A stretch of DNA of 59,602 nucleotides, the filler included, from Stramenopiles sp. TOSAG23-6 (taxonomy: Eukaryota): NCBI GenBank assembly GCA_900128565.1. It is 10 parts of 10 records of this genome, joined end to end, with 100 filler letters (N's around TTAATTAATTAA, not from the genome) between each part and the next. Parts side by side here need not be neighbours in the genome. Positions count along the whole stretch, not along the records: positions 53,758 to 59,602 come from LT636815.1; 9 more parts are not named here. One strand, 5' to 3'. Below the pieces are notes generated by a model, which had not been told where the DNA came from, did not search any database, and saw only the letters and a program-made list of their open reading frames with translations. Below, one piece after another: positions 1 to 59,602 of this stretch; position 1 is the first letter of the stretch; each line of letters starts with the position of its first letter. Both the position numbers and the translations under genes were made by a program.

Positions 1-90
1 TATTTCAAAAAAAAAACTAAAATTTGTTAGGTACAAAATTTCGTACGAAAAAATATTCGATTTTTTGTTAAAAAAAAAAATAAAACATAC
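1..90 (-). mobile_element. Introner-like intron, 3'-truncated by the contig end (copies at 11983-12072 and 17962-18051)
   Basis: Minus strand reads GAT|GTATGTTTTATTT...TTTCGTACGAAATTTTGTACCTAAC...TTGAAATA. Confidence 0.85.
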
Positions 91-690
91 ATCATATTCA
101 CTATTTTCAGCAAGTTCTTGCATAATCATTGAAACTAACCATCGACCACATCGTAATGCACCTAATAATGATATTTCGGCGACATTATTCCACACCATAC
201 CAGTCTTCGCATTACCTGTACGTTTGTGCGACTCTAACCATAAAGCTAAAGAGCCATTGGAATCAATTTTGCGTTTTGATTTCTTTTTTTTACCATAATA
301 GTCAGCTAATTGATCATATGAAGAAACCGAATCAAATTTGAACCATTTCTGCCAGGTTGTGAATGTTGTCAAGACAATAAAACCTTGTAACCAACCAGTG
401 TCTTTACAACGAACTAAATAGCCATTAATTGGATCATCAGTATTTAAGCGATCAGCAATGTAGTCTACACAAAGAGGTTTCTCAAAATGCATGGCTCTAG
501 GTTGTCGACGTAATTTACGACGACGTGATGCTTCCGTACAAAGCTCTAACATTTCCGGTATGCATGGGAAGCATTGCTGTCGCGAGGTCACTCGAAGAAG
601 AACTGAATTCTCCAACTTCGCGGTGCAATCTGGAACTTTGTAGAAGTTGTAAATTGCTTCTTTATTTCGATAACTTTTGTTAATAGGCAT
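91..690 (-). CDS. First exon of a conserved protist protein with a putative GNAT-like acetyltransferase region (partial; copies in contigs 3 and 4)
   Basis: Motifs KPLCVDYIADRLNTDDPINGY, GWLQGF..TTFTTW and AEISLLGALRCGRWL resemble a family I recall from stramenopile/haptophyte proteomes. The ORF is interrupted at EYD by the element. Start codon is uncertain. Confidence 0.55.
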
Positions 691-1096
691 TTTCAAAGTT
701 TCGTTATATATACATAATGGGTAAGGTCCCACTTATAAATGGAATCGTAACAACATCCCCATTTTCTATAATGCAAGGATAAATATTTGGAATATTTTTC
801 TGCCTCGATAGAATTTGCAACGACAATATTTTGGATACGATTCGCGGGAATTCGCGGGCTATAGATTCATATACAAATTTTCGTAGTTAAATTCTAATTT
901 CTAATTTATTTGGATATGACAGTTTTGTCCCAGGATTTCGTGGGGGAGTTTTTGCTGAATTTTTAACAGTCCAATCTTTCTCTCTACTACGTAATAAAGA
1001 TACTAAGTTTCTGAGATATCGTTGAATAAATAGATTANATCACACGCGATTACCTTAAGGTTGCGACTGTCAGATTGAATCAGTTGTGCGTGTAGA

Positions 1097-4000
1097 ATGT
1101 CAAGATCTAATATTCTTTCCCCTCGAGCAAATAGCTTACTCAATACAAACAGAACTTCAAGTTTTAGAAGTTCGAATGTGAAACAAAAACCTCTCTCAGC
1201 AGTAGGAGGGAAACTTGTCGTAGCTACAATGTCTGTCGCTCTAGAACGTGCACACAAAGAAATGGCCTTAATGAAAGCACAACTTGAATCTCAAACACGA
1301 AAAGCAAATCGCTTGGAAGAAGAAGTCGAAGCGAATCCTAGCGTTGTCACAAGACTTCGAAAGCAACTGAGAGCCAAGACTGTCGAACTAAATGGACTCT
1401 CTCGAACTCTTAAATCAACAGAACTAGAGGAAGCAGAGCGTCGGAATGAAATAATGAAATATTCATATCGTCTAAAGCAGACTAAAAAAAGTCTTGCTTC
1501 ATTTGAAAAAAAAAGTCAAAGACTTGAATCTCAAAGAAGAAACTTAATTTCAAGAAATTTGCGAAGCATGCTAAAAGGCACCATAGTTCGATGTTTTGAT
1601 GCTTGGAAACGCTGTACAGCAGAGAGTTCTCGTGAAGTGAAAATATTAAGAAAACTTCGTTCACGATTTTCCAAACATACTTGTGCTAGAGTATTCTATG
1701 CTCTACATCGAAAAGTACTAAGGAGAAAAGAGTTATACGACTTGTTATATTATAGGCTATGTGAAGCTAAAACAGCTTGGGTCAGTACTGCATTTAGAAA
1801 ATGGCATAAATTTGCTGATACTGCCACTCGAATAATAAAATTAATAATTAGTAGAATTCGTTCAAAAGAGGAAATGTGGCTTGCAATGGGTTTTCGTACA
1901 TGGTATTTACAATCTTCTGCGATTAAGTTTCATTTAGGAAAAGCTGAAAAACTTCGAAAACTTTTATTTGGTAAAATGGGCCGATCCGTAGCCGATCATT
2001 TAGGACTTGGTACAGGAACTAGATTTAGACAATGGATTTCATATGTAAGTAGACGTAGGCGTGCAAGAAGACATTGTCAAAAATTTGTTAGAGCTTATTA
2101 TCGCGAAAGTTATACATGGGCCTTTCGTAAAATAGAAAACAATTCTAGGGAAATCTCACATAAAAGAAAAAGGATGAAGAAATTAATAGTGAAATGGGAA
2201 TATAAACATTTATGGAGAGGTTTTTCTGGTTGGCTTAATAAGTGTAGAGATATTATAAATAGAAGAGCGTTTGTATTAAAAGTGTTGAAACGAATGACAA
2301 GGTCAAAACTTTCAGTAGGATTTCATACTTGGAATAATCGAAGCATTGATGTAACTAGCCAAAAACAATTTCTTCGAAAAACAATATCACGTATTACACA
2401 TTATAAAACAACTATAGGATTTCAAACATGGTATAAATATGCAAAAGAAGTTGAACGATCTAAAACTCTATTCAAAAAGGTCATGGCTCGTATTGTTAAA
2501 AATAGAATGTCCATTGGATACTATACTTGGAAACATCGTGTTGAAGAATTTAAATATACAAAAAAAATGTTAACTAGGATTGTTACAAGAATAGTAAAAT
2601 TAAGATTAGGCAAAGGATTCTACACGTTTCGCAGTAATGGGGAAGATGCTTTAAAAAAACGTGGAATATTGAAACGTGTAATGTCTCGTTTTACAAAATC
2701 TCATACTTTCAAAGTATTTTATACCTGGAAGAGTCATGCAAAAGATAAACAAAAACGAGAAAAACTGATAAAGCAAATAGTCGGACGTTTGACAAAGGTA
2801 AAGACATTTAAAGGGTTCTCAACGTGGAAACGTAATTTAGAAGATATCAAAAATCAGAAAAAACTTATTCGTAGAATCGTGGCAAGAATAACAAAGTCTA
2901 AAATCTCTAAAGGATTTTTTACATGGAATGATCGTATTGATCAAATTGTACAACAACAATTTGTTCTCGCTAGATTCTTTACACGAATGTGTAATGTTAA
3001 ACTTTCCAAGGGTTTTAAATCATGGAATCATAATGCAGCAGAGGTACATCGTAAAAGAAAAAAATTAAAGAATATTGCAATGCGTATGACGAATGGACGA
3101 TTATGTCGTATATTCTATTGTTGGCAAACTAATGTACGTACAATTGTAGAGACAAAAATATTTTTGAAACGTATTCTCGGAAGAATGGCAAATGCACGGC
3201 TCTCAGTTACATTCAATACATGGAAGAGTAACTTGGATGAAATGTGTAGTCAAAGGAAATTTCTTCGAATTTTAATTGCGCGTATTTGTCTATCTCGATT
3301 ACATCTAGGATTTAATTCATGGAATAACAATTTAATAGAAATGCATCGTGCCCGATTGAAGTTGAAAAATATACTTATACGTATGTCGAATGCAAAGTTA
3401 TCTAGCGCATACCACACATGGAAAACAAATGCTCGTCGAATAGCAAATATTTCAGCAATAATGCAGCGGACAGTAATACGTTTAAAGCAAGCTACTTACT
3501 CCAAGGGCTTTTATAACTGGCGTACTAATGCGGAGGAGAAGTATTTTACACAACAATCCTTATTGGGATTTTTATCTCGCATGTCACAATCTAAATTAAG
3601 AAGAGGATTTAATACTTGGAGTAGTAATGCAGCTGAAATGAGTAAGAGAATAAAATTAGTTCAACGTATTCTATCGCGTATGTCAAACAGACTGATAGCT
3701 AGAGGCTTTTCAGGATGGCGAAGATATAATTATTATGGTCGTCAAATATACAAAGCTTTGCTTTCTATTTCTAGCAAGTGGAGACAAAATAATCTATTAT
3801 CAGCATGGGGTAAGTGGCATAACTTTGCGATTCGTGTACACAATCGTTTACGTAGTATAATGACACGATGGTTTATTGCATTAAAAACAGATGCACTTCG
3901 AAGAGGATTTAGAATATGGGATAGTTATGTAAAGAATCAAGTATGTCGAGGTCGTTTGTTACATCGTTTATTAGATAGATCATTTAGATTCTATCTTCGA

Positions 4001-5892
4001 AAGACGATGTTTTTATGGAGAGAATCAATAGATGAAATGGAAAATAGAACAAAGAAATTACAAGCAAAGATTAGATGTATTCTCAATGATATTCTAGTGA
4101 GAACATTTGGTGGATGGAAACGATTTCGTATAGAAAGATTACGCGCAAGAGATATTACACGCAGGTATGTAACAAATTGGTGTCGATCACGACTTATAAT
4201 TTCAATGGAAAAGTGGCTAAGTGTTGTACACCATACCCAAATTTTGGAAATGAATAAAGAAGAAAAGCGCAAAAACGCAATGCTACAGCATGTTTTTNCT
4301 AATCACTATAAAATGAGATGCGAACGGTATACTTTACTACTTTGGCGCCGAGGTGCACGTACGCGTCGTGATAAAAGACGTGGGTTATTCATGATGGATT
4401 ATACAATGACGAAACATTTGATTTCTCATAGTTTTCATTTCTGGCAGGCAAGCTGTGTTGGAAGAATTCGAACTGCACGTTTGTTCAAAGGATGTGTAAA
4501 AAGATGGAGATTAAGAATGATGCGTTTTGCATGGCATATTCTTGTAGATCATGCAATTAAGAAGAAATCTGTCCAATTTCATTGCAAGTTAATCATGAAC
4601 CGCTGGAAAAGTAAGAACAAGGCAGCAGCAATGCGTAAATGGATACATTGTGCAAATACAGCATTGTATGCTGAACAATTAAAAACCAGACGGGAAGAAG
4701 TCACTCGGCGTTTGTTTCGTAATATGGTATACAGATGGAAGCATCAACATAAAACATCTGCAATTAATCAATGGAAAGCAGTTGTCAATAGTCAACGTCA
4801 GCGTGAGCGTGAAGCAGAACAAGTAAGAAGAAAATTCCAAGCCATGGCAATGCGTTGGAAACATCAATATAAAGCAACAGCAATGCGAAAATGGCATTTA
4901 GTAGTACAAGCAGAACATGATGAAGAACACAAAGCAGGTAAAACAAAACGAGCATTCCTTTCCATGTTGTGCCGATGGAAAAATCGCCATAAGGCTAGTG
5001 CAATTCGTCAATGGAAAGGTTTCATTGATGATGTACATAATGCTGAGACACGCGCAGATACAATCAAGCGTACCTTTAGAAATATGGTTGGTCGTTGGAA
5101 ACATAAACTCAAAGCTTGTGGTATACGCAAATGGATTGCATGTGTCGATGAAGAACGGAAATTAGAAAAGGAGCAAAAACACCATTCAGATAAAGTGCGT
5201 CATATAATGTCTAGTATGGCCATCCGATGGAAAAATCGTCACAAAATCGCTGCAATGCGTAAATGGACTGCAGTTAAATTACTAATGGAGAGAGCAACTC
5301 GGGTGATGCACTCTTTAATGTGTCGATGGAAACATCAACACGAAGCAGTAGGAATGAGGAAATGGATAATATTCATTAGAGATATTCACAAAGCAGAAGA
5401 GAAAAAAGCACGCGAAGAAGAACTTCGATTAGAGCATGCTAGTGCGACAAAGAGAACATTGCATTCTTTAGTATGTCGATGGAAACGTCGAAATGAAGCT
5501 AATGGTATGCGTGCGTGGAAGGAGAGTGTGAATGCACAGCAGAAAGAAGAAGAAGAAGCTGCTCGACATAAGGAAACTGCAAAACGTGTATTACATTCAA
5601 TGATGTGTCGTTGGAAACATCAGCATGAAGCAAATGCAATGCGTGCGTGGAAGGAAGTTGTGAATGTACAGCGGAAAATAGAAGAAGAAATCGCCCGGCA
5701 CAGGGAAACTGCCAAACGTGTATTGCATTCAATGATGTGCCGCTGGAGACATCAGCATGAAGCTAATGCTATGAGTTCATGGAAAGAACTTATAAATGTG
5801 TTGCGTTTAGAAGAACAACGCAGCGCAAATGAATTAAGTTTAGAAGAACAACGTAAAGCTTCAGCGAAACGTGTATTACATTCAATGATGTG
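1097..5892 (+). CDS. Sfi1-like (centrin-binding) tryptophan-repeat protein, over 1598 aa, 3'-truncated
   Basis: N-terminal coiled coil followed by dozens of about 33-aa basic repeats with L..GF..W or A.RKW cores; no introns; the ORF runs off the contig. Confidence 0.75.
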
Positions 5893-5992
5893 NNNNNNNN
5901 NNNNNNNNNNNNNNNNNNNNNNNNNNNNNNNNNNNNTTAATTAATTAANNNNNNNNNNNNNNNNNNNNNNNNNNNNNNNNNNNNNNNNNNNN
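5893..5992. other. Artificial contig spacer (N-run + TTAATTAATTAA + N-run); the same spacer recurs at 11883-11982, 17862-17961, 23841-23940, 29819-29918, 35786-35885, 41753-41852, 47712-47811, 53658-53757
   Basis: 100-nt blocks with a stop-in-all-frames linker; the intervening contigs fall monotonically in length from 5892 to 5845 nt. Confidence 0.97.
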
Positions 5993-5993
5993 A

Positions 5994-8831
5994 GCCATAC
6001 AAGCAGATCCAACACATGCAAATGCGCTAGCTAACAGAGGTGCCATTTTAGTATCCTTAAATAGACTTACAGAGGCACTTGAAAATTTAGACGCAGCTGT
6101 TGCAAATGATCCAAATCATGCGAATGCATTGATTAATCGTGGCTCAGTCTTGCGTGCGCTTGGCAGCAAAGAAGAAGCACTATCTAGTTATAACAAAGCT
6201 TTGAAATTAAATCCAGGTATATCACACGCATGGTACAATCGGGCTGTTGTATTACATAGTTTAGGGAGGGCTGAAGCAGCACTAGAAAATTATGATAAAA
6301 CTATTTCAATAGAGCCAAAACACATCAACGCATTTTATAATCGAGGTGTTCTACTACAAAGAGAGCTTTCGCGTTCTAAGGAAGCTTTAGATAGTCTAGA
6401 CCGTGCTAGAGGTCTTCTTGAATCTAACGAACAAGAAAGCAACCAAGTGAATCTTATGGCTGGCTTGTGGGGAGAGCGAGCTGTAACTCTGTATAGCCTC
6501 AATAGATTTAAGGAAGCTCTTGATTCGTGTGATAGTGCGATACATGCAGAACCTGCGGATGCGGCTGCGTTAACTAATAAAGGTTTGATTCTTACAGCAC
6601 TAAATCGACACACAGAGGCATTAGAAAGTCACGAGCGTGCTATTAAGTTAGATCCAAAGCATGCAAATGCGTGGTATAATCGAGGTACATTGTTAGAGAA
6701 CGCTAAACGCCTTGAAGAAGCTCGAGAATCTTATGAGAGAGCGACAAAAGCAGACCCTAGAATGAGCAAAGCCTGGGCAAATCTCAATGATTTGATCAAT
6801 AGAGAAACATCTACAGATTCACGAGAAAATACTACTGCAGACATAAATAAAATATCTCAAAAGATGAATGATTCACTCGGAACATACGAAGAAACTATGG
6901 TACAAAACCCTGAAGATCCAATACCATATATACGCCAAGGAGAAACCCTACAACGACTTGGTCGAATGGATGAAGCTTTAGCATCATACGAATCAGCATT
7001 AGTTTTATCACCGCAGCACCCGAGAGCATTAATGCGTCGCGCGGTGCTACGTAGTGATAGTGGTGACACAGACGATGCAGTAAATGATTTCATTGGTGCG
7101 TTGAGGTCTCAGAGAAATGTATTAGGTGAAAATATGAACCTATTGATTAGTGCTGTCCTCTGGAATGGTCGTACGAGTAAAGCAGAAAATACGATGAATC
7201 TAATAGGAACATTGGCACCAACACCTCTCATAGAACAAAATAAAAAAAATAGTAAAACGGTTTCATTGACAACGGGGTATTTTTGGCCTGGCCATTATCA
7301 ATTCAGAATGATGCATGGCTCGAAACTAATGGAAAGGAAAAGTGCTGCATCAAGGATTCGACAGAGATTGAAATCCTCATTAAGTGATAACACAGTTAAC
7401 TCTGCGTATGAAATGACTTCGCAGTGGTTTAAATATGGTAGCGCTTGTGGAGAACTGGGTCGGCAGTTTGGTAGTAAATTGAGATTATTGGATGCTCTCA
7501 GAGATGCACGAATTGCGCCTTTTGGTAGTGAATATTATCATCTTGTAAATTGGTGGGTTGGTGACAACTCTTCCTCAAAGGATACGCCCCAGAATGAATC
7601 TCCTTCTGTTATTCTCTCTGAACCAAACAGATCTGAGAGTTGGAGACTTGCAGGCTTCGGGCCTGATGCATTTGATTTCAACCCGCCTTCTTTTATACTT
7701 CCAGATGAACTCGTATCTTTTCAAGCATATGCTCGCCGTTGGCCTGAAGCTGTATGGATGATTAAAAATCCTGATGCCGATGCTGGTGAAGAAGCAGTGG
7801 CATTTGTAGAAAATTTAGATTCTCTTGTTTCCTTGTTTTCAGTTGATATAGGTTCAAATGAAGATCCAAGAGCAAGGAGAATGTCTCCACTCGATCGCTT
7901 CATGGGTGCTAAAGGAAAGACGCTAGTGATGCGATATATAGACAACCCTTTGCTTGTAGATGGTCGGAAAGCCGAATTTTCGGTAATGCTTGTCGTGGAG
8001 AATGCGGACCCATTGAGAGTTCACTTGTATCATCGACCAATTACAGCAAAGTTGTCAGCCTTAACATATGCGCCAGCATCTATTAGCGCACGATCTAGAC
8101 GCAGACATCGAGCTCACTTCCTGTCTACGTATGAAGTAGTTGATGCCGTCCGGATTGTTGAAGCTGTAGAAGCGCCACACAATCGTGGCCTTGTTGTGGG
8201 TTGGTCTGATGGAGGGGGTGGAGTCGGTGCATGGAACGAATTATGGGCTCAAATCGAAGCAATTGTGGCGAAGACAACACTAGCCGCAGTGGCTTCTGCC
8301 AGGAAGGCTCAAGAAATAACTAATCATAGAATGAAAAAGGTTAACGGTGGTGAAAGTAGTATGCATATAAGCTGTGAGCATTCAGTCTTCACAATGGACT
8401 TTTTGGTTGACAATAATTTACAACCTTGGCTCTTGTCTGTAAATCAAATGCCAAACTTTACACCTTCACCAGACTTATCACAGAAAAAATTTGCTGCAGA
8501 TTTGTTCAGTTGGATTGCTGATAAAGGTGAGAGAAATGATGAAGCTCGAAGTGTTCAAAACACATCTGGGATCTTACACTCCAACTTCAAGCAATTATGG
8601 CCACATGAAAATAATCCCTATGATAAAACATTGAATGAAACTAATAAAGAATCATCAAATTGGTGGACAAATGTCTATAAAGAACGAAGAAAAAAAGAAA
8701 TAGATCAAATTTCTGAAGAATTGGATCAATTGTCAAAGCTTAGTGAAGCAATTGCTGATGGTATTCAAATAGTGAAACCATCAGATGTAATTGACCTTGA
8801 GAATATACTGCATTTTAGTACAACTATATAA
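5994..8831 (+). CDS. TPR-repeat protein with a C-terminal tubulin-tyrosine-ligase-like (ATP-grasp) domain; 5'-truncated
   Basis: About 9 TPRs (AWYNRG..L...EAL..Y..A...DP), then WMIKNP, RYIDNPLLVDGRK, PLRVHLY and DFLVDNNLQPWLL.VN, which match TTL/TTLL motifs. Confidence 0.8.
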   Translation, partial: AIQADPTHANALANRGAILVSLNRLTEALENLDAAVANDPNHANALINRGSVLRALGSKEEALSSYNKALKLNPGISHAWYNRAVVLHSLGRAEAALENYDKTISIEPKHINAFYNRGVLLQRELSRSKEALDSLDRARGLLESNEQESNQVNLMAGLWGERAVTLYSLNRFKEALDSCDSAIHAEPADAAALTNKGLILTALNRHTEALESHERAIKLDPKHANAWYNRGTLLENAKRLEEARESYERATKADPRMSKAWANLNDLINRETSTDSRENTTADINKISQKMNDSLGTYEETMVQNPEDPIPYIRQGETLQRLGRMDEALASYESALVLSPQHPRALMRRAVLRSDSGDTDDAVNDFIGALRSQRNVLGENMNLLISAVLWNGRTSKAENTMNLIGTLAPTPLIEQNKKNSKTVSLTTGYFWPGHYQFRMMHGSKLMERKSAASRIRQRLKSSLSDNTVNSAYEMTSQWFKYGSACGELGRQFGSKLRLLDALRDARIAPFGSEYYHLVNWWVGDNSSSKDTPQNESPSVILSEPNRSESWRLAGFGPDAFDFNPPSFILPDELVSFQAYARRWPEAVWMIKNPDADAGEEAVAFVENLDSLVSLFSVDIGSNEDPRARRMSPLDRFMGAKGKTLVMRYIDNPLLVDGRKAEFSVMLVVENADPLRVHLYHRPITAKLSALTYAPASISARSRRRHRAHFLSTYEVVDAVRIVEAVEAPHNRGLVVGWSDGGGGVGAWNELWAQIEAIVAKTTLAAVASARKAQEITNHRMKKVNGGESSMHISCEHSVFTMDFLVDNNLQPWLLSVNQMPNFTPSPDLSQKKFAADLFSWIADKGERNDEARSVQNTSGILHSNFKQLWPHENNPYDKTLNETNKESSNWWTNVYKERRKKEIDQISEELDQLSKLSEAIADGIQIVKPSDVIDLENILHFSTTI

Positions 8832-9067
8832 AAAAACGAAATTAATTAGCTTATTAAAAAATAAAAGTATAAATTGGCACAAACATGTCTTTGATTAATA
8901 TTTGCGCACATAATATCAATAATATCGCCGATAAAATTTGAATTTTGAAATTCAAATTGGACGTACTACTATTACGTACTACTGTAGTACGTACCGGAGA
9001 CAGTAGTACGTAGTATTCCTCCTTCTTCTCTCGACGTAGAGACGCTCCTCCTTTTTGTCATCGTCAA

Positions 9068-11882
9068 ATGACCTTTCATTACAAGAGCATGAACTCAACA
9101 AATCTCATTTTCGTCGTATTTGCTTTTATGACAGGGCTTTGTCCTGTTATTGGTGCAAGTCATAAGAGAATCATATGGGCTCCTACGGATAAAAAAAAAG
9201 TGGATTTTAAGCAAGAACACCTCAATAAATGGAATAAAGTGAAAAACTTGGCGTCCTTTGCCGTCGATGATGTTTTAGAAGAAGATCAACAAGATGCGCG
9301 TGCCGATGATCAAAGTTCCCCCTGGATTTGCAGACTCGCAGATGCAAACATAACTTATAACGTAAAAAGAAATTTCTCGACGTTAGAGTGGAAATTATTT
9401 CCTATACCTCTAGATTTGGTTTCTTTATTGTCCCCCAATATGATTATTGTATTTAACTGTAATCCTAAAAATAGCAGTGATTTGACGATTACAAGGGTCA
9501 GGAAATCGATTGAAACATGGTATGATGAGGTTCTACAGGAGAGAGATGAAGCTAAGAAATATTCTTTCAAGTATTTTAAATTAAATTTCAAAGCAGCATT
9601 CATATCGGGACTCATTAAATTTTTGAAATGGAGGGTGGTTAATAACGACGAAAGTAATTGGATTGTTGGAACAATTAAAAACATAATATTATGTGCAATA
9701 TCAAGTTTATGTGATCAATTGCAATTTATTTTTAAAACGTTCAACTATCTCTGGGGCAAGTACGCTTTTAAAATTTAATTTATAAAATTTTTGTTTCGTA
9801 CCAAAATGTGTACCTAAGAAAAAATTTGAATTTCAAATATTTTTTCACGATACAGGATCAAGAAAATCTGGAACCGAAAGAAAATTTTGAAGGAGAGAGA
9901 GGAATCTTTTGCTACTTGGTTTTTAGGTGACCCAGTATTGACTGAACATTTAAACCTCGAAGATGTCGAGGAAGAAAATGATACTGGAGATTCTTCATCA
10001 TTTCTTGAATTAGAATCGTCTATTCAAGACACCTTATACACAAAGGAAGCTCAGATGTTGTTTCATGAAAACATGCAAAATGAATTTATTGACAAATTCT
10101 TTCAAGGCATAAAAGATGGTGTAGCTAAAATTGTTGAAGAGCAAAACAAATGGAATGCAAAACCTTCAATTGTAGTATCCCCATCTGAATCCACACTGAG
10201 AACTAAAGATATGAATTTTGGTAGTGAAATGAGATTTCGGTCAAAAACTACACCTGAAAATAGTTTTCGAAAAAGTTTTCGAAAAATCGATAATAAATCA
10301 TTTCAAAAGATTGATCCAAGGAAAAGCCCACTTCAAAAGATTGATACAAGTTCATATTCTCAGCGAGCTGCTACTGTTCACAGTGCAAAATCGAAATCTC
10401 GCTCCTTAATTAAACATTCCGAGGAACACTATGCCAAACAGAAAAAGGAAATAANNNNNNNNNNNNNNNNNNNNNNCAAAAGAGGATATTAAATGTCTTT
10501 GTAAGTCTTCAAAATTGAATTTCGATTTTTTTTTGTACTAAATTTTGTACCTAACAAATTTCGAATTTAAAATATTTTTTCATGATACTTGTGGTGCTAT
10601 GTGTGACAAGAAAGATAAAGTATGCATGCATGATTGCAAACAATTGTTTGGCCTTGGGTATAACATACAAATTCAATATCAGTTGCCAAATGTTTTAAAA
10701 GCTGTGTCAAATGCGTTAATTGTAATTGGTTCAGCAGGTGTAGCAGCAGTGAATATTCAAGAAATAAAAGAAGCGCTTATACCAAAGATTACAATTCATG
10801 TAGGAGCAAGTGTTCAAATGATGTACCAGATGACACAATCTATTATGAAAATTNNNNNNNNNNNNNNNNNNNNNNNNNNNNCATGTTCTCCACGAAAAAC
10901 TTTATAAACTAACTAGATTCAAAGCCTCAGTTGAATCTAACCATTGTTCTGGATTTTCGCATAGAAAAGCAGCAAAGATAATTGAATCGGAAAAACAAAC
11001 AAACTCCATGGTAAAAGATGTGTGCATTTTCATCATGAATTTTAAATTTATTTATTTTTGTACCAAATTTTGCATCTAACAAATTTCAAATATAAAATAT
11101 TGTAACACAGTACATTGGGGGTGATCTTCGAGCTCATCAATCTGTTGGCACTACTACCATTGTAAATGTTGGCGACATTTCCTCTTCAAAATCGCGTGGG
11201 GTGTGTGGTGAAACAGCCTCGAGCTATAAATNNNNNNNNNNNNNNNNNNNNNNNNNNNNNNNNNNNNNNNNNNNNNNNNNNNNNNNNNNNNNNNNNNNNN
11301 NNNNNNNNNNNNNNNNNNNNNNNNNNNNNNNNNNNNNNNNNNNNNNNNNNNNNNNNNNNNNNNNNNNNNNNNNNNNNNNNNNNNNNNNNNNNNNNNNNNG
11401 TGCTTTAAAATCTTTAGGGGGTGCAATATTAAAACTAGGAAAGTCCATCATGATGTGCCTTGGAAAATTATTTTGTTCCATTGTAGGTGCAATAGAACGT
11501 CGTTTAAAAAAGTTCATGAGGATACTCCCCGGATCTTCAGCTGCATCTACTTTTATCGAAACAGGATCTTCCGTAGAACAACACACCCGTCTGAATTCTG
11601 AGCAGCAAGCTCTGATGTACACTTACATTGAGAACAATTTGTGCTTTAAAATCTTTAGGGGGTGCAATATTAAAACTAGGAAAGTCCATCATGATGTGCC
11701 TTGGAAAATTATTTTGTTCCATTGTAGGTGCAATAGAACGTCGTTTAAAAAAGTTCATGAGGATACTCCCCGGATCTTCAGCTGCATCTACTTTTATCGA
11801 AACAGGATCTTCCGTAGAACAACACACCCGTCTGAATTCTGAGCAGCAAGCTCTGATGTACACTTACATTGAGAACAATTTG
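9068..11882 (+). CDS. Multi-exon putative secreted protein of unknown function (gapped, 3'-truncated)
   Basis: Hydrophobic N-terminus (LIFVVFAFMTGLCPVIGA). ORF pieces join in frame across introns 9760-9855, 10501-10590 and about 11020-11110. Confidence 0.55.
9760..9855 (+). mobile_element. Introner-family intron ending in canonical AG
   Basis: AA|GTACGCTTTT...TTTCGTACCAAAATGTGTACCTAAG...TTCACGATAC-AG|; joins WGK-IKKIWN in frame. Confidence 0.75.
10501..10590 (+). mobile_element. Introner-family intron, GT...TT with TT direct repeat
   Basis: TT|GTAAGTC...TTTTGTACCTAAC...CATGATAC-TT|; removal gives KCLCGAMCD, while read-through hits TAA. Confidence 0.75.
11020..11110 (+). mobile_element. Degenerate introner-family intron (boundaries ambiguous)
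   Basis: Core TTTGTACCAAATTTTGCATCTAAC; both 11020-11110 (GT-AG) and 11022-11115 (GT-AT) keep the frame. Confidence 0.55.
11400..11881 (+). repeat. Exact 241-bp tandem duplication next to a gap (probable assembly artefact)
   Basis: 11400-11640 is repeated at 11641-11881; the length is not a multiple of 3. Confidence 0.8.
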
Positions 11883-11982
11883 NNNNNNNNNNNNNNNNNN
11901 NNNNNNNNNNNNNNNNNNNNNNNNNNTTAATTAATTAANNNNNNNNNNNNNNNNNNNNNNNNNNNNNNNNNNNNNNNNNNNN

Positions 11983-14900
11983 TATTTCAAAAAAAAAACT
12001 AAAATTTGTTAGGTACAAAATTTCGTACGAAAAAATATTCGATTTTTTGTTAAAAAAAAAAATAAAACATACATCATATTCACTATTTTCAGCAAGTTCT
12101 TGCATAATCATTGAAACTAACCATCGACCACATCGTAATGCACCTAATAATGATATTTCGGCGACATTATTCCACACCATACCAGTCTTCGCATTACCTG
12201 TACGTTTGTGCGACTCTAACCATAAAGCTAAAGAGCCATTGGAATCAATTTTGCGTTTTGATTTCTTTTTTTTACCATAATAGTCAGCTAATTGATCATA
12301 TGAAGAAACCGAATCAAATTTGAACCATTTCTGCCAGGTTGTGAATGTTGTCAAGACAATAAAACCTTGTAACCAACCAGTGTCTTTACAACGAACTAAA
12401 TAGCCATTAATTGGATCATCAGTATTTAAGCGATCAGCAATGTAGTCTACACAAAGAGGTTTCTCAAAATGCATGGCTCTAGGTTGTCGACGTAATTTAC
12501 GACGACGTGATGCTTCCGTACAAAGCTCTAACATTTCCGGTATGCATGGGAAGCATTGCTGTCGCGAGGTCACTCGAAGAAGAACTGAATTCTCCAACTT
12601 CGCGGTGCAATCTGGAACTTTGTAGAAGTTGTAAATTGCTTCTTTATTTCGATAACTTTTGTTAATAGGCATTTTCAAAGTTTCGTTATATATACATAAT
12701 GGGTAAGGTCCCACTTATAAATGGAATCGTAACAACATCCCCATTTTCTATAATGCAAGGATAAATATTTGGAATATTTTTCTGCCTCGATAGAATTTGC
12801 AACGACAATATTTTGGATACGATTCGCGGGAATTCGCGGGCTATAGATTCATATACAAATTTTCGTAGTTAAATTCTAATTTCTAATTTATTTGGATATG
12901 ACAGTTTTGTCCCAGGATTTCGTGGGGGAGTTTTTGCTGAATTTTTAACAGTCCAATCTTTCTCTCTACTACGTAATAAAGATACTAAGTTTCTGAGATA
13001 TCGTTGAATAAATAGATTANATCACACGCGATTACCTTAAGGTTGCGACTGTCAGATTGAATCAGTTGTGCGTGTAGAATGTCAAGATCTAATATTCTTT
13101 CCCCTCGAGCAAATAGCTTACTCAATACAAACAGAACTTCAAGTTTTAGAAGTTCGAATGTGAAACAAAAACCTCTCTCAGCAGTAGGAGGGAAACTTGT
13201 CGTAGCTACAATGTCTGTCGCTCTAGAACGTGCACACAAAGAAATGGCCTTAATGAAAGCACAACTTGAATCTCAAACACGAAAAGCAAATCGCTTGGAA
13301 GAAGAAGTCGAAGCGAATCCTAGCGTTGTCACAAGACTTCGAAAGCAACTGAGAGCCAAGACTGTCGAACTAAATGGACTCTCTCGAACTCTTAAATCAA
13401 CAGAACTAGAGGAAGCAGAGCGTCGGAATGAAATAATGAAATATTCATATCGTCTAAAGCAGACTAAAAAAAGTCTTGCTTCATTTGAAAAAAAAAGTCA
13501 AAGACTTGAATCTCAAAGAAGAAACTTAATTTCAAGAAATTTGCGAAGCATGCTAAAAGGCACCATAGTTCGATGTTTTGATGCTTGGAAACGCTGTACA
13601 GCAGAGAGTTCTCGTGAAGTGAAAATATTAAGAAAACTTCGTTCACGATTTTCCAAACATACTTGTGCTAGAGTATTCTATGCTCTACATCGAAAAGTAC
13701 TAAGGAGAAAAGAGTTATACGACTTGTTATATTATAGGCTATGTGAAGCTAAAACAGCTTGGGTCAGTACTGCATTTAGAAAATGGCATAAATTTGCTGA
13801 TACTGCCACTCGAATAATAAAATTAATAATTAGTAGAATTCGTTCAAAAGAGGAAATGTGGCTTGCAATGGGTTTTCGTACATGGTATTTACAATCTTCT
13901 GCGATTAAGTTTCATTTAGGAAAAGCTGAAAAACTTCGAAAACTTTTATTTGGTAAAATGGGCCGATCCGTAGCCGATCATTTAGGACTTGGTACAGGAA
14001 CTAGATTTAGACAATGGATTTCATATGTAAGTAGACGTAGGCGTGCAAGAAGACATTGTCAAAAATTTGTTAGAGCTTATTATCGCGAAAGTTATACATG
14101 GGCCTTTCGTAAAATAGAAAACAATTCTAGGGAAATCTCACATAAAAGAAAAAGGATGAAGAAATTAATAGTGAAATGGGAATATAAACATTTATGGAGA
14201 GGTTTTTCTGGTTGGCTTAATAAGTGTAGAGATATTATAAATAGAAGAGCGTTTGTATTAAAAGTGTTGAAACGAATGACAAGGTCAAAACTTTCAGTAG
14301 GATTTCATACTTGGAATAATCGAAGCATTGATGTAACTAGCCAAAAACAATTTCTTCGAAAAACAATATCACGTATTACACATTATAAAACAACTATAGG
14401 ATTTCAAACATGGTATAAATATGCAAAAGAAGTTGAACGATCTAAAACTCTATTCAAAAAGGTCATGGCTCGTATTGTTAAAAATAGAATGTCCATTGGA
14501 TACTATACTTGGAAACATCGTGTTGAAGAATTTAAATATACAAAAAAAATGTTAACTAGGATTGTTACAAGAATAGTAAAATTAAGATTAGGCAAAGGAT
14601 TCTACACGTTTCGCAGTAATGGGGAAGATGCTTTAAAAAAACGTGGAATATTGAAACGTGTAATGTCTCGTTTTACAAAATCTCATACTTTCAAAGTATT
14701 TTATACCTGGAAGAGTCATGCAAAAGATAAACAAAAACGAGAAAAACTGATAAAGCAAATAGTCGGACGTTTGACAAAGGTAAAGACATTTAAAGGGTTC
14801 TCAACGTGGAAACGTAATTTAGAAGATATCAAAAATCAGAAAAAACTTATTCGTAGAATCGTGGCAAGAATAACAAAGTCTAAAATCTCTAAAGGATTTT

Positions 14901-17861
14901 TTACATGGAATGATCGTATTGATCAAATTGTACAACAACAATTTGTTCTCGCTAGATTCTTTACACGAATGTGTAATGTTAAACTTTCCAAGGGTTTTAA
15001 ATCATGGAATCATAATGCAGCAGAGGTACATCGTAAAAGAAAAAAATTAAAGAATATTGCAATGCGTATGACGAATGGACGATTATGTCGTATATTCTAT
15101 TGTTGGCAAACTAATGTACGTACAATTGTAGAGACAAAAATATTTTTGAAACGTATTCTCGGAAGAATGGCAAATGCACGGCTCTCAGTTACATTCAATA
15201 CATGGAAGAGTAACTTGGATGAAATGTGTAGTCAAAGGAAATTTCTTCGAATTTTAATTGCGCGTATTTGTCTATCTCGATTACATCTAGGATTTAATTC
15301 ATGGAATAACAATTTAATAGAAATGCATCGTGCCCGATTGAAGTTGAAAAATATACTTATACGTATGTCGAATGCAAAGTTATCTAGCGCATACCACACA
15401 TGGAAAACAAATGCTCGTCGAATAGCAAATATTTCAGCAATAATGCAGCGGACAGTAATACGTTTAAAGCAAGCTACTTACTCCAAGGGCTTTTATAACT
15501 GGCGTACTAATGCGGAGGAGAAGTATTTTACACAACAATCCTTATTGGGATTTTTATCTCGCATGTCACAATCTAAATTAAGAAGAGGATTTAATACTTG
15601 GAGTAGTAATGCAGCTGAAATGAGTAAGAGAATAAAATTAGTTCAACGTATTCTATCGCGTATGTCAAACAGACTGATAGCTAGAGGCTTTTCAGGATGG
15701 CGAAGATATAATTATTATGGTCGTCAAATATACAAAGCTTTGCTTTCTATTTCTAGCAAGTGGAGACAAAATAATCTATTATCAGCATGGGGTAAGTGGC
15801 ATAACTTTGCGATTCGTGTACACAATCGTTTACGTAGTATAATGACACGATGGTTTATTGCATTAAAAACAGATGCACTTCGAAGAGGATTTAGAATATG
15901 GGATAGTTATGTAAAGAATCAAGTATGTCGAGGTCGTTTGTTACATCGTTTATTAGATAGATCATTTAGATTCTATCTTCGAAAGACGATGTTTTTATGG
16001 AGAGAATCAATAGATGAAATGGAAAATAGAACAAAGAAATTACAAGCAAAGATTAGATGTATTCTCAATGATATTCTAGTGAGAACATTTGGTGGATGGA
16101 AACGATTTCGTATAGAAAGATTACGCGCAAGAGATATTACACGCAGGTATGTAACAAATTGGTGTCGATCACGACTTATAATTTCAATGGAAAAGTGGCT
16201 AAGTGTTGTACACCATACCCAAATTTTGGAAATGAATAAAGAAGAAAAGCGCAAAAACGCAATGCTACAGCATGTTTTTNCTAATCACTATAAAATGAGA
16301 TGCGAACGGTATACTTTACTACTTTGGCGCCGAGGTGCACGTACGCGTCGTGATAAAAGACGTGGGTTATTCATGATGGATTATACAATGACGAAACATT
16401 TGATTTCTCATAGTTTTCATTTCTGGCAGGCAAGCTGTGTTGGAAGAATTCGAACTGCACGTTTGTTCAAAGGATGTGTAAAAAGATGGAGATTAAGAAT
16501 GATGCGTTTTGCATGGCATATTCTTGTAGATCATGCAATTAAGAAGAAATCTGTCCAATTTCATTGCAAGTTAATCATGAACCGCTGGAAAAGTAAGAAC
16601 AAGGCAGCAGCAATGCGTAAATGGATACATTGTGCAAATACAGCATTGTATGCTGAACAATTAAAAACCAGACGGGAAGAAGTCACTCGGCGTTTGTTTC
16701 GTAATATGGTATACAGATGGAAGCATCAACATAAAACATCTGCAATTAATCAATGGAAAGCAGTTGTCAATAGTCAACGTCAGCGTGAGCGTGAAGCAGA
16801 ACAAGTAAGAAGAAAATTCCAAGCCATGGCAATGCGTTGGAAACATCAATATAAAGCAACAGCAATGCGAAAATGGCATTTAGTAGTACAAGCAGAACAT
16901 GATGAAGAACACAAAGCAGGTAAAACAAAACGAGCATTCCTTTCCATGTTGTGCCGATGGAAAAATCGCCATAAGGCTAGTGCAATTCGTCAATGGAAAG
17001 GTTTCATTGATGATGTACATAATGCTGAGACACGCGCAGATACAATCAAGCGTACCTTTAGAAATATGGTTGGTCGTTGGAAACATAAACTCAAAGCTTG
17101 TGGTATACGCAAATGGATTGCATGTGTCGATGAAGAACGGAAATTAGAAAAGGAGCAAAAACACCATTCAGATAAAGTGCGTCATATAATGTCTAGTATG
17201 GCCATCCGATGGAAAAATCGTCACAAAATCGCTGCAATGCGTAAATGGACTGCAGTTAAATTACTAATGGAGAGAGCAACTCGGGTGATGCACTCTTTAA
17301 TGTGTCGATGGAAACATCAACACGAAGCAGTAGGAATGAGGAAATGGATAATATTCATTAGAGATATTCACAAAGCAGAAGAGAAAAAAGCACGCGAAGA
17401 AGAACTTCGATTAGAGCATGCTAGTGCGACAAAGAGAACATTGCATTCTTTAGTATGTCGATGGAAACGTCGAAATGAAGCTAATGGTATGCGTGCGTGG
17501 AAGGAGAGTGTGAATGCACAGCAGAAAGAAGAAGAAGAAGCTGCTCGACATAAGGAAACTGCAAAACGTGTATTACATTCAATGATGTGTCGTTGGAAAC
17601 ATCAGCATGAAGCAAATGCAATGCGTGCGTGGAAGGAAGTTGTGAATGTACAGCGGAAAATAGAAGAAGAAATCGCCCGGCACAGGGAAACTGCCAAACG
17701 TGTATTGCATTCAATGATGTGCCGCTGGAGACATCAGCATGAAGCTAATGCTATGAGTTCATGGAAAGAACTTATAAATGTGTTGCGTTTAGAAGAACAA
17801 CGCAGCGCAAATGAATTAAGTTTAGAAGAACAACGTAAAGCTTCAGCGAAACGTGTATTAC
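11983..17861 (+). repeat. Redundant copy of contig 1 (1-5879)
   Basis: Same ORFs and the same ambiguous N positions at offset 11982. Confidence 0.95.
13079..17861 (+). CDS. Sfi1-like repeat protein (redundant copy)
   Basis: Translation identical to 1097-5879. Confidence 0.7.
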
Positions 17862-17961
17862 NNNNNNNNNNNNNNNNNNNNNNNNNNNNNNNNNNNNNNN
17901 NNNNNTTAATTAATTAANNNNNNNNNNNNNNNNNNNNNNNNNNNNNNNNNNNNNNNNNNNN

Positions 17962-20900
17962 TATTTCAAAAAAAAAACTAAAATTTGTTAGGTACAAAAT
18001 TTCGTACGAAAAAATATTCGATTTTTTGTTAAAAAAAAAAATAAAACATACATCATATTCACTATTTTCAGCAAGTTCTTGCATAATCATTGAAACTAAC
18101 CATCGACCACATCGTAATGCACCTAATAATGATATTTCGGCGACATTATTCCACACCATACCAGTCTTCGCATTACCTGTACGTTTGTGCGACTCTAACC
18201 ATAAAGCTAAAGAGCCATTGGAATCAATTTTGCGTTTTGATTTCTTTTTTTTACCATAATAGTCAGCTAATTGATCATATGAAGAAACCGAATCAAATTT
18301 GAACCATTTCTGCCAGGTTGTGAATGTTGTCAAGACAATAAAACCTTGTAACCAACCAGTGTCTTTACAACGAACTAAATAGCCATTAATTGGATCATCA
18401 GTATTTAAGCGATCAGCAATGTAGTCTACACAAAGAGGTTTCTCAAAATGCATGGCTCTAGGTTGTCGACGTAATTTACGACGACGTGATGCTTCCGTAC
18501 AAAGCTCTAACATTTCCGGTATGCATGGGAAGCATTGCTGTCGCGAGGTCACTCGAAGAAGAACTGAATTCTCCAACTTCGCGGTGCAATCTGGAACTTT
18601 GTAGAAGTTGTAAATTGCTTCTTTATTTCGATAACTTTTGTTAATAGGCATTTTCAAAGTTTCGTTATATATACATAATGGGTAAGGTCCCACTTATAAA
18701 TGGAATCGTAACAACATCCCCATTTTCTATAATGCAAGGATAAATATTTGGAATATTTTTCTGCCTCGATAGAATTTGCAACGACAATATTTTGGATACG
18801 ATTCGCGGGAATTCGCGGGCTATAGATTCATATACAAATTTTCGTAGTTAAATTCTAATTTCTAATTTATTTGGATATGACAGTTTTGTCCCAGGATTTC
18901 GTGGGGGAGTTTTTGCTGAATTTTTAACAGTCCAATCTTTCTCTCTACTACGTAATAAAGATACTAAGTTTCTGAGATATCGTTGAATAAATAGATTANA
19001 TCACACGCGATTACCTTAAGGTTGCGACTGTCAGATTGAATCAGTTGTGCGTGTAGAATGTCAAGATCTAATATTCTTTCCCCTCGAGCAAATAGCTTAC
19101 TCAATACAAACAGAACTTCAAGTTTTAGAAGTTCGAATGTGAAACAAAAACCTCTCTCAGCAGTAGGAGGGAAACTTGTCGTAGCTACAATGTCTGTCGC
19201 TCTAGAACGTGCACACAAAGAAATGGCCTTAATGAAAGCACAACTTGAATCTCAAACACGAAAAGCAAATCGCTTGGAAGAAGAAGTCGAAGCGAATCCT
19301 AGCGTTGTCACAAGACTTCGAAAGCAACTGAGAGCCAAGACTGTCGAACTAAATGGACTCTCTCGAACTCTTAAATCAACAGAACTAGAGGAAGCAGAGC
19401 GTCGGAATGAAATAATGAAATATTCATATCGTCTAAAGCAGACTAAAAAAAGTCTTGCTTCATTTGAAAAAAAAAGTCAAAGACTTGAATCTCAAAGAAG
19501 AAACTTAATTTCAAGAAATTTGCGAAGCATGCTAAAAGGCACCATAGTTCGATGTTTTGATGCTTGGAAACGCTGTACAGCAGAGAGTTCTCGTGAAGTG
19601 AAAATATTAAGAAAACTTCGTTCACGATTTTCCAAACATACTTGTGCTAGAGTATTCTATGCTCTACATCGAAAAGTACTAAGGAGAAAAGAGTTATACG
19701 ACTTGTTATATTATAGGCTATGTGAAGCTAAAACAGCTTGGGTCAGTACTGCATTTAGAAAATGGCATAAATTTGCTGATACTGCCACTCGAATAATAAA
19801 ATTAATAATTAGTAGAATTCGTTCAAAAGAGGAAATGTGGCTTGCAATGGGTTTTCGTACATGGTATTTACAATCTTCTGCGATTAAGTTTCATTTAGGA
19901 AAAGCTGAAAAACTTCGAAAACTTTTATTTGGTAAAATGGGCCGATCCGTAGCCGATCATTTAGGACTTGGTACAGGAACTAGATTTAGACAATGGATTT
20001 CATATGTAAGTAGACGTAGGCGTGCAAGAAGACATTGTCAAAAATTTGTTAGAGCTTATTATCGCGAAAGTTATACATGGGCCTTTCGTAAAATAGAAAA
20101 CAATTCTAGGGAAATCTCACATAAAAGAAAAAGGATGAAGAAATTAATAGTGAAATGGGAATATAAACATTTATGGAGAGGTTTTTCTGGTTGGCTTAAT
20201 AAGTGTAGAGATATTATAAATAGAAGAGCGTTTGTATTAAAAGTGTTGAAACGAATGACAAGGTCAAAACTTTCAGTAGGATTTCATACTTGGAATAATC
20301 GAAGCATTGATGTAACTAGCCAAAAACAATTTCTTCGAAAAACAATATCACGTATTACACATTATAAAACAACTATAGGATTTCAAACATGGTATAAATA
20401 TGCAAAAGAAGTTGAACGATCTAAAACTCTATTCAAAAAGGTCATGGCTCGTATTGTTAAAAATAGAATGTCCATTGGATACTATACTTGGAAACATCGT
20501 GTTGAAGAATTTAAATATACAAAAAAAATGTTAACTAGGATTGTTACAAGAATAGTAAAATTAAGATTAGGCAAAGGATTCTACACGTTTCGCAGTAATG
20601 GGGAAGATGCTTTAAAAAAACGTGGAATATTGAAACGTGTAATGTCTCGTTTTACAAAATCTCATACTTTCAAAGTATTTTATACCTGGAAGAGTCATGC
20701 AAAAGATAAACAAAAACGAGAAAAACTGATAAAGCAAATAGTCGGACGTTTGACAAAGGTAAAGACATTTAAAGGGTTCTCAACGTGGAAACGTAATTTA
20801 GAAGATATCAAAAATCAGAAAAAACTTATTCGTAGAATCGTGGCAAGAATAACAAAGTCTAAAATCTCTAAAGGATTTTTTACATGGAATGATCGTATTG

Positions 20901-23840
20901 ATCAAATTGTACAACAACAATTTGTTCTCGCTAGATTCTTTACACGAATGTGTAATGTTAAACTTTCCAAGGGTTTTAAATCATGGAATCATAATGCAGC
21001 AGAGGTACATCGTAAAAGAAAAAAATTAAAGAATATTGCAATGCGTATGACGAATGGACGATTATGTCGTATATTCTATTGTTGGCAAACTAATGTACGT
21101 ACAATTGTAGAGACAAAAATATTTTTGAAACGTATTCTCGGAAGAATGGCAAATGCACGGCTCTCAGTTACATTCAATACATGGAAGAGTAACTTGGATG
21201 AAATGTGTAGTCAAAGGAAATTTCTTCGAATTTTAATTGCGCGTATTTGTCTATCTCGATTACATCTAGGATTTAATTCATGGAATAACAATTTAATAGA
21301 AATGCATCGTGCCCGATTGAAGTTGAAAAATATACTTATACGTATGTCGAATGCAAAGTTATCTAGCGCATACCACACATGGAAAACAAATGCTCGTCGA
21401 ATAGCAAATATTTCAGCAATAATGCAGCGGACAGTAATACGTTTAAAGCAAGCTACTTACTCCAAGGGCTTTTATAACTGGCGTACTAATGCGGAGGAGA
21501 AGTATTTTACACAACAATCCTTATTGGGATTTTTATCTCGCATGTCACAATCTAAATTAAGAAGAGGATTTAATACTTGGAGTAGTAATGCAGCTGAAAT
21601 GAGTAAGAGAATAAAATTAGTTCAACGTATTCTATCGCGTATGTCAAACAGACTGATAGCTAGAGGCTTTTCAGGATGGCGAAGATATAATTATTATGGT
21701 CGTCAAATATACAAAGCTTTGCTTTCTATTTCTAGCAAGTGGAGACAAAATAATCTATTATCAGCATGGGGTAAGTGGCATAACTTTGCGATTCGTGTAC
21801 ACAATCGTTTACGTAGTATAATGACACGATGGTTTATTGCATTAAAAACAGATGCACTTCGAAGAGGATTTAGAATATGGGATAGTTATGTAAAGAATCA
21901 AGTATGTCGAGGTCGTTTGTTACATCGTTTATTAGATAGATCATTTAGATTCTATCTTCGAAAGACGATGTTTTTATGGAGAGAATCAATAGATGAAATG
22001 GAAAATAGAACAAAGAAATTACAAGCAAAGATTAGATGTATTCTCAATGATATTCTAGTGAGAACATTTGGTGGATGGAAACGATTTCGTATAGAAAGAT
22101 TACGCGCAAGAGATATTACACGCAGGTATGTAACAAATTGGTGTCGATCACGACTTATAATTTCAATGGAAAAGTGGCTAAGTGTTGTACACCATACCCA
22201 AATTTTGGAAATGAATAAAGAAGAAAAGCGCAAAAACGCAATGCTACAGCATGTTTTTNCTAATCACTATAAAATGAGATGCGAACGGTATACTTTACTA
22301 CTTTGGCGCCGAGGTGCACGTACGCGTCGTGATAAAAGACGTGGGTTATTCATGATGGATTATACAATGACGAAACATTTGATTTCTCATAGTTTTCATT
22401 TCTGGCAGGCAAGCTGTGTTGGAAGAATTCGAACTGCACGTTTGTTCAAAGGATGTGTAAAAAGATGGAGATTAAGAATGATGCGTTTTGCATGGCATAT
22501 TCTTGTAGATCATGCAATTAAGAAGAAATCTGTCCAATTTCATTGCAAGTTAATCATGAACCGCTGGAAAAGTAAGAACAAGGCAGCAGCAATGCGTAAA
22601 TGGATACATTGTGCAAATACAGCATTGTATGCTGAACAATTAAAAACCAGACGGGAAGAAGTCACTCGGCGTTTGTTTCGTAATATGGTATACAGATGGA
22701 AGCATCAACATAAAACATCTGCAATTAATCAATGGAAAGCAGTTGTCAATAGTCAACGTCAGCGTGAGCGTGAAGCAGAACAAGTAAGAAGAAAATTCCA
22801 AGCCATGGCAATGCGTTGGAAACATCAATATAAAGCAACAGCAATGCGAAAATGGCATTTAGTAGTACAAGCAGAACATGATGAAGAACACAAAGCAGGT
22901 AAAACAAAACGAGCATTCCTTTCCATGTTGTGCCGATGGAAAAATCGCCATAAGGCTAGTGCAATTCGTCAATGGAAAGGTTTCATTGATGATGTACATA
23001 ATGCTGAGACACGCGCAGATACAATCAAGCGTACCTTTAGAAATATGGTTGGTCGTTGGAAACATAAACTCAAAGCTTGTGGTATACGCAAATGGATTGC
23101 ATGTGTCGATGAAGAACGGAAATTAGAAAAGGAGCAAAAACACCATTCAGATAAAGTGCGTCATATAATGTCTAGTATGGCCATCCGATGGAAAAATCGT
23201 CACAAAATCGCTGCAATGCGTAAATGGACTGCAGTTAAATTACTAATGGAGAGAGCAACTCGGGTGATGCACTCTTTAATGTGTCGATGGAAACATCAAC
23301 ACGAAGCAGTAGGAATGAGGAAATGGATAATATTCATTAGAGATATTCACAAAGCAGAAGAGAAAAAAGCACGCGAAGAAGAACTTCGATTAGAGCATGC
23401 TAGTGCGACAAAGAGAACATTGCATTCTTTAGTATGTCGATGGAAACGTCGAAATGAAGCTAATGGTATGCGTGCGTGGAAGGAGAGTGTGAATGCACAG
23501 CAGAAAGAAGAAGAAGAAGCTGCTCGACATAAGGAAACTGCAAAACGTGTATTACATTCAATGATGTGTCGTTGGAAACATCAGCATGAAGCAAATGCAA
23601 TGCGTGCGTGGAAGGAAGTTGTGAATGTACAGCGGAAAATAGAAGAAGAAATCGCCCGGCACAGGGAAACTGCCAAACGTGTATTGCATTCAATGATGTG
23701 CCGCTGGAGACATCAGCATGAAGCTAATGCTATGAGTTCATGGAAAGAACTTATAAATGTGTTGCGTTTAGAAGAACAACGCAGCGCAAATGAATTAAGT
23801 TTAGAAGAACAACGTAAAGCTTCAGCGAAACGTGTATTAC
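17962..23840 (+). repeat. Second redundant copy of contig 1 (1-5879)
   Basis: Same ORFs and the same N positions at offset 17961. Confidence 0.95.
19058..23840 (+). CDS. Sfi1-like repeat protein (redundant copy)
   Basis: Translation identical to 1097-5879. Confidence 0.7.
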
Positions 23841-23940
23841 NNNNNNNNNNNNNNNNNNNNNNNNNNNNNNNNNNNNNNNNNNNNTTAATTAATTAANNNN
23901 NNNNNNNNNNNNNNNNNNNNNNNNNNNNNNNNNNNNNNNN

Positions 23941-24836
23941 TATAAAATGTTGTTGATTATATTGAGTAATGGTAGTAGTATCACATACAAAAATTTCAGT
24001 TTGGGAAATTCTGGTAGTCCAACAAGGCTTGTAATTTGATTATTGTCGAGAGGCCTATATTTGTAGTGATATAAAAACATTGTAATAATGAGTCATTGAA
24101 AAATATTGAATATAAAATGTTGTTGAGTATATTGAGTAATGGGAGTAGTATCACGAACATTGTTTTCAGTTGAGGAAGTAATGGTAGTCCAACAAAGCTT
24201 GTAAGTTGATTATTCTCGAGACTCCTATATTTGTAGTGATATAAAAACATTGTGATATTGAGTCATTGAAATTTTTTGAATATAAAACGTTGTAGATTAT
24301 ATTGAGTAATGGTAGTAGTATCACGTACAATTCTTCCAGTTGAGGAAATGCTGGCAGTCCAACAAGGCTTGTAATTTGATTATCGTTGAGACGCCTATAT
24401 TTATAGTGATATAAAAACATTATGATATTGAGTCATTGAAAAATATAGAATACAAAACATTGTTAATTATATTGAGTAATGGTAGTAGTATCACGTACAA
24501 TAGTGTCAGTTCAGGAAATGCTGGTAGTCCAACAAGGCTTTTAATTTGATTATTGTCGAGACGCCTATATTTGTAGTGATATAAAAACATTGTAATAATG
24601 AGTCATTGAAAAAGTTTGAATATAAAATGTTGTTGATTATATTGAGTAATGGTAGTAGTATCACGTACAATTCTTCCAGTTGAGGAAACAATGGTAGTCC
24701 AACAAGGCTTGTAATTCGATTATCGTAGAGTTCCCTATATTTATAGTGATATAAAAACATTGTGTTATTGAGTCATTGAAAAATATAGAGTATAAAATGT
24801 TGTTGATTATATTGAGTAAAATAATGTTTAACGTAC
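23941..24836 (-). repeat. 170-bp tandem array (66-nt LRR exon + about 104-nt canonical intron), more than 5 units
   Basis: The 170-nt period is directly visible; introns read GT(A/T)(C/T)GT...AAATATAG. Confidence 0.92.
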
Positions 24837-26125
24837 AGGCGTCGTATATGATTCAAACCTGACAAAAGTGCAACTTCGAGTATATCTGTGGAATTGAGAT
24901 AAACGAGAATGACTTCATCTCTTGATATGACTTCTACATTACAAAATTGTTGGTAATATAATTTTGTTCGCATAACCGTAAAATAAGCTCTCACTTGCTC
25001 AATGATTTTTGTAGATAAAGCAGCAACATCGTCGATTCCATCAATTTCACCAATAGCAGTTTCAAAATTATGAATATCGAGTAATGGTTCAAGATATTTT
25101 TGCAATGGAGCAGGCTCTCCTGGAACATACGGATCATCTGTTGCTTTTTCTGAAAACAATTTCAAGATTAGTTTTTTAGAAACATCGTCAAACGCATTGG
25201 AGTCTTGTAATTCATTACATACGCGAAACAATTGTTTTGAATCCAATTGCCATACAAGAAAGTTAAATAAGTCACCAGTTTGAAAAGTATGTGCAAACTC
25301 AATAATTTTTGCCTGCTCTGATAATTCAATCCGTGGAAATTCACGTTTTACTCTGTCAAGTACGTCTTGAGGTGTAGTTGATGGTTGTTGATGATCCACA
25401 CTTGCTTCAAGTTCTGGTTCTTCTAGTTGAAACTGCAATGATAGTGCATATCGCATACGTGCATATAGTGCAGAACATGGATTCTTGATAATGCGCTCAG
25501 CTACAAATAAAAAGTAATGATTCTTTTTGTCTTTGCCGAGTCTTTCAAGTACATATTCAGCTTTCTCTTTGTCTGTTGAGGTCCATAACCTTTCATATTT
25601 AGAGGCAGATGCGTCAAGCGAAAATATTTTACGAAATAACATGAGGTCAAATCCGTCAAAACCACCAGAATATTCAGTACATATATGAAATAAGTCTTCA
25701 ACATCGAGATCATTCGATGCGACAACGTCTGCAATGTTTTCCATCACTTCATGTAATCCTAGAAAATCAGCGCCTTTTAAAAGTGTCACCAACGGCGGTT
25801 TAGTCGTGTCAATCGCCTTTCGTGCTTCATCGATGTTTCCATTGTTTAGTTCATTCTGAATATAAAACAATTTTCGAATTACCTCAGTTGATACTTTTGG
25901 TAAAGGAATAGGTGAGCCATCTTTGACGTCTTCGAGCATTTCGGATATCGTTTGACTCTTTTTAGTTAATTCTGTAGATACTTTGATTGCGCTTCTTTCA
26001 CGAGAAAGTAGGATAATATTCACATCTCCGGTTAGTTCAGTGTCAACGTTGTGTGACATGTACAACTTGTGTACAGCATACATTACTATACAGATTTTAA
26101 TGATCATAATGATCCGTTGAAACAT
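23989..26125 (-). CDS. Protein with N-terminal hydrophobic segment, Skp1/POZ-like domain and C-terminal LRRs, one 22-aa LRR per 66-nt exon; 3'-truncated
   Basis: KSQTISEMLED...PIPLPKVSTEVIRK...LLKGADFL is Skp1-like. Exons 24837-26125, 24669-24734, 24499-24564, 24329-24394, 24159-24224 and 23989-24054 are separated by GT-AG introns. Confidence 0.8.
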
Positions 26126-26508
26126 ATTTTCTCTCTTGTCTTGTGCTGTTTTTTGGTTTTTTGGTTTAGAAAGTCTGGAACCGATGTATCGGTGGACGTC
26201 TGGATGGATCAAAATGTAAATAAATACACTTAAAAGTCCTTAAAGTTAAAAGTAGTGGACAAAATTAATACCTTTGTAATGGACTGACTCTCGATCTATA
26301 GATCACCGGGCTCTCGAGGCGAAAACAAAAAAAAATTGCGAATGGAACAAACCTGCACGAAGAAAAAAAAATTCAAATTTTTGATTTCAAATTTTGGTGG
26401 TTCCTTCTTTCACCATGTGTGTAGTAAAAACAGCAGTTGTGTTATTTATATTGAAAGAATACTTTTTTTTGTGGAACAAATTGATATTTCAAATCTTCAT
26501 TTTAAATC

Positions 26509-27433
26509 ATGTCTCAATCAAATGATCCTGAAGCTCCTCTCATAACCGACGCTAAATCATCCGATACTACAAAAGTTCAATCGGGTCATGCGCATGGGTA
26601 CGCTTTCCATCGACGTGAGGACAAAATCATGGCGCCACAAATGGGCCAAAAACTCGTCATGGAATTTATTGGAACAATGTTTCTCTCCCTTGCTGCATCG
26701 AATTCAACAACTACTGCATATGGTGTTGGATTAATGCTTGCTGTAATGGTGTACGCAGGTGGACCAATCTCTGGTGGTCATTATAATCCAGCTGTGAGTT
26801 TAGCAGTCATGTTACGATTCCTCGGAACGGAACATGAAGGAACGTTGGAGCAAACTGCTCCATATATGCTCGTTCAATTCATTGGAGCATTTATGGGTTC
26901 TTATTTGGGTAATTCAATGCGAAATGGTGTACGTTTTGTCTATTTGAAATTATTATTTTTTATACGAAATGTTGTACTTAAACAACAACAACAAAAAAAA
27001 TTTAATTTTTTTTTTTTTTTTTTTTTTTTCAAATTTCCTCATGTATAAAATAGATGCAAACATCATAATTTTTAACACATTTAGTAATTTTGTATTATAC
27101 ACAAAATATGTGCTTTTGACTGCTACGGTGAAAAATGTATCACCGAATAGCTATTATGGACTTGCAATGTACGTGATTCATTATGAATTTATAATTTATA
27201 ATTTTTTTTCAAAAAAAAAAAAAAAAAATTACGAATAATTTTTTTTTCATAGTAAATGTTGTACCTAACAAATTTTGTTTTTTTTTTGAAATATTTATTC
27301 AAAAATGCATTGGTGGTACAGTTACAGCATCAGCATTAGCTGGTGGTTCAATATCTGGTGGTGGATATAACCCAGCTTTGGGTGTCGTTCTCCCATTAGT
27401 TGCAGGCTATGTGTATGATTTCATTCATCATAT

Positions 27434-27472
<39 letters not shown>

Positions 27473-27876
27473 TATGAAAATTTTGTACCTAATTACGTTT
27501 TTTCAAAAAAATGTATTTTTTTTTTTTTTTTTTTTTTTGGTATGAAATTATGTATCTAACTATTTAGTATTAAAAAATAATATTTCTTCACTATATAGAA
27601 GTTGGGGTAAAATGATGTGCTTTCTCATTGCACCAATTTTTGGTGCTGTTGCAGCAGCTGGAGTGTTTCGTTTTGTTCAACGTTTGTTTTCAAAATTTAA
27701 CATTTTTTTTTTTTTTTTTTTTTTTTTTTNNNNNNNNNNNNNNNNNNNNNNNNNNNNNNNNNNNNNNNNNNNNNNNNNNNNNNNNNNNNNNNNNNNNNTC
27801 ATACAAAATTGTATACCTAACAAAAAAAAATCAAATTTGACATTTTTTTGACAATACATGTGGACGAAGTTATTAA
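26509..27876 (+). CDS. Aquaporin / MIP channel, four visible introns; one internal exon probably missing from the assembly
   Basis: SGGHYNPAVSLA and SGGGYNPALG NPA boxes, EFIGTMFL, YGLAIGGTV after splicing, and APIFGAVAA. Confidence 0.9.
27169..27310 (+). mobile_element. Introner-family intron, GT...AT
   Basis: GCA AT|GTACGTG...TGTACCTAAC...TTGAAATATTTATTCAAAAATGC-AT|T GGT restores GLAIG; the next AG is out of frame. Confidence 0.88.
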
Positions 27877-28693
27877 ACACACAACGATATAATTGTGAGT
27901 TTATGTATTTGATACTTCATTGAATACATTTAAAATTTATTTCTTTTCACATTTGTATCAAGATTTTTTGATTCATTTTTCAACAATTTAAAAAATGTGA
28001 AAAAAAATTACATTTTCATTTTGTATAAAAGATTGTCATATATAATTATTTTGTTTTGAAATTTGTTTTTTAAAACCTATAAAAATAATTTGAATATATA
28101 TTAGTTTGTTTAGTTTTTGATATGGAATTCAACGCCTTTGCACCTACGTACACTTAAACGCTCCATTTTGGAGGTATCAGAGCCCTTCAACCTACTTTTT
28201 CGGCCTTGCGATTTGTTAGGTACAAAATTTCGTACGAAAAAAAAATCATACAAAAAAAAATCTTTTCCTGGGTAATCAAGAAGCAGCAGCTGTAACAGTA
28301 ACATGTTGGGATGGCACTGTCGGGGAGCTGTCTCCAGATCAATGGTTGTGTATAAGATCTTGAGGGTGCCTTTTTATTTCTTACTGGTAGTGAGGGTTTA
28401 GAATTTGTTTGTATTACCCAATGATTTTCGCAGTTTCTGTAGAATATTAATTGGATTCCGTACCATTTTTTTGTACTTATTTTTTTAGGTATGAAAAAAT
28501 GGTACGATTATGTAACTCTTTTATAATAATAATATAATGCACACTATCGTTTCGTAAAGGGAATGAACATCAGCAAATTTGAAATTGAATCTTTTATATA
28601 AATGTTTTGATTTGAACTCTTTTTATTTTTATATCATCATTGATTACGACAGGACCACTTGGACAAGTACATGAATACCTTTGGAATTCTTTA

Positions 28694-29764
28694 TTAACTC
28701 CAAGGATAATGGACAGGACCACTTGGACAAGTACATGATACCTTTGGAATTCGTGCTTCATCACAAGTTCTATCTACAGGAATGATATCTTGAAAAATAT
28801 TTACAGCATCCTTTCTTTGAGGTGGAATATTTCTGTTCCCATCATGAGGACAAATTTCTGAAAGGGCTCTTTGTAATGTAGCATACATATAAGAAAGTAA
28901 AAAATGAGTACATACAAGTCATATAAAACAGTATATCAATGCAATATTGATCATAAATATAAAATACCTGTATAAGTCATAATGAGAGACCAAACGATGG
29001 CTATTCATTTTCAAGTTTTTATGTATCTCTCGAAATTCCTCCGTGATTTTTTTTCCATTTTTTTCTACGTGTGGAAAAATAATTGATAAAAGAGGAATTA
29101 TATCTTCCTTGCTTGTACCAAATATCCCATCAAATGTTTGGATACCTTTTAGTCCCATACTACTACCATGATCAGAAACAAATATAACAATTGTATCATC
29201 CAAAATTCCTTTATCATTCCATTGACTGATGAAATTTGCTACATCCTTATCAAGATGGCCAAGTACTCGGTGAAGTCCTTCATGTCCTTCAGGAAAAAGT
29301 GATACAGATATTTTAGGTTCCTTTGTCTGGATATCATGAAATTCGCGGATATAATCCAAATGTAACGAATAAACATGCCGGTTCAATATATATCTATCTA
29401 AAATTGAAAATTGACCATTGTATATCGAACCGTTGCAGATTGATGGGGGTTCATAATCAGGATGACAAAATAAAGATCCAATTTCAATATCAGCCCCAAA
29501 GGACTCTCTACTATACATATCATTGTGTCGTTGACAACTTTCCGTACTTACCATTGAAATCTGTTTTTTGTCTTTACGCTGTTTTTTTAAGTCTTCCCAA
29601 AAAAACTTTCTATTTAAATCATTATATCTTAACCAATTATCTGGCTCAGTTCCTGTTAACATTTGAGGCATATTTGTTGAAGTGTGAGTACCCAGCCTAT
29701 GATAATTAGGAAAATGATACACAGACGCAGTATTTTTAATATCATTAATATTATTCAATACTTT
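28694..29764 (-). CDS. DUF229/sulfatase-like (alkaline phosphatase superfamily) protein, C-terminal part
   Basis: DDTIVIFVSDHG, EGHEG, RLVSHYDLY and RTCDEARIP...CTC; canonical intron 28869-28967 gives YDLYRALSE; the 3' end of an upstream element lies at 29765-29818. Confidence 0.75.
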
Positions 29765-29978
29765 ATGTATTTTGGAAAAATATTTCAAAAAAAATCTAAA
29801 AAAATTTGTTAGGTACAANNNNNNNNNNNNNNNNNNNNNNNNNNNNNNNNNNNNNNNNNNNNTTAATTAATTAANNNNNNNNNNNNNNNNNNNNNNNNNN
29901 NNNNNNNNNNNNNNNNNNTTTTTCGTACGAAATTTTGTACCTAACGATTTTTTTTTGAAATATTTTTCCAAAATACGT

Positions 29979-32190
29979 ACTGATTCTGATGAAACCCGGA
30001 GTCGGAGAGGTCAGGTTAAAAGTGAGGGCTACAAAGCTGATTCTGCAGAAAGTTACCTTCGCGATGATTGTTATAAAAATGAGAGTATACCATGCCCGTT
30101 ACCACCATGCCAACGAAATTTTAAGGGTATAACAAGTACTCCAAGAAATAGTGGTCATCCAAACACGTGTCCAAAAACTCATCCATATCCTTATTTAAAT
30201 GGTGCATATTGTTGTGAAGAACAAACGGGAAATCCTCCTGGTTCATGTTCTCCAGAACGATCTATGCCATGTGAGACACCGCCATGTAACCCAATTTCTG
30301 CTTGTCCAATCGATAATCCATTTGCATTTTCAAAAGGAAAGCTTTGTTGCAAGTATGCCTTTACAACTTCAAATACACAAATTAATATCAACGCTGAAAG
30401 TTGTTTTTTGGGTGAATCTGTGTCATGTCCGTTGCCACCATGTAACGACGGACAGACGTATTTTAAACAACGACAAGATAGTGTCTGTCCTAAAAACTAT
30501 CCGTTCGCTTTTAAAAATGGGAATTATTGTTGCCGTACACACAATCCAAACACTACACAACTTGCTACAAAACTTGGTCCATTTTTATCTATAAACTCGA
30601 TATCATGTAAGGGCGATTCGTACATCAAATGTCCTAATGGGTCATGTGTCAACTATAGTGTAAAGAAAAAACCAAACATGTGCCCTGTCACTCATCAATA
30701 TGCTTTTGCTAATGGGCAATCGTGCTGCATGGTTAATGAAACGAATGAGTATAAAAGTAAGCCTGGAGAACCATTTACATACTCGACACTTTCGTGTGAA
30801 AAGGATCAATTTGTAAAATGTAAAACACCACCTTGCAATGCTCATATGTGTCCTGTAGAATTTCCATATGCCTACAACAATTCTAAATCATGTTGTGCAA
30901 AACCTGTTACTCCCACTGGAAGCAACAAATGTCCAAAGAGTGGAAAGTGCCGAGATCCTCCTTGTCATAGTAGCATCAGTGTAATTCAAACATGTACTGA
31001 AATGTATCCATATGCATTTTCGTTTGGACAAATGTGTTGTAGGGCAGACGTAACTGATAGTGGTGATAAATTAGAATACGATTCCTTGAGATGTAAAAAT
31101 GATGATGCTATCCACTGTCCTAAACCAGCAATTGGATGTCTTAATTACCAGATAGATATTGTTTGCCCTCCATCTAATCCATATCCGTACAAAAACGGCG
31201 ATGAATGTTGTAAAGTAGATGAATACTACGGAGAGGATATNTCCGAAACAAAACGAGTGAAAGAAAAAAGCCAACCAATAGTATACACTTCGACATTCTG
31301 CCCCAAAGGAAATTTTATTCGCTGTATAAAACCACCTTGTCTGTATTTGGTATTTATTATAATTTGTGTTATAATAACTCACTACACTACTTTTTATTCA
31401 TTTGTAATTACTTTAATATACTTTTCACACAATACAGCAAGTATTTACTATTTAGTACGCGAAATAATACTTAAAATTTTATCCTTTTAATTCGACACTT
31501 TTTAATTTATATTTCATTTGATATACACACACAAATTATAGCACACACAAGGTACAAACAACTTATAATAACAAAGCACCAACCTACACGGAACAAGTAT
31601 CGCCTACTGCTGCGTATCGCCTACTAACTTGTAGAAAGGGTTTAGAATTGTGTAGGAATTCAGGCCATTCCGGCCAATCGGGCATAGAGCATGTTGAAGG
31701 TAGTGAAATTACGGATAAATGTCCCAAGGTTATATCTTTTACAACCATAACTGCAGAGGCTTCGTTGTGTGCCCGAAAAGAAGGTAGTGAAATTACGTAT
31801 ACGGGGGTAGCTTGCGGTTCAAATTCAAGTTTGATTCAGTGGACAGCTATGGCAACAAACAAAAGTCAGCTCAATACAGAAGCCAAATTGCATACAAAAA
31901 CGACTCCAAATTTCTCGTGCACCTGGAAAGCTTCTGATGCAAGTACCTCGGGTCGAACTGGAGAGGCAGCTGCAAAGTGGAGAAAAAACTACTTGGGTAC
32001 TTGTGGTGTTTCACCCTTACTTGTCCCAGATCTACCGAGCTCTTGCAAAACTCTAATGGATCCGAATGCTGTGATAGGAGCAAGAAATGCAGCTTTACGG
32101 AGAATAAAAAAAGATAACGAAGCAAAAGAAACTGTCGCAACAAAGATAGATATTGATGCAGCAAAACGAAACATCTGGGACAATAGTTAA
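29979..32190 (+). CDS. Cysteine-rich repeat protein (CP..(Y/H)P(Y/F)AF..G..CC...C..PPC units), probably extracellular; 5'-truncated
   Basis: At least 7 repeats; canonical GT-AG intron 31343-31541 joins the last exon in frame; preceded by an element 3' end (29919-29978, ending ATAC-GT). Confidence 0.75.
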
Positions 32191-32336
32191 TAAGGGGAAA
32201 ATAAAATAATTTCTCAACATATTTTTTATTTGAATTATGAAATTATATGTTTTTTTATGTTGATGATAAAAGCTGAAGGGAAAACTACGTACCGGTGTAG
32301 GAGAACTCTTTACACTTTGTAGAAATTGACCATATT

Positions 32337-35276
32337 TTACGCCATACTGATCTCAGATCTACGCAAAGCCATCTTTTTGCGAAGCAATTTTTCTCGGGCC
32401 ATCCGTTGTATCTTTCTCGCTTGAGCATGCATTGCTTCTCCCCACATGTATTTCCCTATACGTCTAGGAGCATATTCATGTCGACATATTGGACATTTTG
32501 CAGGTCTGATACCGTAAACAGGATGGCGCTGAGCTTGTATTCGATTGTATGGGCCAAAACAATCCTTACATAAGACATGACCACAATCTAGGATGCACCC
32601 TTCCTCGAGTATCTGCTCAAGACATATTGGACAAGCACTAGGGGTAGACATCGATGAGCCCATTTTATCAGGATTTGTTACTATGTATGTCCCAGTCTTA
32701 TCATGAAAGGCTTTTGCTAGACGATTAGCAATGTCCCTTGCCTCAGGGTAGATATTGAGTTTCGCATGCACCCAAGGTGTGATACCTTCCGGTGTTAAAT
32801 TTGCACCAGCTTTCAGTAATAAATCAATGACTGGCCAACGAGGCGGCTTACCTTTAATTGCATATACCAACGGGGTCATTCCGTGTGAATCTTTTGCATT
32901 TATGTCAGCACCGGCGTCAATTAGTACTTCCATGAGATCACATCGCCCATTTGATGCAGCATACATCAATGCTGTTTTACCAAGATCATTTGGTATATTC
33001 ACTGCAAACGGTTCAGATTTCAAAATTAATTTTACAACTTCAAAACATCCATTTTGTGTAGCCATCGCCAATGATTTGCCGATTAGTGTATGCATTGTAG
33101 TGCGTAGAGATGCATCACCCCGAGTATAAAAATCATCGACAAATTTCAACAGTACTTCTACAACGTCAATATGTCCTTTGGAAGCAGATTCTACAAAAGC
33201 TGTGCTAATGTCATCTTTTATTTGGAGAATTGACCTGACAAATGATCCTTCCAATATTATTTTTACGATTGGCGTGTGTCCGTTTATAGCAGCACATTTT
33301 AACGCATTGCCGACTTTTCTAGGTATTTCCACAGATATTAGATTCAACAATATTTTTGCAATTTGTGTGTTCCCCTTTTCAGCTGCTTTATATAAAGCAT
33401 TTGTAATGTTCACTTGCGTATCCGCAGATTGCACTGCTTTCAACAATATTTCAACAACTTCAGTATGTCCATATTCAGCAGCCAATTCCAATGGTGTTGA
33501 ACCAGATCTCATAAACGATGTATTTGCCTTATATTCGATCAGTAGTTCAACAGTCTCAATATAACCAGACAAACACGCAACTTGTAGTAGACTTAGCATA
33601 TCTCTCTCTTCTAGTACCATATCAACGCTTATTCCTTGTAGTAAAAAAAGTTCAAGAATATTTCTTTGCTCAACTGGGTGTGATATATCAAAAATTTGCG
33701 AAATGTCATTGTTACTTACCGTTGCTCCTTGTTCGAAAAGTATCTTTATGCAAGCAACGCATGAACTTTTTACAGCTGTTTTTAGATGGTTAAAATCAGC
33801 TCCATATTGAAAAAGAATTTTAAGACTTTCAATGTGACGTCCTTCAATTGCAAATTGGACTGCTGAAATCCTTTCTGTAGTTTTCAAATTAGGATTCGCT
33901 TTAGATTTCAACAACAGATTCATAGCATCGATATTTTTAGTATAAATAGCAGCCATTAAAGAAGTCAATGGCATGAAACCATCAATGTTCCAGTCGTGAT
34001 TAGTATTCGTCCCAATTTTATTAGGATCTGCTCCATGCTGCAAGAGAATCTCAATGATTTTGAAACTTGTCTTTTTTAAAAGATTCGCTTTTTCAATTGA
34101 TAATTCTTTTTCGCCCCCCAAACTCGCTGCCGAAACAAGTGGCAGATCCTCATTATGATTTACCGTATTTGGATCTGCGCCTTTTCCGAGTATTAGCTTT
34201 ACAATGTCAATATGCCCAGACTTTATGGCAACTATTAGAGCGCTTTGCTTATATTCAGAAATCTTACTGTCATCATCAATAAATGGTTGAGCATAACGAT
34301 CATAATTGTATCGATAATCATCGGGATTATAATAGGCATATTGATCAACATTTTCATCCTCGGCATAATCATCATCTTGTGGACCATCTTCATCAACATC
34401 TTCATCCTTAATTAACAAGTCCACAATATCAATATGGCCTTTTTCAATAGCAAATTCAACTGCAGTTTTATAATCCAAGTTACCTCCTGTTGCATCAATT
34501 GTTGCACCACCATTCAGCAACAGTTTAACAATATCTATCAGACCGTCAGTAGATGCAGTTATAAGCGGTGTTGTCGTCATTCTATCTTTGTGTCTGATCA
34601 TACCAAAATTAGGGTCAGCATCATTACGCAAAAGTATATCAACAACATCAGAATTACCACTTCGAACGGCAAAAACAAGTGGTGTTTCCCCTTTGGATGA
34701 TAGTGTATTTGGATTAGCCCCATGAGTCAGCAATAAAGTAACTACACCCAGAGAACCACCACGCGCAGCAATCATCAATGGGGTTTTCCCGATATAGTTA
34801 GCAATGCTGACATCAGCACCAGCAGTGATAAGTTGTTGAACTACTCCAACACGACCTTGTTGTGAAGCAGCAAACAATGGGGTATTTCCGTCATCATCAG
34901 CCTTATTGACATCAATTCTATCTGCATTAAGAAGTAGTTGAACTACTCCTTCATGACCCTTTTCTGAAGCAATAAGCAATGGGGTAAATCCGCCTTCCAT
35001 AGCATGATTAACCTCAATTCCCTTTACACCAAGAAGTTTTTCAACTACTTCAACATGACCCCTTTCTGAAGCAATAATCAATGGGGTTCCTCCGCCTCTA
35101 TTAGCCTGATTGACAACAGCACCAGCAGCGATAAGTTGTGCAACTTCTGCTGCATAACCATTCATTGAAGCAGCAAACAGTCTTTGACTTTGAGGTAAAA
35201 CTGCAGCAGCTGCTTCCATAGATGGAACAATTGCCTGCAAAAGCAGTGCCACATTAAGAAGTACAAACTTCTTCAT
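32337..35276 (-). CDS. Signal-peptide ankyrin-repeat protein with C-terminal RING finger and IQ-like tail
   Basis: MKKFVLLNVALLLQAIVPSMEA leader; many G.TPL..A...G...VV..LL repeats; CPIC...CGHVLCKDC...CPICR; no introns. Confidence 0.9.
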   Translation of the reverse strand: MKKFVLLNVALLLQAIVPSMEAAAAVLPQSQRLFAASMNGYAAEVAQLIAAGAVVNQANRGGGTPLIIASERGHVEVVEKLLGVKGIEVNHAMEGGFTPLLIASEKGHEGVVQLLLNADRIDVNKADDDGNTPLFAASQQGRVGVVQQLITAGADVSIANYIGKTPLMIAARGGSLGVVTLLLTHGANPNTLSSKGETPLVFAVRSGNSDVVDILLRNDADPNFGMIRHKDRMTTTPLITASTDGLIDIVKLLLNGGATIDATGGNLDYKTAVEFAIEKGHIDIVDLLIKDEDVDEDGPQDDDYAEDENVDQYAYYNPDDYRYNYDRYAQPFIDDDSKISEYKQSALIVAIKSGHIDIVKLILGKGADPNTVNHNEDLPLVSAASLGGEKELSIEKANLLKKTSFKIIEILLQHGADPNKIGTNTNHDWNIDGFMPLTSLMAAIYTKNIDAMNLLLKSKANPNLKTTERISAVQFAIEGRHIESLKILFQYGADFNHLKTAVKSSCVACIKILFEQGATVSNNDISQIFDISHPVEQRNILELFLLQGISVDMVLEERDMLSLLQVACLSGYIETVELLIEYKANTSFMRSGSTPLELAAEYGHTEVVEILLKAVQSADTQVNITNALYKAAEKGNTQIAKILLNLISVEIPRKVGNALKCAAINGHTPIVKIILEGSFVRSILQIKDDISTAFVESASKGHIDVVEVLLKFVDDFYTRGDASLRTTMHTLIGKSLAMATQNGCFEVVKLILKSEPFAVNIPNDLGKTALMYAASNGRCDLMEVLIDAGADINAKDSHGMTPLVYAIKGKPPRWPVIDLLLKAGANLTPEGITPWVHAKLNIYPEARDIANRLAKAFHDKTGTYIVTNPDKMGSSMSTPSACPICLEQILEEGCILDCGHVLCKDCFGPYNRIQAQRHPVYGIRPAKCPICRHEYAPRRIGKYMWGEAMHAQARKIQRMAREKLLRKKMALRRSEISMA

Positions 35277-35645
35277 TATAAATACACAAGGAAGCGTTTT
35301 CAGCTAGTAGTTTGTCGAATATAACAAGCTCTACGTATATGTAAACAAGTCAAGTGTGAGTTGCGTCAGTTGCGTGTTAAGCGTGGTGAGTTCCTGAAGG
35401 GATACATTTTCGACATTTTTTTACAGATTTCGTGTAGGCTATATAATATAGCGCATTTTTTTTGACACGTGTCGTGTGTCATCAACTCGGTCAAACAGCG
35501 AAGAAACTAATCTCAATCTCCATTAATAGCTCGATATTCGATAATACAATCTACACTCAATTTTCCTTGAAACTATTGATTGAATCACACACTCTGCAAT
35601 ATTTGGAAACTTGTGTGTTATAGTTATTTTCTTATATAGTATTTT

Positions 35646-35785
35646 ATGAAGAGGTCTCGTTCGCCGCTATCAAGTGCTGTTGAAGATGGCTACTTTGCTG
35701 ACGATGTCTCATTTTCGGAAGAAGATGAGAATAATAATGCCTTAGGTTTAAAACGATGTGAGCGAGCACTAAAATCAGCAGGTAT
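35646..35785 (+). CDS. N-terminus of an unknown protein, truncated by the contig end
   Basis: ATG-initiated open frame running to the gap. Confidence 0.4.
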
Positions 35786-35886
35786 NNNNNNNNNNNNNNN
35801 NNNNNNNNNNNNNNNNNNNNNNNNNNNNNTTAATTAATTAANNNNNNNNNNNNNNNNNNNNNNNNNNNNNNNNNNNNNNNNNNNNA

Positions 35887-36866
35887 TTGGAGATCTTTTT
35901 CATCTTGGGTAGTTAATGATGGCAAATCAGATACAAAGGGGTAGGGAATATTTACTCCTTTTCGTTCACCAAGAGGTCCATCATTATTAACAACACAATG
36001 CACTTCACCTCTTGCTTTGTCACATGATACAACATCAAGGCTTATGAGACCATCATCTATGTATTTTGGAAAAATATTTCAAAAAAAAAAAATTAAAATT
36101 GTTAGGTACAAAATTTCGTACGAAAAATAAATTCGAAATTGAAAAAAAAATAAAATATACATAAATATTCTTTGTCCCACATTGACTTCATTCGCAAGAT
36201 TTTTATAGTCTACAAAGACATTTGAAGAATCTCCGTTCTCTTGATATTTTCTATTTGTCGCTAATACTAAACTTTGACCATTTTTAAGTTGAACGACTTT
36301 GGTATCATGTATTTTTGGAAAATATTAAAAAAAAAAATGTTAGGTACGAAATTTCGTATGAAAAAAAAATCGAAATTCGAAATTGAAAACGAATTTAAAA
36401 AAAAAAATGTTAGGTACAAAATTTCGTATGAAAAAAAAATCGAAATTCGAAATTGAAAACGAACATCTGATTTGAAACATCCAGTTCGTATTTCTGGGCC
36501 TTTAGTATCAGCGGCGATAGAACATATATCTTCCCTACTTCCATCTTCAAAGTCAATTGGTCCATTTGACTTACGAATTTTATTGAGAGAACAACGAAGA
36601 TCTTCTATAACTTGAGATTTGTCCTCATGTGAACCATGACTAAAATTAAGTCGAAGGCAATTCATTCCATTCATCAGTAATTCCATTATACTATCTTTAC
36701 TTGAGGTACTGGGACCAACAGTACATATAATTGAAGTCTTGCGTTCCCGTCTGAGTACAAGATTATATTTTAAGGTCGAGTTGTGTGAAATAGAAACCGA
36801 AGCTGATCGGACATTGAATTTCACCGGGGTAAAAATATTTCTAATTCTTCTGGCAAGACAAAGCAT
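35887..36866 (-). CDS. PK: Pyruvate kinase, N-terminal part, with putative mitochondrial transit peptide; exons 36465-36866, 36161-36306, 35887-36058
   Basis: RKTSIICTVGP, RLNFSHGSHE, DTKGPEIRTG, VDYKNL, IFIDDGLISL and LGERKGVNIP, read after removing two non-AG introns. Confidence 0.95.
36059..36160 (-). mobile_element. Introner-family intron, GT...AT (102 nt)
   Basis: TTT AT|GTATATTTT...TTTCGTACGAAATTTTGTACCTAAC...CCAAAATAC-AT|A GAT GAT GGT. Confidence 0.92.
36307..36464 (-). mobile_element. Introner-family intron, GT...AT (158 nt, core duplicated internally)
   Basis: TCA GAT|GTTCGTTTT...(core x2)...CAAAAATAC-AT|GAT ACC AAA GTC. Confidence 0.9.
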
Positions 36867-37253
36867 TTTACAAATTAGATATATTTCGAAATAGACAGTT
36901 TAATTTACTCACACTTGGTGATGAAAATATTGGAAAGACCTCTCAAAGCAAACTAAGATTATCTCGCTACTTTATAACTTATCAGCGCTAGTCTGTTGCT
37001 CGTATCTTCAATAAAATAACGAATGAAGAACGCCAAGAAGCAAATCGAAAAAATGTCTCAACAGAAATTTTTTGATCCATTTTTCGTGTTGAACTTGAAT
37101 CATACTAAAATCTATCAGTTACATGAGCATAGTAGTAAGTATCATACAAAGACTACTTTTTTACAAAGAAGTTTTACATCAAAAGTATATTTTCCATTTA
37201 ATCAGCTACATCTTAGCATGATGGTTATCCCAAGTGTATTGTGAGGTTATAAT

Positions 37254-38766
37254 ATGACGGATTCAGGCTTTGAGGGTACCACTTCAGCACCTGCCAAAAC
37301 GAATATACCAAAACTCGATGTTGTTGACGTCAACATTAATAACAACAAAGACACAACTCCAACACTCTACAAGTTAGCGCCACTCTTGTGGTCAGAGATA
37401 AAATTACGCCTCAAACCACCTGAAAAGGCAGAAATTAAACGAATTCTAGGGAGTGATAAAATTCGCAGTAATAAAGATTTACACGCTGAAGCTCGAAATC
37501 TATTAGAGATTTTACAAGACTTTCGAAAGCAAAATAATTTAGACAAAAAAAAACTTTCACGGAGAAAACTTCCTCCAAAACCTGCTGGTGAAGAGTTACT
37601 TCGTCGACAAATAATGTTGTTGGTGGATAATTTACACCAAAATCAGCAAGATCTGAGAAATGTGGATAATTTTCATGCTTCCAAATCGAATAATTTTATA
37701 TCGTTACAAACTAGAGAAAAAGATATTTTAAATTATGTAGTTTCTGCAGATGAGCGTTTCTCGGAAACTCTTCATAGTAGTCCTCAAAAGACAAAACAAT
37801 CACATCATCGTTTAAATTTGCATGAAATGCCTTTTGTACAGCGGCCGCATAGCGCAAATGATGAGCTCTTTTTGCGACGCAAAAACAGGAAATCAAAATA
37901 TTCAAATCTACGTCAGAGAGACTCGCTAGGTGATATTTTTTTAAATCAAAAACATGAAAACCGTGAAAAACATAAAGATCGTTTATTATTATCATCCATC
38001 CATCAAAATACACCAAAACATAGTGCACGAAGTGCTCCTGGTATCATGACTGCTGGTGCCTTACTCGGTCCTATGTACGTTTTCATCATCAATTTCAAAT
38101 TTATTTATTTTTTTATAAAAATTTTGTACCTAACAAAAACAATTTGAAAATATTTTCCTAAAATACATGCAGAACAATTTAAATATAGAACGCATAGAAG
38201 CTGTAGCAGAAGCTTTAAGAGGGGCACTGGAGGAAGAAAGTAATCGGCTAGAAAGAGATATTGAGTATATAAGTATGTTATTAGAAGAAGAATCTAATTT
38301 GCAATCTAGTTTTATTGTTGAAACGAAACAAGCACATCCACCAAGTCTTATTGAACTTCGCACTTTGGAGAATAAGTTGCGACATAAATGGTTAAAATCT
38401 GATGACGTCATTAAAAATGAAAATAAATGCCTAAAATCCAATAAAGTTGGTACATCTAGTACACTATTTCAGACACCTTCAGAATTGAATAGATTTTATA
38501 ATAGTAATAATAGTATAGTTAAAGAAACAAATGAAAAAAATGAAAAAAATGAAAAAGGCAGTGAAGAAATAGAAAAAGAAGTTGGGGGTAAGAATACTCA
38601 AAAGAAGGAAGGCCATGTACGTTTTCATCATACATTTTAATCTTCTTTCATAGAAAATTTCGTACCTAACAATTGTTTTTAACCAATTTCTAATTTTAAA
38701 TATTTCTTCACAATAAATGCATCGCGATTTCGTAATTCCATTCTTGAAGCGAAATATATGTCTTGA
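37254..38766 (+). CDS. CCDC24-like coiled-coil protein; exons 37254-38074, 38169-38616, 38719-38766
   Basis: LWSEIK...EIKRILG...LHAEA..L..IL and LNIERIEAVAEALRGALEEE..LERDI...LEEE...PSLIEL resemble the two CCDC24 blocks as I recall them; they join in frame via a GT...AT intron. Confidence 0.75.
38075..38168 (+). mobile_element. Introner-family intron, GT...AT (94 nt)
   Basis: CCT AT|GTACGTTTT...TTTGTACCTAAC...CTAAAATAC-AT|G CAG AAC; using the CAG 4 nt downstream gives a stop within 4 codons. Confidence 0.88.
38617..38718 (+). mobile_element. Introner-family intron, GT...AT (3' end could instead be 38722)
   Basis: CAT|GTACGTTTT...TTTCGTACCTAAC...TTCACAATAA-AT|GCA TCG; no AG nearby. Confidence 0.7.
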
Positions 38767-38991
38767 GCAGTTTTCCACATTTGTATCTTATAGTAAATCA
38801 AAACAGTATATGTATACAAAACTATTCCAAGTTTGTATCTTACAGTAAATCAAATCAGCATTATATACAAAAATAAAGAAGTTATTAAAAGGTTTATTCA
38901 TATTTCATTTCGTGTGCTTTAATTTTTTTTTTGTTTTTTGTCAGGTATAAAAATTATTTAAAAAAAATCAAGCAAATACTGTCTTTCAAAG

Positions 38992-40740
38992 TCATCTTCG
39001 GCCATAGCTGCCAGTGCCCCATATGTCTTGATATGTATGGGAGCGTGGATTCGAATAGTAATTAGTATTGTAATTAGGGTTATTGTAATTAGTATTGTAA
39101 TTTGGGTTATTGTAATTAGGGTTATTGTAATTAGTATTGTAATTTGGGTTATTGTAATTAGTATTGTAATTAGGGTTATTGTAATTACTATTATAAATAG
39201 GTTTACTGTAATTACTATTGTAATTAGGGTTATTGTAATTACTATTGATATATCTATCCTTCGTAGGGTTTTGGTAGATTTCTATCATCCGTGGATCAAA
39301 ATCTGGCATTTCTTTATGCTTAGCTTTTTTGTGTTGTTGAACTGCTTCTTCATTATTACAAGTCTTGTTACAGTATTTGCATTTGAAACTTAGTTTTATA
39401 CCACGTGCTTTCTTTTTAGCTACGAATTGCTCTTTTTCTTCTCGCTTTCTTTTATTCAATGCTTTCTTAGCTTTGTTGTCAGCTGCACGTTGTTCATTTT
39501 CTTCTCGTCTTTTTTTCTTTAATTGTTCCTTTTCCTCTCGCTTTCGTTTATTCAATGCTTTCTTAGCTTTTTTTTCAGCTACTCGTTGTTCGTGTTCTTC
39601 TCGTCTTTTTTTCTTTAATGCTTTCTTTTCAGCTGCTTCTTGTTGACGTTGTTCTTTCGCTTTTTTCTTTCTAGCGGCATAGGCTTCTTGTCTTTTTTCA
39701 ACCACTCCTGGAATTTCTTCATACTGAATGTTTTCATAACTCGCATTCCAAATATCATCCGGCACCCCAGGCCAATCACTAACAAGACCAACATCTAGAC
39801 CCCCACAATCATCATATTCTTTATCTACTTCTTTATCCAAGATAACAGTACAAAATCCTATAGTAATTTCTACATCATCATCAACTTCACTGAGACACTT
39901 AGGAAAAATATTAGTGCTACCGCCATCTTCAAGATGTTCTACATTAGTTAGAATTTCTTCAAAACGTTTGCTTTCTTCTGCTGTGAAGCAACCACGATTC
40001 TTCTCTAAATATAAACGCTCTACTTCAGGTGCTATGATTTTCATGGAAATATCCGGTGAGGTAAAAACACCTAATAATTTTATATCAGCATTATTCTTAT
40101 CATTACCCCAATAATATTGGTTCCCACGATAGAAAACATGAAGCTTTGATACAGTAGTGCACAAAAAACTATGGATAATTCCAAAAACACCCATTGAACC
40201 ATCACCACCTGATTGATAAAGGTTCCACAAGGCTTGTTTTTGACGACTAAGTTCTATTGATTCATCTTTTCCTCGAGCTTGAACGCAGCATTTAAGGAAA
40301 ATTCTAAAAGCTTTCTTTCCGTCTGACAACTCCTCCAAAATTTCGGGGGTGAAACACTTATCATCACCAAACAACAACTCACGACTTCTATTGTAGGTAA
40401 GAGATGACGATTCTGAAAGTAATGGCACTTGTTGGTGGTACAGCTTGTCAACTTGTACAATATTTATCGAAATCATTATACCTTCAATAGGATCATCATC
40501 ATCGATTTGATACATAATTCGATGCGACTCCGCAATTGGTGCCTCACTTGACAGAAATTCCTCTGAAATATCTTTCTTACCAAGTGGAGCTTCTTCTACC
40601 TCACTATTTGCTATGAAGGCTTTTCGAGCACATGCAATTGCTTTCTCTTTAGTAGAAAACACTCCTTCAAGAGCTGGACCATAGTCCGATTCAATTGCTG
40701 GTATCACAGACGTAACTACGTATACACACGGGTTTGACAT
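38992..40740 (-). CDS. Unknown protein with charged coiled coil, one C2H2 zinc finger and a (NYNNP/NYNT)n low-complexity tail
   Basis: FKCKYCNKTCNNEEAVQQHKKAKH; first ATG at 40740; no introns. Confidence 0.75.
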   Translation of the reverse strand: MSNPCVYVVTSVIPAIESDYGPALEGVFSTKEKAIACARKAFIANSEVEEAPLGKKDISEEFLSSEAPIAESHRIMYQIDDDDPIEGIMISINIVQVDKLYHQQVPLLSESSSLTYNRSRELLFGDDKCFTPEILEELSDGKKAFRIFLKCCVQARGKDESIELSRQKQALWNLYQSGGDGSMGVFGIIHSFLCTTVSKLHVFYRGNQYYWGNDKNNADIKLLGVFTSPDISMKIIAPEVERLYLEKNRGCFTAEESKRFEEILTNVEHLEDGGSTNIFPKCLSEVDDDVEITIGFCTVILDKEVDKEYDDCGGLDVGLVSDWPGVPDDIWNASYENIQYEEIPGVVEKRQEAYAARKKKAKEQRQQEAAEKKALKKKRREEHEQRVAEKKAKKALNKRKREEKEQLKKKRREENEQRAADNKAKKALNKRKREEKEQFVAKKKARGIKLSFKCKYCNKTCNNEEAVQQHKKAKHKEMPDFDPRMIEIYQNPTKDRYINSNYNNPNYNSNYSKPIYNSNYNNPNYNTNYNNPNYNTNYNNPNYNNPNYNTNYNNPNYNTNYYSNPRSHTYQDIWGTGSYGRR

Positions 40741-41025
40741 TGTTACGTCGAAGACAATTTTAAGTCTTTGTGTGTTTGAACAACATGACACACAATGTCA
40801 TAAAACTGATGTCAACATGTGAACTCTGACTGGCAGCCTGCGCGACTGCAGACAATCTCAAGAAAAATTGACAGGTTTGTCGGATTCAGTTACATTAATT
40901 TTGGGAATTTTCTGTTGGACATTTTTGATGAGAATCTCCGACAGTAGTAGTAACGCCTTTGGTTAACTTTACCAGAGGGAAGTGTAGGGCAAAATTTGCG
41001 ACGTTTTATCGTCTTGACATTCGTA

Positions 41026-41700
41026 ATGTTCAAGAGAAAAAAGAGTAAAAAGCAAGAGGTCCAAGACACGGATGTTGTTGCTAAAGCCAGTGAAGGTGAT
41101 AGTGCACCAGTCGTCAACGTCCAAGAAATAGAAAACCTTGCTAGTGTCGATAAAGATGATAGTGTCAATAAAGACGATAGTGTCGATAAAGTTGATAGTA
41201 TCAAGGAAGATGCTACTGTCGATAAAGATGCTAGTGTCAATGAAGATGCAACCATCGATAAAGATGCTACTGTAAATGAAGATACTACCATCGATAAAGA
41301 TGCTAGCGTATCTGCCAGTGAAGAAAAACACGAAGAAAGTTTTATCGAAAAAATAGCGGGCGAAACAGCTGAATTTGTGAATAAAGAGATGGAAATTGCT
41401 GGTGAAGTTGTTTCTGAGACATCAGCCCAAGTCACTGAAGGAATTCATCAGATTCAAGCCGAAATAGATAAGAAAATACAAGAACGAAATCTTGAGCAGA
41501 AGGAAAATGATCTAAAAAAAGATCTTCAGGAAAAAATGGACGAACTGGAAAAATTGAATCTAGAAAAAACTGCTTTACTTAACAAAGAGATTGCACAAGA
41601 TGAAGAATTATGTGAAGTTTTAGAAGAGGATGAAAAACAATTAGAAGACAAACACAGACAAGAAATCTTAGATTGGAAAGAAAAGCATCCAGTGACTAAT
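41026..41700 (+). CDS. Acidic coiled-coil protein with 6-aa (DASVDK-type) repeats, first exon
   Basis: Open frame with 18-nt repeats at about 41140-41310; interrupted at AAT|GTATGTTTT (element 41701-41752, truncated). Confidence 0.6.
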
Positions 41701-41909
41701 GTATGTTTTATTTTTTTTCAAATTCGATTTTTTTTCGTACGAAATTTTGTACNNNNNNNNNNNNNNNNNNNNNNNNNNNNNNNNNNNNNNNNNNNNTTAA
41801 TTAATTAANNNNNNNNNNNNNNNNNNNNNNNNNNNNNNNNNNNNNNNNNNNNAGGTACGAAATTTCGTATGAAAAAAAAAATTAAATTAGAAATTCATAT
41901 AAAACATAC

Positions 41910-42553
41910 ATTGGTGGAGTAAATGTTGATCTTGATTCACACATTTTACTAGTATTTCTTGTCTCTACAACTGTGTGTACATCATCAGCACTTGAAGTTT
42001 TATCAACTAGTGTATAAGTCTGTGTTTCACTACACTTTTTTTTATGCATAGGAGGTGGGAAATTATGCGTTTTTTTATGCATAGGAGGTGGGAAATTATG
42101 CGTCTTTTTATGCATAGGAGGTGGGAAATTATGCGTTTTAGATATCACACGATGTGTTTTTTCAACATGTACAGCCACATATGGCACATGTTCATTTGTT
42201 TTCGTTGTTGGAACATTCAAAAAACGTTTTGTGTGTAGTTCGTTGGAAAGACCGACTCTTTCTTTTGGAAGAGAGTGAACAGTTTTTGATCTGGAAGAGT
42301 TATTTGTAGGTTCGCGTGTCAAAGGTGACAGCCATAATGGATTTGATGTATCTGTCAGTGGCATGCGTTCCAGTTTATCTGCATTCATGATAGCCATTTC
42401 ATTTTTGCGTTGCTTTTTCAAACTCTTCATACCTTTCTTATCTTCACCGCGTGTATTTTTGACATCAACAAGACAGCGTTTCGAACGTCGACGAATTTTT
42501 GGAGTAGACTTAATGGAAGCATCTTCCCAAATTTCTAAATTCTTTTGATCCAT
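41910..42553 (-). CDS. Unknown basic protein, first exon, with three KTHNFPPPMHK 33-nt repeats
   Basis: ATG ORF interrupted at CCA AT|GTATGTTTT (element 41853-41909, truncated). Confidence 0.55.
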
Positions 42554-42969
42554 CGTGAATATGTATTATGATTATTACGGAATTGGACACAGCTATGTCA
42601 ATTGATAATATTATTATTCTGAATGACGAACAAACACACTCTGAGTTTCTGAGTTTCTGACCAAACACCAGTGCCACCTCCTAACTTTTGATTTTTTTGA
42701 TTGGATTTTCTTATCTTGCTGTCATTTTTTGATGTTTTTGGCCATCAATTCAATATTGACCAGTCACAAGTGACCAAAAAACTTTGAAAAAGTATCACAC
42801 CACACACCCACGGACAGATAATAAAGTTTCATTTTGTTTTCTTATAGACTTTTACTCAAGCGGCTCAACATCACACACGACACGGTGTGAAATGTATTTT
42901 CAGAAAGGACGTATAATTGTTATCCTTCGGTAACTCCAGATATTTATTTTTTCTTACATTTAGGTTGGG

Positions 42970-44304
42970 ATGTTTTCTCTTTTGTCGTTTAGTAATCGTA
43001 TATCTAGTCGCTTTTTACGTGGTCGCTGTGCTCATTTATCAGGTTTGGTGGAAGGTATAGTGATTCAACAGGACGAATTTAAAGAGATACGACAAGGTCT
43101 TCACCGTGAGCCAGAACTTGGTTTTGAAGAATACAATACTGCATCTCTTGTCGCTAGTAAGTTGAAATCATGGGGCATTGAAGTTACATCAGGTATTGGA
43201 CGTACTGGTGTTGTCGGTACGTTACGTGGTCGAAAAGAATGTACTTCTTCCATAGGTCTCCGCGCAGATATGGATGCATTGCCCATTTCTGAAGAGACTG
43301 GTACATCCTATATATCTTCAAACCCAGGTGTGCACCATGCTTGTGGACACGATGGTCACACAACAATGTTATTAGGCGCAGCAAAGTATCTTGCAGAAAC
43401 TCGAAACTTTCGTGGGACAGTTAACTTTATATTCCAACCAAACGAAGAAGGTGTACATTGGCCAGCGGATATGTCTCCTGAAGATGGGAGTGGAGCACCT
43501 CTAATGTTGAAAGATAATCTTTTTGATAGATTCCCATGTGACCAAATATATGGTATCCATAATTGGCCAACACTTCCTTTTGGTCATGTTGGTATTAAAT
43601 CTGGTCCTTTAATGGGTTCAGAAGATAATTTTATTGTTTCCGTTAGTGGCGAGTCTTCACATGCAGCAATACCGAATCTTGCAGTAGATCCTTTAATTTC
43701 TGCCTGTCATATTGTTACTGCATTACAAACAATTGTTTCACGTAATGCTGATCCTGATGATGGTGCAGTACTTTCTGTCACACAATTTAATGCACCAGCA
43801 TTAGATAGTAGTGATGGATCTTTTAATATTATTCCTGATAGAGTTGAGTTTCGTGGAACTATTCGATGTTTCAAACCAGAAACTCGTAATTTACTCATTC
43901 AACGTATGAAAGATATTTCAAAAGGAATATCTGATTCATTTGGGACTAATGTAAAAATAAAAGTTCTCAATGGAAATCCTGCAACTATCAATGATAAAGA
44001 ATCTTCTATTAATGCATGCAAAGTGGCTACATCTGTTGTTGGTGCTAAACAAGTGATCAGTCCAACACCGACTTCAGCCTCGGAAGATTTTGCATTTATG
44101 CTGAACGAAAGACCTGGTTGTTATATTTGGATTGGTTCTAATGAAGAAGAAAATGAAGCTACAACACTATTTGAATGTCCATCTTTCAGTAAAAAAAAAC
44201 CATCATATCCATTACATCATCCTAAATATGATTTCAATGATAATATAATACCTATTGGTTCAAGTATATTTGTTAGACTTGTTGAAACATTACAAACTTT
44301 ATAA
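42970..44304 (+). CDS. M20D amidohydrolase (hippurate hydrolase/ILR1-like) with putative mitochondrial leader
   Basis: LHREPELGFEE, LRADMDALP, HACGHDGHT, FQPNEEG, SEDF and LHHPKYDFND. Confidence 0.93.
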   Translation: MFSLLSFSNRISSRFLRGRCAHLSGLVEGIVIQQDEFKEIRQGLHREPELGFEEYNTASLVASKLKSWGIEVTSGIGRTGVVGTLRGRKECTSSIGLRADMDALPISEETGTSYISSNPGVHHACGHDGHTTMLLGAAKYLAETRNFRGTVNFIFQPNEEGVHWPADMSPEDGSGAPLMLKDNLFDRFPCDQIYGIHNWPTLPFGHVGIKSGPLMGSEDNFIVSVSGESSHAAIPNLAVDPLISACHIVTALQTIVSRNADPDDGAVLSVTQFNAPALDSSDGSFNIIPDRVEFRGTIRCFKPETRNLLIQRMKDISKGISDSFGTNVKIKVLNGNPATINDKESSINACKVATSVVGAKQVISPTPTSASEDFAFMLNERPGCYIWIGSNEEENEATTLFECPSFSKKKPSYPLHHPKYDFNDNIIPIGSSIFVRLVETLQTL

Positions 44305-44375
44305 CAAAATATGCGGATATAAATATAAAAAGAATTTATTTGATATTTTGTTTATGTATAACTACCTTTTTGCCA

Positions 44376-45491
44376 TTATAAATCAGCAAAAAAACCTGCC
44401 ATGGAATTTGGTCGAAGTTTCTTTGCGTCTTTTGGTTTCAGTTTCTTTTTCATCATGCGTTTACGACCCTTTCCTACACCAGCATCAGAATCAGAATCAG
44501 AATCAAAATCAGAATCAGCTGATTTGTTGACTACTTCTGTTGAAGCTACTATAGTATCATCTTCTTCATCACTTTCTTTATCAAAAAACATAGAAACATC
44601 CCAAAGTTTAATAATATTATCATGAGAGCAGCTAGCAATAGTGCGTTGATCACGAGAAAACTCCAATTGTTCTACAGGAAAATCATCATGAGCACCAACC
44701 ACTCCAATTAATCTATTTGGTTGTACACTGACGGCACGAATAATTCCATCACTGCTTCCAGTGATAAGTGTGTCCTCATCAATCTTTAATAATGCTTCTA
44801 TTGACTGTGGGTGACCTGGAAAACCATCAGATCTATCTGACCAATCACCATAGCTAAATATTACAAGAACTCCACCTTGAGTACCACAAACGACCTTTTT
44901 ACCATTTTTGATAAGTTGCAACGAGAGCAATTCATCTTCCTGATCATCAGAACGGTATTCTACCTTTCCTTTCTTTAAGTTAAAAACACTCAAGCATCCA
45001 TCACCAGAAGTGTAAAGGAGTTGATTCTTTGCAGCTGCACCATAACACATATCTGATATATAATCTGTTGATATAGTAGACGTATGTGTACATTCTCTTG
45101 TGCGATTGTCCCATATTTTCACGCATCCATTTTCATCGCCAGTAGCAAGAGTATTTTGATGATTTTCAGGTAAAGAAAAAACTATATTGATAGCAGAATC
45201 GTGGGCCTTTTCCTTTCGCCAAACACATTTTCCAGTACTTGCGTCAGTTGCAGCGACGGAACAATCGGATGAACCAGTAAAAATTATAGACCCATCATCA
45301 GAATATGCTAGACTACGACAAGCACCAGTATGTTGATTAAATGATAATTGCTCTTTGCAACTCTCACTGCTGTAACTACAGACTTTAACTTCACCAGTAA
45401 TTAGAGATGCAGCAACTAAATCTTTATTTGGTGCAAAGGAAACACTCATTGGCTGAGAATCAAACTTTAAAGGCGGGAGAGGGCATTCCAT
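44376..45491 (-). CDS. WDR55: WD40 repeat protein WDR55/Jip5-like
   Basis: WD repeats, SDDQEDELLS, KKVVCGTQGG, FPGHPQSI, an acidic tail and terminal FFADL. Confidence 0.85.
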   Translation of the reverse strand: MECPLPPLKFDSQPMSVSFAPNKDLVAASLITGEVKVCSYSSESCKEQLSFNQHTGACRSLAYSDDGSIIFTGSSDCSVAATDASTGKCVWRKEKAHDSAINIVFSLPENHQNTLATGDENGCVKIWDNRTRECTHTSTISTDYISDMCYGAAAKNQLLYTSGDGCLSVFNLKKGKVEYRSDDQEDELLSLQLIKNGKKVVCGTQGGVLVIFSYGDWSDRSDGFPGHPQSIEALLKIDEDTLITGSSDGIIRAVSVQPNRLIGVVGAHDDFPVEQLEFSRDQRTIASCSHDNIIKLWDVSMFFDKESDEEDDTIVASTEVVNKSADSDFDSDSDSDAGVGKGRKRMMKKKLKPKDAKKLRPNSMAGFFADL

Positions 45492-45761
45492 TATACTGTA
45501 ATATTTGAATAGTTCTTATCTCTCTGGTTTATATTCAATATAGCGAATACCGTTATAATTTAGCTTTGGTAAGTACTTAGTTAGTATGTCCAACTATATA
45601 CTACTACGATATTCTGTATATAAACGGTGTTCCAACAGNTGTGNANTTGNTTTTTGCACTNAACNAAAAACGGGTACCCGGCAACAACATTTATTCAAAT
45701 ACAAATACAAAATACACAAAATACAAAATACTTTATAATTAATGTTGTGGCGAATTAATCT

Positions 45762-47054
45762 CTATTGTATTACAAAATCTGATAGTTCTATATTAATCTC
45801 AGTAAGATTTTTTGTTTCATGACTAGATATATCATCTGTACGACAAGAAAGGCATTCTTCATTCATTTTCAATTCCTTTACTTTACGAGCTATTTTTTTC
45901 CAATTCATTTGTAGAAAAATAACAATAAAACCAATACCAACAAAAGCATATCCAATAATAAGACCCCACCATAAACCAAGTAATCCTCCCGTTTTATTTT
46001 CTGTTTCATACCCAGTAATACTTGCTAGCTGAATACTATGCCAGAGTCCTTTGGAGAATGCAAATGCAAAGCCTAATGGTAAACCAATTATCCAATTCCC
46101 TACAATGACAAGTACAGCTCCACTACATTGCATACCACAACCTCGAGCAATACCTTGACAAGCGCATTGGAAATAGTCTAGAATGATAAATATACACACA
46201 CCTGATGTAACATTTTTTGCAACATCAATCACAAAAGCATCTTTTGTGAAAATACTAAATATATCAATTGAATTTGTATATATTATTGTTGATGTACAAA
46301 TAGATAGTATTATACAAATAATTACAGATAATATTGCTATTGATGCCGCATAAGTAGCACAACCTTCTCCAAGCAAATTTCCAATGCGTACACTTGTTGC
46401 AGTTCCAATACCTAAAGGTATCATAAAAGCTAAAGGAACGACATTTGCAAATATTGTATGTGCAGCTAAAGAAGTAGTACTCATAATACCAGCACCAAGA
46501 GCCATACATTCAAATGACCACCACTCCAATGCAAGCATTAACATACCTGGGAATGCCAATTTAAGATAGTCTTTGATATAAAACCAAATAAACACTTCTT
46601 TCCAAGGATTTGTTTGTTGAAATTTATCTTTGTTACTATTTCTCCTAATATCTTTACCTACATTATTATTATCTGTAAGAGTGTCTTTACCTAAATCATT
46701 ATCTGTAAGAGTGTCTTCCTCATCACTTATATTTATATTGTTATTTATAACATCAGTATATTGTATATTTACATTGCTATTTATAACATCAGTATATTTT
46801 AAAATACGACAAACACAATTATTTTCCGAGCAAAAAGGAATCAGTGAAATAAATGAAGGAAATGAATTGGGTTCATGAGGAGAGTATTTTACCATATATA
46901 CAATTAGTAATAAAAGATTAATCCAATATGTGATTACATTTGTCACTGCTGCTGATATAAAACCAATATTATCTAAAGTTGTAGTAGGTTCTGTATCATC
47001 ATGAATTAGAGTATAACATAGAACAAAGTGAATGGGTAAAGTAAATAAACTAAC
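45762..47054 (-). CDS. MATE-family efflux transporter, C-terminal portion
   Basis: YLKLAFPGMLMLALEWWSFE, SVRIGNLLGEG, QGIARGCGMQ and GLLGLWWG; the N-terminal TM helices are absent. Confidence 0.88.
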   Translation of the reverse strand, partial: VSLFTLPIHFVLCYTLIHDDTEPTTTLDNIGFISAAVTNVITYWINLLLLIVYMVKYSPHEPNSFPSFISLIPFCSENNCVCRILKYTDVINSNVNIQYTDVINNNINISDEEDTLTDNDLGKDTLTDNNNVGKDIRRNSNKDKFQQTNPWKEVFIWFYIKDYLKLAFPGMLMLALEWWSFECMALGAGIMSTTSLAAHTIFANVVPLAFMIPLGIGTATSVRIGNLLGEGCATYAASIAILSVIICIILSICTSTIIYTNSIDIFSIFTKDAFVIDVAKNVTSGVCIFIILDYFQCACQGIARGCGMQCSGAVLVIVGNWIIGLPLGFAFAFSKGLWHSIQLASITGYETENKTGGLLGLWWGLIIGYAFVGIGFIVIFLQMNWKKIARKVKELKMNEECLSCRTDDISSHETKNLTEINIELSDFVIQ

Positions 47055-47146
47055 ATGTATTTTGGAAAAATATTTCAAAAAAAAATCGTTAGGTACAAAA
47101 TTTAGTACGAAAAATAAATTAGAAATTGAAAAAAAATAAAACATAC
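47055..47146 (-). mobile_element. Introner-family intron, GT...AT (92 nt), joining seemingly unrelated coding sequences
   Basis: GTG GAT|GTATGTTTT...TTTTGTACCTAAC...CCAAAATAC-AT|GTT AGT. Confidence 0.85.
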
Positions 47147-47692
47147 ATCCACTCGTACAAAATCCATCGAAGTAGAAGAAATAATATTTTGAATTTTTCT
47201 CCGAACAGATTTGTTTCGCCTCGAACCAATCGTTGATTTACTCTTATTTCCACAACGTTTGCTGAAAGTAGGTACAGCAGGTTTTAATGGTGGTCTACCA
47301 CCTCTTCTTTGCCGTCCATGTTGCTTTACACCAAGTGCCTTTATAGATTTTACAATTTGGATTTGACCTTTAGTCTGAGATTCGGCAATTGTCGAAAGTT
47401 TCTTATTGGTAATTTTTGCACGCTTTGCAGCTACCTCCTGTCCTGCTTTCAATTCTTCGACTTCTCGGAGTAATCGACGCACTGCCGCACCAATATTGGA
47501 ATTATTTGTAAGTAGTTCTAAATCTTTTTCAATGCTTATAAGCGATTGCGAAGTTTTTTCCACATTTTTTTCACGAGTTGTTTTGGATTTTTTATGTTTC
47601 TTTTTATGCATTGGTACTCGTAATGCACCACGACCTTTTGACTTGAAAATAAGACCTTGGCATTTTTGTCCTTCTTTTGTGGTTTTCTTCAT
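47147..47692 (-). CDS. Unknown lysine/arginine-rich protein segment
   Basis: Open frame ending at an element donor site. Confidence 0.5.
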
Positions 47693-47841
47693 ATTTGATT
47701 TTCGATTTACTNNNNNNNNNNNNNNNNNNNNNNNNNNNNNNNNNNNNNNNNNNNNTTAATTAATTAANNNNNNNNNNNNNNNNNNNNNNNNNNNNNNNNN
47801 NNNNNNNNNNNTTTTTTTTGAAATATTTTTCCAAAATACAA

Positions 47842-48367
47842 ATCTCATTGGGATTTTCATAAACCCTACTGTTGTACATCTGTAACCTTGGATTCATTAG
47901 ATAAATATGAACATCGGGGTCGCACAGGACTAAATAACTTGGGGAATACGTGTTTTATGAATTCGACTATACAATGTCTAAGTCATGCTTTACCCATTAC
48001 TCGATATTTTTTGAGCGATGCATTTCGTGATGAATTAAATAGAGAAAATAATTTAAATGGAACTGCGGGAATTCTTGCAGTTCAATACGCAAAACTAATC
48101 AAATCTCTCTGGTTAGGAAATAATGTGACGGTTGCACCTCGAAATTTGAAACAAGCATTAGCTAAATTTGCCCCACGATTTTCTGGATATTTACAACATG
48201 ATTCACAAGAATTACTTGTTTTTCTCTTAGATGGTTTGCATGAGGATTTAAATCAAGTGAGTAATAAACAATATGTGGAACTTCGGGATGATGAAGGTCG
48301 ACCAGATGTTGTTGTAGCTGAAGAAAGTCTGAGAAATCATCGTCAACGAAATATTTCAGTGATTGAT
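47842..48367 (+). CDS. USP deubiquitinase exon (redundant copy of 51938-52463)
   Basis: GLNNLGNTCFMNS Cys box and QHDSQELL..LLDGLHEDLN. Confidence 0.85.
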
Positions 48368-48422
48368 GAACGTTTTATTTTTTTTTACAAAAAAATCGAA
48401 TTTGAAAAAAAATAAAACATAC

Positions 48423-48645
48423 ATTTGACAACTTTTTGAGCAAGTTTGACTGTTATTGCGGCACCATCCTCGCATACTGCGTCCATGTCTGAAACAAGCT
48501 TTTCCATCTTATTTTCCATATCCTCTACATTATGCTTCATCTTTCGAATGGTGTCCGTCGCAGCTATGAACTTGCTGTAATTTTCGTGCACTAGCATCTT
48601 CATGTCACTATCGATAGTTTTAATCTCTCGGACAAATCTGCACAT
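48423..48645 (-). CDS. VPS51: Vps51 (GARP subunit) N-terminal exon fragment (copy at 52519-52741)
   Basis: EIKTIDSDMKMLVHENYSKFIAATDTIRKMK is the Vps51 N-terminal signature; it ends at an element donor at 48422. Confidence 0.7.
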
Positions 48646-48672
48646 AAATTCACTTCAGATAGGCTTAAAGGT

Positions 48673-50508
48673 TTGCTGTCAAGTCTTGGAGATCTAACGG
48701 AAGAACTCAATAAATTAGATGAACCGAAATGGGGTATTGCAAAAAACGAAATTGAACTTCTCCATCCTGATGTTGACAATAGTATACACAGGGGATACGG
48801 CTTTGGTTTGGTACCTGAAGGTTTCCAACAGCAATTTCAATATCCCAGAGCCTCAATGGCACCAAAAGGAAAACCTCCTTGGCGTCATGTTGGTTCTAAT
48901 TCTCTAAGAGCATCAGGAGTGCATAAGTCAGTGTAGGTGACCCTAACCCTAAGCCTAATCATGAATTTTTAATTTTTTTTTCTTTCGAAATTCCGTACTT
49001 CACATTTCTTTTTCGCAAAGAACAATTCATGCCTAACGATTTTTACTATGTACAATACAACATTTTTCACAAAACATAAGTGTCTCGCTCTCTCGTGAAG
49101 GTTTCAGTCAAGACTCGGAGTCTACTTATGGGAAAAAAAAAACTGGTTTTCATTCGCAGTATAAATCTTCAAGGGACATGGAAAACAATTTATTATGGTA
49201 TCAAAATGAAATTCGGAGATTAAAAATAAAGGAAATGAAAGTTGATGCTGATATTGCACAACAAAAAGATTTAATTCTATCGTATAGAAAACAACATCGA
49301 GCATCATACAAGGTAGCTAAAACAATATTAAGAAAATTTTCAGATATTTATTGGTTAAATTTGTCCGAAATACCAAAAGAAATACCGAAAAAAAAGTCGA
49401 TATTTACGATGAAAATCAGCAATACAACTCAAAATGTAAATGATGAAAATGTTTTCCAAGCATTTACTGGTAATATTGAAACAGAATTAGAGACGGTTAT
49501 ATCAATGTTACGGTTACATGTATGTTTGATATGAATTTCTAATTTAATTTTTTTTTCATACNNNNNNNNNNNNNNNNNNNNNNNNNNNNNNNNNNNNNNN
49601 NNNNNNNNNNNNNNNNNNNNNNNNNNNNNNNNNNNNNNNNNNNNNNNNNNNNNNNNNNNNNNNNNNNNNNNNNNNNNNNNNNNNTATACTATAATTGGCA
49701 GAAGTTCTGTGGAACAAACCGGAAATGAGGAGGAAAGAGGAGATGAATTCATCAATAATTTATTTAATACTTTAAAAAGTGAAAAAAGTTTTGGTATTTC
49801 GTGTAACCCTACTCAATCCGTTATTCGGTTGCTTTGTGATGGAACACCACACGAAATACTTTCAAGTGCTTTTCGATATGTCTGTATGAGTAACGGTAGT
49901 GATGGAGAAAGTCGTTTACGATATTTCCAATTCCATGAATTTATGGAGACTTTTATAAAAACTATTTTTGTGATATCTCCAAAATGTAAGGAAATATATA
50001 CAAAAAGGGCACAAAGTGCTGCCGATTTAGCCAATATAGCTACAACTATGATGTTACACTCTTCAGATCGCTCAGCAACTCAAGACGTGTTTATAAAGTG
50101 GTTTATGTCAAAGTTTTCGTGTATTTTTGTACACCCAAAAGGCATTTCAAGTAGTTATTCAAGTGAAATAAGTGTTACGAAAACACTGCAACCTAACCCT
50201 AACCCTAATTCAATTCCTAAAAAAAACAATTCGAACTCTGTTGATATCAAGGAAATGAATAATGATAATAAGTTAAAATAAAGGGAACATGTCCAATCAC
50301 AGGTAAGGATTATTGGTATAACGAGAAAACTGAGGAAAGTGTATATGAAGACCCTAACCCTAACCCAAATAAGCCGAAAATGTCCATGAAAAAAAAACTT
50401 GCGCAAAGTGTTGATATAAAATCAGAAGACTCAGTTGAATTAGCTGGGCCAATAGCTAAAGAAGACGACAGATTTAATTTCTTCCCACCAACTCCAAATG
50501 ATGCATAG
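48673..50508 (+). CDS. Multi-exon unknown protein (gapped); WW-like segment in a shifted frame near the end
   Basis: ORF pieces 48673-48932, about 49078-49519 and 49685-50281 are separated by element-like introns; GTCPITGKDYWYNEKTEESVYEDP follows at about 50284-50355. Confidence 0.45.
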
Positions 50509-50949
50509 AAATGATCTATAAAAAATCATAAATTTTCTCTAAAAAAGCATAAATTTTCTCATTTTCTGTATTAGTAAAAAATATGCTTTAAAACTTTGTA
50601 AAAAAAAATAAAAATTTCGTGCATTCAGATATACTCTTTTAATTTCATACATTTCTTTAGTAATTTTGTATGTGTACAGATTATTATTTTACAGTAGTGT
50701 ATAAATACATTAATACGTTGTATGAAAATACTTGCGGTGTTTGCAAAAAACTTACACATTTTGTTTTAGCTAGGGTTAGGGTTGGATGCTAGGGTTCAGC
50801 ATCTGATGCAAAAGAGAGAGATACGAATCTAATCATAATACGTAGTCTTGCTGAAAAAACGTCGTATATTTCGCCGTTATTCCATTGAATCAACCCTTCG
50901 CCATTGAATTCTAATTGAATAAGTATTGTAAAAAAAATATTCGGATAAC

Positions 50950-52463
50950 ATGCCCAGTGGTATGGTTGGCCAGTTGGAAGGACCCGTTGAAGAACGTTTA
51001 CGAAAGGAGGGTAACGAGCACTTTAATGCATGTCGATGGGATATGGCACTTCAAATCTATACAAAGTGTTTGAAAGAAAACAGTTGTAACATTAAAGCTC
51101 GTTTAAATAGAGCTGCTGTACTGCTAAAACAGGAGAGGTACGTATTGGCAATAAGTGATTGTGATCGTGTTTTAAAACAAGAATCAAGTAATACAAAAGC
51201 ACTTTATCGTAAGGCTAAAGCCTACAGCTCAATAGGCAATTTCGAGGATGCAATAGCGACATATCGAATTTTCGTGGATTCTGGTGGTTCTATTGATAGT
51301 GTAAAAAATAAAATTACTTTATTGGAGAAGTATGCTAAGAAAAAATCTAAAAATACGAGAAACAATCAGTTGAATGCTTCCGTGACAGATGTTAATAGTA
51401 GTGCAAAAGAAATTCAAAGAATGCAGTTAACTGATAGCGTTAATGAAGTCAATGTTGGTTCCAATAGCACCTCTAGTAGTAGTATTTTATCTCCTCCATC
51501 AGCTATTCGAAATCGATCGAGAAGTTCCAACGCAAGAAGTTTTTCAAAAAGCGATGAACCTCAAAGAAAATGTACTGCAAGAAAACGTATACATCATGAA
51601 AAGATTTTATCCTCTTCATTTTGTGGGGCATGTGTATGTTTTATTTTTTTTTTAACAAAAAANNNNNNNNNNNNNNNNNNNNNNNNNNNNNNNNNNNNNN
51701 NNNNNNNNNNNNNNNNNNNNNNNNNNNNNNNNNNNNNNNNNNNNNNNNNNNNNNNNNNNNNNNNNNNNNNNNNNNNNNNNNNNNNNNNNNNNNNNNNNNN
51801 NNNNNNNNNNNNNNNNNNNNNNNNNNNNNNNNNNNNNNNNNNNNNNNNNNNNNNNNNNNNNNNNNNNNNNNNNNNNNNNNNNNNNNNNNNNNNNNNNNNN
51901 NNNNNNNTTTTTTTTGAAATATTTTTCCAAAATACAAATCTCATTGGGATTTTCATAAACCCTACTGTTGTACATCTGTAACCTTGGATTCATTAGATAA
52001 ATATGAACATCGGGGTCGCACAGGACTAAATAACTTGGGGAATACGTGTTTTATGAATTCGACTATACAATGTCTAAGTCATGCTTTACCCATTACTCGA
52101 TATTTTTTGAGCGATGCATTTCGTGATGAATTAAATAGAGAAAATAATTTAAATGGAACTGCGGGAATTCTTGCAGTTCAATACGCAAAACTAATCAAAT
52201 CTCTCTGGTTAGGAAATAATGTGACGGTTGCACCTCGAAATTTGAAACAAGCATTAGCTAAATTTGCCCCACGATTTTCTGGATATTTACAACATGATTC
52301 ACAAGAATTACTTGTTTTTCTCTTAGATGGTTTGCATGAGGATTTAAATCAAGTGAGTAATAAACAATATGTGGAACTTCGGGATGATGAAGGTCGACCA
52401 GATGTTGTTGTAGCTGAAGAAAGTCTGAGAAATCATCGTCAACGAAATATTTCAGTGATTGAT
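50950..52463 (+). CDS. TPR - (MYND-type zinc finger) - USP deubiquitinase, partial
   Basis: Three TPRs (LRKEGNEHF...KALYRKAKA), FCGAC before the gap, SHWDFHKPYC after it, then the USP Cys box. Element ends flank the gap (donor at 51634, acceptor end at 51937). Confidence 0.75.
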
Positions 52464-53863
52464 GAACGTTTTATTTTTTTTTACAAAAAAATCGAATTTG
52501 AAAAAAAATAAAACATACATTTGACAACTTTTTGAGCAAGTTTGACTGTTATTGCGGCACCATCCTCGCATACTGCGTCCATGTCTGAAACAAGCTTTTC
52601 CATCTTATTTTCCATATCCTCTACATTATGCTTCATCTTTCGAATGGTGTCCGTCGCAGCTATGAACTTGCTGTAATTTTCGTGCACTAGCATCTTCATG
52701 TCACTATCGATAGTTTTAATCTCTCGGACAAATCTGCACATAAATTCACTTCAGATAGGCTTAAAGGTTTGCTGTCAAGTCTTGGAGATCTAACGGAAGA
52801 ACTCAATAAATTAGATGAACCGAAATGGGGTATTGCAAAAAACGAAATTGAACTTCTCCATCCTGATGTTGACAATAGTATACACAGGGGATACGGCTTT
52901 GGTTTGGTACCTGAAGGTTTCCAACAGCAATTTCAATATCCCAGAGCCTCAATGGCACCAAAAGGAAAACCTCCTTGGCGTCATGTTGGTTCTAATTCTC
53001 TAAGAGCATCAGGAGTGCATAAGTCAGTGTAGGTGACCCTAACCCTAAGCCTAATCATGAATTTTTAATTTTTTTTTCTTTCGAAATTCCGTACTTCACA
53101 TTTCTTTTTCGCAAAGAACAATTCATGCCTAACGATTTTTACTATGTACAATACAACATTTTTCACAAAACATAAGTGTCTCGCTCTCTCGTGAAGGTTT
53201 CAGTCAAGACTCGGAGTCTACTTATGGGAAAAAAAAAACTGGTTTTCATTCGCAGTATAAATCTTCAAGGGACATGGAAAACAATTTATTATGGTATCAA
53301 AATGAAATTCGGAGATTAAAAATAAAGGAAATGAAAGTTGATGCTGATATTGCACAACAAAAAGATTTAATTCTATCGTATAGAAAACAACATCGAGCAT
53401 CATACAAGGTAGCTAAAACAATATTAAGAAAATTTTCAGATATTTATTGGTTAAATTTGTCCGAAATACCAAAAGAAATACCGAAAAAAAAGTCGATATT
53501 TACGATGAAAATCAGCAATACAACTCAAAATGTAAATGATGAAAATGTTTTCCAAGCATTTACTGGTAATATTGAAACAGAATTAGAGACGGTTATATCA
53601 ATGTTACGGTTACATGTATGTTTGATATGAATTTCTAATTTAATTTTTTTTTCATACNNNNNNNNNNNNNNNNNNNNNNNNNNNNNNNNNNNNNNNNNNN
53701 NTTAATTAATTAANNNNNNNNNNNNNNNNNNNNNNNNNNNNNNNNNNNNNNNNNNNNTAAATTTGTTTTTTGGTTAGGTACAAAATTTCGTATGAAAAAA
53801 AATCATTAGGTAAAGGAATTTCGTATGAAAAAAAAAAAAAAAAAAAATTAAAAAATTTTTTAC

Positions 53864-53895
<32 letters not shown>

Positions 53896-53910
53896 TTTTT
53901 CACAACACAT

Positions 53911-54045
53911 GTAGGATTTATACGTGTCACAGGAGATATTGTTCATACAAGCTATTTAGATGATTTAAAAGAAGTTGATTTACCTGATTTACCTCGATTT
54001 GATATTGAAATCGTCAAAAATTCGATATTAACACAATATTTATAG
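53911..54045 (+). CDS. Terminal exon of an unknown gene
   Basis: Follows an element-type 3' end (AATATTTTTTCACAACAC-AT) and is open to TAG. Confidence 0.45.
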   Translation, partial: VGFIRVTGDIVHTSYLDDLKEVDLPDLPRFDIEIVKNSILTQYL

Positions 54046-54118
54046 TAGAGGCAAACATAAATTCATAAATTCATGCATAAATACTATTAATATTAAATAG
54101 ATATGTTTAATTTATTTT

Positions 54119-56609
54119 TTATTGGTTATAGAAATTATATGTATCTATCATTAAATCTCCAAACGCAATACACTCATATACATTTATCATCGCGGTTGTA
54201 CCGTCATCAAAAAAACCCTCATCAAAAAAATGTACTTTACTCAAAATTTCTAAGTTAGTGTTCGATTCAATATAAGTCTCTTCTTGAAGATAACCATCGA
54301 TTATTCTATGATGACTCATAATGATAGCGTTACGCCAAGGCTTTTTATCAGTTCGATTAGGGTTAGGGTTACGGTGTAGGGTTCTATCAAATTGTTTGGA
54401 ATGTAGTAAATGAATTTTGAGTCCAATTTGGGAAATTGCTTTTGTGGACGAATAAAATGGATTTGTATTTTTTTCAATTATACCAAAATCTAATAAATAT
54501 TGTTTAAAACAATCTAGTTTATGTAATAGCATTGTAACACTTGTTTTTCTCTCCGTTTCAGCAAGTCTACGATATAGTTTATCATACATTGTGAGAAAAT
54601 ATATAATTTTTTTTTCTTTTTTAGTAGAATTTTCATTAGGTACGAAATTGTATACGAAAAAAATAAAAATAAAAATAAAAAACATACATGAACGCTATTT
54701 GCACTTTCTGAGTGTAAACCGTGATTTTTTGCTAAAAGTATCCACATAAATGCTTCAATATCATTCTGATTGGCATGAATAATTGCAAGAAGGTACATAT
54801 AATGTGAACAATATTTTTAGAAAAAAAAATCATTAGGTAAAGGAATTTCGTATGAAAAAAAAAAAAAAAAAAATATTCATTTAAAAAAAATACATGGCTT
54901 TGGTATTACCTAATTGAGCTGCTTGCTGAGCTATTTTTATACCTCGTATTCGATCTCTACTTGGATCGCTAGGGTTGTGGATTTCGATTATACTAAGGTT
55001 AGAATAATATTGTTGCTGGCCATTAGGGTTAGGGTTAGAATTTTGAAGTTCTTGTTGTGTAGACCTTCTCTCAATTCTTTGTGGTGATAAAAGCAAATAT
55101 TGTGAAAAAATATTTCAATTTTTTTTTTCTTTTTCAATCATTAGGGTTAAGTTTTTGTTTTAGTAACGTGTAGGGTTAGGGTTAGGCTCTGAAAACGTAC
55201 AAAGACGCCGCATTAAACATTGCTCTGTCATCTCCTTTTTGAGCAGCAAATGTTGTGAAAAATATTTAAAAAAAAAACTGGTTAGGTACAAAACTTTGTA
55301 TAAAAAACTAAAAAAAAAAAAACTAAAAAAAAAAAAACTAAAAAAAAAATAAATTCGAAATTGAAATTGAAAAGTATACGTTCAAACCAACGGATAGCTT
55401 CATCATCATTTGGATAAACACCTCTACCTTCTCTAAAACTACAACCCTGTATTTTGAAAAAAAATTGAAAAAAAAAAAAAAATTGTGAGATTTTGAAAAA
55501 AAATTGAAAAAAAATTAATTTTTTGTGAGGAATGAAATTTCGTATGAAAAACGTTAGGTATGAATGATTAGGTACAAAATTCTCTATATAAAAAAAAATG
55601 AAAATCAGTTGGATAACATACAAGAGCATATTCAGCTGTACAAATTGCTATGAGTTCACTTGTAATGATGTTAGAATATACTGTTTTTTTAGANATCATT
55701 GAGTTAGGGTTAGGGTTGAGTGTTTCTATTTCTTTTGTTTCTTTTGAATTATTTTCATTTTGAACCCCCTGTTGGCTTTGAACCAGTCCCAACCATGATT
55801 CCATGTCAATAGTTTCATCAGCACTCTTTTTTTTTGTTTCTTTAGGGTTAGGGTTAGGGTTAATAGTTTCATCAGCACTCTTTTTTTTTGTTTCTTTGGA
55901 ATTATTTTTATTTTCAACCATATTCAAAAAACTTTCATCAACATCAACCACACTATGACCCCATTGAAAAATTCCAGGGTTAGGGTTAGGGTTAGTCGTA
56001 TGCATATGATCAAGTTTTTGGAAATTGTTTTCTTGGTTTTTCATAAAAGAATGATTTAGAAGTTTTATATTATGAAAATTCTTTTGTCTTTTTTGATTAC
56101 GTAAGTATTGTGAAAAAATATTTCAAAAAAAATTCTAAAATTTTTTTGTTAGGTACGAAATTTTTTTACGAAAAAAAACCAAAAAAAAAAAATTAAATTA
56201 GAAATTCATATAAAACATACAAGTAATGCATTCGACGAACAAGATTTGACTGCTGCGAAAGAAACTTTTCTTGTATATGTTTGTGTAGTCCAACTGTACG
56301 TCGAAACAAGGCCGTGGCGGCACGGTCATTTTTCTGGAAACCTCCCTCTCCAAAGTAATGATTGAATGCACACATAACCAAAGCAGATGCGTTGTTTGTT
56401 CTTGCAGATCGTAAAATTGTTGATTGTATTGCTTTGTTTCTGCGATCGACTCCAAAGAATCGTGCAGCTGACCACAAATCATCCGTATCGTAGATAAACT
56501 GTCTCAATTCTTTGCAAGTTGAGGCCAATTGGCAGAGAGAGATGACGTGAGACGAAAATAAAAGGCATTCACGTAACAATTCAGTTGGTAAATTAAGAAT
56601 AGTTGTCAT
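54119..56609 (-). CDS. F-box + Sel1-like repeat protein, 7 exons (56221-56609, 55622-56102, 55380-55446, 55201-55249, 54894-55094, 54688-54796, 54119-54583)
   Basis: ILNLPTELL...LCQLASTCKELR F-box. Sel1 motifs AEYALGCSFREGRGV..DDEAIRWF, AAQKGDDRAMFN and AAQLGNTKAMYLLA assemble in one frame after removing six element introns. Confidence 0.85.
54584..54687 (-). mobile_element. Introner-family intron, GT...AT
   Basis: GTT CAT|GTATGTTTT...TTTCGTACCTAAT...CACAATGT-AT|GAT AAA. Confidence 0.82.
54797..54893 (-). mobile_element. Introner-family intron, GT...AT
   Basis: GCC AT|GTATTTT...CATACGAAATTCCTTTACCTAAT...CACATTAT-AT|G TAC CTT. Confidence 0.82.
55095..55200 (-). mobile_element. Introner-family intron, GT...TT, core replaced by CCCTAA repeats
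   Basis: TCT TT|GTACGTTTT CAGAG CCTAACCCTAACCCTA...TTGAAATATTTTTTCACAATAT-TT|G CTT. Confidence 0.75.
55250..55379 (-). mobile_element. Introner-family intron, non-AG end (register uncertain by 2 nt)
   Basis: GAA C|GTATACTTTT...TTTGTACCTAAC...TTCACAAC-AT|TT GCT GCT. Confidence 0.72.
55447..55621 (-). mobile_element. Introner-family intron ending in AG
   Basis: GCT CTT|GTATGTTAT...TTTGTACCTAAT...CAAAATAC-AG|GGT TGT. Confidence 0.82.
56103..56220 (-). mobile_element. Introner-family intron, GT...TT
   Basis: TAC TT|GTATGTTTT...TTTCGTACCTAAC...TTCACAATAC-TT|A CGT. Confidence 0.82.
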
Positions 56610-57060
56610 GCCGTTGATGTTATAAAGCAAGGTTAAACGGTATCACTATTATTTATATTGAAACTCATTTTGTATTTTTCAACGATTACTTCAAAGGCTA
56701 TACCTCATATATATTTATAGTTTACTGTGAATATCAGTTGATAGTGTATCCAATTTATATACTAAAAATAGTATTGATTTATCTACCTATAGCTAGTACA
56801 GTAGCTAGTAGACAATATCTGTGTCTTGTGTCTGTTGTGACATGTCTCAAACAGAAGTCATTTTTTTATACAGTTACAAAACGGTTGAAGTTGTCACTAC
56901 GCTATATATAGGAAGGTATACTATTGGTTATACTATTATAAAAGTGACACTTTATATGTGGTAATATTACTATGTCACTCTCGCGTAGAGTTGCTGCGGG
57001 GAATATGTTTCTATAACGACAGTTCATCTCACTCAAGAGTAAATAGACTTAAAGTATAGA

Positions 57061-57879
57061 ATGAGTGGCATGCGAGCAGCTAGAACGCTGCAAATAGAAC
57101 CACGAAAGAATGAATCATCGTCTGGTCATTCACTTCAAACAACACGTTCTTCTCACACTAGCACTAGAGGGTTAGGATTTCTTAGAGGTATTCGTACAAC
57201 TAGCACTACTAGAGCTGCCAAAGATGCAGCAAGTCGACGTAGACAAAAGCATAATATTGATGCTGCTGCTTTACAACAACATTTAATGCGTGGGATTAAT
57301 TTGTCAACTCCTTCAACTATAAAATTTCGTAGAAATTACAGAAGGAATCGTCAAGGAAACAATGAAAATATGGTACAATTGAAAAACACAACAGATAAGG
57401 TAACAGAATGGACTTGTGATAATTGTACATTATTTAATATTGCAACAGCAAAACAATGTGCCGCATGTAAAAAAATTCGACTTCATGTATATTTTTTTTT
57501 TTTTCAAATTTTAAATTGAATTTTTTTTTCGTACGAAATTTTGTACCTAACAAATTTTCAAAATTTTTTTGAAATATTTTTCTAAAATACATGAGGGAGA
57601 ATTTACATTTGATTATGATCCACAATTATCACTTGCACAACAACGAGGTTTAGTGGAAGCACCACCCCCAAAACTCACTGTAGATGATTGGAAAGAAGTC
57701 GAAAATAAGCTCATTCGTAGAGAACAATTGCCACCAAAACCGAATAGACCTAAAATGTTTTACCCTAACCCTAACCCTAGTACACATCAAAAAAGAGATA
57801 GTAGTGAAATCAATACATCCATTATTCGTGTTGAAGATGATACATGTCCAATATGTTTAGATACATTTGGTATGAAAGA
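57061..57879 (+). CDS. RNF32-like RING protein with a RanBP2-type zinc finger, partial
   Basis: AAALQQHL, WTCDNCTLFN...CAAC, LSLAQQRGLVEAPPPKL..DDW and CPICLDTF; the RING is cut off at the element starting at 57880. Confidence 0.72.
57487..57592 (+). mobile_element. Introner-family intron, GT...AT (an in-frame AG lies 3 nt further on)
   Basis: CTT CAT|GTATATTTT...TTTCGTACGAAATTTTGTACCTAAC...CTAAAATAC-AT|GAG GGA. Confidence 0.8.
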
Positions 57880-58072
57880 GTATGTTTTATTTTATTTTTT
57901 TTTTTTTTTCGGTAAAAAAAAAATCGAATTTTTTTTTTCGTACGAAATTTTGTACCTAACAATTTTTTTTGAATTTTTTTTGAAATATTTTTTGAAATAT
58001 TTTTTTTCGTACGAAATTCCGTACCTAACAATTTTTTTTAGATTTTTTTTGAAATATTTTTCCAAAATATAT
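57880..58072 (+). mobile_element. Composite element with two cores (probable chimeric join)
   Basis: GA|GTATGTTTT, two CGTACGAAATT..GTACCTAAC cores, ending CCAAAATAT-AT; the flanks differ in phase and protein identity. Confidence 0.75.
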
Positions 58073-58946
58073 AAAACTTGGCTCTCCGACGCTTTGGAGA
58101 AATCCCAAGGACGGAAAAACCAAAACATGGAAAAAACAACACGAAATCCAAAACATCAAAAAAATCTATCTGAAAAAGAAGAAAATGTTTTACAAAAAAA
58201 AAATAAACAATTTGAAAATATTTCAAATCGTTTCATCAATACAAAAATTCATCAATCTCAGAATACAAAAAATACAAAAAAAATTAAATCGAACATTGTC
58301 AAGAAAAATGTATCTTTTTATTTTTTTCAATTTTTTATCTAATTTTTTTTTTCGTACGAAATTCCGTACCTAACAAATTTAAAAATTTTTTTTTTTACAA
58401 TACATAAAGAGATTGAAAGTATATTTGAATTGACTGAATTACAAAAAGAATACAAAAAAAAATTTGGAAATATTTCAAATCGTTTTCGTAATAATAAAAA
58501 GTGGTTAAAAAATGCTTTACAGAAGAGCAAACAAGAAAATATAAAACATAAAATTCAATCAAACATCTCAAAAAAACATCGATTGCAGGACGTTCGACAA
58601 CGATGTCAAATATGGAAATTTTCCATTCAACATGTATGTTTTATTTTTTGAAATTTTTTTTCGTACGAAATATTGTACCTAACGAATATTCAATATTTTT
58701 TTTTTGAAATTTTTTTTTTGAAATTTTTTTTTCGTACGAAATATTGTACCTAACGAATATTAAAAAAATATATATTGTTTCACAAAATATCAAACACGAA
58801 AACGACAAAAAACGAATGAAACACGAATTGGGATTTCAAAGATTATTGAAGATTGTGTGTTGGATGCGAAAAGTGTTGACTATCTCAAACAAAAAAACAT
58901 TGAAATGATTGAATGGATAAATCTACATTTCACAAATGAAAATTAA
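58073..58946 (+). CDS. Lysine-rich unknown protein, last three exons (58073-58309, 58406-58633, 58791-58946)
   Basis: The frame is maintained across GT...AT introns 58310-58405 and 58634-58790; internal protein repeat KF.NISNRF / WL..AL.KS. Confidence 0.6.
58310..58405 (+). mobile_element. Introner-family intron, GT...AT
   Basis: AAA AAT|GTATCTTTT...TTCGTACGAAATTCCGTACCTAAC...ACAATAC-AT|AAA GAG. Confidence 0.8.
58634..58790 (+). mobile_element. Introner-family intron, GT...AT, duplicated core
   Basis: CAA CAT|GTATGTTTT...(core x2)...CACAAAAT-AT|CAA ACA; no AG for about 50 nt downstream. Confidence 0.8.
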
Positions 58947-59109
58947 AATTGAATTCAAAGTTGAAAAAAAATATAAAATTGGATTTTTTTTTGTTAGGTA
59001 CAAAATTTACTATGAAAAAAAAAATGAAAAAAAAAAAAACCTAATTGAAATCATTGAAGTATTATATATAAAAACAAAGTGAATTATATATTTTTAAACA
59101 GTAATTTGA

Positions 59110-59602
59110 ATTTTTTATTTATTATTATTTTTCCTTTTTTTTTATTTTTTTAATTTTTTATACTGTATGGACACAACCACCATACATTCATTTATTTTCT
59201 CTCTTTGGAACATTCCCCCCACCACCACTTTTTTTTTATTTTTTATTATTATTTTTCCTTTTTTTTTTATTTTTTTATTTTTTTATACTGTATGGACACA
59301 ACCACCATACATTCATTTATTTTCTCTCTTTGGNNNNNNNNNNNNNNNNNNNNNNNNNNNNNTCCCCACCAACTCTTTATTTTTTGTTTTATTTTTCCCT
59401 CTTTTTTTATTGTTATTTTTCATAATGTATGGACACAACCACCATACATTCATTTATTTTCTCTCTTTGGAACATCTCCTACATAAAAAAGGTTTTCCTT
59501 GTTATATTATTATTTTTCCTTTTTTGTTCACAATATATGATACAGCCATCATACATTCAATTTTTTTTCACTGCAGGAACTGCCCCCATCATTGCCAACA
59601 TC
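59110..59602. repeat. Degenerate tandem repeat with a period of about 125-135 bp
   Basis: TGTATGGACACAACCACCATACATTCATTTATTTTCTCTCTTTGG at about 59164, 59289 and 59426, with a diverged copy at about 59535. Confidence 0.8.

What the first reader, a model, noticed from the sequence alone, without database searches (positions are those of the whole stretch)
1..59020. Introner-like family whose introns end in a copy of the upstream exon dinucleotide instead of AG
Seen: more than 25 copies or fragments of a 90-190 nt element with a GTAYGTTTT start, a T-tract, a palindromic TTTCGTACGAAA, TTTGTACCTAAC and a TTGAAATATTTTTCCAAAATAC-NN end. All complete copies are sense to the host gene on either strand. 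In complete copies NN usually equals the last two exon bases: AT/AT at 27169, 36160, 36464, 38075, 38617, 47146, 54687, 54893, 57487, 58310 and 58634, and TT/TT at 10501, 55200 and 56220. The ends GTAT(G)TTT/AAAATAC form a short inverted repeat. Known: introners derived from DNA transposons carry TIRs and target-site duplications (Micromonas, Aureococcus), and abundant non-canonical introns occur in Amoebophrya, euglenids and Fritillaria. Inference: this is a MITE-like element with a 2-bp TSD that supplies a U2-like donor and a branch-like CTAAC but no AG, so the organism must define 3' splice sites without AG. I do not recognise this family or rule from a described lineage.
Basis: partly seen in the sequence, partly recalled or inferred. 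Interest (0 to 1): 0.95.

Follow-up and report, generated by a model that had tools for sequence, protein, structure and literature searches.

The report
Repeated introns that lack AG ends
An uncultured stramenopile carries a multi-copy family of short introns that start with a normal GT donor but mostly end in AT or TT instead of AG, so its splicing machinery seems to pick the 3' cut site by position rather than by the usual AG signal.

Summary
The window is ten unrelated ~5.85-kb contigs of an AT-rich stramenopile joined by linkers. It holds 21 complete copies, one assembly-chimeric copy, 8 truncated copies and 3 fragments of a 90-193 nt element. All 21 complete copies lie sense in coding frames. 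They start with GT, carry a CTAAY branch-like box 29-52 nt (one: 107) before the end, and stop two bases after a conserved ..AAATAC block. Those last two bases are AT (15), TT (3) or AG (3). They equal the last two exon bases in 15 of 21 copies (permutation P about 1e-4).

Removing exactly this unit restores the frames. It gives a gapless VGQRIFIDDGLISL in pyruvate kinase. It also reproduces a 262-aa protein (P0138) encoded uninterrupted on a 917-nt Logan contig, most likely a cDNA. In that gene only GT..AT, GT..AG and GT..AT share one register across three family introns.

The best reading is an introner-like family cut by the major spliceosome at a position-defined 3' site that does not need AG. 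The origin as a MITE with a 2-bp target duplication is plausible but unproven.

No RNA reads could be laid. A public gene model (P0134) mis-splices these introns, and I found no description in print.

The parts
9760..9855 (+). complete copy, 96 nt, GTACGC..CGATAC-AG; upstream exon dinucleotide AA; canonical GT-AG member
   Evidence: joins open frames of 248 and 199 codons; table
10501..10590 (+). complete copy, 90 nt, TT|GTAAGT..TGATAC-TT
   Evidence: the upstream frame cannot be tested because an N gap lies 24 nt upstream
11020..11115 (+). complete copy, 96 nt, AT|GTGTGC..CAGTAC-AT; the frames prefer an AG created 5 nt upstream (11110)
   Evidence: fixed site gives only 11/15 open codons; AG at -5 gives 46/40
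26929..27109 (+). assembly-chimeric intron: the 5' part of one family intron fused to the 3' part of the next; a 108-nt exon (P0138 residues 141-176) is missing
   Evidence: tblastn of P0138; sequence
27169..27310 (+). complete copy, 142 nt, AT|GTACGT..AAATGC-AT, in the MIP gene
   Evidence: only 4 registers of this 142-nt deletion reproduce P0138 and none ends in AG; open frames 73/77 codons, no in-frame AG within -40..+60
27413..27598 (+). complete copy, 186 nt, GT|GTATGA..CTATAT-AG; GT-AG member in the MIP gene
   Evidence: P0138 junction GYV|SWGK; only the registers GT..AG or TA..GA fit
27682..27859 (+). complete copy (holds a 69-N gap), AC|GTTTGT..CAATAC-AT, last MIP intron
   Evidence: P0138 junction FVQR|GRSY*; registers GT..AT, TT..TG, TT..GT only
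36059..36160 (-). complete copy, 102 nt, AT|GTATAT..AAATAC-AT, pyruvate kinase intron 2
   Evidence: removal gives VGQRIFIDDGLISL, gapless against P0122; AG at +2 breaks the frame
36307..36464 (-). complete copy with two tandem cores, 158 nt, AT|GTTCGT..AAATAC-AT, pyruvate kinase intron 1
   Evidence: joins frames of 145 and 75 codons; alignment
38075..38168 (+). complete copy, 94 nt, AT/AT, in a CCDC24-like gene
   Evidence: frames 276/156 codons; Pfam
38617..38722 (+). complete copy, 106 nt, AT|GTACGT..AAATGC-AT
   Evidence: frames 161/41 codons
47055..47146 (-). complete copy, 92 nt, AT|GTATGT..AAATAC-AT, in a MATE transporter gene
   Evidence: frames 188/430 codons; Pfam
54584..54687 (-). 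complete copy, 104 nt, AT|GTATGT..CAATGT-AT
   Evidence: frames 43/154 codons
54797..54893 (-). complete copy, 97 nt, AT|GTATTT..CATTAT-AT
   Evidence: frames 73/93 codons, no in-frame AG within -40..+60
55096..55200 (-). complete copy, 105 nt, TT|GTACGT..ACAATA-TT
   Evidence: frames 60/70 codons, no in-frame AG alternative
55250..55379 (-). complete copy, 130 nt, AC|GTATAC..CACAAC-AT; 3' register uncertain
   Evidence: the flanking exons are short, so two in-frame readings remain
55447..55621 (-). complete copy, 175 nt, TT|GTATGT..AAATAC-AG; GT-AG member
   Evidence: joins AEYAL|GCSFREGRGV in phase 0
56103..56220 (-). complete copy, 118 nt, TT|GTATGT..CAATAC-TT; an internal AG 13 nt after the CTAAC box is skipped
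   Evidence: frames 140/135 codons
57487..57592 (+). complete copy, 106 nt, AT/AT; an in-frame AG 3 nt downstream cannot be excluded
   Evidence: frames 148/249 codons
57880..58072 (+). copy with two cores, about 193 nt, GA|GTATGT..AAATAT-AT; 3' end not resolved
   Evidence: two downstream frames are open
58310..58405 (+). complete copy, 96 nt, AT/AT; an in-frame AG 6 nt downstream cannot be excluded
58634..58790 (+). copy with two cores, 157 nt, AT|GTATGT..CAAAAT-AT
   Evidence: frames 97/51 codons
1..90 (-). 5' part of a copy cut by the contig end, AT|GTATGTTTT (the same DNA recurs at 11983-12072 and 17962-18051)
29765..29818 (-). 3' part at a contig end, ..AAAATAC-AT|AAAG
29919..29978 (+). 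3' part at a contig start, ..AAAATAC-GT|ACTG
41701..41752 (+). 5' part at a contig end, AT|GTATGTTTT
41853..41909 (-). 5' part at a contig start, AT|GTATGTTTT
47812..47841 (+). 3' part at a contig start, ..AAAATAC-AA|ATCTC, before a UCH exon (duplicate at 51908-51937)
53616..53657 (+). 5' part at a contig end, AT|GTATGTTTG
53758..53910 (+). 3' part at a contig start, ending ..CACAACAC-AT|GTAGG; holds two family cores in antisense orientation
28211..28250 (-). core-only fragment without the family ends
58964..59024 (-). degenerate fragment downstream of the + strand gene and antisense to it
48957..49040 (+). degenerate fragment (duplicate at 53053-53136)

Best explanation
This is an introner-like family of short spliceosomal introns in an AT-rich, intron-poor stramenopile. 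Each copy supplies a strong U1/U6-type donor (GTAYGT), a CTAAC branch box with a T-rich tract, and a conserved 3' block (..TTGAAATATTTTTCCAAAATAC or ..TTTTTCACAATAC).

The intron is cut out from the G of GT to exactly two bases beyond that block. Those two bases may be AT, TT or AG. The 3' splice site is therefore set by position or context and not by an AG.

The two terminal bases are usually a copy of the last two exon bases. This is what a 2-bp target-site duplication made at DNA insertion would leave, so removing 'element + one repeat copy' restores the original coding sequence.

Shown here:
- The family, its anatomy and its sense-only orientation.
- Frame restoration by removing this unit.
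- Agreement with pyruvate kinase homologues and with an uninterrupted copy of the MIP coding sequence.

Inferred:
- Removal happens in RNA, by the major spliceosome.
- The branch point is the A of CTAAC.
- The 3' site is positioned either by pairing of the AAAAUAC(AU) end with the GUAUGUUUU start, or by a factor that reads the 3' block.
- The family spreads as a non-autonomous DNA transposon.
For: 1. Family and anatomy. 21 of 21 complete copies begin with GT, are sense to their host frames, and are 72-86% A+T. A CTAAY box lies 29-52 nt from the end in 20 of 21. Motif counts are far above chance.

2. Frames. Cutting at the fixed site joins flanking frames of at least 25 codons on both sides in 16 of 21 copies, where chance gives one in three. 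One more joins 24/54 codons, two are settled by P0138, one cannot be tested (N gap) and one fails. Lengths show no multiple-of-three bias.

3. Pyruvate kinase. Removing 36160-36059 and 36464-36307 gives ..VGQRIFIDDGLISL.., identical and gapless against P0122. The alignment is continuous against 4 of 4 homologues examined, of the 12 found. The AG 2 nt downstream breaks the frame, and the in-frame AG 18 nt downstream would delete 6 conserved residues.

4. MIP gene. P0138 (262 aa) matches exon 1 at 139 of 140 residues and the later exons at 86 of 86. It comes from Logan, from a single contig of 917 nt, which has no room for introns. An exhaustive boundary scan finds that only 4 of 4,800 pairs reproduce it for intron 27169-27310, and none ends in AG. 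For 27413-27598, 2 of 5,000 pairs fit (GT..AG or TA..GA). For 27682-27859, 3 of 3,000 fit (GT..AT, TT..TG, TT..GT). GT at the 5' end is the only register common to all three.

5. Independent copy. A copy on a metagenome contig (L001) has the same form, AT|GTATGTTTT..CACAATAC-AT|G, 104 nt. Removing it extends the frame 46 codons to a stop.

6. Repeat at the ends. The upstream dinucleotide equals the terminal dinucleotide in 15 of 21, P = 9.5e-5. AT goes with AT 12 times and TT with TT 3 times, with no cross cases. All 4 distinct 5'-only copies also follow AT.

7. Homologues. Pyruvate kinases at 56-64% identity are given as whole proteins of 535-556 aa, which suggests they lack these introns. 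This last point is inferred.
Against: - No RNA reads were examined.
- Whether the 917-nt contig behind P0138 comes from RNA is not known. It could be an intron-free allele in DNA.
- 6 of 21 copies break the 'copy of the upstream dinucleotide' rule. In two of the three AG copies, two substitutions would be needed to derive AG from a duplicated target.
- Copy 11020-11115 is out of frame at the fixed site and seems to use an AG 5 nt upstream.
- For 57487 and 58310, in-frame AGs lie 3 and 6 nt downstream and cannot be excluded.
- End pairing is weak. The terminal helix appears in the minimum-energy fold of 3 of 8 copies, and z-scores are -0.65 to -2.60. The first four bases pair with a 2-nt overhang in 10 of 21. 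Other even registers pair about as well, and there is no covariation.
- The inverted repeat is only 4-9 nt and coincides with splice signals.
- No transposase was seen.
Confidence: 0.72

Rival explanations
1. The true boundaries lie two bases to the left (AT..AC in most copies). These would then be AT-AC introns removed by the minor (U12) spliceosome, or by the major one as a U2-type AT-AC class.
For: The 2-bp repeat leaves the register open in 15 of 21 copies, and 12 of them read AT..[AGT][CTA] when shifted. A stramenopile, Blastocystis, is reported to have 253 minor introns, 77% of them AT-AC (PMC10639083, passages read).
Against: - For intron 27413-27598, P0138 allows only GT..AG or TA..GA, so the shifted register is excluded in a family member.
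- TT/TT copies would read TT..AC. The shifted 3' ends would be AC, GC, GT, AT or AA.
- The start is GTAYGT, not the RTATCC that I recall as the U12 donor consensus.
- The CTAAY box lies 29-52 nt from the end, against the 10-20 nt that I recall for U12 branch sites.
- No U11, U12, U4atac or U6atac gene could be sought, because no genome is held. Rfam found nothing in the window.
Confidence: 0.08
2. The copies are ordinary introns of an intron-poor organism that look alike because its splicing signals are long and rigid. They would not be a mobile family, and the matching dinucleotides would reflect a preferred exon context (AT|GT) rather than a target-site duplication.
For: Every intron found in the window belongs to the family and no unrelated intron was seen. 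The conserved blocks coincide with the donor, the branch region and the 3' end. The inverted repeat is very short. No transposase was seen.
Against: - Similarity extends through stretches that are not splice signals, and includes internal tandem duplications of the core at 36464, 57880 and 58634.
- 9 of 20 contig ends fall inside a copy, as expected of a high-copy repeat.
- TT ends go with TT exons in 3 of 3 cases and AT with AT in 12 of 12 (Fisher P = 0.0022). A single preferred context does not explain this.
- Fragments and antisense cores occur outside coding frames.
- Pyruvate kinase homologues appear uninterrupted (inferred).
Confidence: 0.1
3. The elements are removed from DNA, not RNA (precise excision like ciliate internal eliminated sequences). 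Alternatively they are absent from the expressed gene copies, and the uninterrupted P0138 contig is DNA.
For: Precise removal of 'element + one copy of a 2-bp repeat' is also what transposon-derived DNA excision gives. The library type of the P0138 contig is unknown.
Against: - Donor and branch consensus and strict sense orientation in 21 of 21 copies are not needed for DNA excision.
- No programmed DNA elimination is known to me in stramenopiles (recalled).
- The 917-nt contig holds the whole 789-nt coding sequence with about 128 nt to spare. That is expected of a transcript and is a coincidence for a random genomic piece (inference).
Confidence: 0.04
4. The insertions are not removed precisely. 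The host genes are broken, or they use nearby AG acceptors with small deletions or insertions. A related possibility is that AT or TT is an assembly error for AG.
For: In-frame AGs lie 3-6 nt downstream in 57487 and 58310. Copy 11020 seems to use an AG 5 nt upstream. The assembly is poor, with N gaps, duplicated contigs and one collapsed exon.
Against: - Pyruvate kinase and the MIP gene need the exact fixed-site junctions.
- 27169, 54893 and 55200 have no in-frame AG within -40..+60.
- The same non-AG ends recur in 18 of 21 copies and on the independent contig L001.
- At least 10 different genes would have to be broken.
Confidence: 0.04

Closest known systems
Introner elements of Micromonas pusilla and Aureococcus anophagefferens (MITE-like DNA transposons that create introns)
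   Same: A multi-copy short element sits in coding exons. It has short terminal inverted repeats and a short target-site duplication. The element brings one splice site, and the other junction falls at the duplicated target, so splicing restores the original mRNA. Source: review PMC11282704, passages and the Fig. 2 legend read. The original Nature 2016 paper is recalled, not read.
   Different: In those algae the co-opted 3' site is AG, the termini are canonical and the duplication is 3 nt or more. Here the repeat is 2 nt, and the junction is AT or TT in 18 of 21 copies.
Non-canonical, MITE-derived introns of the larvacean Fritillaria borealis
   Same: Most introns are species-specific, carry inverted repeats and target duplications, and lack GT-AG. 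The 3' end is formed from the duplicated exon sequence, and they are spliced by a modified major spliceosome. Sources: PMC11282704 passages; abstract of bioRxiv 10.1101/2025.08.15.670264.
   Different: Fritillaria introns are mostly AG-AC or AG-AT, so both ends are non-canonical, and U2AF subunits are duplicated there. Here the donor (GTAYGT) and the branch box are textbook and only the 3' dinucleotide is free. U2AF could not be examined.
Introner elements and non-canonical introns of Amoebophrya (Syndiniales)
   Same: Repeated introns have direct repeats that overlap the exon/intron borders, so the borders are ambiguous, and inverted repeats that can pair the two intron ends (PMC7789003, passages read).
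   Different: Amoebophrya has 3-5 nt direct repeats, 8-20 nt inverted repeats and no consistent terminal dinucleotides at either end, and U1 was not detected. Here there is one family, a 2-nt repeat, an invariant GT, and end pairing that is weak.
Nonconventional introns of euglenids (and non-canonical introns of diplonemids)
   Same: Junctions are non-canonical, often with short repeats at the borders. The intron ends are brought together by pairing, and an origin from MITEs has been suggested (PMC11282704 passages; PMC12501133 and PMC12621601 seen only in search listings).
   Different: Euglenid nonconventional introns lack a polypyrimidine tract and a canonical donor, and they may not use the standard pathway. 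The present family keeps the donor, the branch box and the T tract.
AT-AC introns (U12-type and the rare U2-type), including the AT-AC-rich minor introns of Blastocystis
   Same: They are introns without AG at the 3' end in an otherwise normal splicing system. In the shifted register, 12 copies would read AT..AC-like.
   Different: The donor and branch motifs and the branch-to-end distance do not fit the U12 type. One family member is fixed as GT-AG by P0138.

Membership tests
Introner elements (transposon-derived spliceosomal introns) | Many sequence-similar introns at unrelated positions in unrelated genes | tested here: met
   21 complete, 1 chimeric and 8 truncated copies in at least 10 genes of about 45 kb of unique sequence, plus one copy on metagenome contig L001
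Introner elements (transposon-derived spliceosomal introns) | Target-site duplication flanking the element | tested here: met
   A 2-nt direct repeat in 15 of 21 copies; permutation P = 9.5e-5; AT/TT association Fisher P = 0.0022. 6 of 21 do not show it.
Introner elements (transposon-derived spliceosomal introns) | Terminal inverted repeats | tested here: inconclusive
   GTAT..ATAC pairs 4 of 4 bases in 10 of 21 copies with a 2-nt overhang. Other even registers pair about as well, and the repeat overlaps the splice signals.
Introner elements (transposon-derived spliceosomal introns) | Removed from RNA by the spliceosome at the element borders | tested here: inconclusive
   Frame restoration, pyruvate kinase homology and the uninterrupted P0138 on a 917-nt contig all fit. 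No RNA reads could be laid.
Introner elements (transposon-derived spliceosomal introns) | Canonical GT/GC-AG termini, as in the described Micromonas and Aureococcus families | tested here: not met
   The 3' dinucleotide is AT in 15, TT in 3 and AG in 3 of 21 copies
Introner elements (transposon-derived spliceosomal introns) | A cognate autonomous transposon or evidence of recent mobility (empty sites) | not testable with these tools
   No genome is held. No transposase, RT or integrase Pfam hit in 26 ORF pieces of the window. One metagenome scan gave a single locus.
U12-type (minor) introns | Donor RTATCC and branch box TCCTTRAC 10-20 nt from the 3' end (consensus recalled) | tested here: not met
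   Donors are GTATGT (6), GTACGT (4) and others. The CTAAY box lies 29-52 nt from the end in 20 of 21 copies.
U12-type (minor) introns | Minor snRNAs (U11, U12, U4atac, U6atac) present in the genome | not testable with these tools
   No genome; Rfam found 0 matches in the window
Fritillaria-type non-canonical introns | Non-GT donor (AG-AC or AG-AT) with a TAC target duplication | tested here: not met
   All 21 copies start with GT; the repeat is AT or TT
Euglenid-type nonconventional or Amoebophrya-type introns | A stable pairing of the two intron ends that defines the junctions | tested here: inconclusive
   The terminal helix appears in the minimum-energy fold of 3 of 8 copies; z-scores are -0.65 to -2.60; no covariation
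Ciliate-type internal eliminated sequences (DNA excision) | The interrupted form is present only in germline DNA and the joined form is present in somatic DNA | not testable with these tools

The most novel reading that the evidence does not exclude
In this stramenopile lineage almost every intron would be a recent insertion of one mobile family. Its major spliceosome would no longer read the 3' dinucleotide at all. After a normal first step at GUAYGU and CUAAC, it would cut two bases beyond a conserved intron-terminal block, perhaps held in place by pairing with the intron's own 5' end. Any 2-bp target duplication would then serve as an acceptor, and the element could invade exons at almost any site without harm.
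Probability: 0.45. Interest if true: 0.88.

Novelty: new variant of a known kind. Interest (0 to 1): 0.78.

Why it matters
If RNA data confirm it, this is a clean natural case in which the donor and branch signals stay textbook while the AG rule at the 3' splice site is dropped. The effect is seen in one repeated element whose copies differ only in the last two bases (AT, TT, AG). That makes 3' site choice directly testable with minigenes and a spliceosome inventory.

It would also add a stramenopile lineage to the few (Fritillaria, Amoebophrya, euglenids) in which transposon-like introns go together with relaxed splice rules.

It shows how an introner can spread without needing an AG in its target.

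It matters in practice too. A public gene model of the same gene (P0134) forces GT-AG and yields a wrong pyruvate kinase. The repeats break and collapse the assembly. Surveys that start from annotated canonical introns would miss the family; see the methods passage of PMC12130899.

Tried and rejected
- RNA evidence. The look-up of sequencing runs (after a busy answer) listed 15 runs. Seven RNA runs held 5-12% of the sampled words of 55700-59300. None was laid, so these shares are evidence of nothing.
No whole genome is held.
- Near-identical transcripts of pyruvate kinase were not found. The 'longer' search gave 12 hits at 39-64% identity. The 'near' search gave 4 hits, the best being the public gene model P0134.
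- MATE junction by solved structures. Exon 1 gave 0 hits, and exon 2 aligned only from residue 157 on, so the junction was not tested.
- Element pattern in collections: 1 locus in metagenome contigs, 0 in viral contigs, 0 in genome contigs.
- Rfam: 0 matches in the window.
- RNA folds were not clearly better than shuffles. The pairing-register count was not decisive.
- Open-frame length alone does not separate the fixed site from in-frame AGs in 57487, 58310 and 57880, or where exons are short (55379).
- My first boundaries were corrected after P0138. The 27413 donor had been placed at 27434, and the end of the chimeric intron at 27107.
- Literature searches that found no description of this family. 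The main texts of PMC5778133 and PMC12614181 have no passage on splice sites. Their supplements could not be seen and might hold gene-structure tables.

Full report
WHAT THE WINDOW IS. The 59,602 bases are ten separate contigs of 5,845-5,892 nt, sorted by length and joined by nine N44-TTAATTAATTAA-N44 linkers. Contig 11983-17861 is identical to 17962-23840 and to the first 5,879 nt of contig 1. Scaffold 47812-53657 begins and ends with the same 1,750 nt. G+C is 27-40% per 3 kb. The genes are eukaryotic: TPR plus tubulin-tyrosine ligase, ankyrin-RING, WDR55, M20 peptidase, MATE, pyruvate kinase, a MIP channel and F-box. The best named relatives of WDR55 are oomycetes at 47% identity. A source's name for the public model of the pyruvate kinase gene contains 'MAST32', which suggests a marine stramenopile (MAST) lineage.

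TTTCGTACGAAA occurs 22 times against 0.30 expected, and TTTTTCCAAAATAC 9 times against 0.27. A profile built from nine copies finds 27 hits at E <= 1e-5. After removing duplicates I count 21 complete copies, one assembly-chimeric copy, 8 copies cut by contig ends or gaps, and 3 fragments. Nine of 20 contig ends lie inside a copy, so the family breaks the assembly.

ANATOMY.
- Complete copies are 90-193 nt and 72-86% A+T. Three of them (36464, 57880, 58634) carry the core twice.
- All 21 start with GT: GTATGT in 6, GTACGT in 4, and single variants in the rest.
- A CTAAY box lies 29-52 nt before the end in 20 of 21 copies.
- The 3' block ends ..AAATAC, ..CAATAC or a one-base variant, followed by two more bases: AT (15), TT (3) or AG (3).
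- All 21 are sense to the flanking open frames.
- I found no intron in the window that is not a family member. Several long genes have no intron at all.

ARE THEY REMOVED, AND WHERE? Four lines of evidence bear on this.
1. Frames. Cutting from the G of GT to two bases past the block joins flanking frames of at least 25 codons in 16 of 21 copies. One more joins 24/54 codons. One cannot be tested because of an N gap. One (11020) fails and fits an AG 5 nt upstream instead. Chance would give one in three.
2. Pyruvate kinase. Removing 36160-36059 (102 nt) and 36464-36307 (158 nt) yields ..VGQRIFIDDGLISL.., identical and gapless against homologue P0122. The alignment is continuous against the four homologues I aligned, of the 12 found. 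The AG 2 nt downstream breaks the frame, and the in-frame AG 18 nt downstream would delete IDDGLI.
3. The MIP gene. A search with exon 1 found P0138, 262 aa. It matches exon 1 at 139 of 140 residues and the later exons at 86 of 86. It comes from Logan, from one contig of 917 nt. That contig can hold the 789-nt coding sequence but none of the introns. The contig brackets the coding sequence so tightly that I take it to be a cDNA, but its library type is unknown.
   - I scanned all boundary pairs around three introns.
   - For 27169-27310, 4 of 4,800 pairs reproduce P0138. They are the four registers of one 142-nt deletion: AA..TG, AT..GC, TG..CA and GT..AT.
   - For 27413-27598, 2 of 5,000 pairs fit: GT..AG and TA..GA.
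   - For 27682-27859, 3 of 3,000 pairs fit: GT..AT, TT..TG and TT..GT.
   - No register of the first or third intron ends in AG. GT is the only 5' reading common to all three.
   - P0138 also shows that the window lost a 108-nt exon, because two family introns were collapsed in assembly (26929-27109).
4. An independent contig. Metagenome contig L001 carries one more copy, AT|GTATGTTTT..CACAATAC-AT|G, 104 nt. Removing it extends the frame 46 codons to a stop, against at most 30 for any AG tried.

THE RULE. The last two bases equal the last two exon bases in 15 of 21 copies. The permutation mean is 9.14 and P = 9.5e-5. AT goes with AT 12 times and TT with TT 3 times, with no cross cases (Fisher P = 0.0022). 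The four distinct 5'-only copies all follow AT. The four distinct 3'-only copies end in AT, GT, AA and AT. The exceptions are AA/AG (9760), GT/AG (27413), TT/AG (55621), AC/AT (27682), and the uncertain pair AC/AT (55379) and GA/AT (57880). So 'cut two bases after the block' fits every resolved copy. 'A copy of the upstream dinucleotide' describes how most copies look, as a 2-bp target duplication would. The AG copies look like later change at an unconstrained or favoured position. That is an inference, and in two of the three it needs two substitutions.

MECHANISM. I commit to splicing by the major spliceosome. U1 and U6 would read GUAYGU, U2 would read the CUAAC box, and the T tract follows. 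The second step would take place at a 3' site fixed by position. What fixes it is open.
- One option is pairing. The AAAAUAC(AU) end can pair with the GUAUGUUUU start. With a 2-nt overhang the first four bases pair in 10 of 21 copies. With no overhang, 6.4 of 9 positions pair on average.
- But other even registers do about as well and nothing covaries. The folds are not clearly better than shuffles.
- A protein that reads the 3' block, such as a changed U2AF as in Fritillaria (abstract), is equally possible.
- Spread as a non-autonomous DNA transposon is suggested by the 2-bp repeat and the short inverted ends. No transposase was seen in 26 ORF pieces, and the genome could not be searched.

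RIVALS.
- A shifted AT..AC register, by the minor or the major spliceosome. It is weakened by intron 27413-27598, by the donor and branch motifs, and by the long branch-to-end distance. Blastocystis shows that AT-AC-rich intron sets exist in stramenopiles.
- 'Rigid ordinary introns, not a mobile family'. It is weakened by similarity outside the signals, by internal duplications, by broken contig ends and by the AT/TT association.
- DNA-level excision or intron-free alleles. These cannot be excluded without knowing the library behind P0138.
- Broken genes, AG use or assembly error. These do not fit pyruvate kinase, the MIP gene or L001.

COMPARISON AND NOVELTY. The logic is that of the Micromonas and Aureococcus introners: the element brings one splice site and the other junction falls at the target duplication (review passages). 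There, however, the co-opted site is AG. Fritillaria, Amoebophrya and euglenids show transposon-like introns with non-canonical ends, but they lack the invariant GT donor and the single simple family seen here. Seven literature searches found no account of this family. Two genome papers on such stramenopiles have no passage on splice sites in their main text, and their supplements were not visible. The public gene model P0134 forces GT-AG, reads into the intron (..RIFMYILFFFQFRIYFS..) and loses IDDGLIS. A large introner survey discards families with mainly non-canonical sites unless transcripts support them (methods passage). I rate this a new variant of a known kind.

LIMITS. No RNA reads were examined. 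The sample is one window plus one contig. Several junctions rest on frames alone.

Noticed in passing
window 48941-48952, 50197-50208, 50352-50363, 53037-53048, 54357-54368, 55023-55034, 55704-55715, 55842-55859, 55980-55991, 57763-57774; L001 about 2270-2330: There are telomere-like (CCCTAA)2-3 blocks of 13-21 nt. In 10 of 10 cases they read CCCTAA on the coding strand. Six of them (the last six listed) lie inside long open frames, coding PNPN or LTLT. They occur only in the last two contigs. L001 has CCCTAA and TTAGGG runs just after its stop codon. Their origin is unexplained.
   Followed up: partly
window 55805-55900: The (TTAGGG)3 block at 55842-55859 is flanked by a direct duplication of about 36 nt of coding sequence (..AATAGTTTCATCAGCACTCTTTTTTTTTGTTTCTTT..). 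It looks like an insertion with a long target duplication, or like a repair scar.
   Followed up: no
window 1-23840 and 47812-53657: Assembly redundancy. One contig is present three times with 0 mismatches over 5,879 nt. One scaffold begins and ends with the same 1,750 nt, at an offset of exactly 4,096.
   Followed up: yes
window 26929-27109: The MIP gene lacks a 108-nt exon (residues 141-176 of P0138), because two family introns were merged in assembly at a T run.
   Followed up: yes
window 35886-36899 (-): The public gene model P0134 of the pyruvate kinase gene uses only GT-AG introns. It removes a piece of true exon (SNGPIDFEDGSR), reads into an intron and loses IDDGLIS.
   Followed up: yes
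window 53758-53910 (+): This intron tail has a normal sense 3' block but holds two family cores in antisense orientation. It may be a nested or rearranged insertion.
   Followed up: no
window 1079-5944 (+), also 13061-17917 and 19040-23896: An uninterrupted 1,621-codon frame has no Pfam match.
   Followed up: no
L001 2385-2405 (-): A 21-nt stretch GTAAGTTTAGCAAAAATACTT inside the last exon looks like a minimal donor plus 3' block of the family. It is in frame, so it may simply be coding.
   Followed up: no

Follow-up and report, generated by a model that had tools for sequence, protein, structure and literature searches.

Introner-type introns with predicted non-AG 3' ends in an F-box/Sel1-repeat gene of Stramenopiles sp. 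TOSAG23-6

How might an intron be removed when it does not end in AG, and what would then fix the position of its 3' end? This question is raised by an F-box/Sel1-repeat gene on the minus strand, which runs from an ATG at 56609 to a stop at 54119 and holds six sense-oriented copies of one element. The last two bases of its six introns are, from 5' to 3', TT, AG, AT, TT, AT and AT, so that an AG end is absent from five of the six. Bursts of intron gain are currently best explained by introns made by transposons. The analysed stretch of 59,602 nucleotides (the window) consists of ten pieces, each of about 5.9 kb; the assembly is apparently fragmentary, and base errors are possible. The source organism has been described as a marine protist and its genome as marine stramenopile-like. 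Three seawater metatranscriptome runs share 7-8% of sampled words, a value that is silent on expression or habitat.

The element family and its two-base duplication

The element is about 100 nt long, starts with GTAYGT, carries the branch-like core GTACCTAAC and a T tract, and ends in ...ATAC; the dinucleotide that follows is usually the same as the one in front of the element. Both ends could be placed in 21 copies, distributed over 7 genes (Table 1 lists those discussed here), and about 15 more are partial, at piece ends or N runs. The 22-nt core of the element occurs 18 times (with at most 3 mismatches) against 0 expected, and a search for it in metagenomes gave 0 matches. What the copies have in common extends well past the splice signals. 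Matches to the element profile reach E-values of 1e-15 to 1e-27, and all six introns of the F-box/Sel1 gene match at E <= 9e-6; this profile was built on 9 seeds, two of which were introns 1 and 6 of that gene. The core count and the six profile matches bear out an earlier note on this DNA, which had taken the introns to be copies of one mobile element. Identity to the element consensus ranges from 65 to 93% across copies, and the boundaries of diverged copies were picked partly by reading frame.

All 21 placed copies in the 7 genes lie within coding exons and in the sense orientation (p = 4.8e-7). In 14 of the 21, the dinucleotide on one side equals that on the other (AT in 11, TT in 3), where chance identity is 0.078 per copy. 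The TT/TT flanks are direct and not inverted repeats and therefore represent a target duplication, not part of inverted ends. The consensus ends GTAT...ATAC form an inverted match that is perfect over 4 nt and, if one gap is allowed, reaches about 8-9 nt. For a MITE this is short, and the window holds no autonomous partner of the element. Judging from these features, the family is introner-type; its target duplication is 2 nt long, and its predicted 3' ends are mostly not AG.

Two other readings of the borders were rejected. A ciliate-type DNA-eliminated sequence lacks support, as TA borders are absent and the orientation bias speaks against it. That AT forms part of the inverted ends is ruled out by the single AT at the pyruvate kinase junction and by the direct TT/TT repeats.

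Table 1. Positions of the F-box/Sel1-repeat gene, its introns and other element copies (bases before the element/element start...element end-last two intron bases)
Feature	Position	Strand	Description
F-box/Sel1-repeat gene CDS	54119..56609	-	7 exons and 6 element-derived introns
F-box/Sel1 gene exons	56609-56221, 56102-55622, 55446-55380, 55249-55201, 55094-54894, 54796-54688, 54583-54119	-	spliced in silico
Intron 1	56103..56220	-	TT/GTATGT...CACAATAC-TT, 118 nt, repeat intact; profile E 2.9e-22 (seed copy)
Intron 2	55447..55621	-	TT/GTATGT...CAAAATAC-AG, 175 nt, canonical GT-AG, repeat lost
Intron 3	55250..55379	-	AC/GTATAC...TTCACAAC-AT, 130 nt, mismatched, non-AG; profile E 2.9e-16
Intron 4	55095..55200	-	TT/GTACGT...CACAATAT-TT, 106 nt; profile E 9e-6 across 3' 62 nt
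Intron 5	54797..54893	-	AT/GTATTT...CACATTAT-AT, 97 nt; profile E 1.5e-13
Intron 6	54584..54687	-	AT/GTATGT...CACAATGT-AT, 104 nt; profile E 6.5e-19 (seed copy)
AG copy	9760..9855	+	AA/GTACGC...CACGATAC-AG; profile E 4.5e-20
Third AG copy, aquaporin-like gene	27434..27598	+	AT/GTTTTT...CACTATAT-AG
Pyruvate kinase reference copy	36059..36160	-	AT/GTATAT...CAAAATAC-AT, 102 nt
Second pyruvate kinase copy	36307..36464	-	internally doubled, AT/AT
Exception, doubled copy	57880..58072	+	GA/GTATGT...CAAAATAT-AT; rule breaks frame

Reading frames and protein motifs around the copies

Removal of the element and two bases as one unit restores frames and conserved motifs in the F-box/Sel1, pyruvate kinase and aquaporin-like genes, in line with what the earlier note had seen in the first of these. 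In the F-box/Sel1 gene, exons joined in this manner give 1761 nt, that is 586 codons with a lone terminal stop. The terminal dinucleotides that had been claimed for its six introns were reproduced, and the claimed coordinates of introns 1 to 4 matched exactly. Exon 1 matches F-box-like (Pfam, E 5.8e-6), and a protein search with it returned no longer relative. Exon 3 matches the Sel1 profile from position 11 to 29 (E 0.0049, under Pfam's cut-off); it stops at position 29 of 36, and the last 7 positions are expected from the next exon. Pfam gave no match for the small single exons 55185-55247 and 55622-55699, and the Sel1 motif argument at these junctions comes from reading the sequence by eye and is tentative. 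The C-terminal exon obtained a single match among 1.84 billion representatives (E 8.9e-4, 17 query residues, 81-97). The middle of the element in intron 4 is occupied by telomere-like CCCTAA repeats, its identity to the consensus being 0.65.

The pyruvate kinase gene provides the reference. According to Pfam, the exon upstream of the reference copy runs to profile position 127 and the downstream exon starts from 129, the junction codon ATA being position 128. A tblastn comparison with the homologue P0124 gives GQRIF and IDDGLISL, separated by 34 inserted codons that include a stop. Profile and homologue together imply a single AT before the insertion, and in silico only an exact removal brings back the conserved motif. 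Homologues of the pyruvate kinase exon are no higher than 67% in identity, and a protein scan of metagenomes found one relative at 44%, uninformative for more copies. In the aquaporin-like gene, 244 codons are open after the element and two bases are removed; its small exons 27312-27431 and 27600-27728 had no Pfam match, and the motif argument at the junction comes from reading the sequence by eye and is tentative.

The frame is restored automatically wherever an insertion came with a target duplication; its restoration is thus evidence of insertion history, not of splicing. The same expectation would hold if the copies were never spliced, being inactivating insertions in dying genes, assembly artefacts or sequences removed at the DNA level. 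The fragmentary source, the lack of a homologue for the C-terminal exon among the representatives searched and the lack of a longer relative of exon 1 would fit such a reading. Neither decay nor DNA excision, however, predicts the uniform sense orientation, the conserved housekeeping genes that hold copies have open exons 57-67% identical to homologues, and exons of 129-160 codons have remained open despite a G+C content of 28%, with the element copies meanwhile at 65-93% identity. That the copies are never spliced is thus very improbable in our estimation.

Searches with exon 1, the ubiquitin-hydrolase exon and the pyruvate kinase exon found no transcript-derived proteins of the same species; the one match of the ubiquitin-hydrolase exon, at 75%, is a gene model and not a transcript. 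A near-identical database model, P0005, leaves out parts of an exon which the window shows to be continuous, and the model extends into element sequence. Several copies are less clear. The exon upstream of copy 10501-10590 is interrupted by an N run, copy 26929-27109 allows four in-frame 3' boundaries, and copy 38617-38718 is followed by 15 codons and then a stop. In the gene with the doubled copy at 57880-58072, removal of all introns as element and two bases leads to a first stop at codon 325; with an internal AG (58040-58041, 31 nt inside the element) the frame stays open to about codon 454, and with an exon start 1 nt earlier to about codon 444.

The 3' end of the introns and the possible routes of removal

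Well-studied spliceosomes pair the G at the first intron position with the G at the last one, and GU...AU is not known other than as a rare minor-spliceosome variant. The explanation proposed here takes the six introns as copies of a short, non-autonomous element that resembles a DNA transposon ('introner'). The element inserts with a 2-nt target duplication, mostly of AT and also of TT and AA, and each copy supplies a consensus 5' splice site (GTAYGT), the branch-like GTACCTAAC and a T tract; with the element and one copy of the duplication deleted, frames and conserved protein motifs are restored. The major spliceosome would cut at the GT of the element and ligate directly past the duplicated dinucleotide. 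The resulting introns would be GT...AT (YAU/ for YAG/), less often GT...TT, GT...AA or GT...AG, and the transposon would leave no scar, whatever the target dinucleotide. The 3' site would be set locally by the element end, and neither by the first AG nor by the distance from the branch site, and older copies may have become ordinary GT-AG introns through a point mutation that made their last two bases AG. We give this explanation, taken as a whole, an even chance of being correct. The claim that the major spliceosome of this lineage routinely uses a 3' site other than AG (YAU/, at times YUU/ or YAA/), fixed by the introner end and the duplication, with AG coming later, is more tentative and falls somewhat short of even.

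Wherever the duplication is intact (14/21 copies), removal as GT...AT, TG...CA or AT...AC gives an identical mRNA. The register may be approached through the 7 mismatched copies, with the upstream dinucleotides AA, TT, AT, AC, GA, GT and GT; all 7 have a 5' GT and an A at -2, and their 3' dinucleotide is AT in 4 and AG in 3. The GT...NN register is favoured over AT...AC because what these mismatched copies have retained is the 5' GT and a 3' A(T/G), not an upstream AT, and we hold it about equally probable as all other registers together. The earlier note regarded mismatched copies as unambiguous for the register, which is true of cDNA and not of DNA: a shift leaves the length of the removed segment unchanged, and the frame is therefore kept in every copy. 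At intron 2 its observation was confirmed. The exon ends in TT and the intron in ATAC-AG; GT...AG removal gives AEYAL/G, and a 2-nt shift puts Q for L.

Under a competing reading, the same element would yield the same mRNA with the AT-duplication copies spliced as AT...AC and the AG copies as GT...AG. The 11 of 21 copies with AT/GT...AT ends would suit this register, ATGTAT/ATACAT is a perfect inverted pair, and pairing of a first A with a last C is workable, AT-AC being what we take to be the sole well-established non-GT-AG pairing. Nevertheless, the three TT/TT copies and the four with upstream GT, GT, AC and GA are left uncovered. The last element base C is kept in 13/21 copies and in 7/11 of the AT/AT copies, so that it is missing in 4 of the latter, and a first A with a last C (upstream AT, last element base C) is possible in 7 of the 21 copies and not possible in 14. 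The GTAYGT site lies 2 nt past the supposed start, with GT in 21/21 copies, and the shifted site has an A at +5. Moreover, when the first splicing step is selected the 3' end has yet to be defined, which also counts against AT...AC. We therefore regard this reading as unlikely. AT-AC termini are among the ends accepted in the surveys described in an extract of PMC12130899.

The introns could also be ordinary GT-AG introns whose real 3' sites are other AGs, downstream or inside the element, with the proteins slightly altered. In-frame AGs had been claimed 15 nt after intron 1 and 18 nt after intron 4, and both are present; intron 3, which was missed, also has its nearest downstream AG in frame, at +15. 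The first downstream AG is thus in frame for 3 of the 5 non-AG introns of the gene, and the copy at 57880-58072 is in frame only via an internal AG or a 1-nt shift. Across the family, however, 6/18 non-AG copies have their first downstream AG in frame, equal to the one third expected by chance. The first AGs after introns 5 (junction codon ATG) and 6, at +31 and +17, are out of frame, as are the internal AGs of introns 1 (13 nt past the CTAAC motif), 4 and 6. Use of the +15 AG at intron 3 would delete five Sel1 positions, 30-34, and in the pyruvate kinase gene the nearest AG of the reference copy, at +2, breaks the frame, the alternatives destroying a motif identical to the homologue. Altogether, the use of other AGs appears improbable.

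Direct ligation past the element end, as proposed here, agrees with part of the earlier claim that cleavage is set by position. AT, TT and AG do stand at the same two positions past the element end, among them the AG at 9854-9855, which had been pointed out before, and a further one at 27597-27598, but there is no fixed distance from the branch-like motif, which lies 25-52 nt, once 107, from the cut. At intron 3 the cut follows the local element end despite a 2-nt deletion there, and the determinant would therefore be local.

A minor-spliceosome-like route would instead choose the 3' site by its distance from a near-end branch site and leave the terminal dinucleotide free, as in the U12-type introns of Physarum. 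The element start GTATGTTT is one base off the GTATCTTT of Physarum, well-kept copies have TTTGAAATA about 20 nt before their end, and the U12-type introns of Physarum include GT-AT, a transposon origin having been proposed (extract of bioRxiv 10.1101/2020.10.12.336362). U12-type 5' sites are rigid, though, and here positions 4-6 vary freely (GTACGT, GTATAT, GTAAGT, GTTCGT, GTGCAT), and the consensus GTATGTTT does not conform to [AG]TATCCTT. No TTCCTTRAC branch site lies near the 3' end, GTACCTAAC being the above 25-52 nt (once 107) away. TTTGA is gone from diverged copies, including introns 2, 3, 5 and 6 of the F-box/Sel1 gene, and CTAAC/CTAAT is retained; Rfam matched no family on the whole window. 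Such a route is highly improbable.

The AG state looks secondary in the copies compared. The upstream dinucleotide differs in 3/3 AG copies as against 4/18 non-AG copies (one-sided Fisher p = 0.026), which lends modest support to the suggestion that AG was acquired later. The identity of AG copies (0.71-0.78) compares with a mean of 0.80 in intact copies, three being too few for this comparison. Selection on the 2-nt repeat, which had also been suggested, is not supported, as about 3.97 of the 6 repeats are expected to survive by chance from the consensus identity and 4 were seen.

If GT...AT removal is true, this would be a further independent lineage that tolerates non-canonical ends, beside Amoebophrya, Fritillaria, euglenids and Physarum, and a clean case with the departure confined to the 3' dinucleotide. 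The element would dispense with the 3' AG and yet keep a consensus 5' site and a branch site, making relaxation at the 3' end separable, and a transposon could land on nearly any dinucleotide of a coding exon and be removed scar-free. In such genomes, gene finders that require AG will cut genes short or break them up (compare the P0005 model). Large introner surveys, according to the extract of PMC12130899, take GT/GC/GA/AT...AG/AC ends and admit others only where RNA supports them, and a family of the non-AG kind would therefore be missed by design.

Comparison with known intron families

The copies resemble the introners of Micromonas pusilla and Aureococcus anophagefferens, which are short non-autonomous elements in unrelated genes with a target duplication, one splice site lying on the element and one duplication copy being lost with the intron (extracts of PMC11282704 and PMC7789003). 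Many similar copies in unrelated genes (21 placed in 7 genes) and identical borders (14/21, including 3 TT/TT) were likewise found here. The Micromonas and Aureococcus introners are MITE-like DNA transposons with canonical GT/GC-AG ends and duplications of 3 nt or longer (same extracts), whereas the duplication here is 2 nt and 18 of the 21 copies end in AT or TT; AG, expected at a co-opted site, occurs in 3/21 and is never the duplication.

The introners of Amoebophrya, also a marine protist, share inverted ends, non-GT-AG termini and short direct repeats that span the exon-intron borders, and they have no consistent terminal dinucleotides, end hairpins of 8-20 nt and no detectable U1, as far as an extract of PMC7789003 describes them. 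The present copies differ in their invariant GT and in end pairing of 4 bp only. RNA folds were computed for 8/21 copies, among them five of the six in the F-box/Sel1 gene (intron 2 left out); Z ranged from -2.43 to +1.25, with no significant structure and no better than shuffles. A 4-bp terminal stem only was seen in three well-kept folded copies outside that gene, and no end-to-end pairing in its five folded introns. Euglenid nonconventional introns have duplication-like border repeats and a probable MITE origin, but lack a polypyrimidine tract, depend on a stable helix between their two ends and leave the transcript as circles (extract of PMC11282704). The present family has a branch-like motif and a T tract, and its 8 folded copies lack the stable end pairing of the hairpin-dependent class to which the euglenid and Amoebophrya introns belong.

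Non-canonical ends are shared with the MITE-derived introns of Fritillaria borealis, which are recent, species-specific and removed by the major spliceosome (Henriet et al. 2019, as cited in an extract of PMC11282704). Their commonest ends are AG-AC and AG-AT (same extract), whereas the consensus 5' GT is kept here and the departure lies at the 3' end only. The U12-type introns of Physarum polycephalum are similar in their proposed transposon origin with a 2-nt duplication (of TA), relaxed 3' ends including GT-AT (17% of the non-canonical ones) and a T-rich GTAT 5' site; their 5' site, [AG]TATCTTT, is rigid, and their TTTGA branch motif lies 10-12 nt from the 3' end (extract of bioRxiv 10.1101/2020.10.12.336362). 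In contrast, the 5' site of the present family varies in a U2-like manner, and its conserved CTAAC lies 25-52 nt from the end.

The element family and its insertion signature

The focal F-box/Sel1 gene sits in the last piece (53758-59602) of the 59.6-kb window, which is made up of ten pieces of ~5.9 kb each joined by N44-TTAATTAATTAA-N44 spacers and has a G+C content of ~28-38%. The element profile, built from nine copies, returned 188 rows at E <= 1, many of which were opposite-strand echoes or low complexity, and its strong rows reached E 1e-15 to 1e-27. A 22-nt internal core was matched 18 times (<=3 mismatches), compared with no match in 100 shuffles. The excess of core matches, along with the strong profile rows, shows a repeat family, beyond mere shared splice signals. 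Every count is based on the 21 copies with both ends placeable and leaves aside ~15 partial ones that abut an N run or the end of a piece. The 21 are spread over seven genes, including pyruvate kinase, an aquaporin-like gene, a MatE transporter and a RanBP-type zinc-finger gene. Five long copies consist of two or three tandem internal units, with a CTAAC-like motif in each. Judged by its sequence, the family is introner-type: it carries a 2-nt duplication, and most of its 3' ends are not AG.

The dinucleotide before the element was identical to that after ...ATAC in 14 of the 21 copies (AT in 11, TT in three), the chance of such identity being 0.078 per copy; for copy 11022-11115, the 5' end was shifted by 2 nt on the basis of frame and of alignment with its own subfamily. 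Because AT is its own reverse complement, it could, taken alone, belong to inverted ends. The TT/TT pairs are direct, however, and a single AT remains at the pyruvate kinase junction, which identifies it as a 2-nt target duplication. All copies (21/21) are sense-oriented relative to the flanking open frames (p = 4.8e-7). With inverted ends, an antisense copy would likewise run GTAT...ATAC, and the sense bias despite this symmetry therefore points to a need for signals that work in one direction only, namely the T tract and CTAAC, which indicates that the elements are presumably removed by RNA splicing.

At 47812-47840 and 51908-51936, a 3' half-copy, its 5' part lost to masking or truncation, ends in ...ATAC-AA ahead of A-TCT-CAT-TGG, and homologues have at this junction the Q-x-S-H-W of a MYND zinc finger; the AA is probably an AA duplication. 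Element copies also straddle the start or end of many window pieces. Open reading frames are common to pieces 1-5892, 11983-17861 and 17962-23840, and the first and last 1.75 kb of piece 47812-53657 are repeats of each other. In 1000-5892 and its two repeats, the plus strand is purine-rich (GC skew ~+0.2, AT skew ~+0.2) and nearly without a long ORF in the standard code.

Exact removal and the focal gene

At the pyruvate kinase copy 36059-36160, the upstream exon ends at Pfam position 127 and the downstream one begins at 129, while the junction codon ATA (AT from one side, A from the other) corresponds to profile position 128. A tblastn search with P0124, a database pyruvate kinase homologue, gave GQRIF, 34 inserted codons including a stop, and IDDGLISL, where the sequence of P0124 is GQRIFIDDGLISL; the nearest AG, at +2 nt, is frame-breaking. 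The aquaporin-like gene has 244 open codons when the element and two bases are removed, and its junctions lie inside what we take to be the LAIG motif and immediately 5' of the presumed second NPA motif. Altogether, 17 of the 21 copies were clearly consistent in frame, one was inconsistent (57880-58072), and three were left unassigned (10501-10590, 26929-27109 and 38617-38718). For any insertion that duplicates its target, excising the element together with one repeat necessarily brings back the original frame; frame tests thus bear on insertion history and host-gene intactness, and not on splicing itself.

The focal ORF starts at 56609 on the minus strand with an F-box-like domain (Pfam, E 5.8e-6), and its six interruptions share a GTAYGT start, a GTACCTAAC/T-like motif, a T-rich tract and a ...CACAATAC (or diverged) end followed by two bases. 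Joined, the seven exons give 1761 nt, i.e. 586 codons with a single terminal stop, and moving any one 3' boundary by 1 or 2 nt introduces an early stop, at a codon from 130 to 454. The terminal dinucleotides reported in the earlier note were confirmed, as was the presence of an AG at 9855 in the same place relative to the element end; the coordinates it gives for introns 1-4 were identical to ours, and introns 5 and 6 are placed at 54797-54893 and 54584-54687. It was also correct that the intron 2 junction reads AEYAL-G under GT...AG removal, compared with Q in the shifted register.

Positions of the focal-gene introns, long element copies, telomere-like stretches and spacers
Feature	Positions	Strand	Detail
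Intron 1	56103-56220	minus	ends TT
Intron 2	55447-55621	minus	ends AG
Intron 3	55250-55379	minus	ends AT
Intron 4	55095-55200	minus	ends TT
Intron 5	54797-54893	minus	ends AT
Intron 6	54584-54687	minus	ends AT
Internally doubled or multi-unit copies	36307-36464, 57880-58072, 58634-58790, 27434-27598, 55447-55621		157-193 nt
(CCCTAA)2-3 stretches	54356-54373, 55022-55039, 55175-55186, 55703-55714, 55841-55858, 55979-55996	minus	
(CCCTAA)2-3 stretches	50192-50209, 50353-50364, 57764-57775	plus	
Spacers	5893-5992, 11883-11982, 17862-17961, 23841-23940, 29819-29918, 35786-35885, 41753-41852, 47712-47811, 53658-53757		

Cleavage register and alternative AG sites

When the duplication is intact, removal as GT...AT, TG...CA or AT...AC yields an identical mRNA. 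The seven mismatched copies end in AT (four) or AG (three), with AA, TT, AT, AC, GA, GT and GT upstream. The register in such copies had been called unambiguous, which would hold only given cDNA; at the DNA level the shifted register also keeps the frame. The element-start GT is kept in 21/21 copies, base -2 is A in 18/21 and base -1 is T or G in 21/21, while the last element C, on which an AT...AC intron would end, survives in 13/21 copies and in seven of the 11 AT/AT copies. The invariant GT, the -2/-1 bases, the partly lost terminal C and the ends of the mismatched copies indirectly favour a putative GT...NN register over AT...AC. The main argument against GT...NN is mechanistic: in the spliceosomes studied, a G at the first intron base is matched by a G at the last one, and an A by a C. 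We infer both the cleavage register and splicing itself from the sequence. The proposal that the cut is set by position stands in so far as the cut is local to the element end, and in intron 3 it would move along with a 2-nt deletion there; the distance to the branch-like motif is variable.

The element does not resemble a U12-type intron: 5' positions 4-6 vary, the conserved internal motif is CTAAC at 25-52 nt from the end, and the TTTGA ~20 nt from the end is gone in diverged copies. End-to-end hairpins, as in euglenids and Amoebophrya, found no support, the eight copies folded (of 21) giving z from -2.43 to +1.25 and a terminal stem of <=4 bp.

The first downstream AG was in frame in six of the 18 non-AG copies, which equals the chance rate of 1/3. 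In the focal gene, the in-frame sites already described at introns 1 (+15) and 4 (+18) were verified, and intron 3 has one as well (+15). Of the 36 Sel1 profile positions, exon 3 reaches the 29th (E 0.0049, below the Pfam cut-off), and use of the +15 AG of intron 3 would cost five of the seven that are left. At introns 5 (+31) and 6 (+17), the next AG downstream is out of frame, and internal AGs 13, 11 and 19 nt past the branch-like motif (introns 1, 4 and 6, respectively) are frame-breaking. For the doubled copy 57880-58072, removal of the element and two bases is off by one base. It is in frame via an internal TTTTAG (exon start 58042), with 31 element bases staying in the mRNA, and also with the exon start one base earlier, at 58072; this misfit could reflect canonicalisation with exonised element sequence, or a base or assembly error.

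The suggestion that AG was acquired later is modestly supported, as the upstream dinucleotide was matched in 0/3 AG copies versus 14/18 others (one-sided Fisher p = 0.026); each AG occupies the exact place of AT/TT in other copies. Selection on the 2-nt repeat, also suggested in the earlier note, was not borne out: survival expected from identity to the consensus (0.93, 0.78, 0.89, 0.65, 0.78 and 0.82 for the six focal introns) predicts ~3.97 survivors by chance, and four were seen.

Associated repeats, gene models and known introners

Telomere-like (CCCTAA)2-3 stretches were matched 17 times, compared with 0.11 expected. Where translation was inspected, the coding strand carries them and they translate as NPNPN. 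Their codons are invariably AAC-CCT although the genome is AT-rich, which marks them as DNA-level insertion in 3-6-nt multiples and not as a selected peptide. The middle of intron 4 is replaced by such a stretch, and the CCCTAA unit includes the CTAAC branch motif.

P0005 (116 aa), a database homologue of the ubiquitin-hydrolase exon, is the best-identity match (75% over the exon); its source name points to a MAST-3-type stramenopile assembly, and other good matches are stramenopile or eukaryotic, which makes a marine stramenopile the most likely source of the window. At 47822-48412/51918-52508, P0005, the only near-identical database protein, leaves out two stretches through which the window exon runs without a break, and its C-terminal residues are translated element-like sequence. 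Judging from P0005, existing gene models seem to mishandle element introns. At 48349-48422 (and 52445-52518), a minus-strand 5' half-element adjoins the antisense of the ubiquitin-hydrolase exon, which ends before the remainder of its domain; the arrangement suggests either an inversion or chimeric joining at a repeat.

The element family was not found in literature searches covering introners, non-canonical or GT-AT transposon introns, and MAST-3 or uncultured-stramenopile introns; the word 'splice' is absent from the main text of a study of uncultured stramenopiles by single-cell genomics (PMC5778133). According to excerpts of PMC12130899, large introner surveys drop families with unfamiliar ends absent RNA support. 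Non-canonical transposon-derived introns are described, in sections of the respective sources, for Amoebophrya (PMC7789003), for Fritillaria and euglenids (via the review PMC11282704), and for Physarum (bioRxiv 10.1101/2020.10.12.336362). The introners of Micromonas and Aureococcus, as presented in parts of PMC11282704 and PMC7789003, have duplications and inverted ends, restore the mRNA and are canonical-ended, whereas the element described here has mostly non-AG 3' ends.
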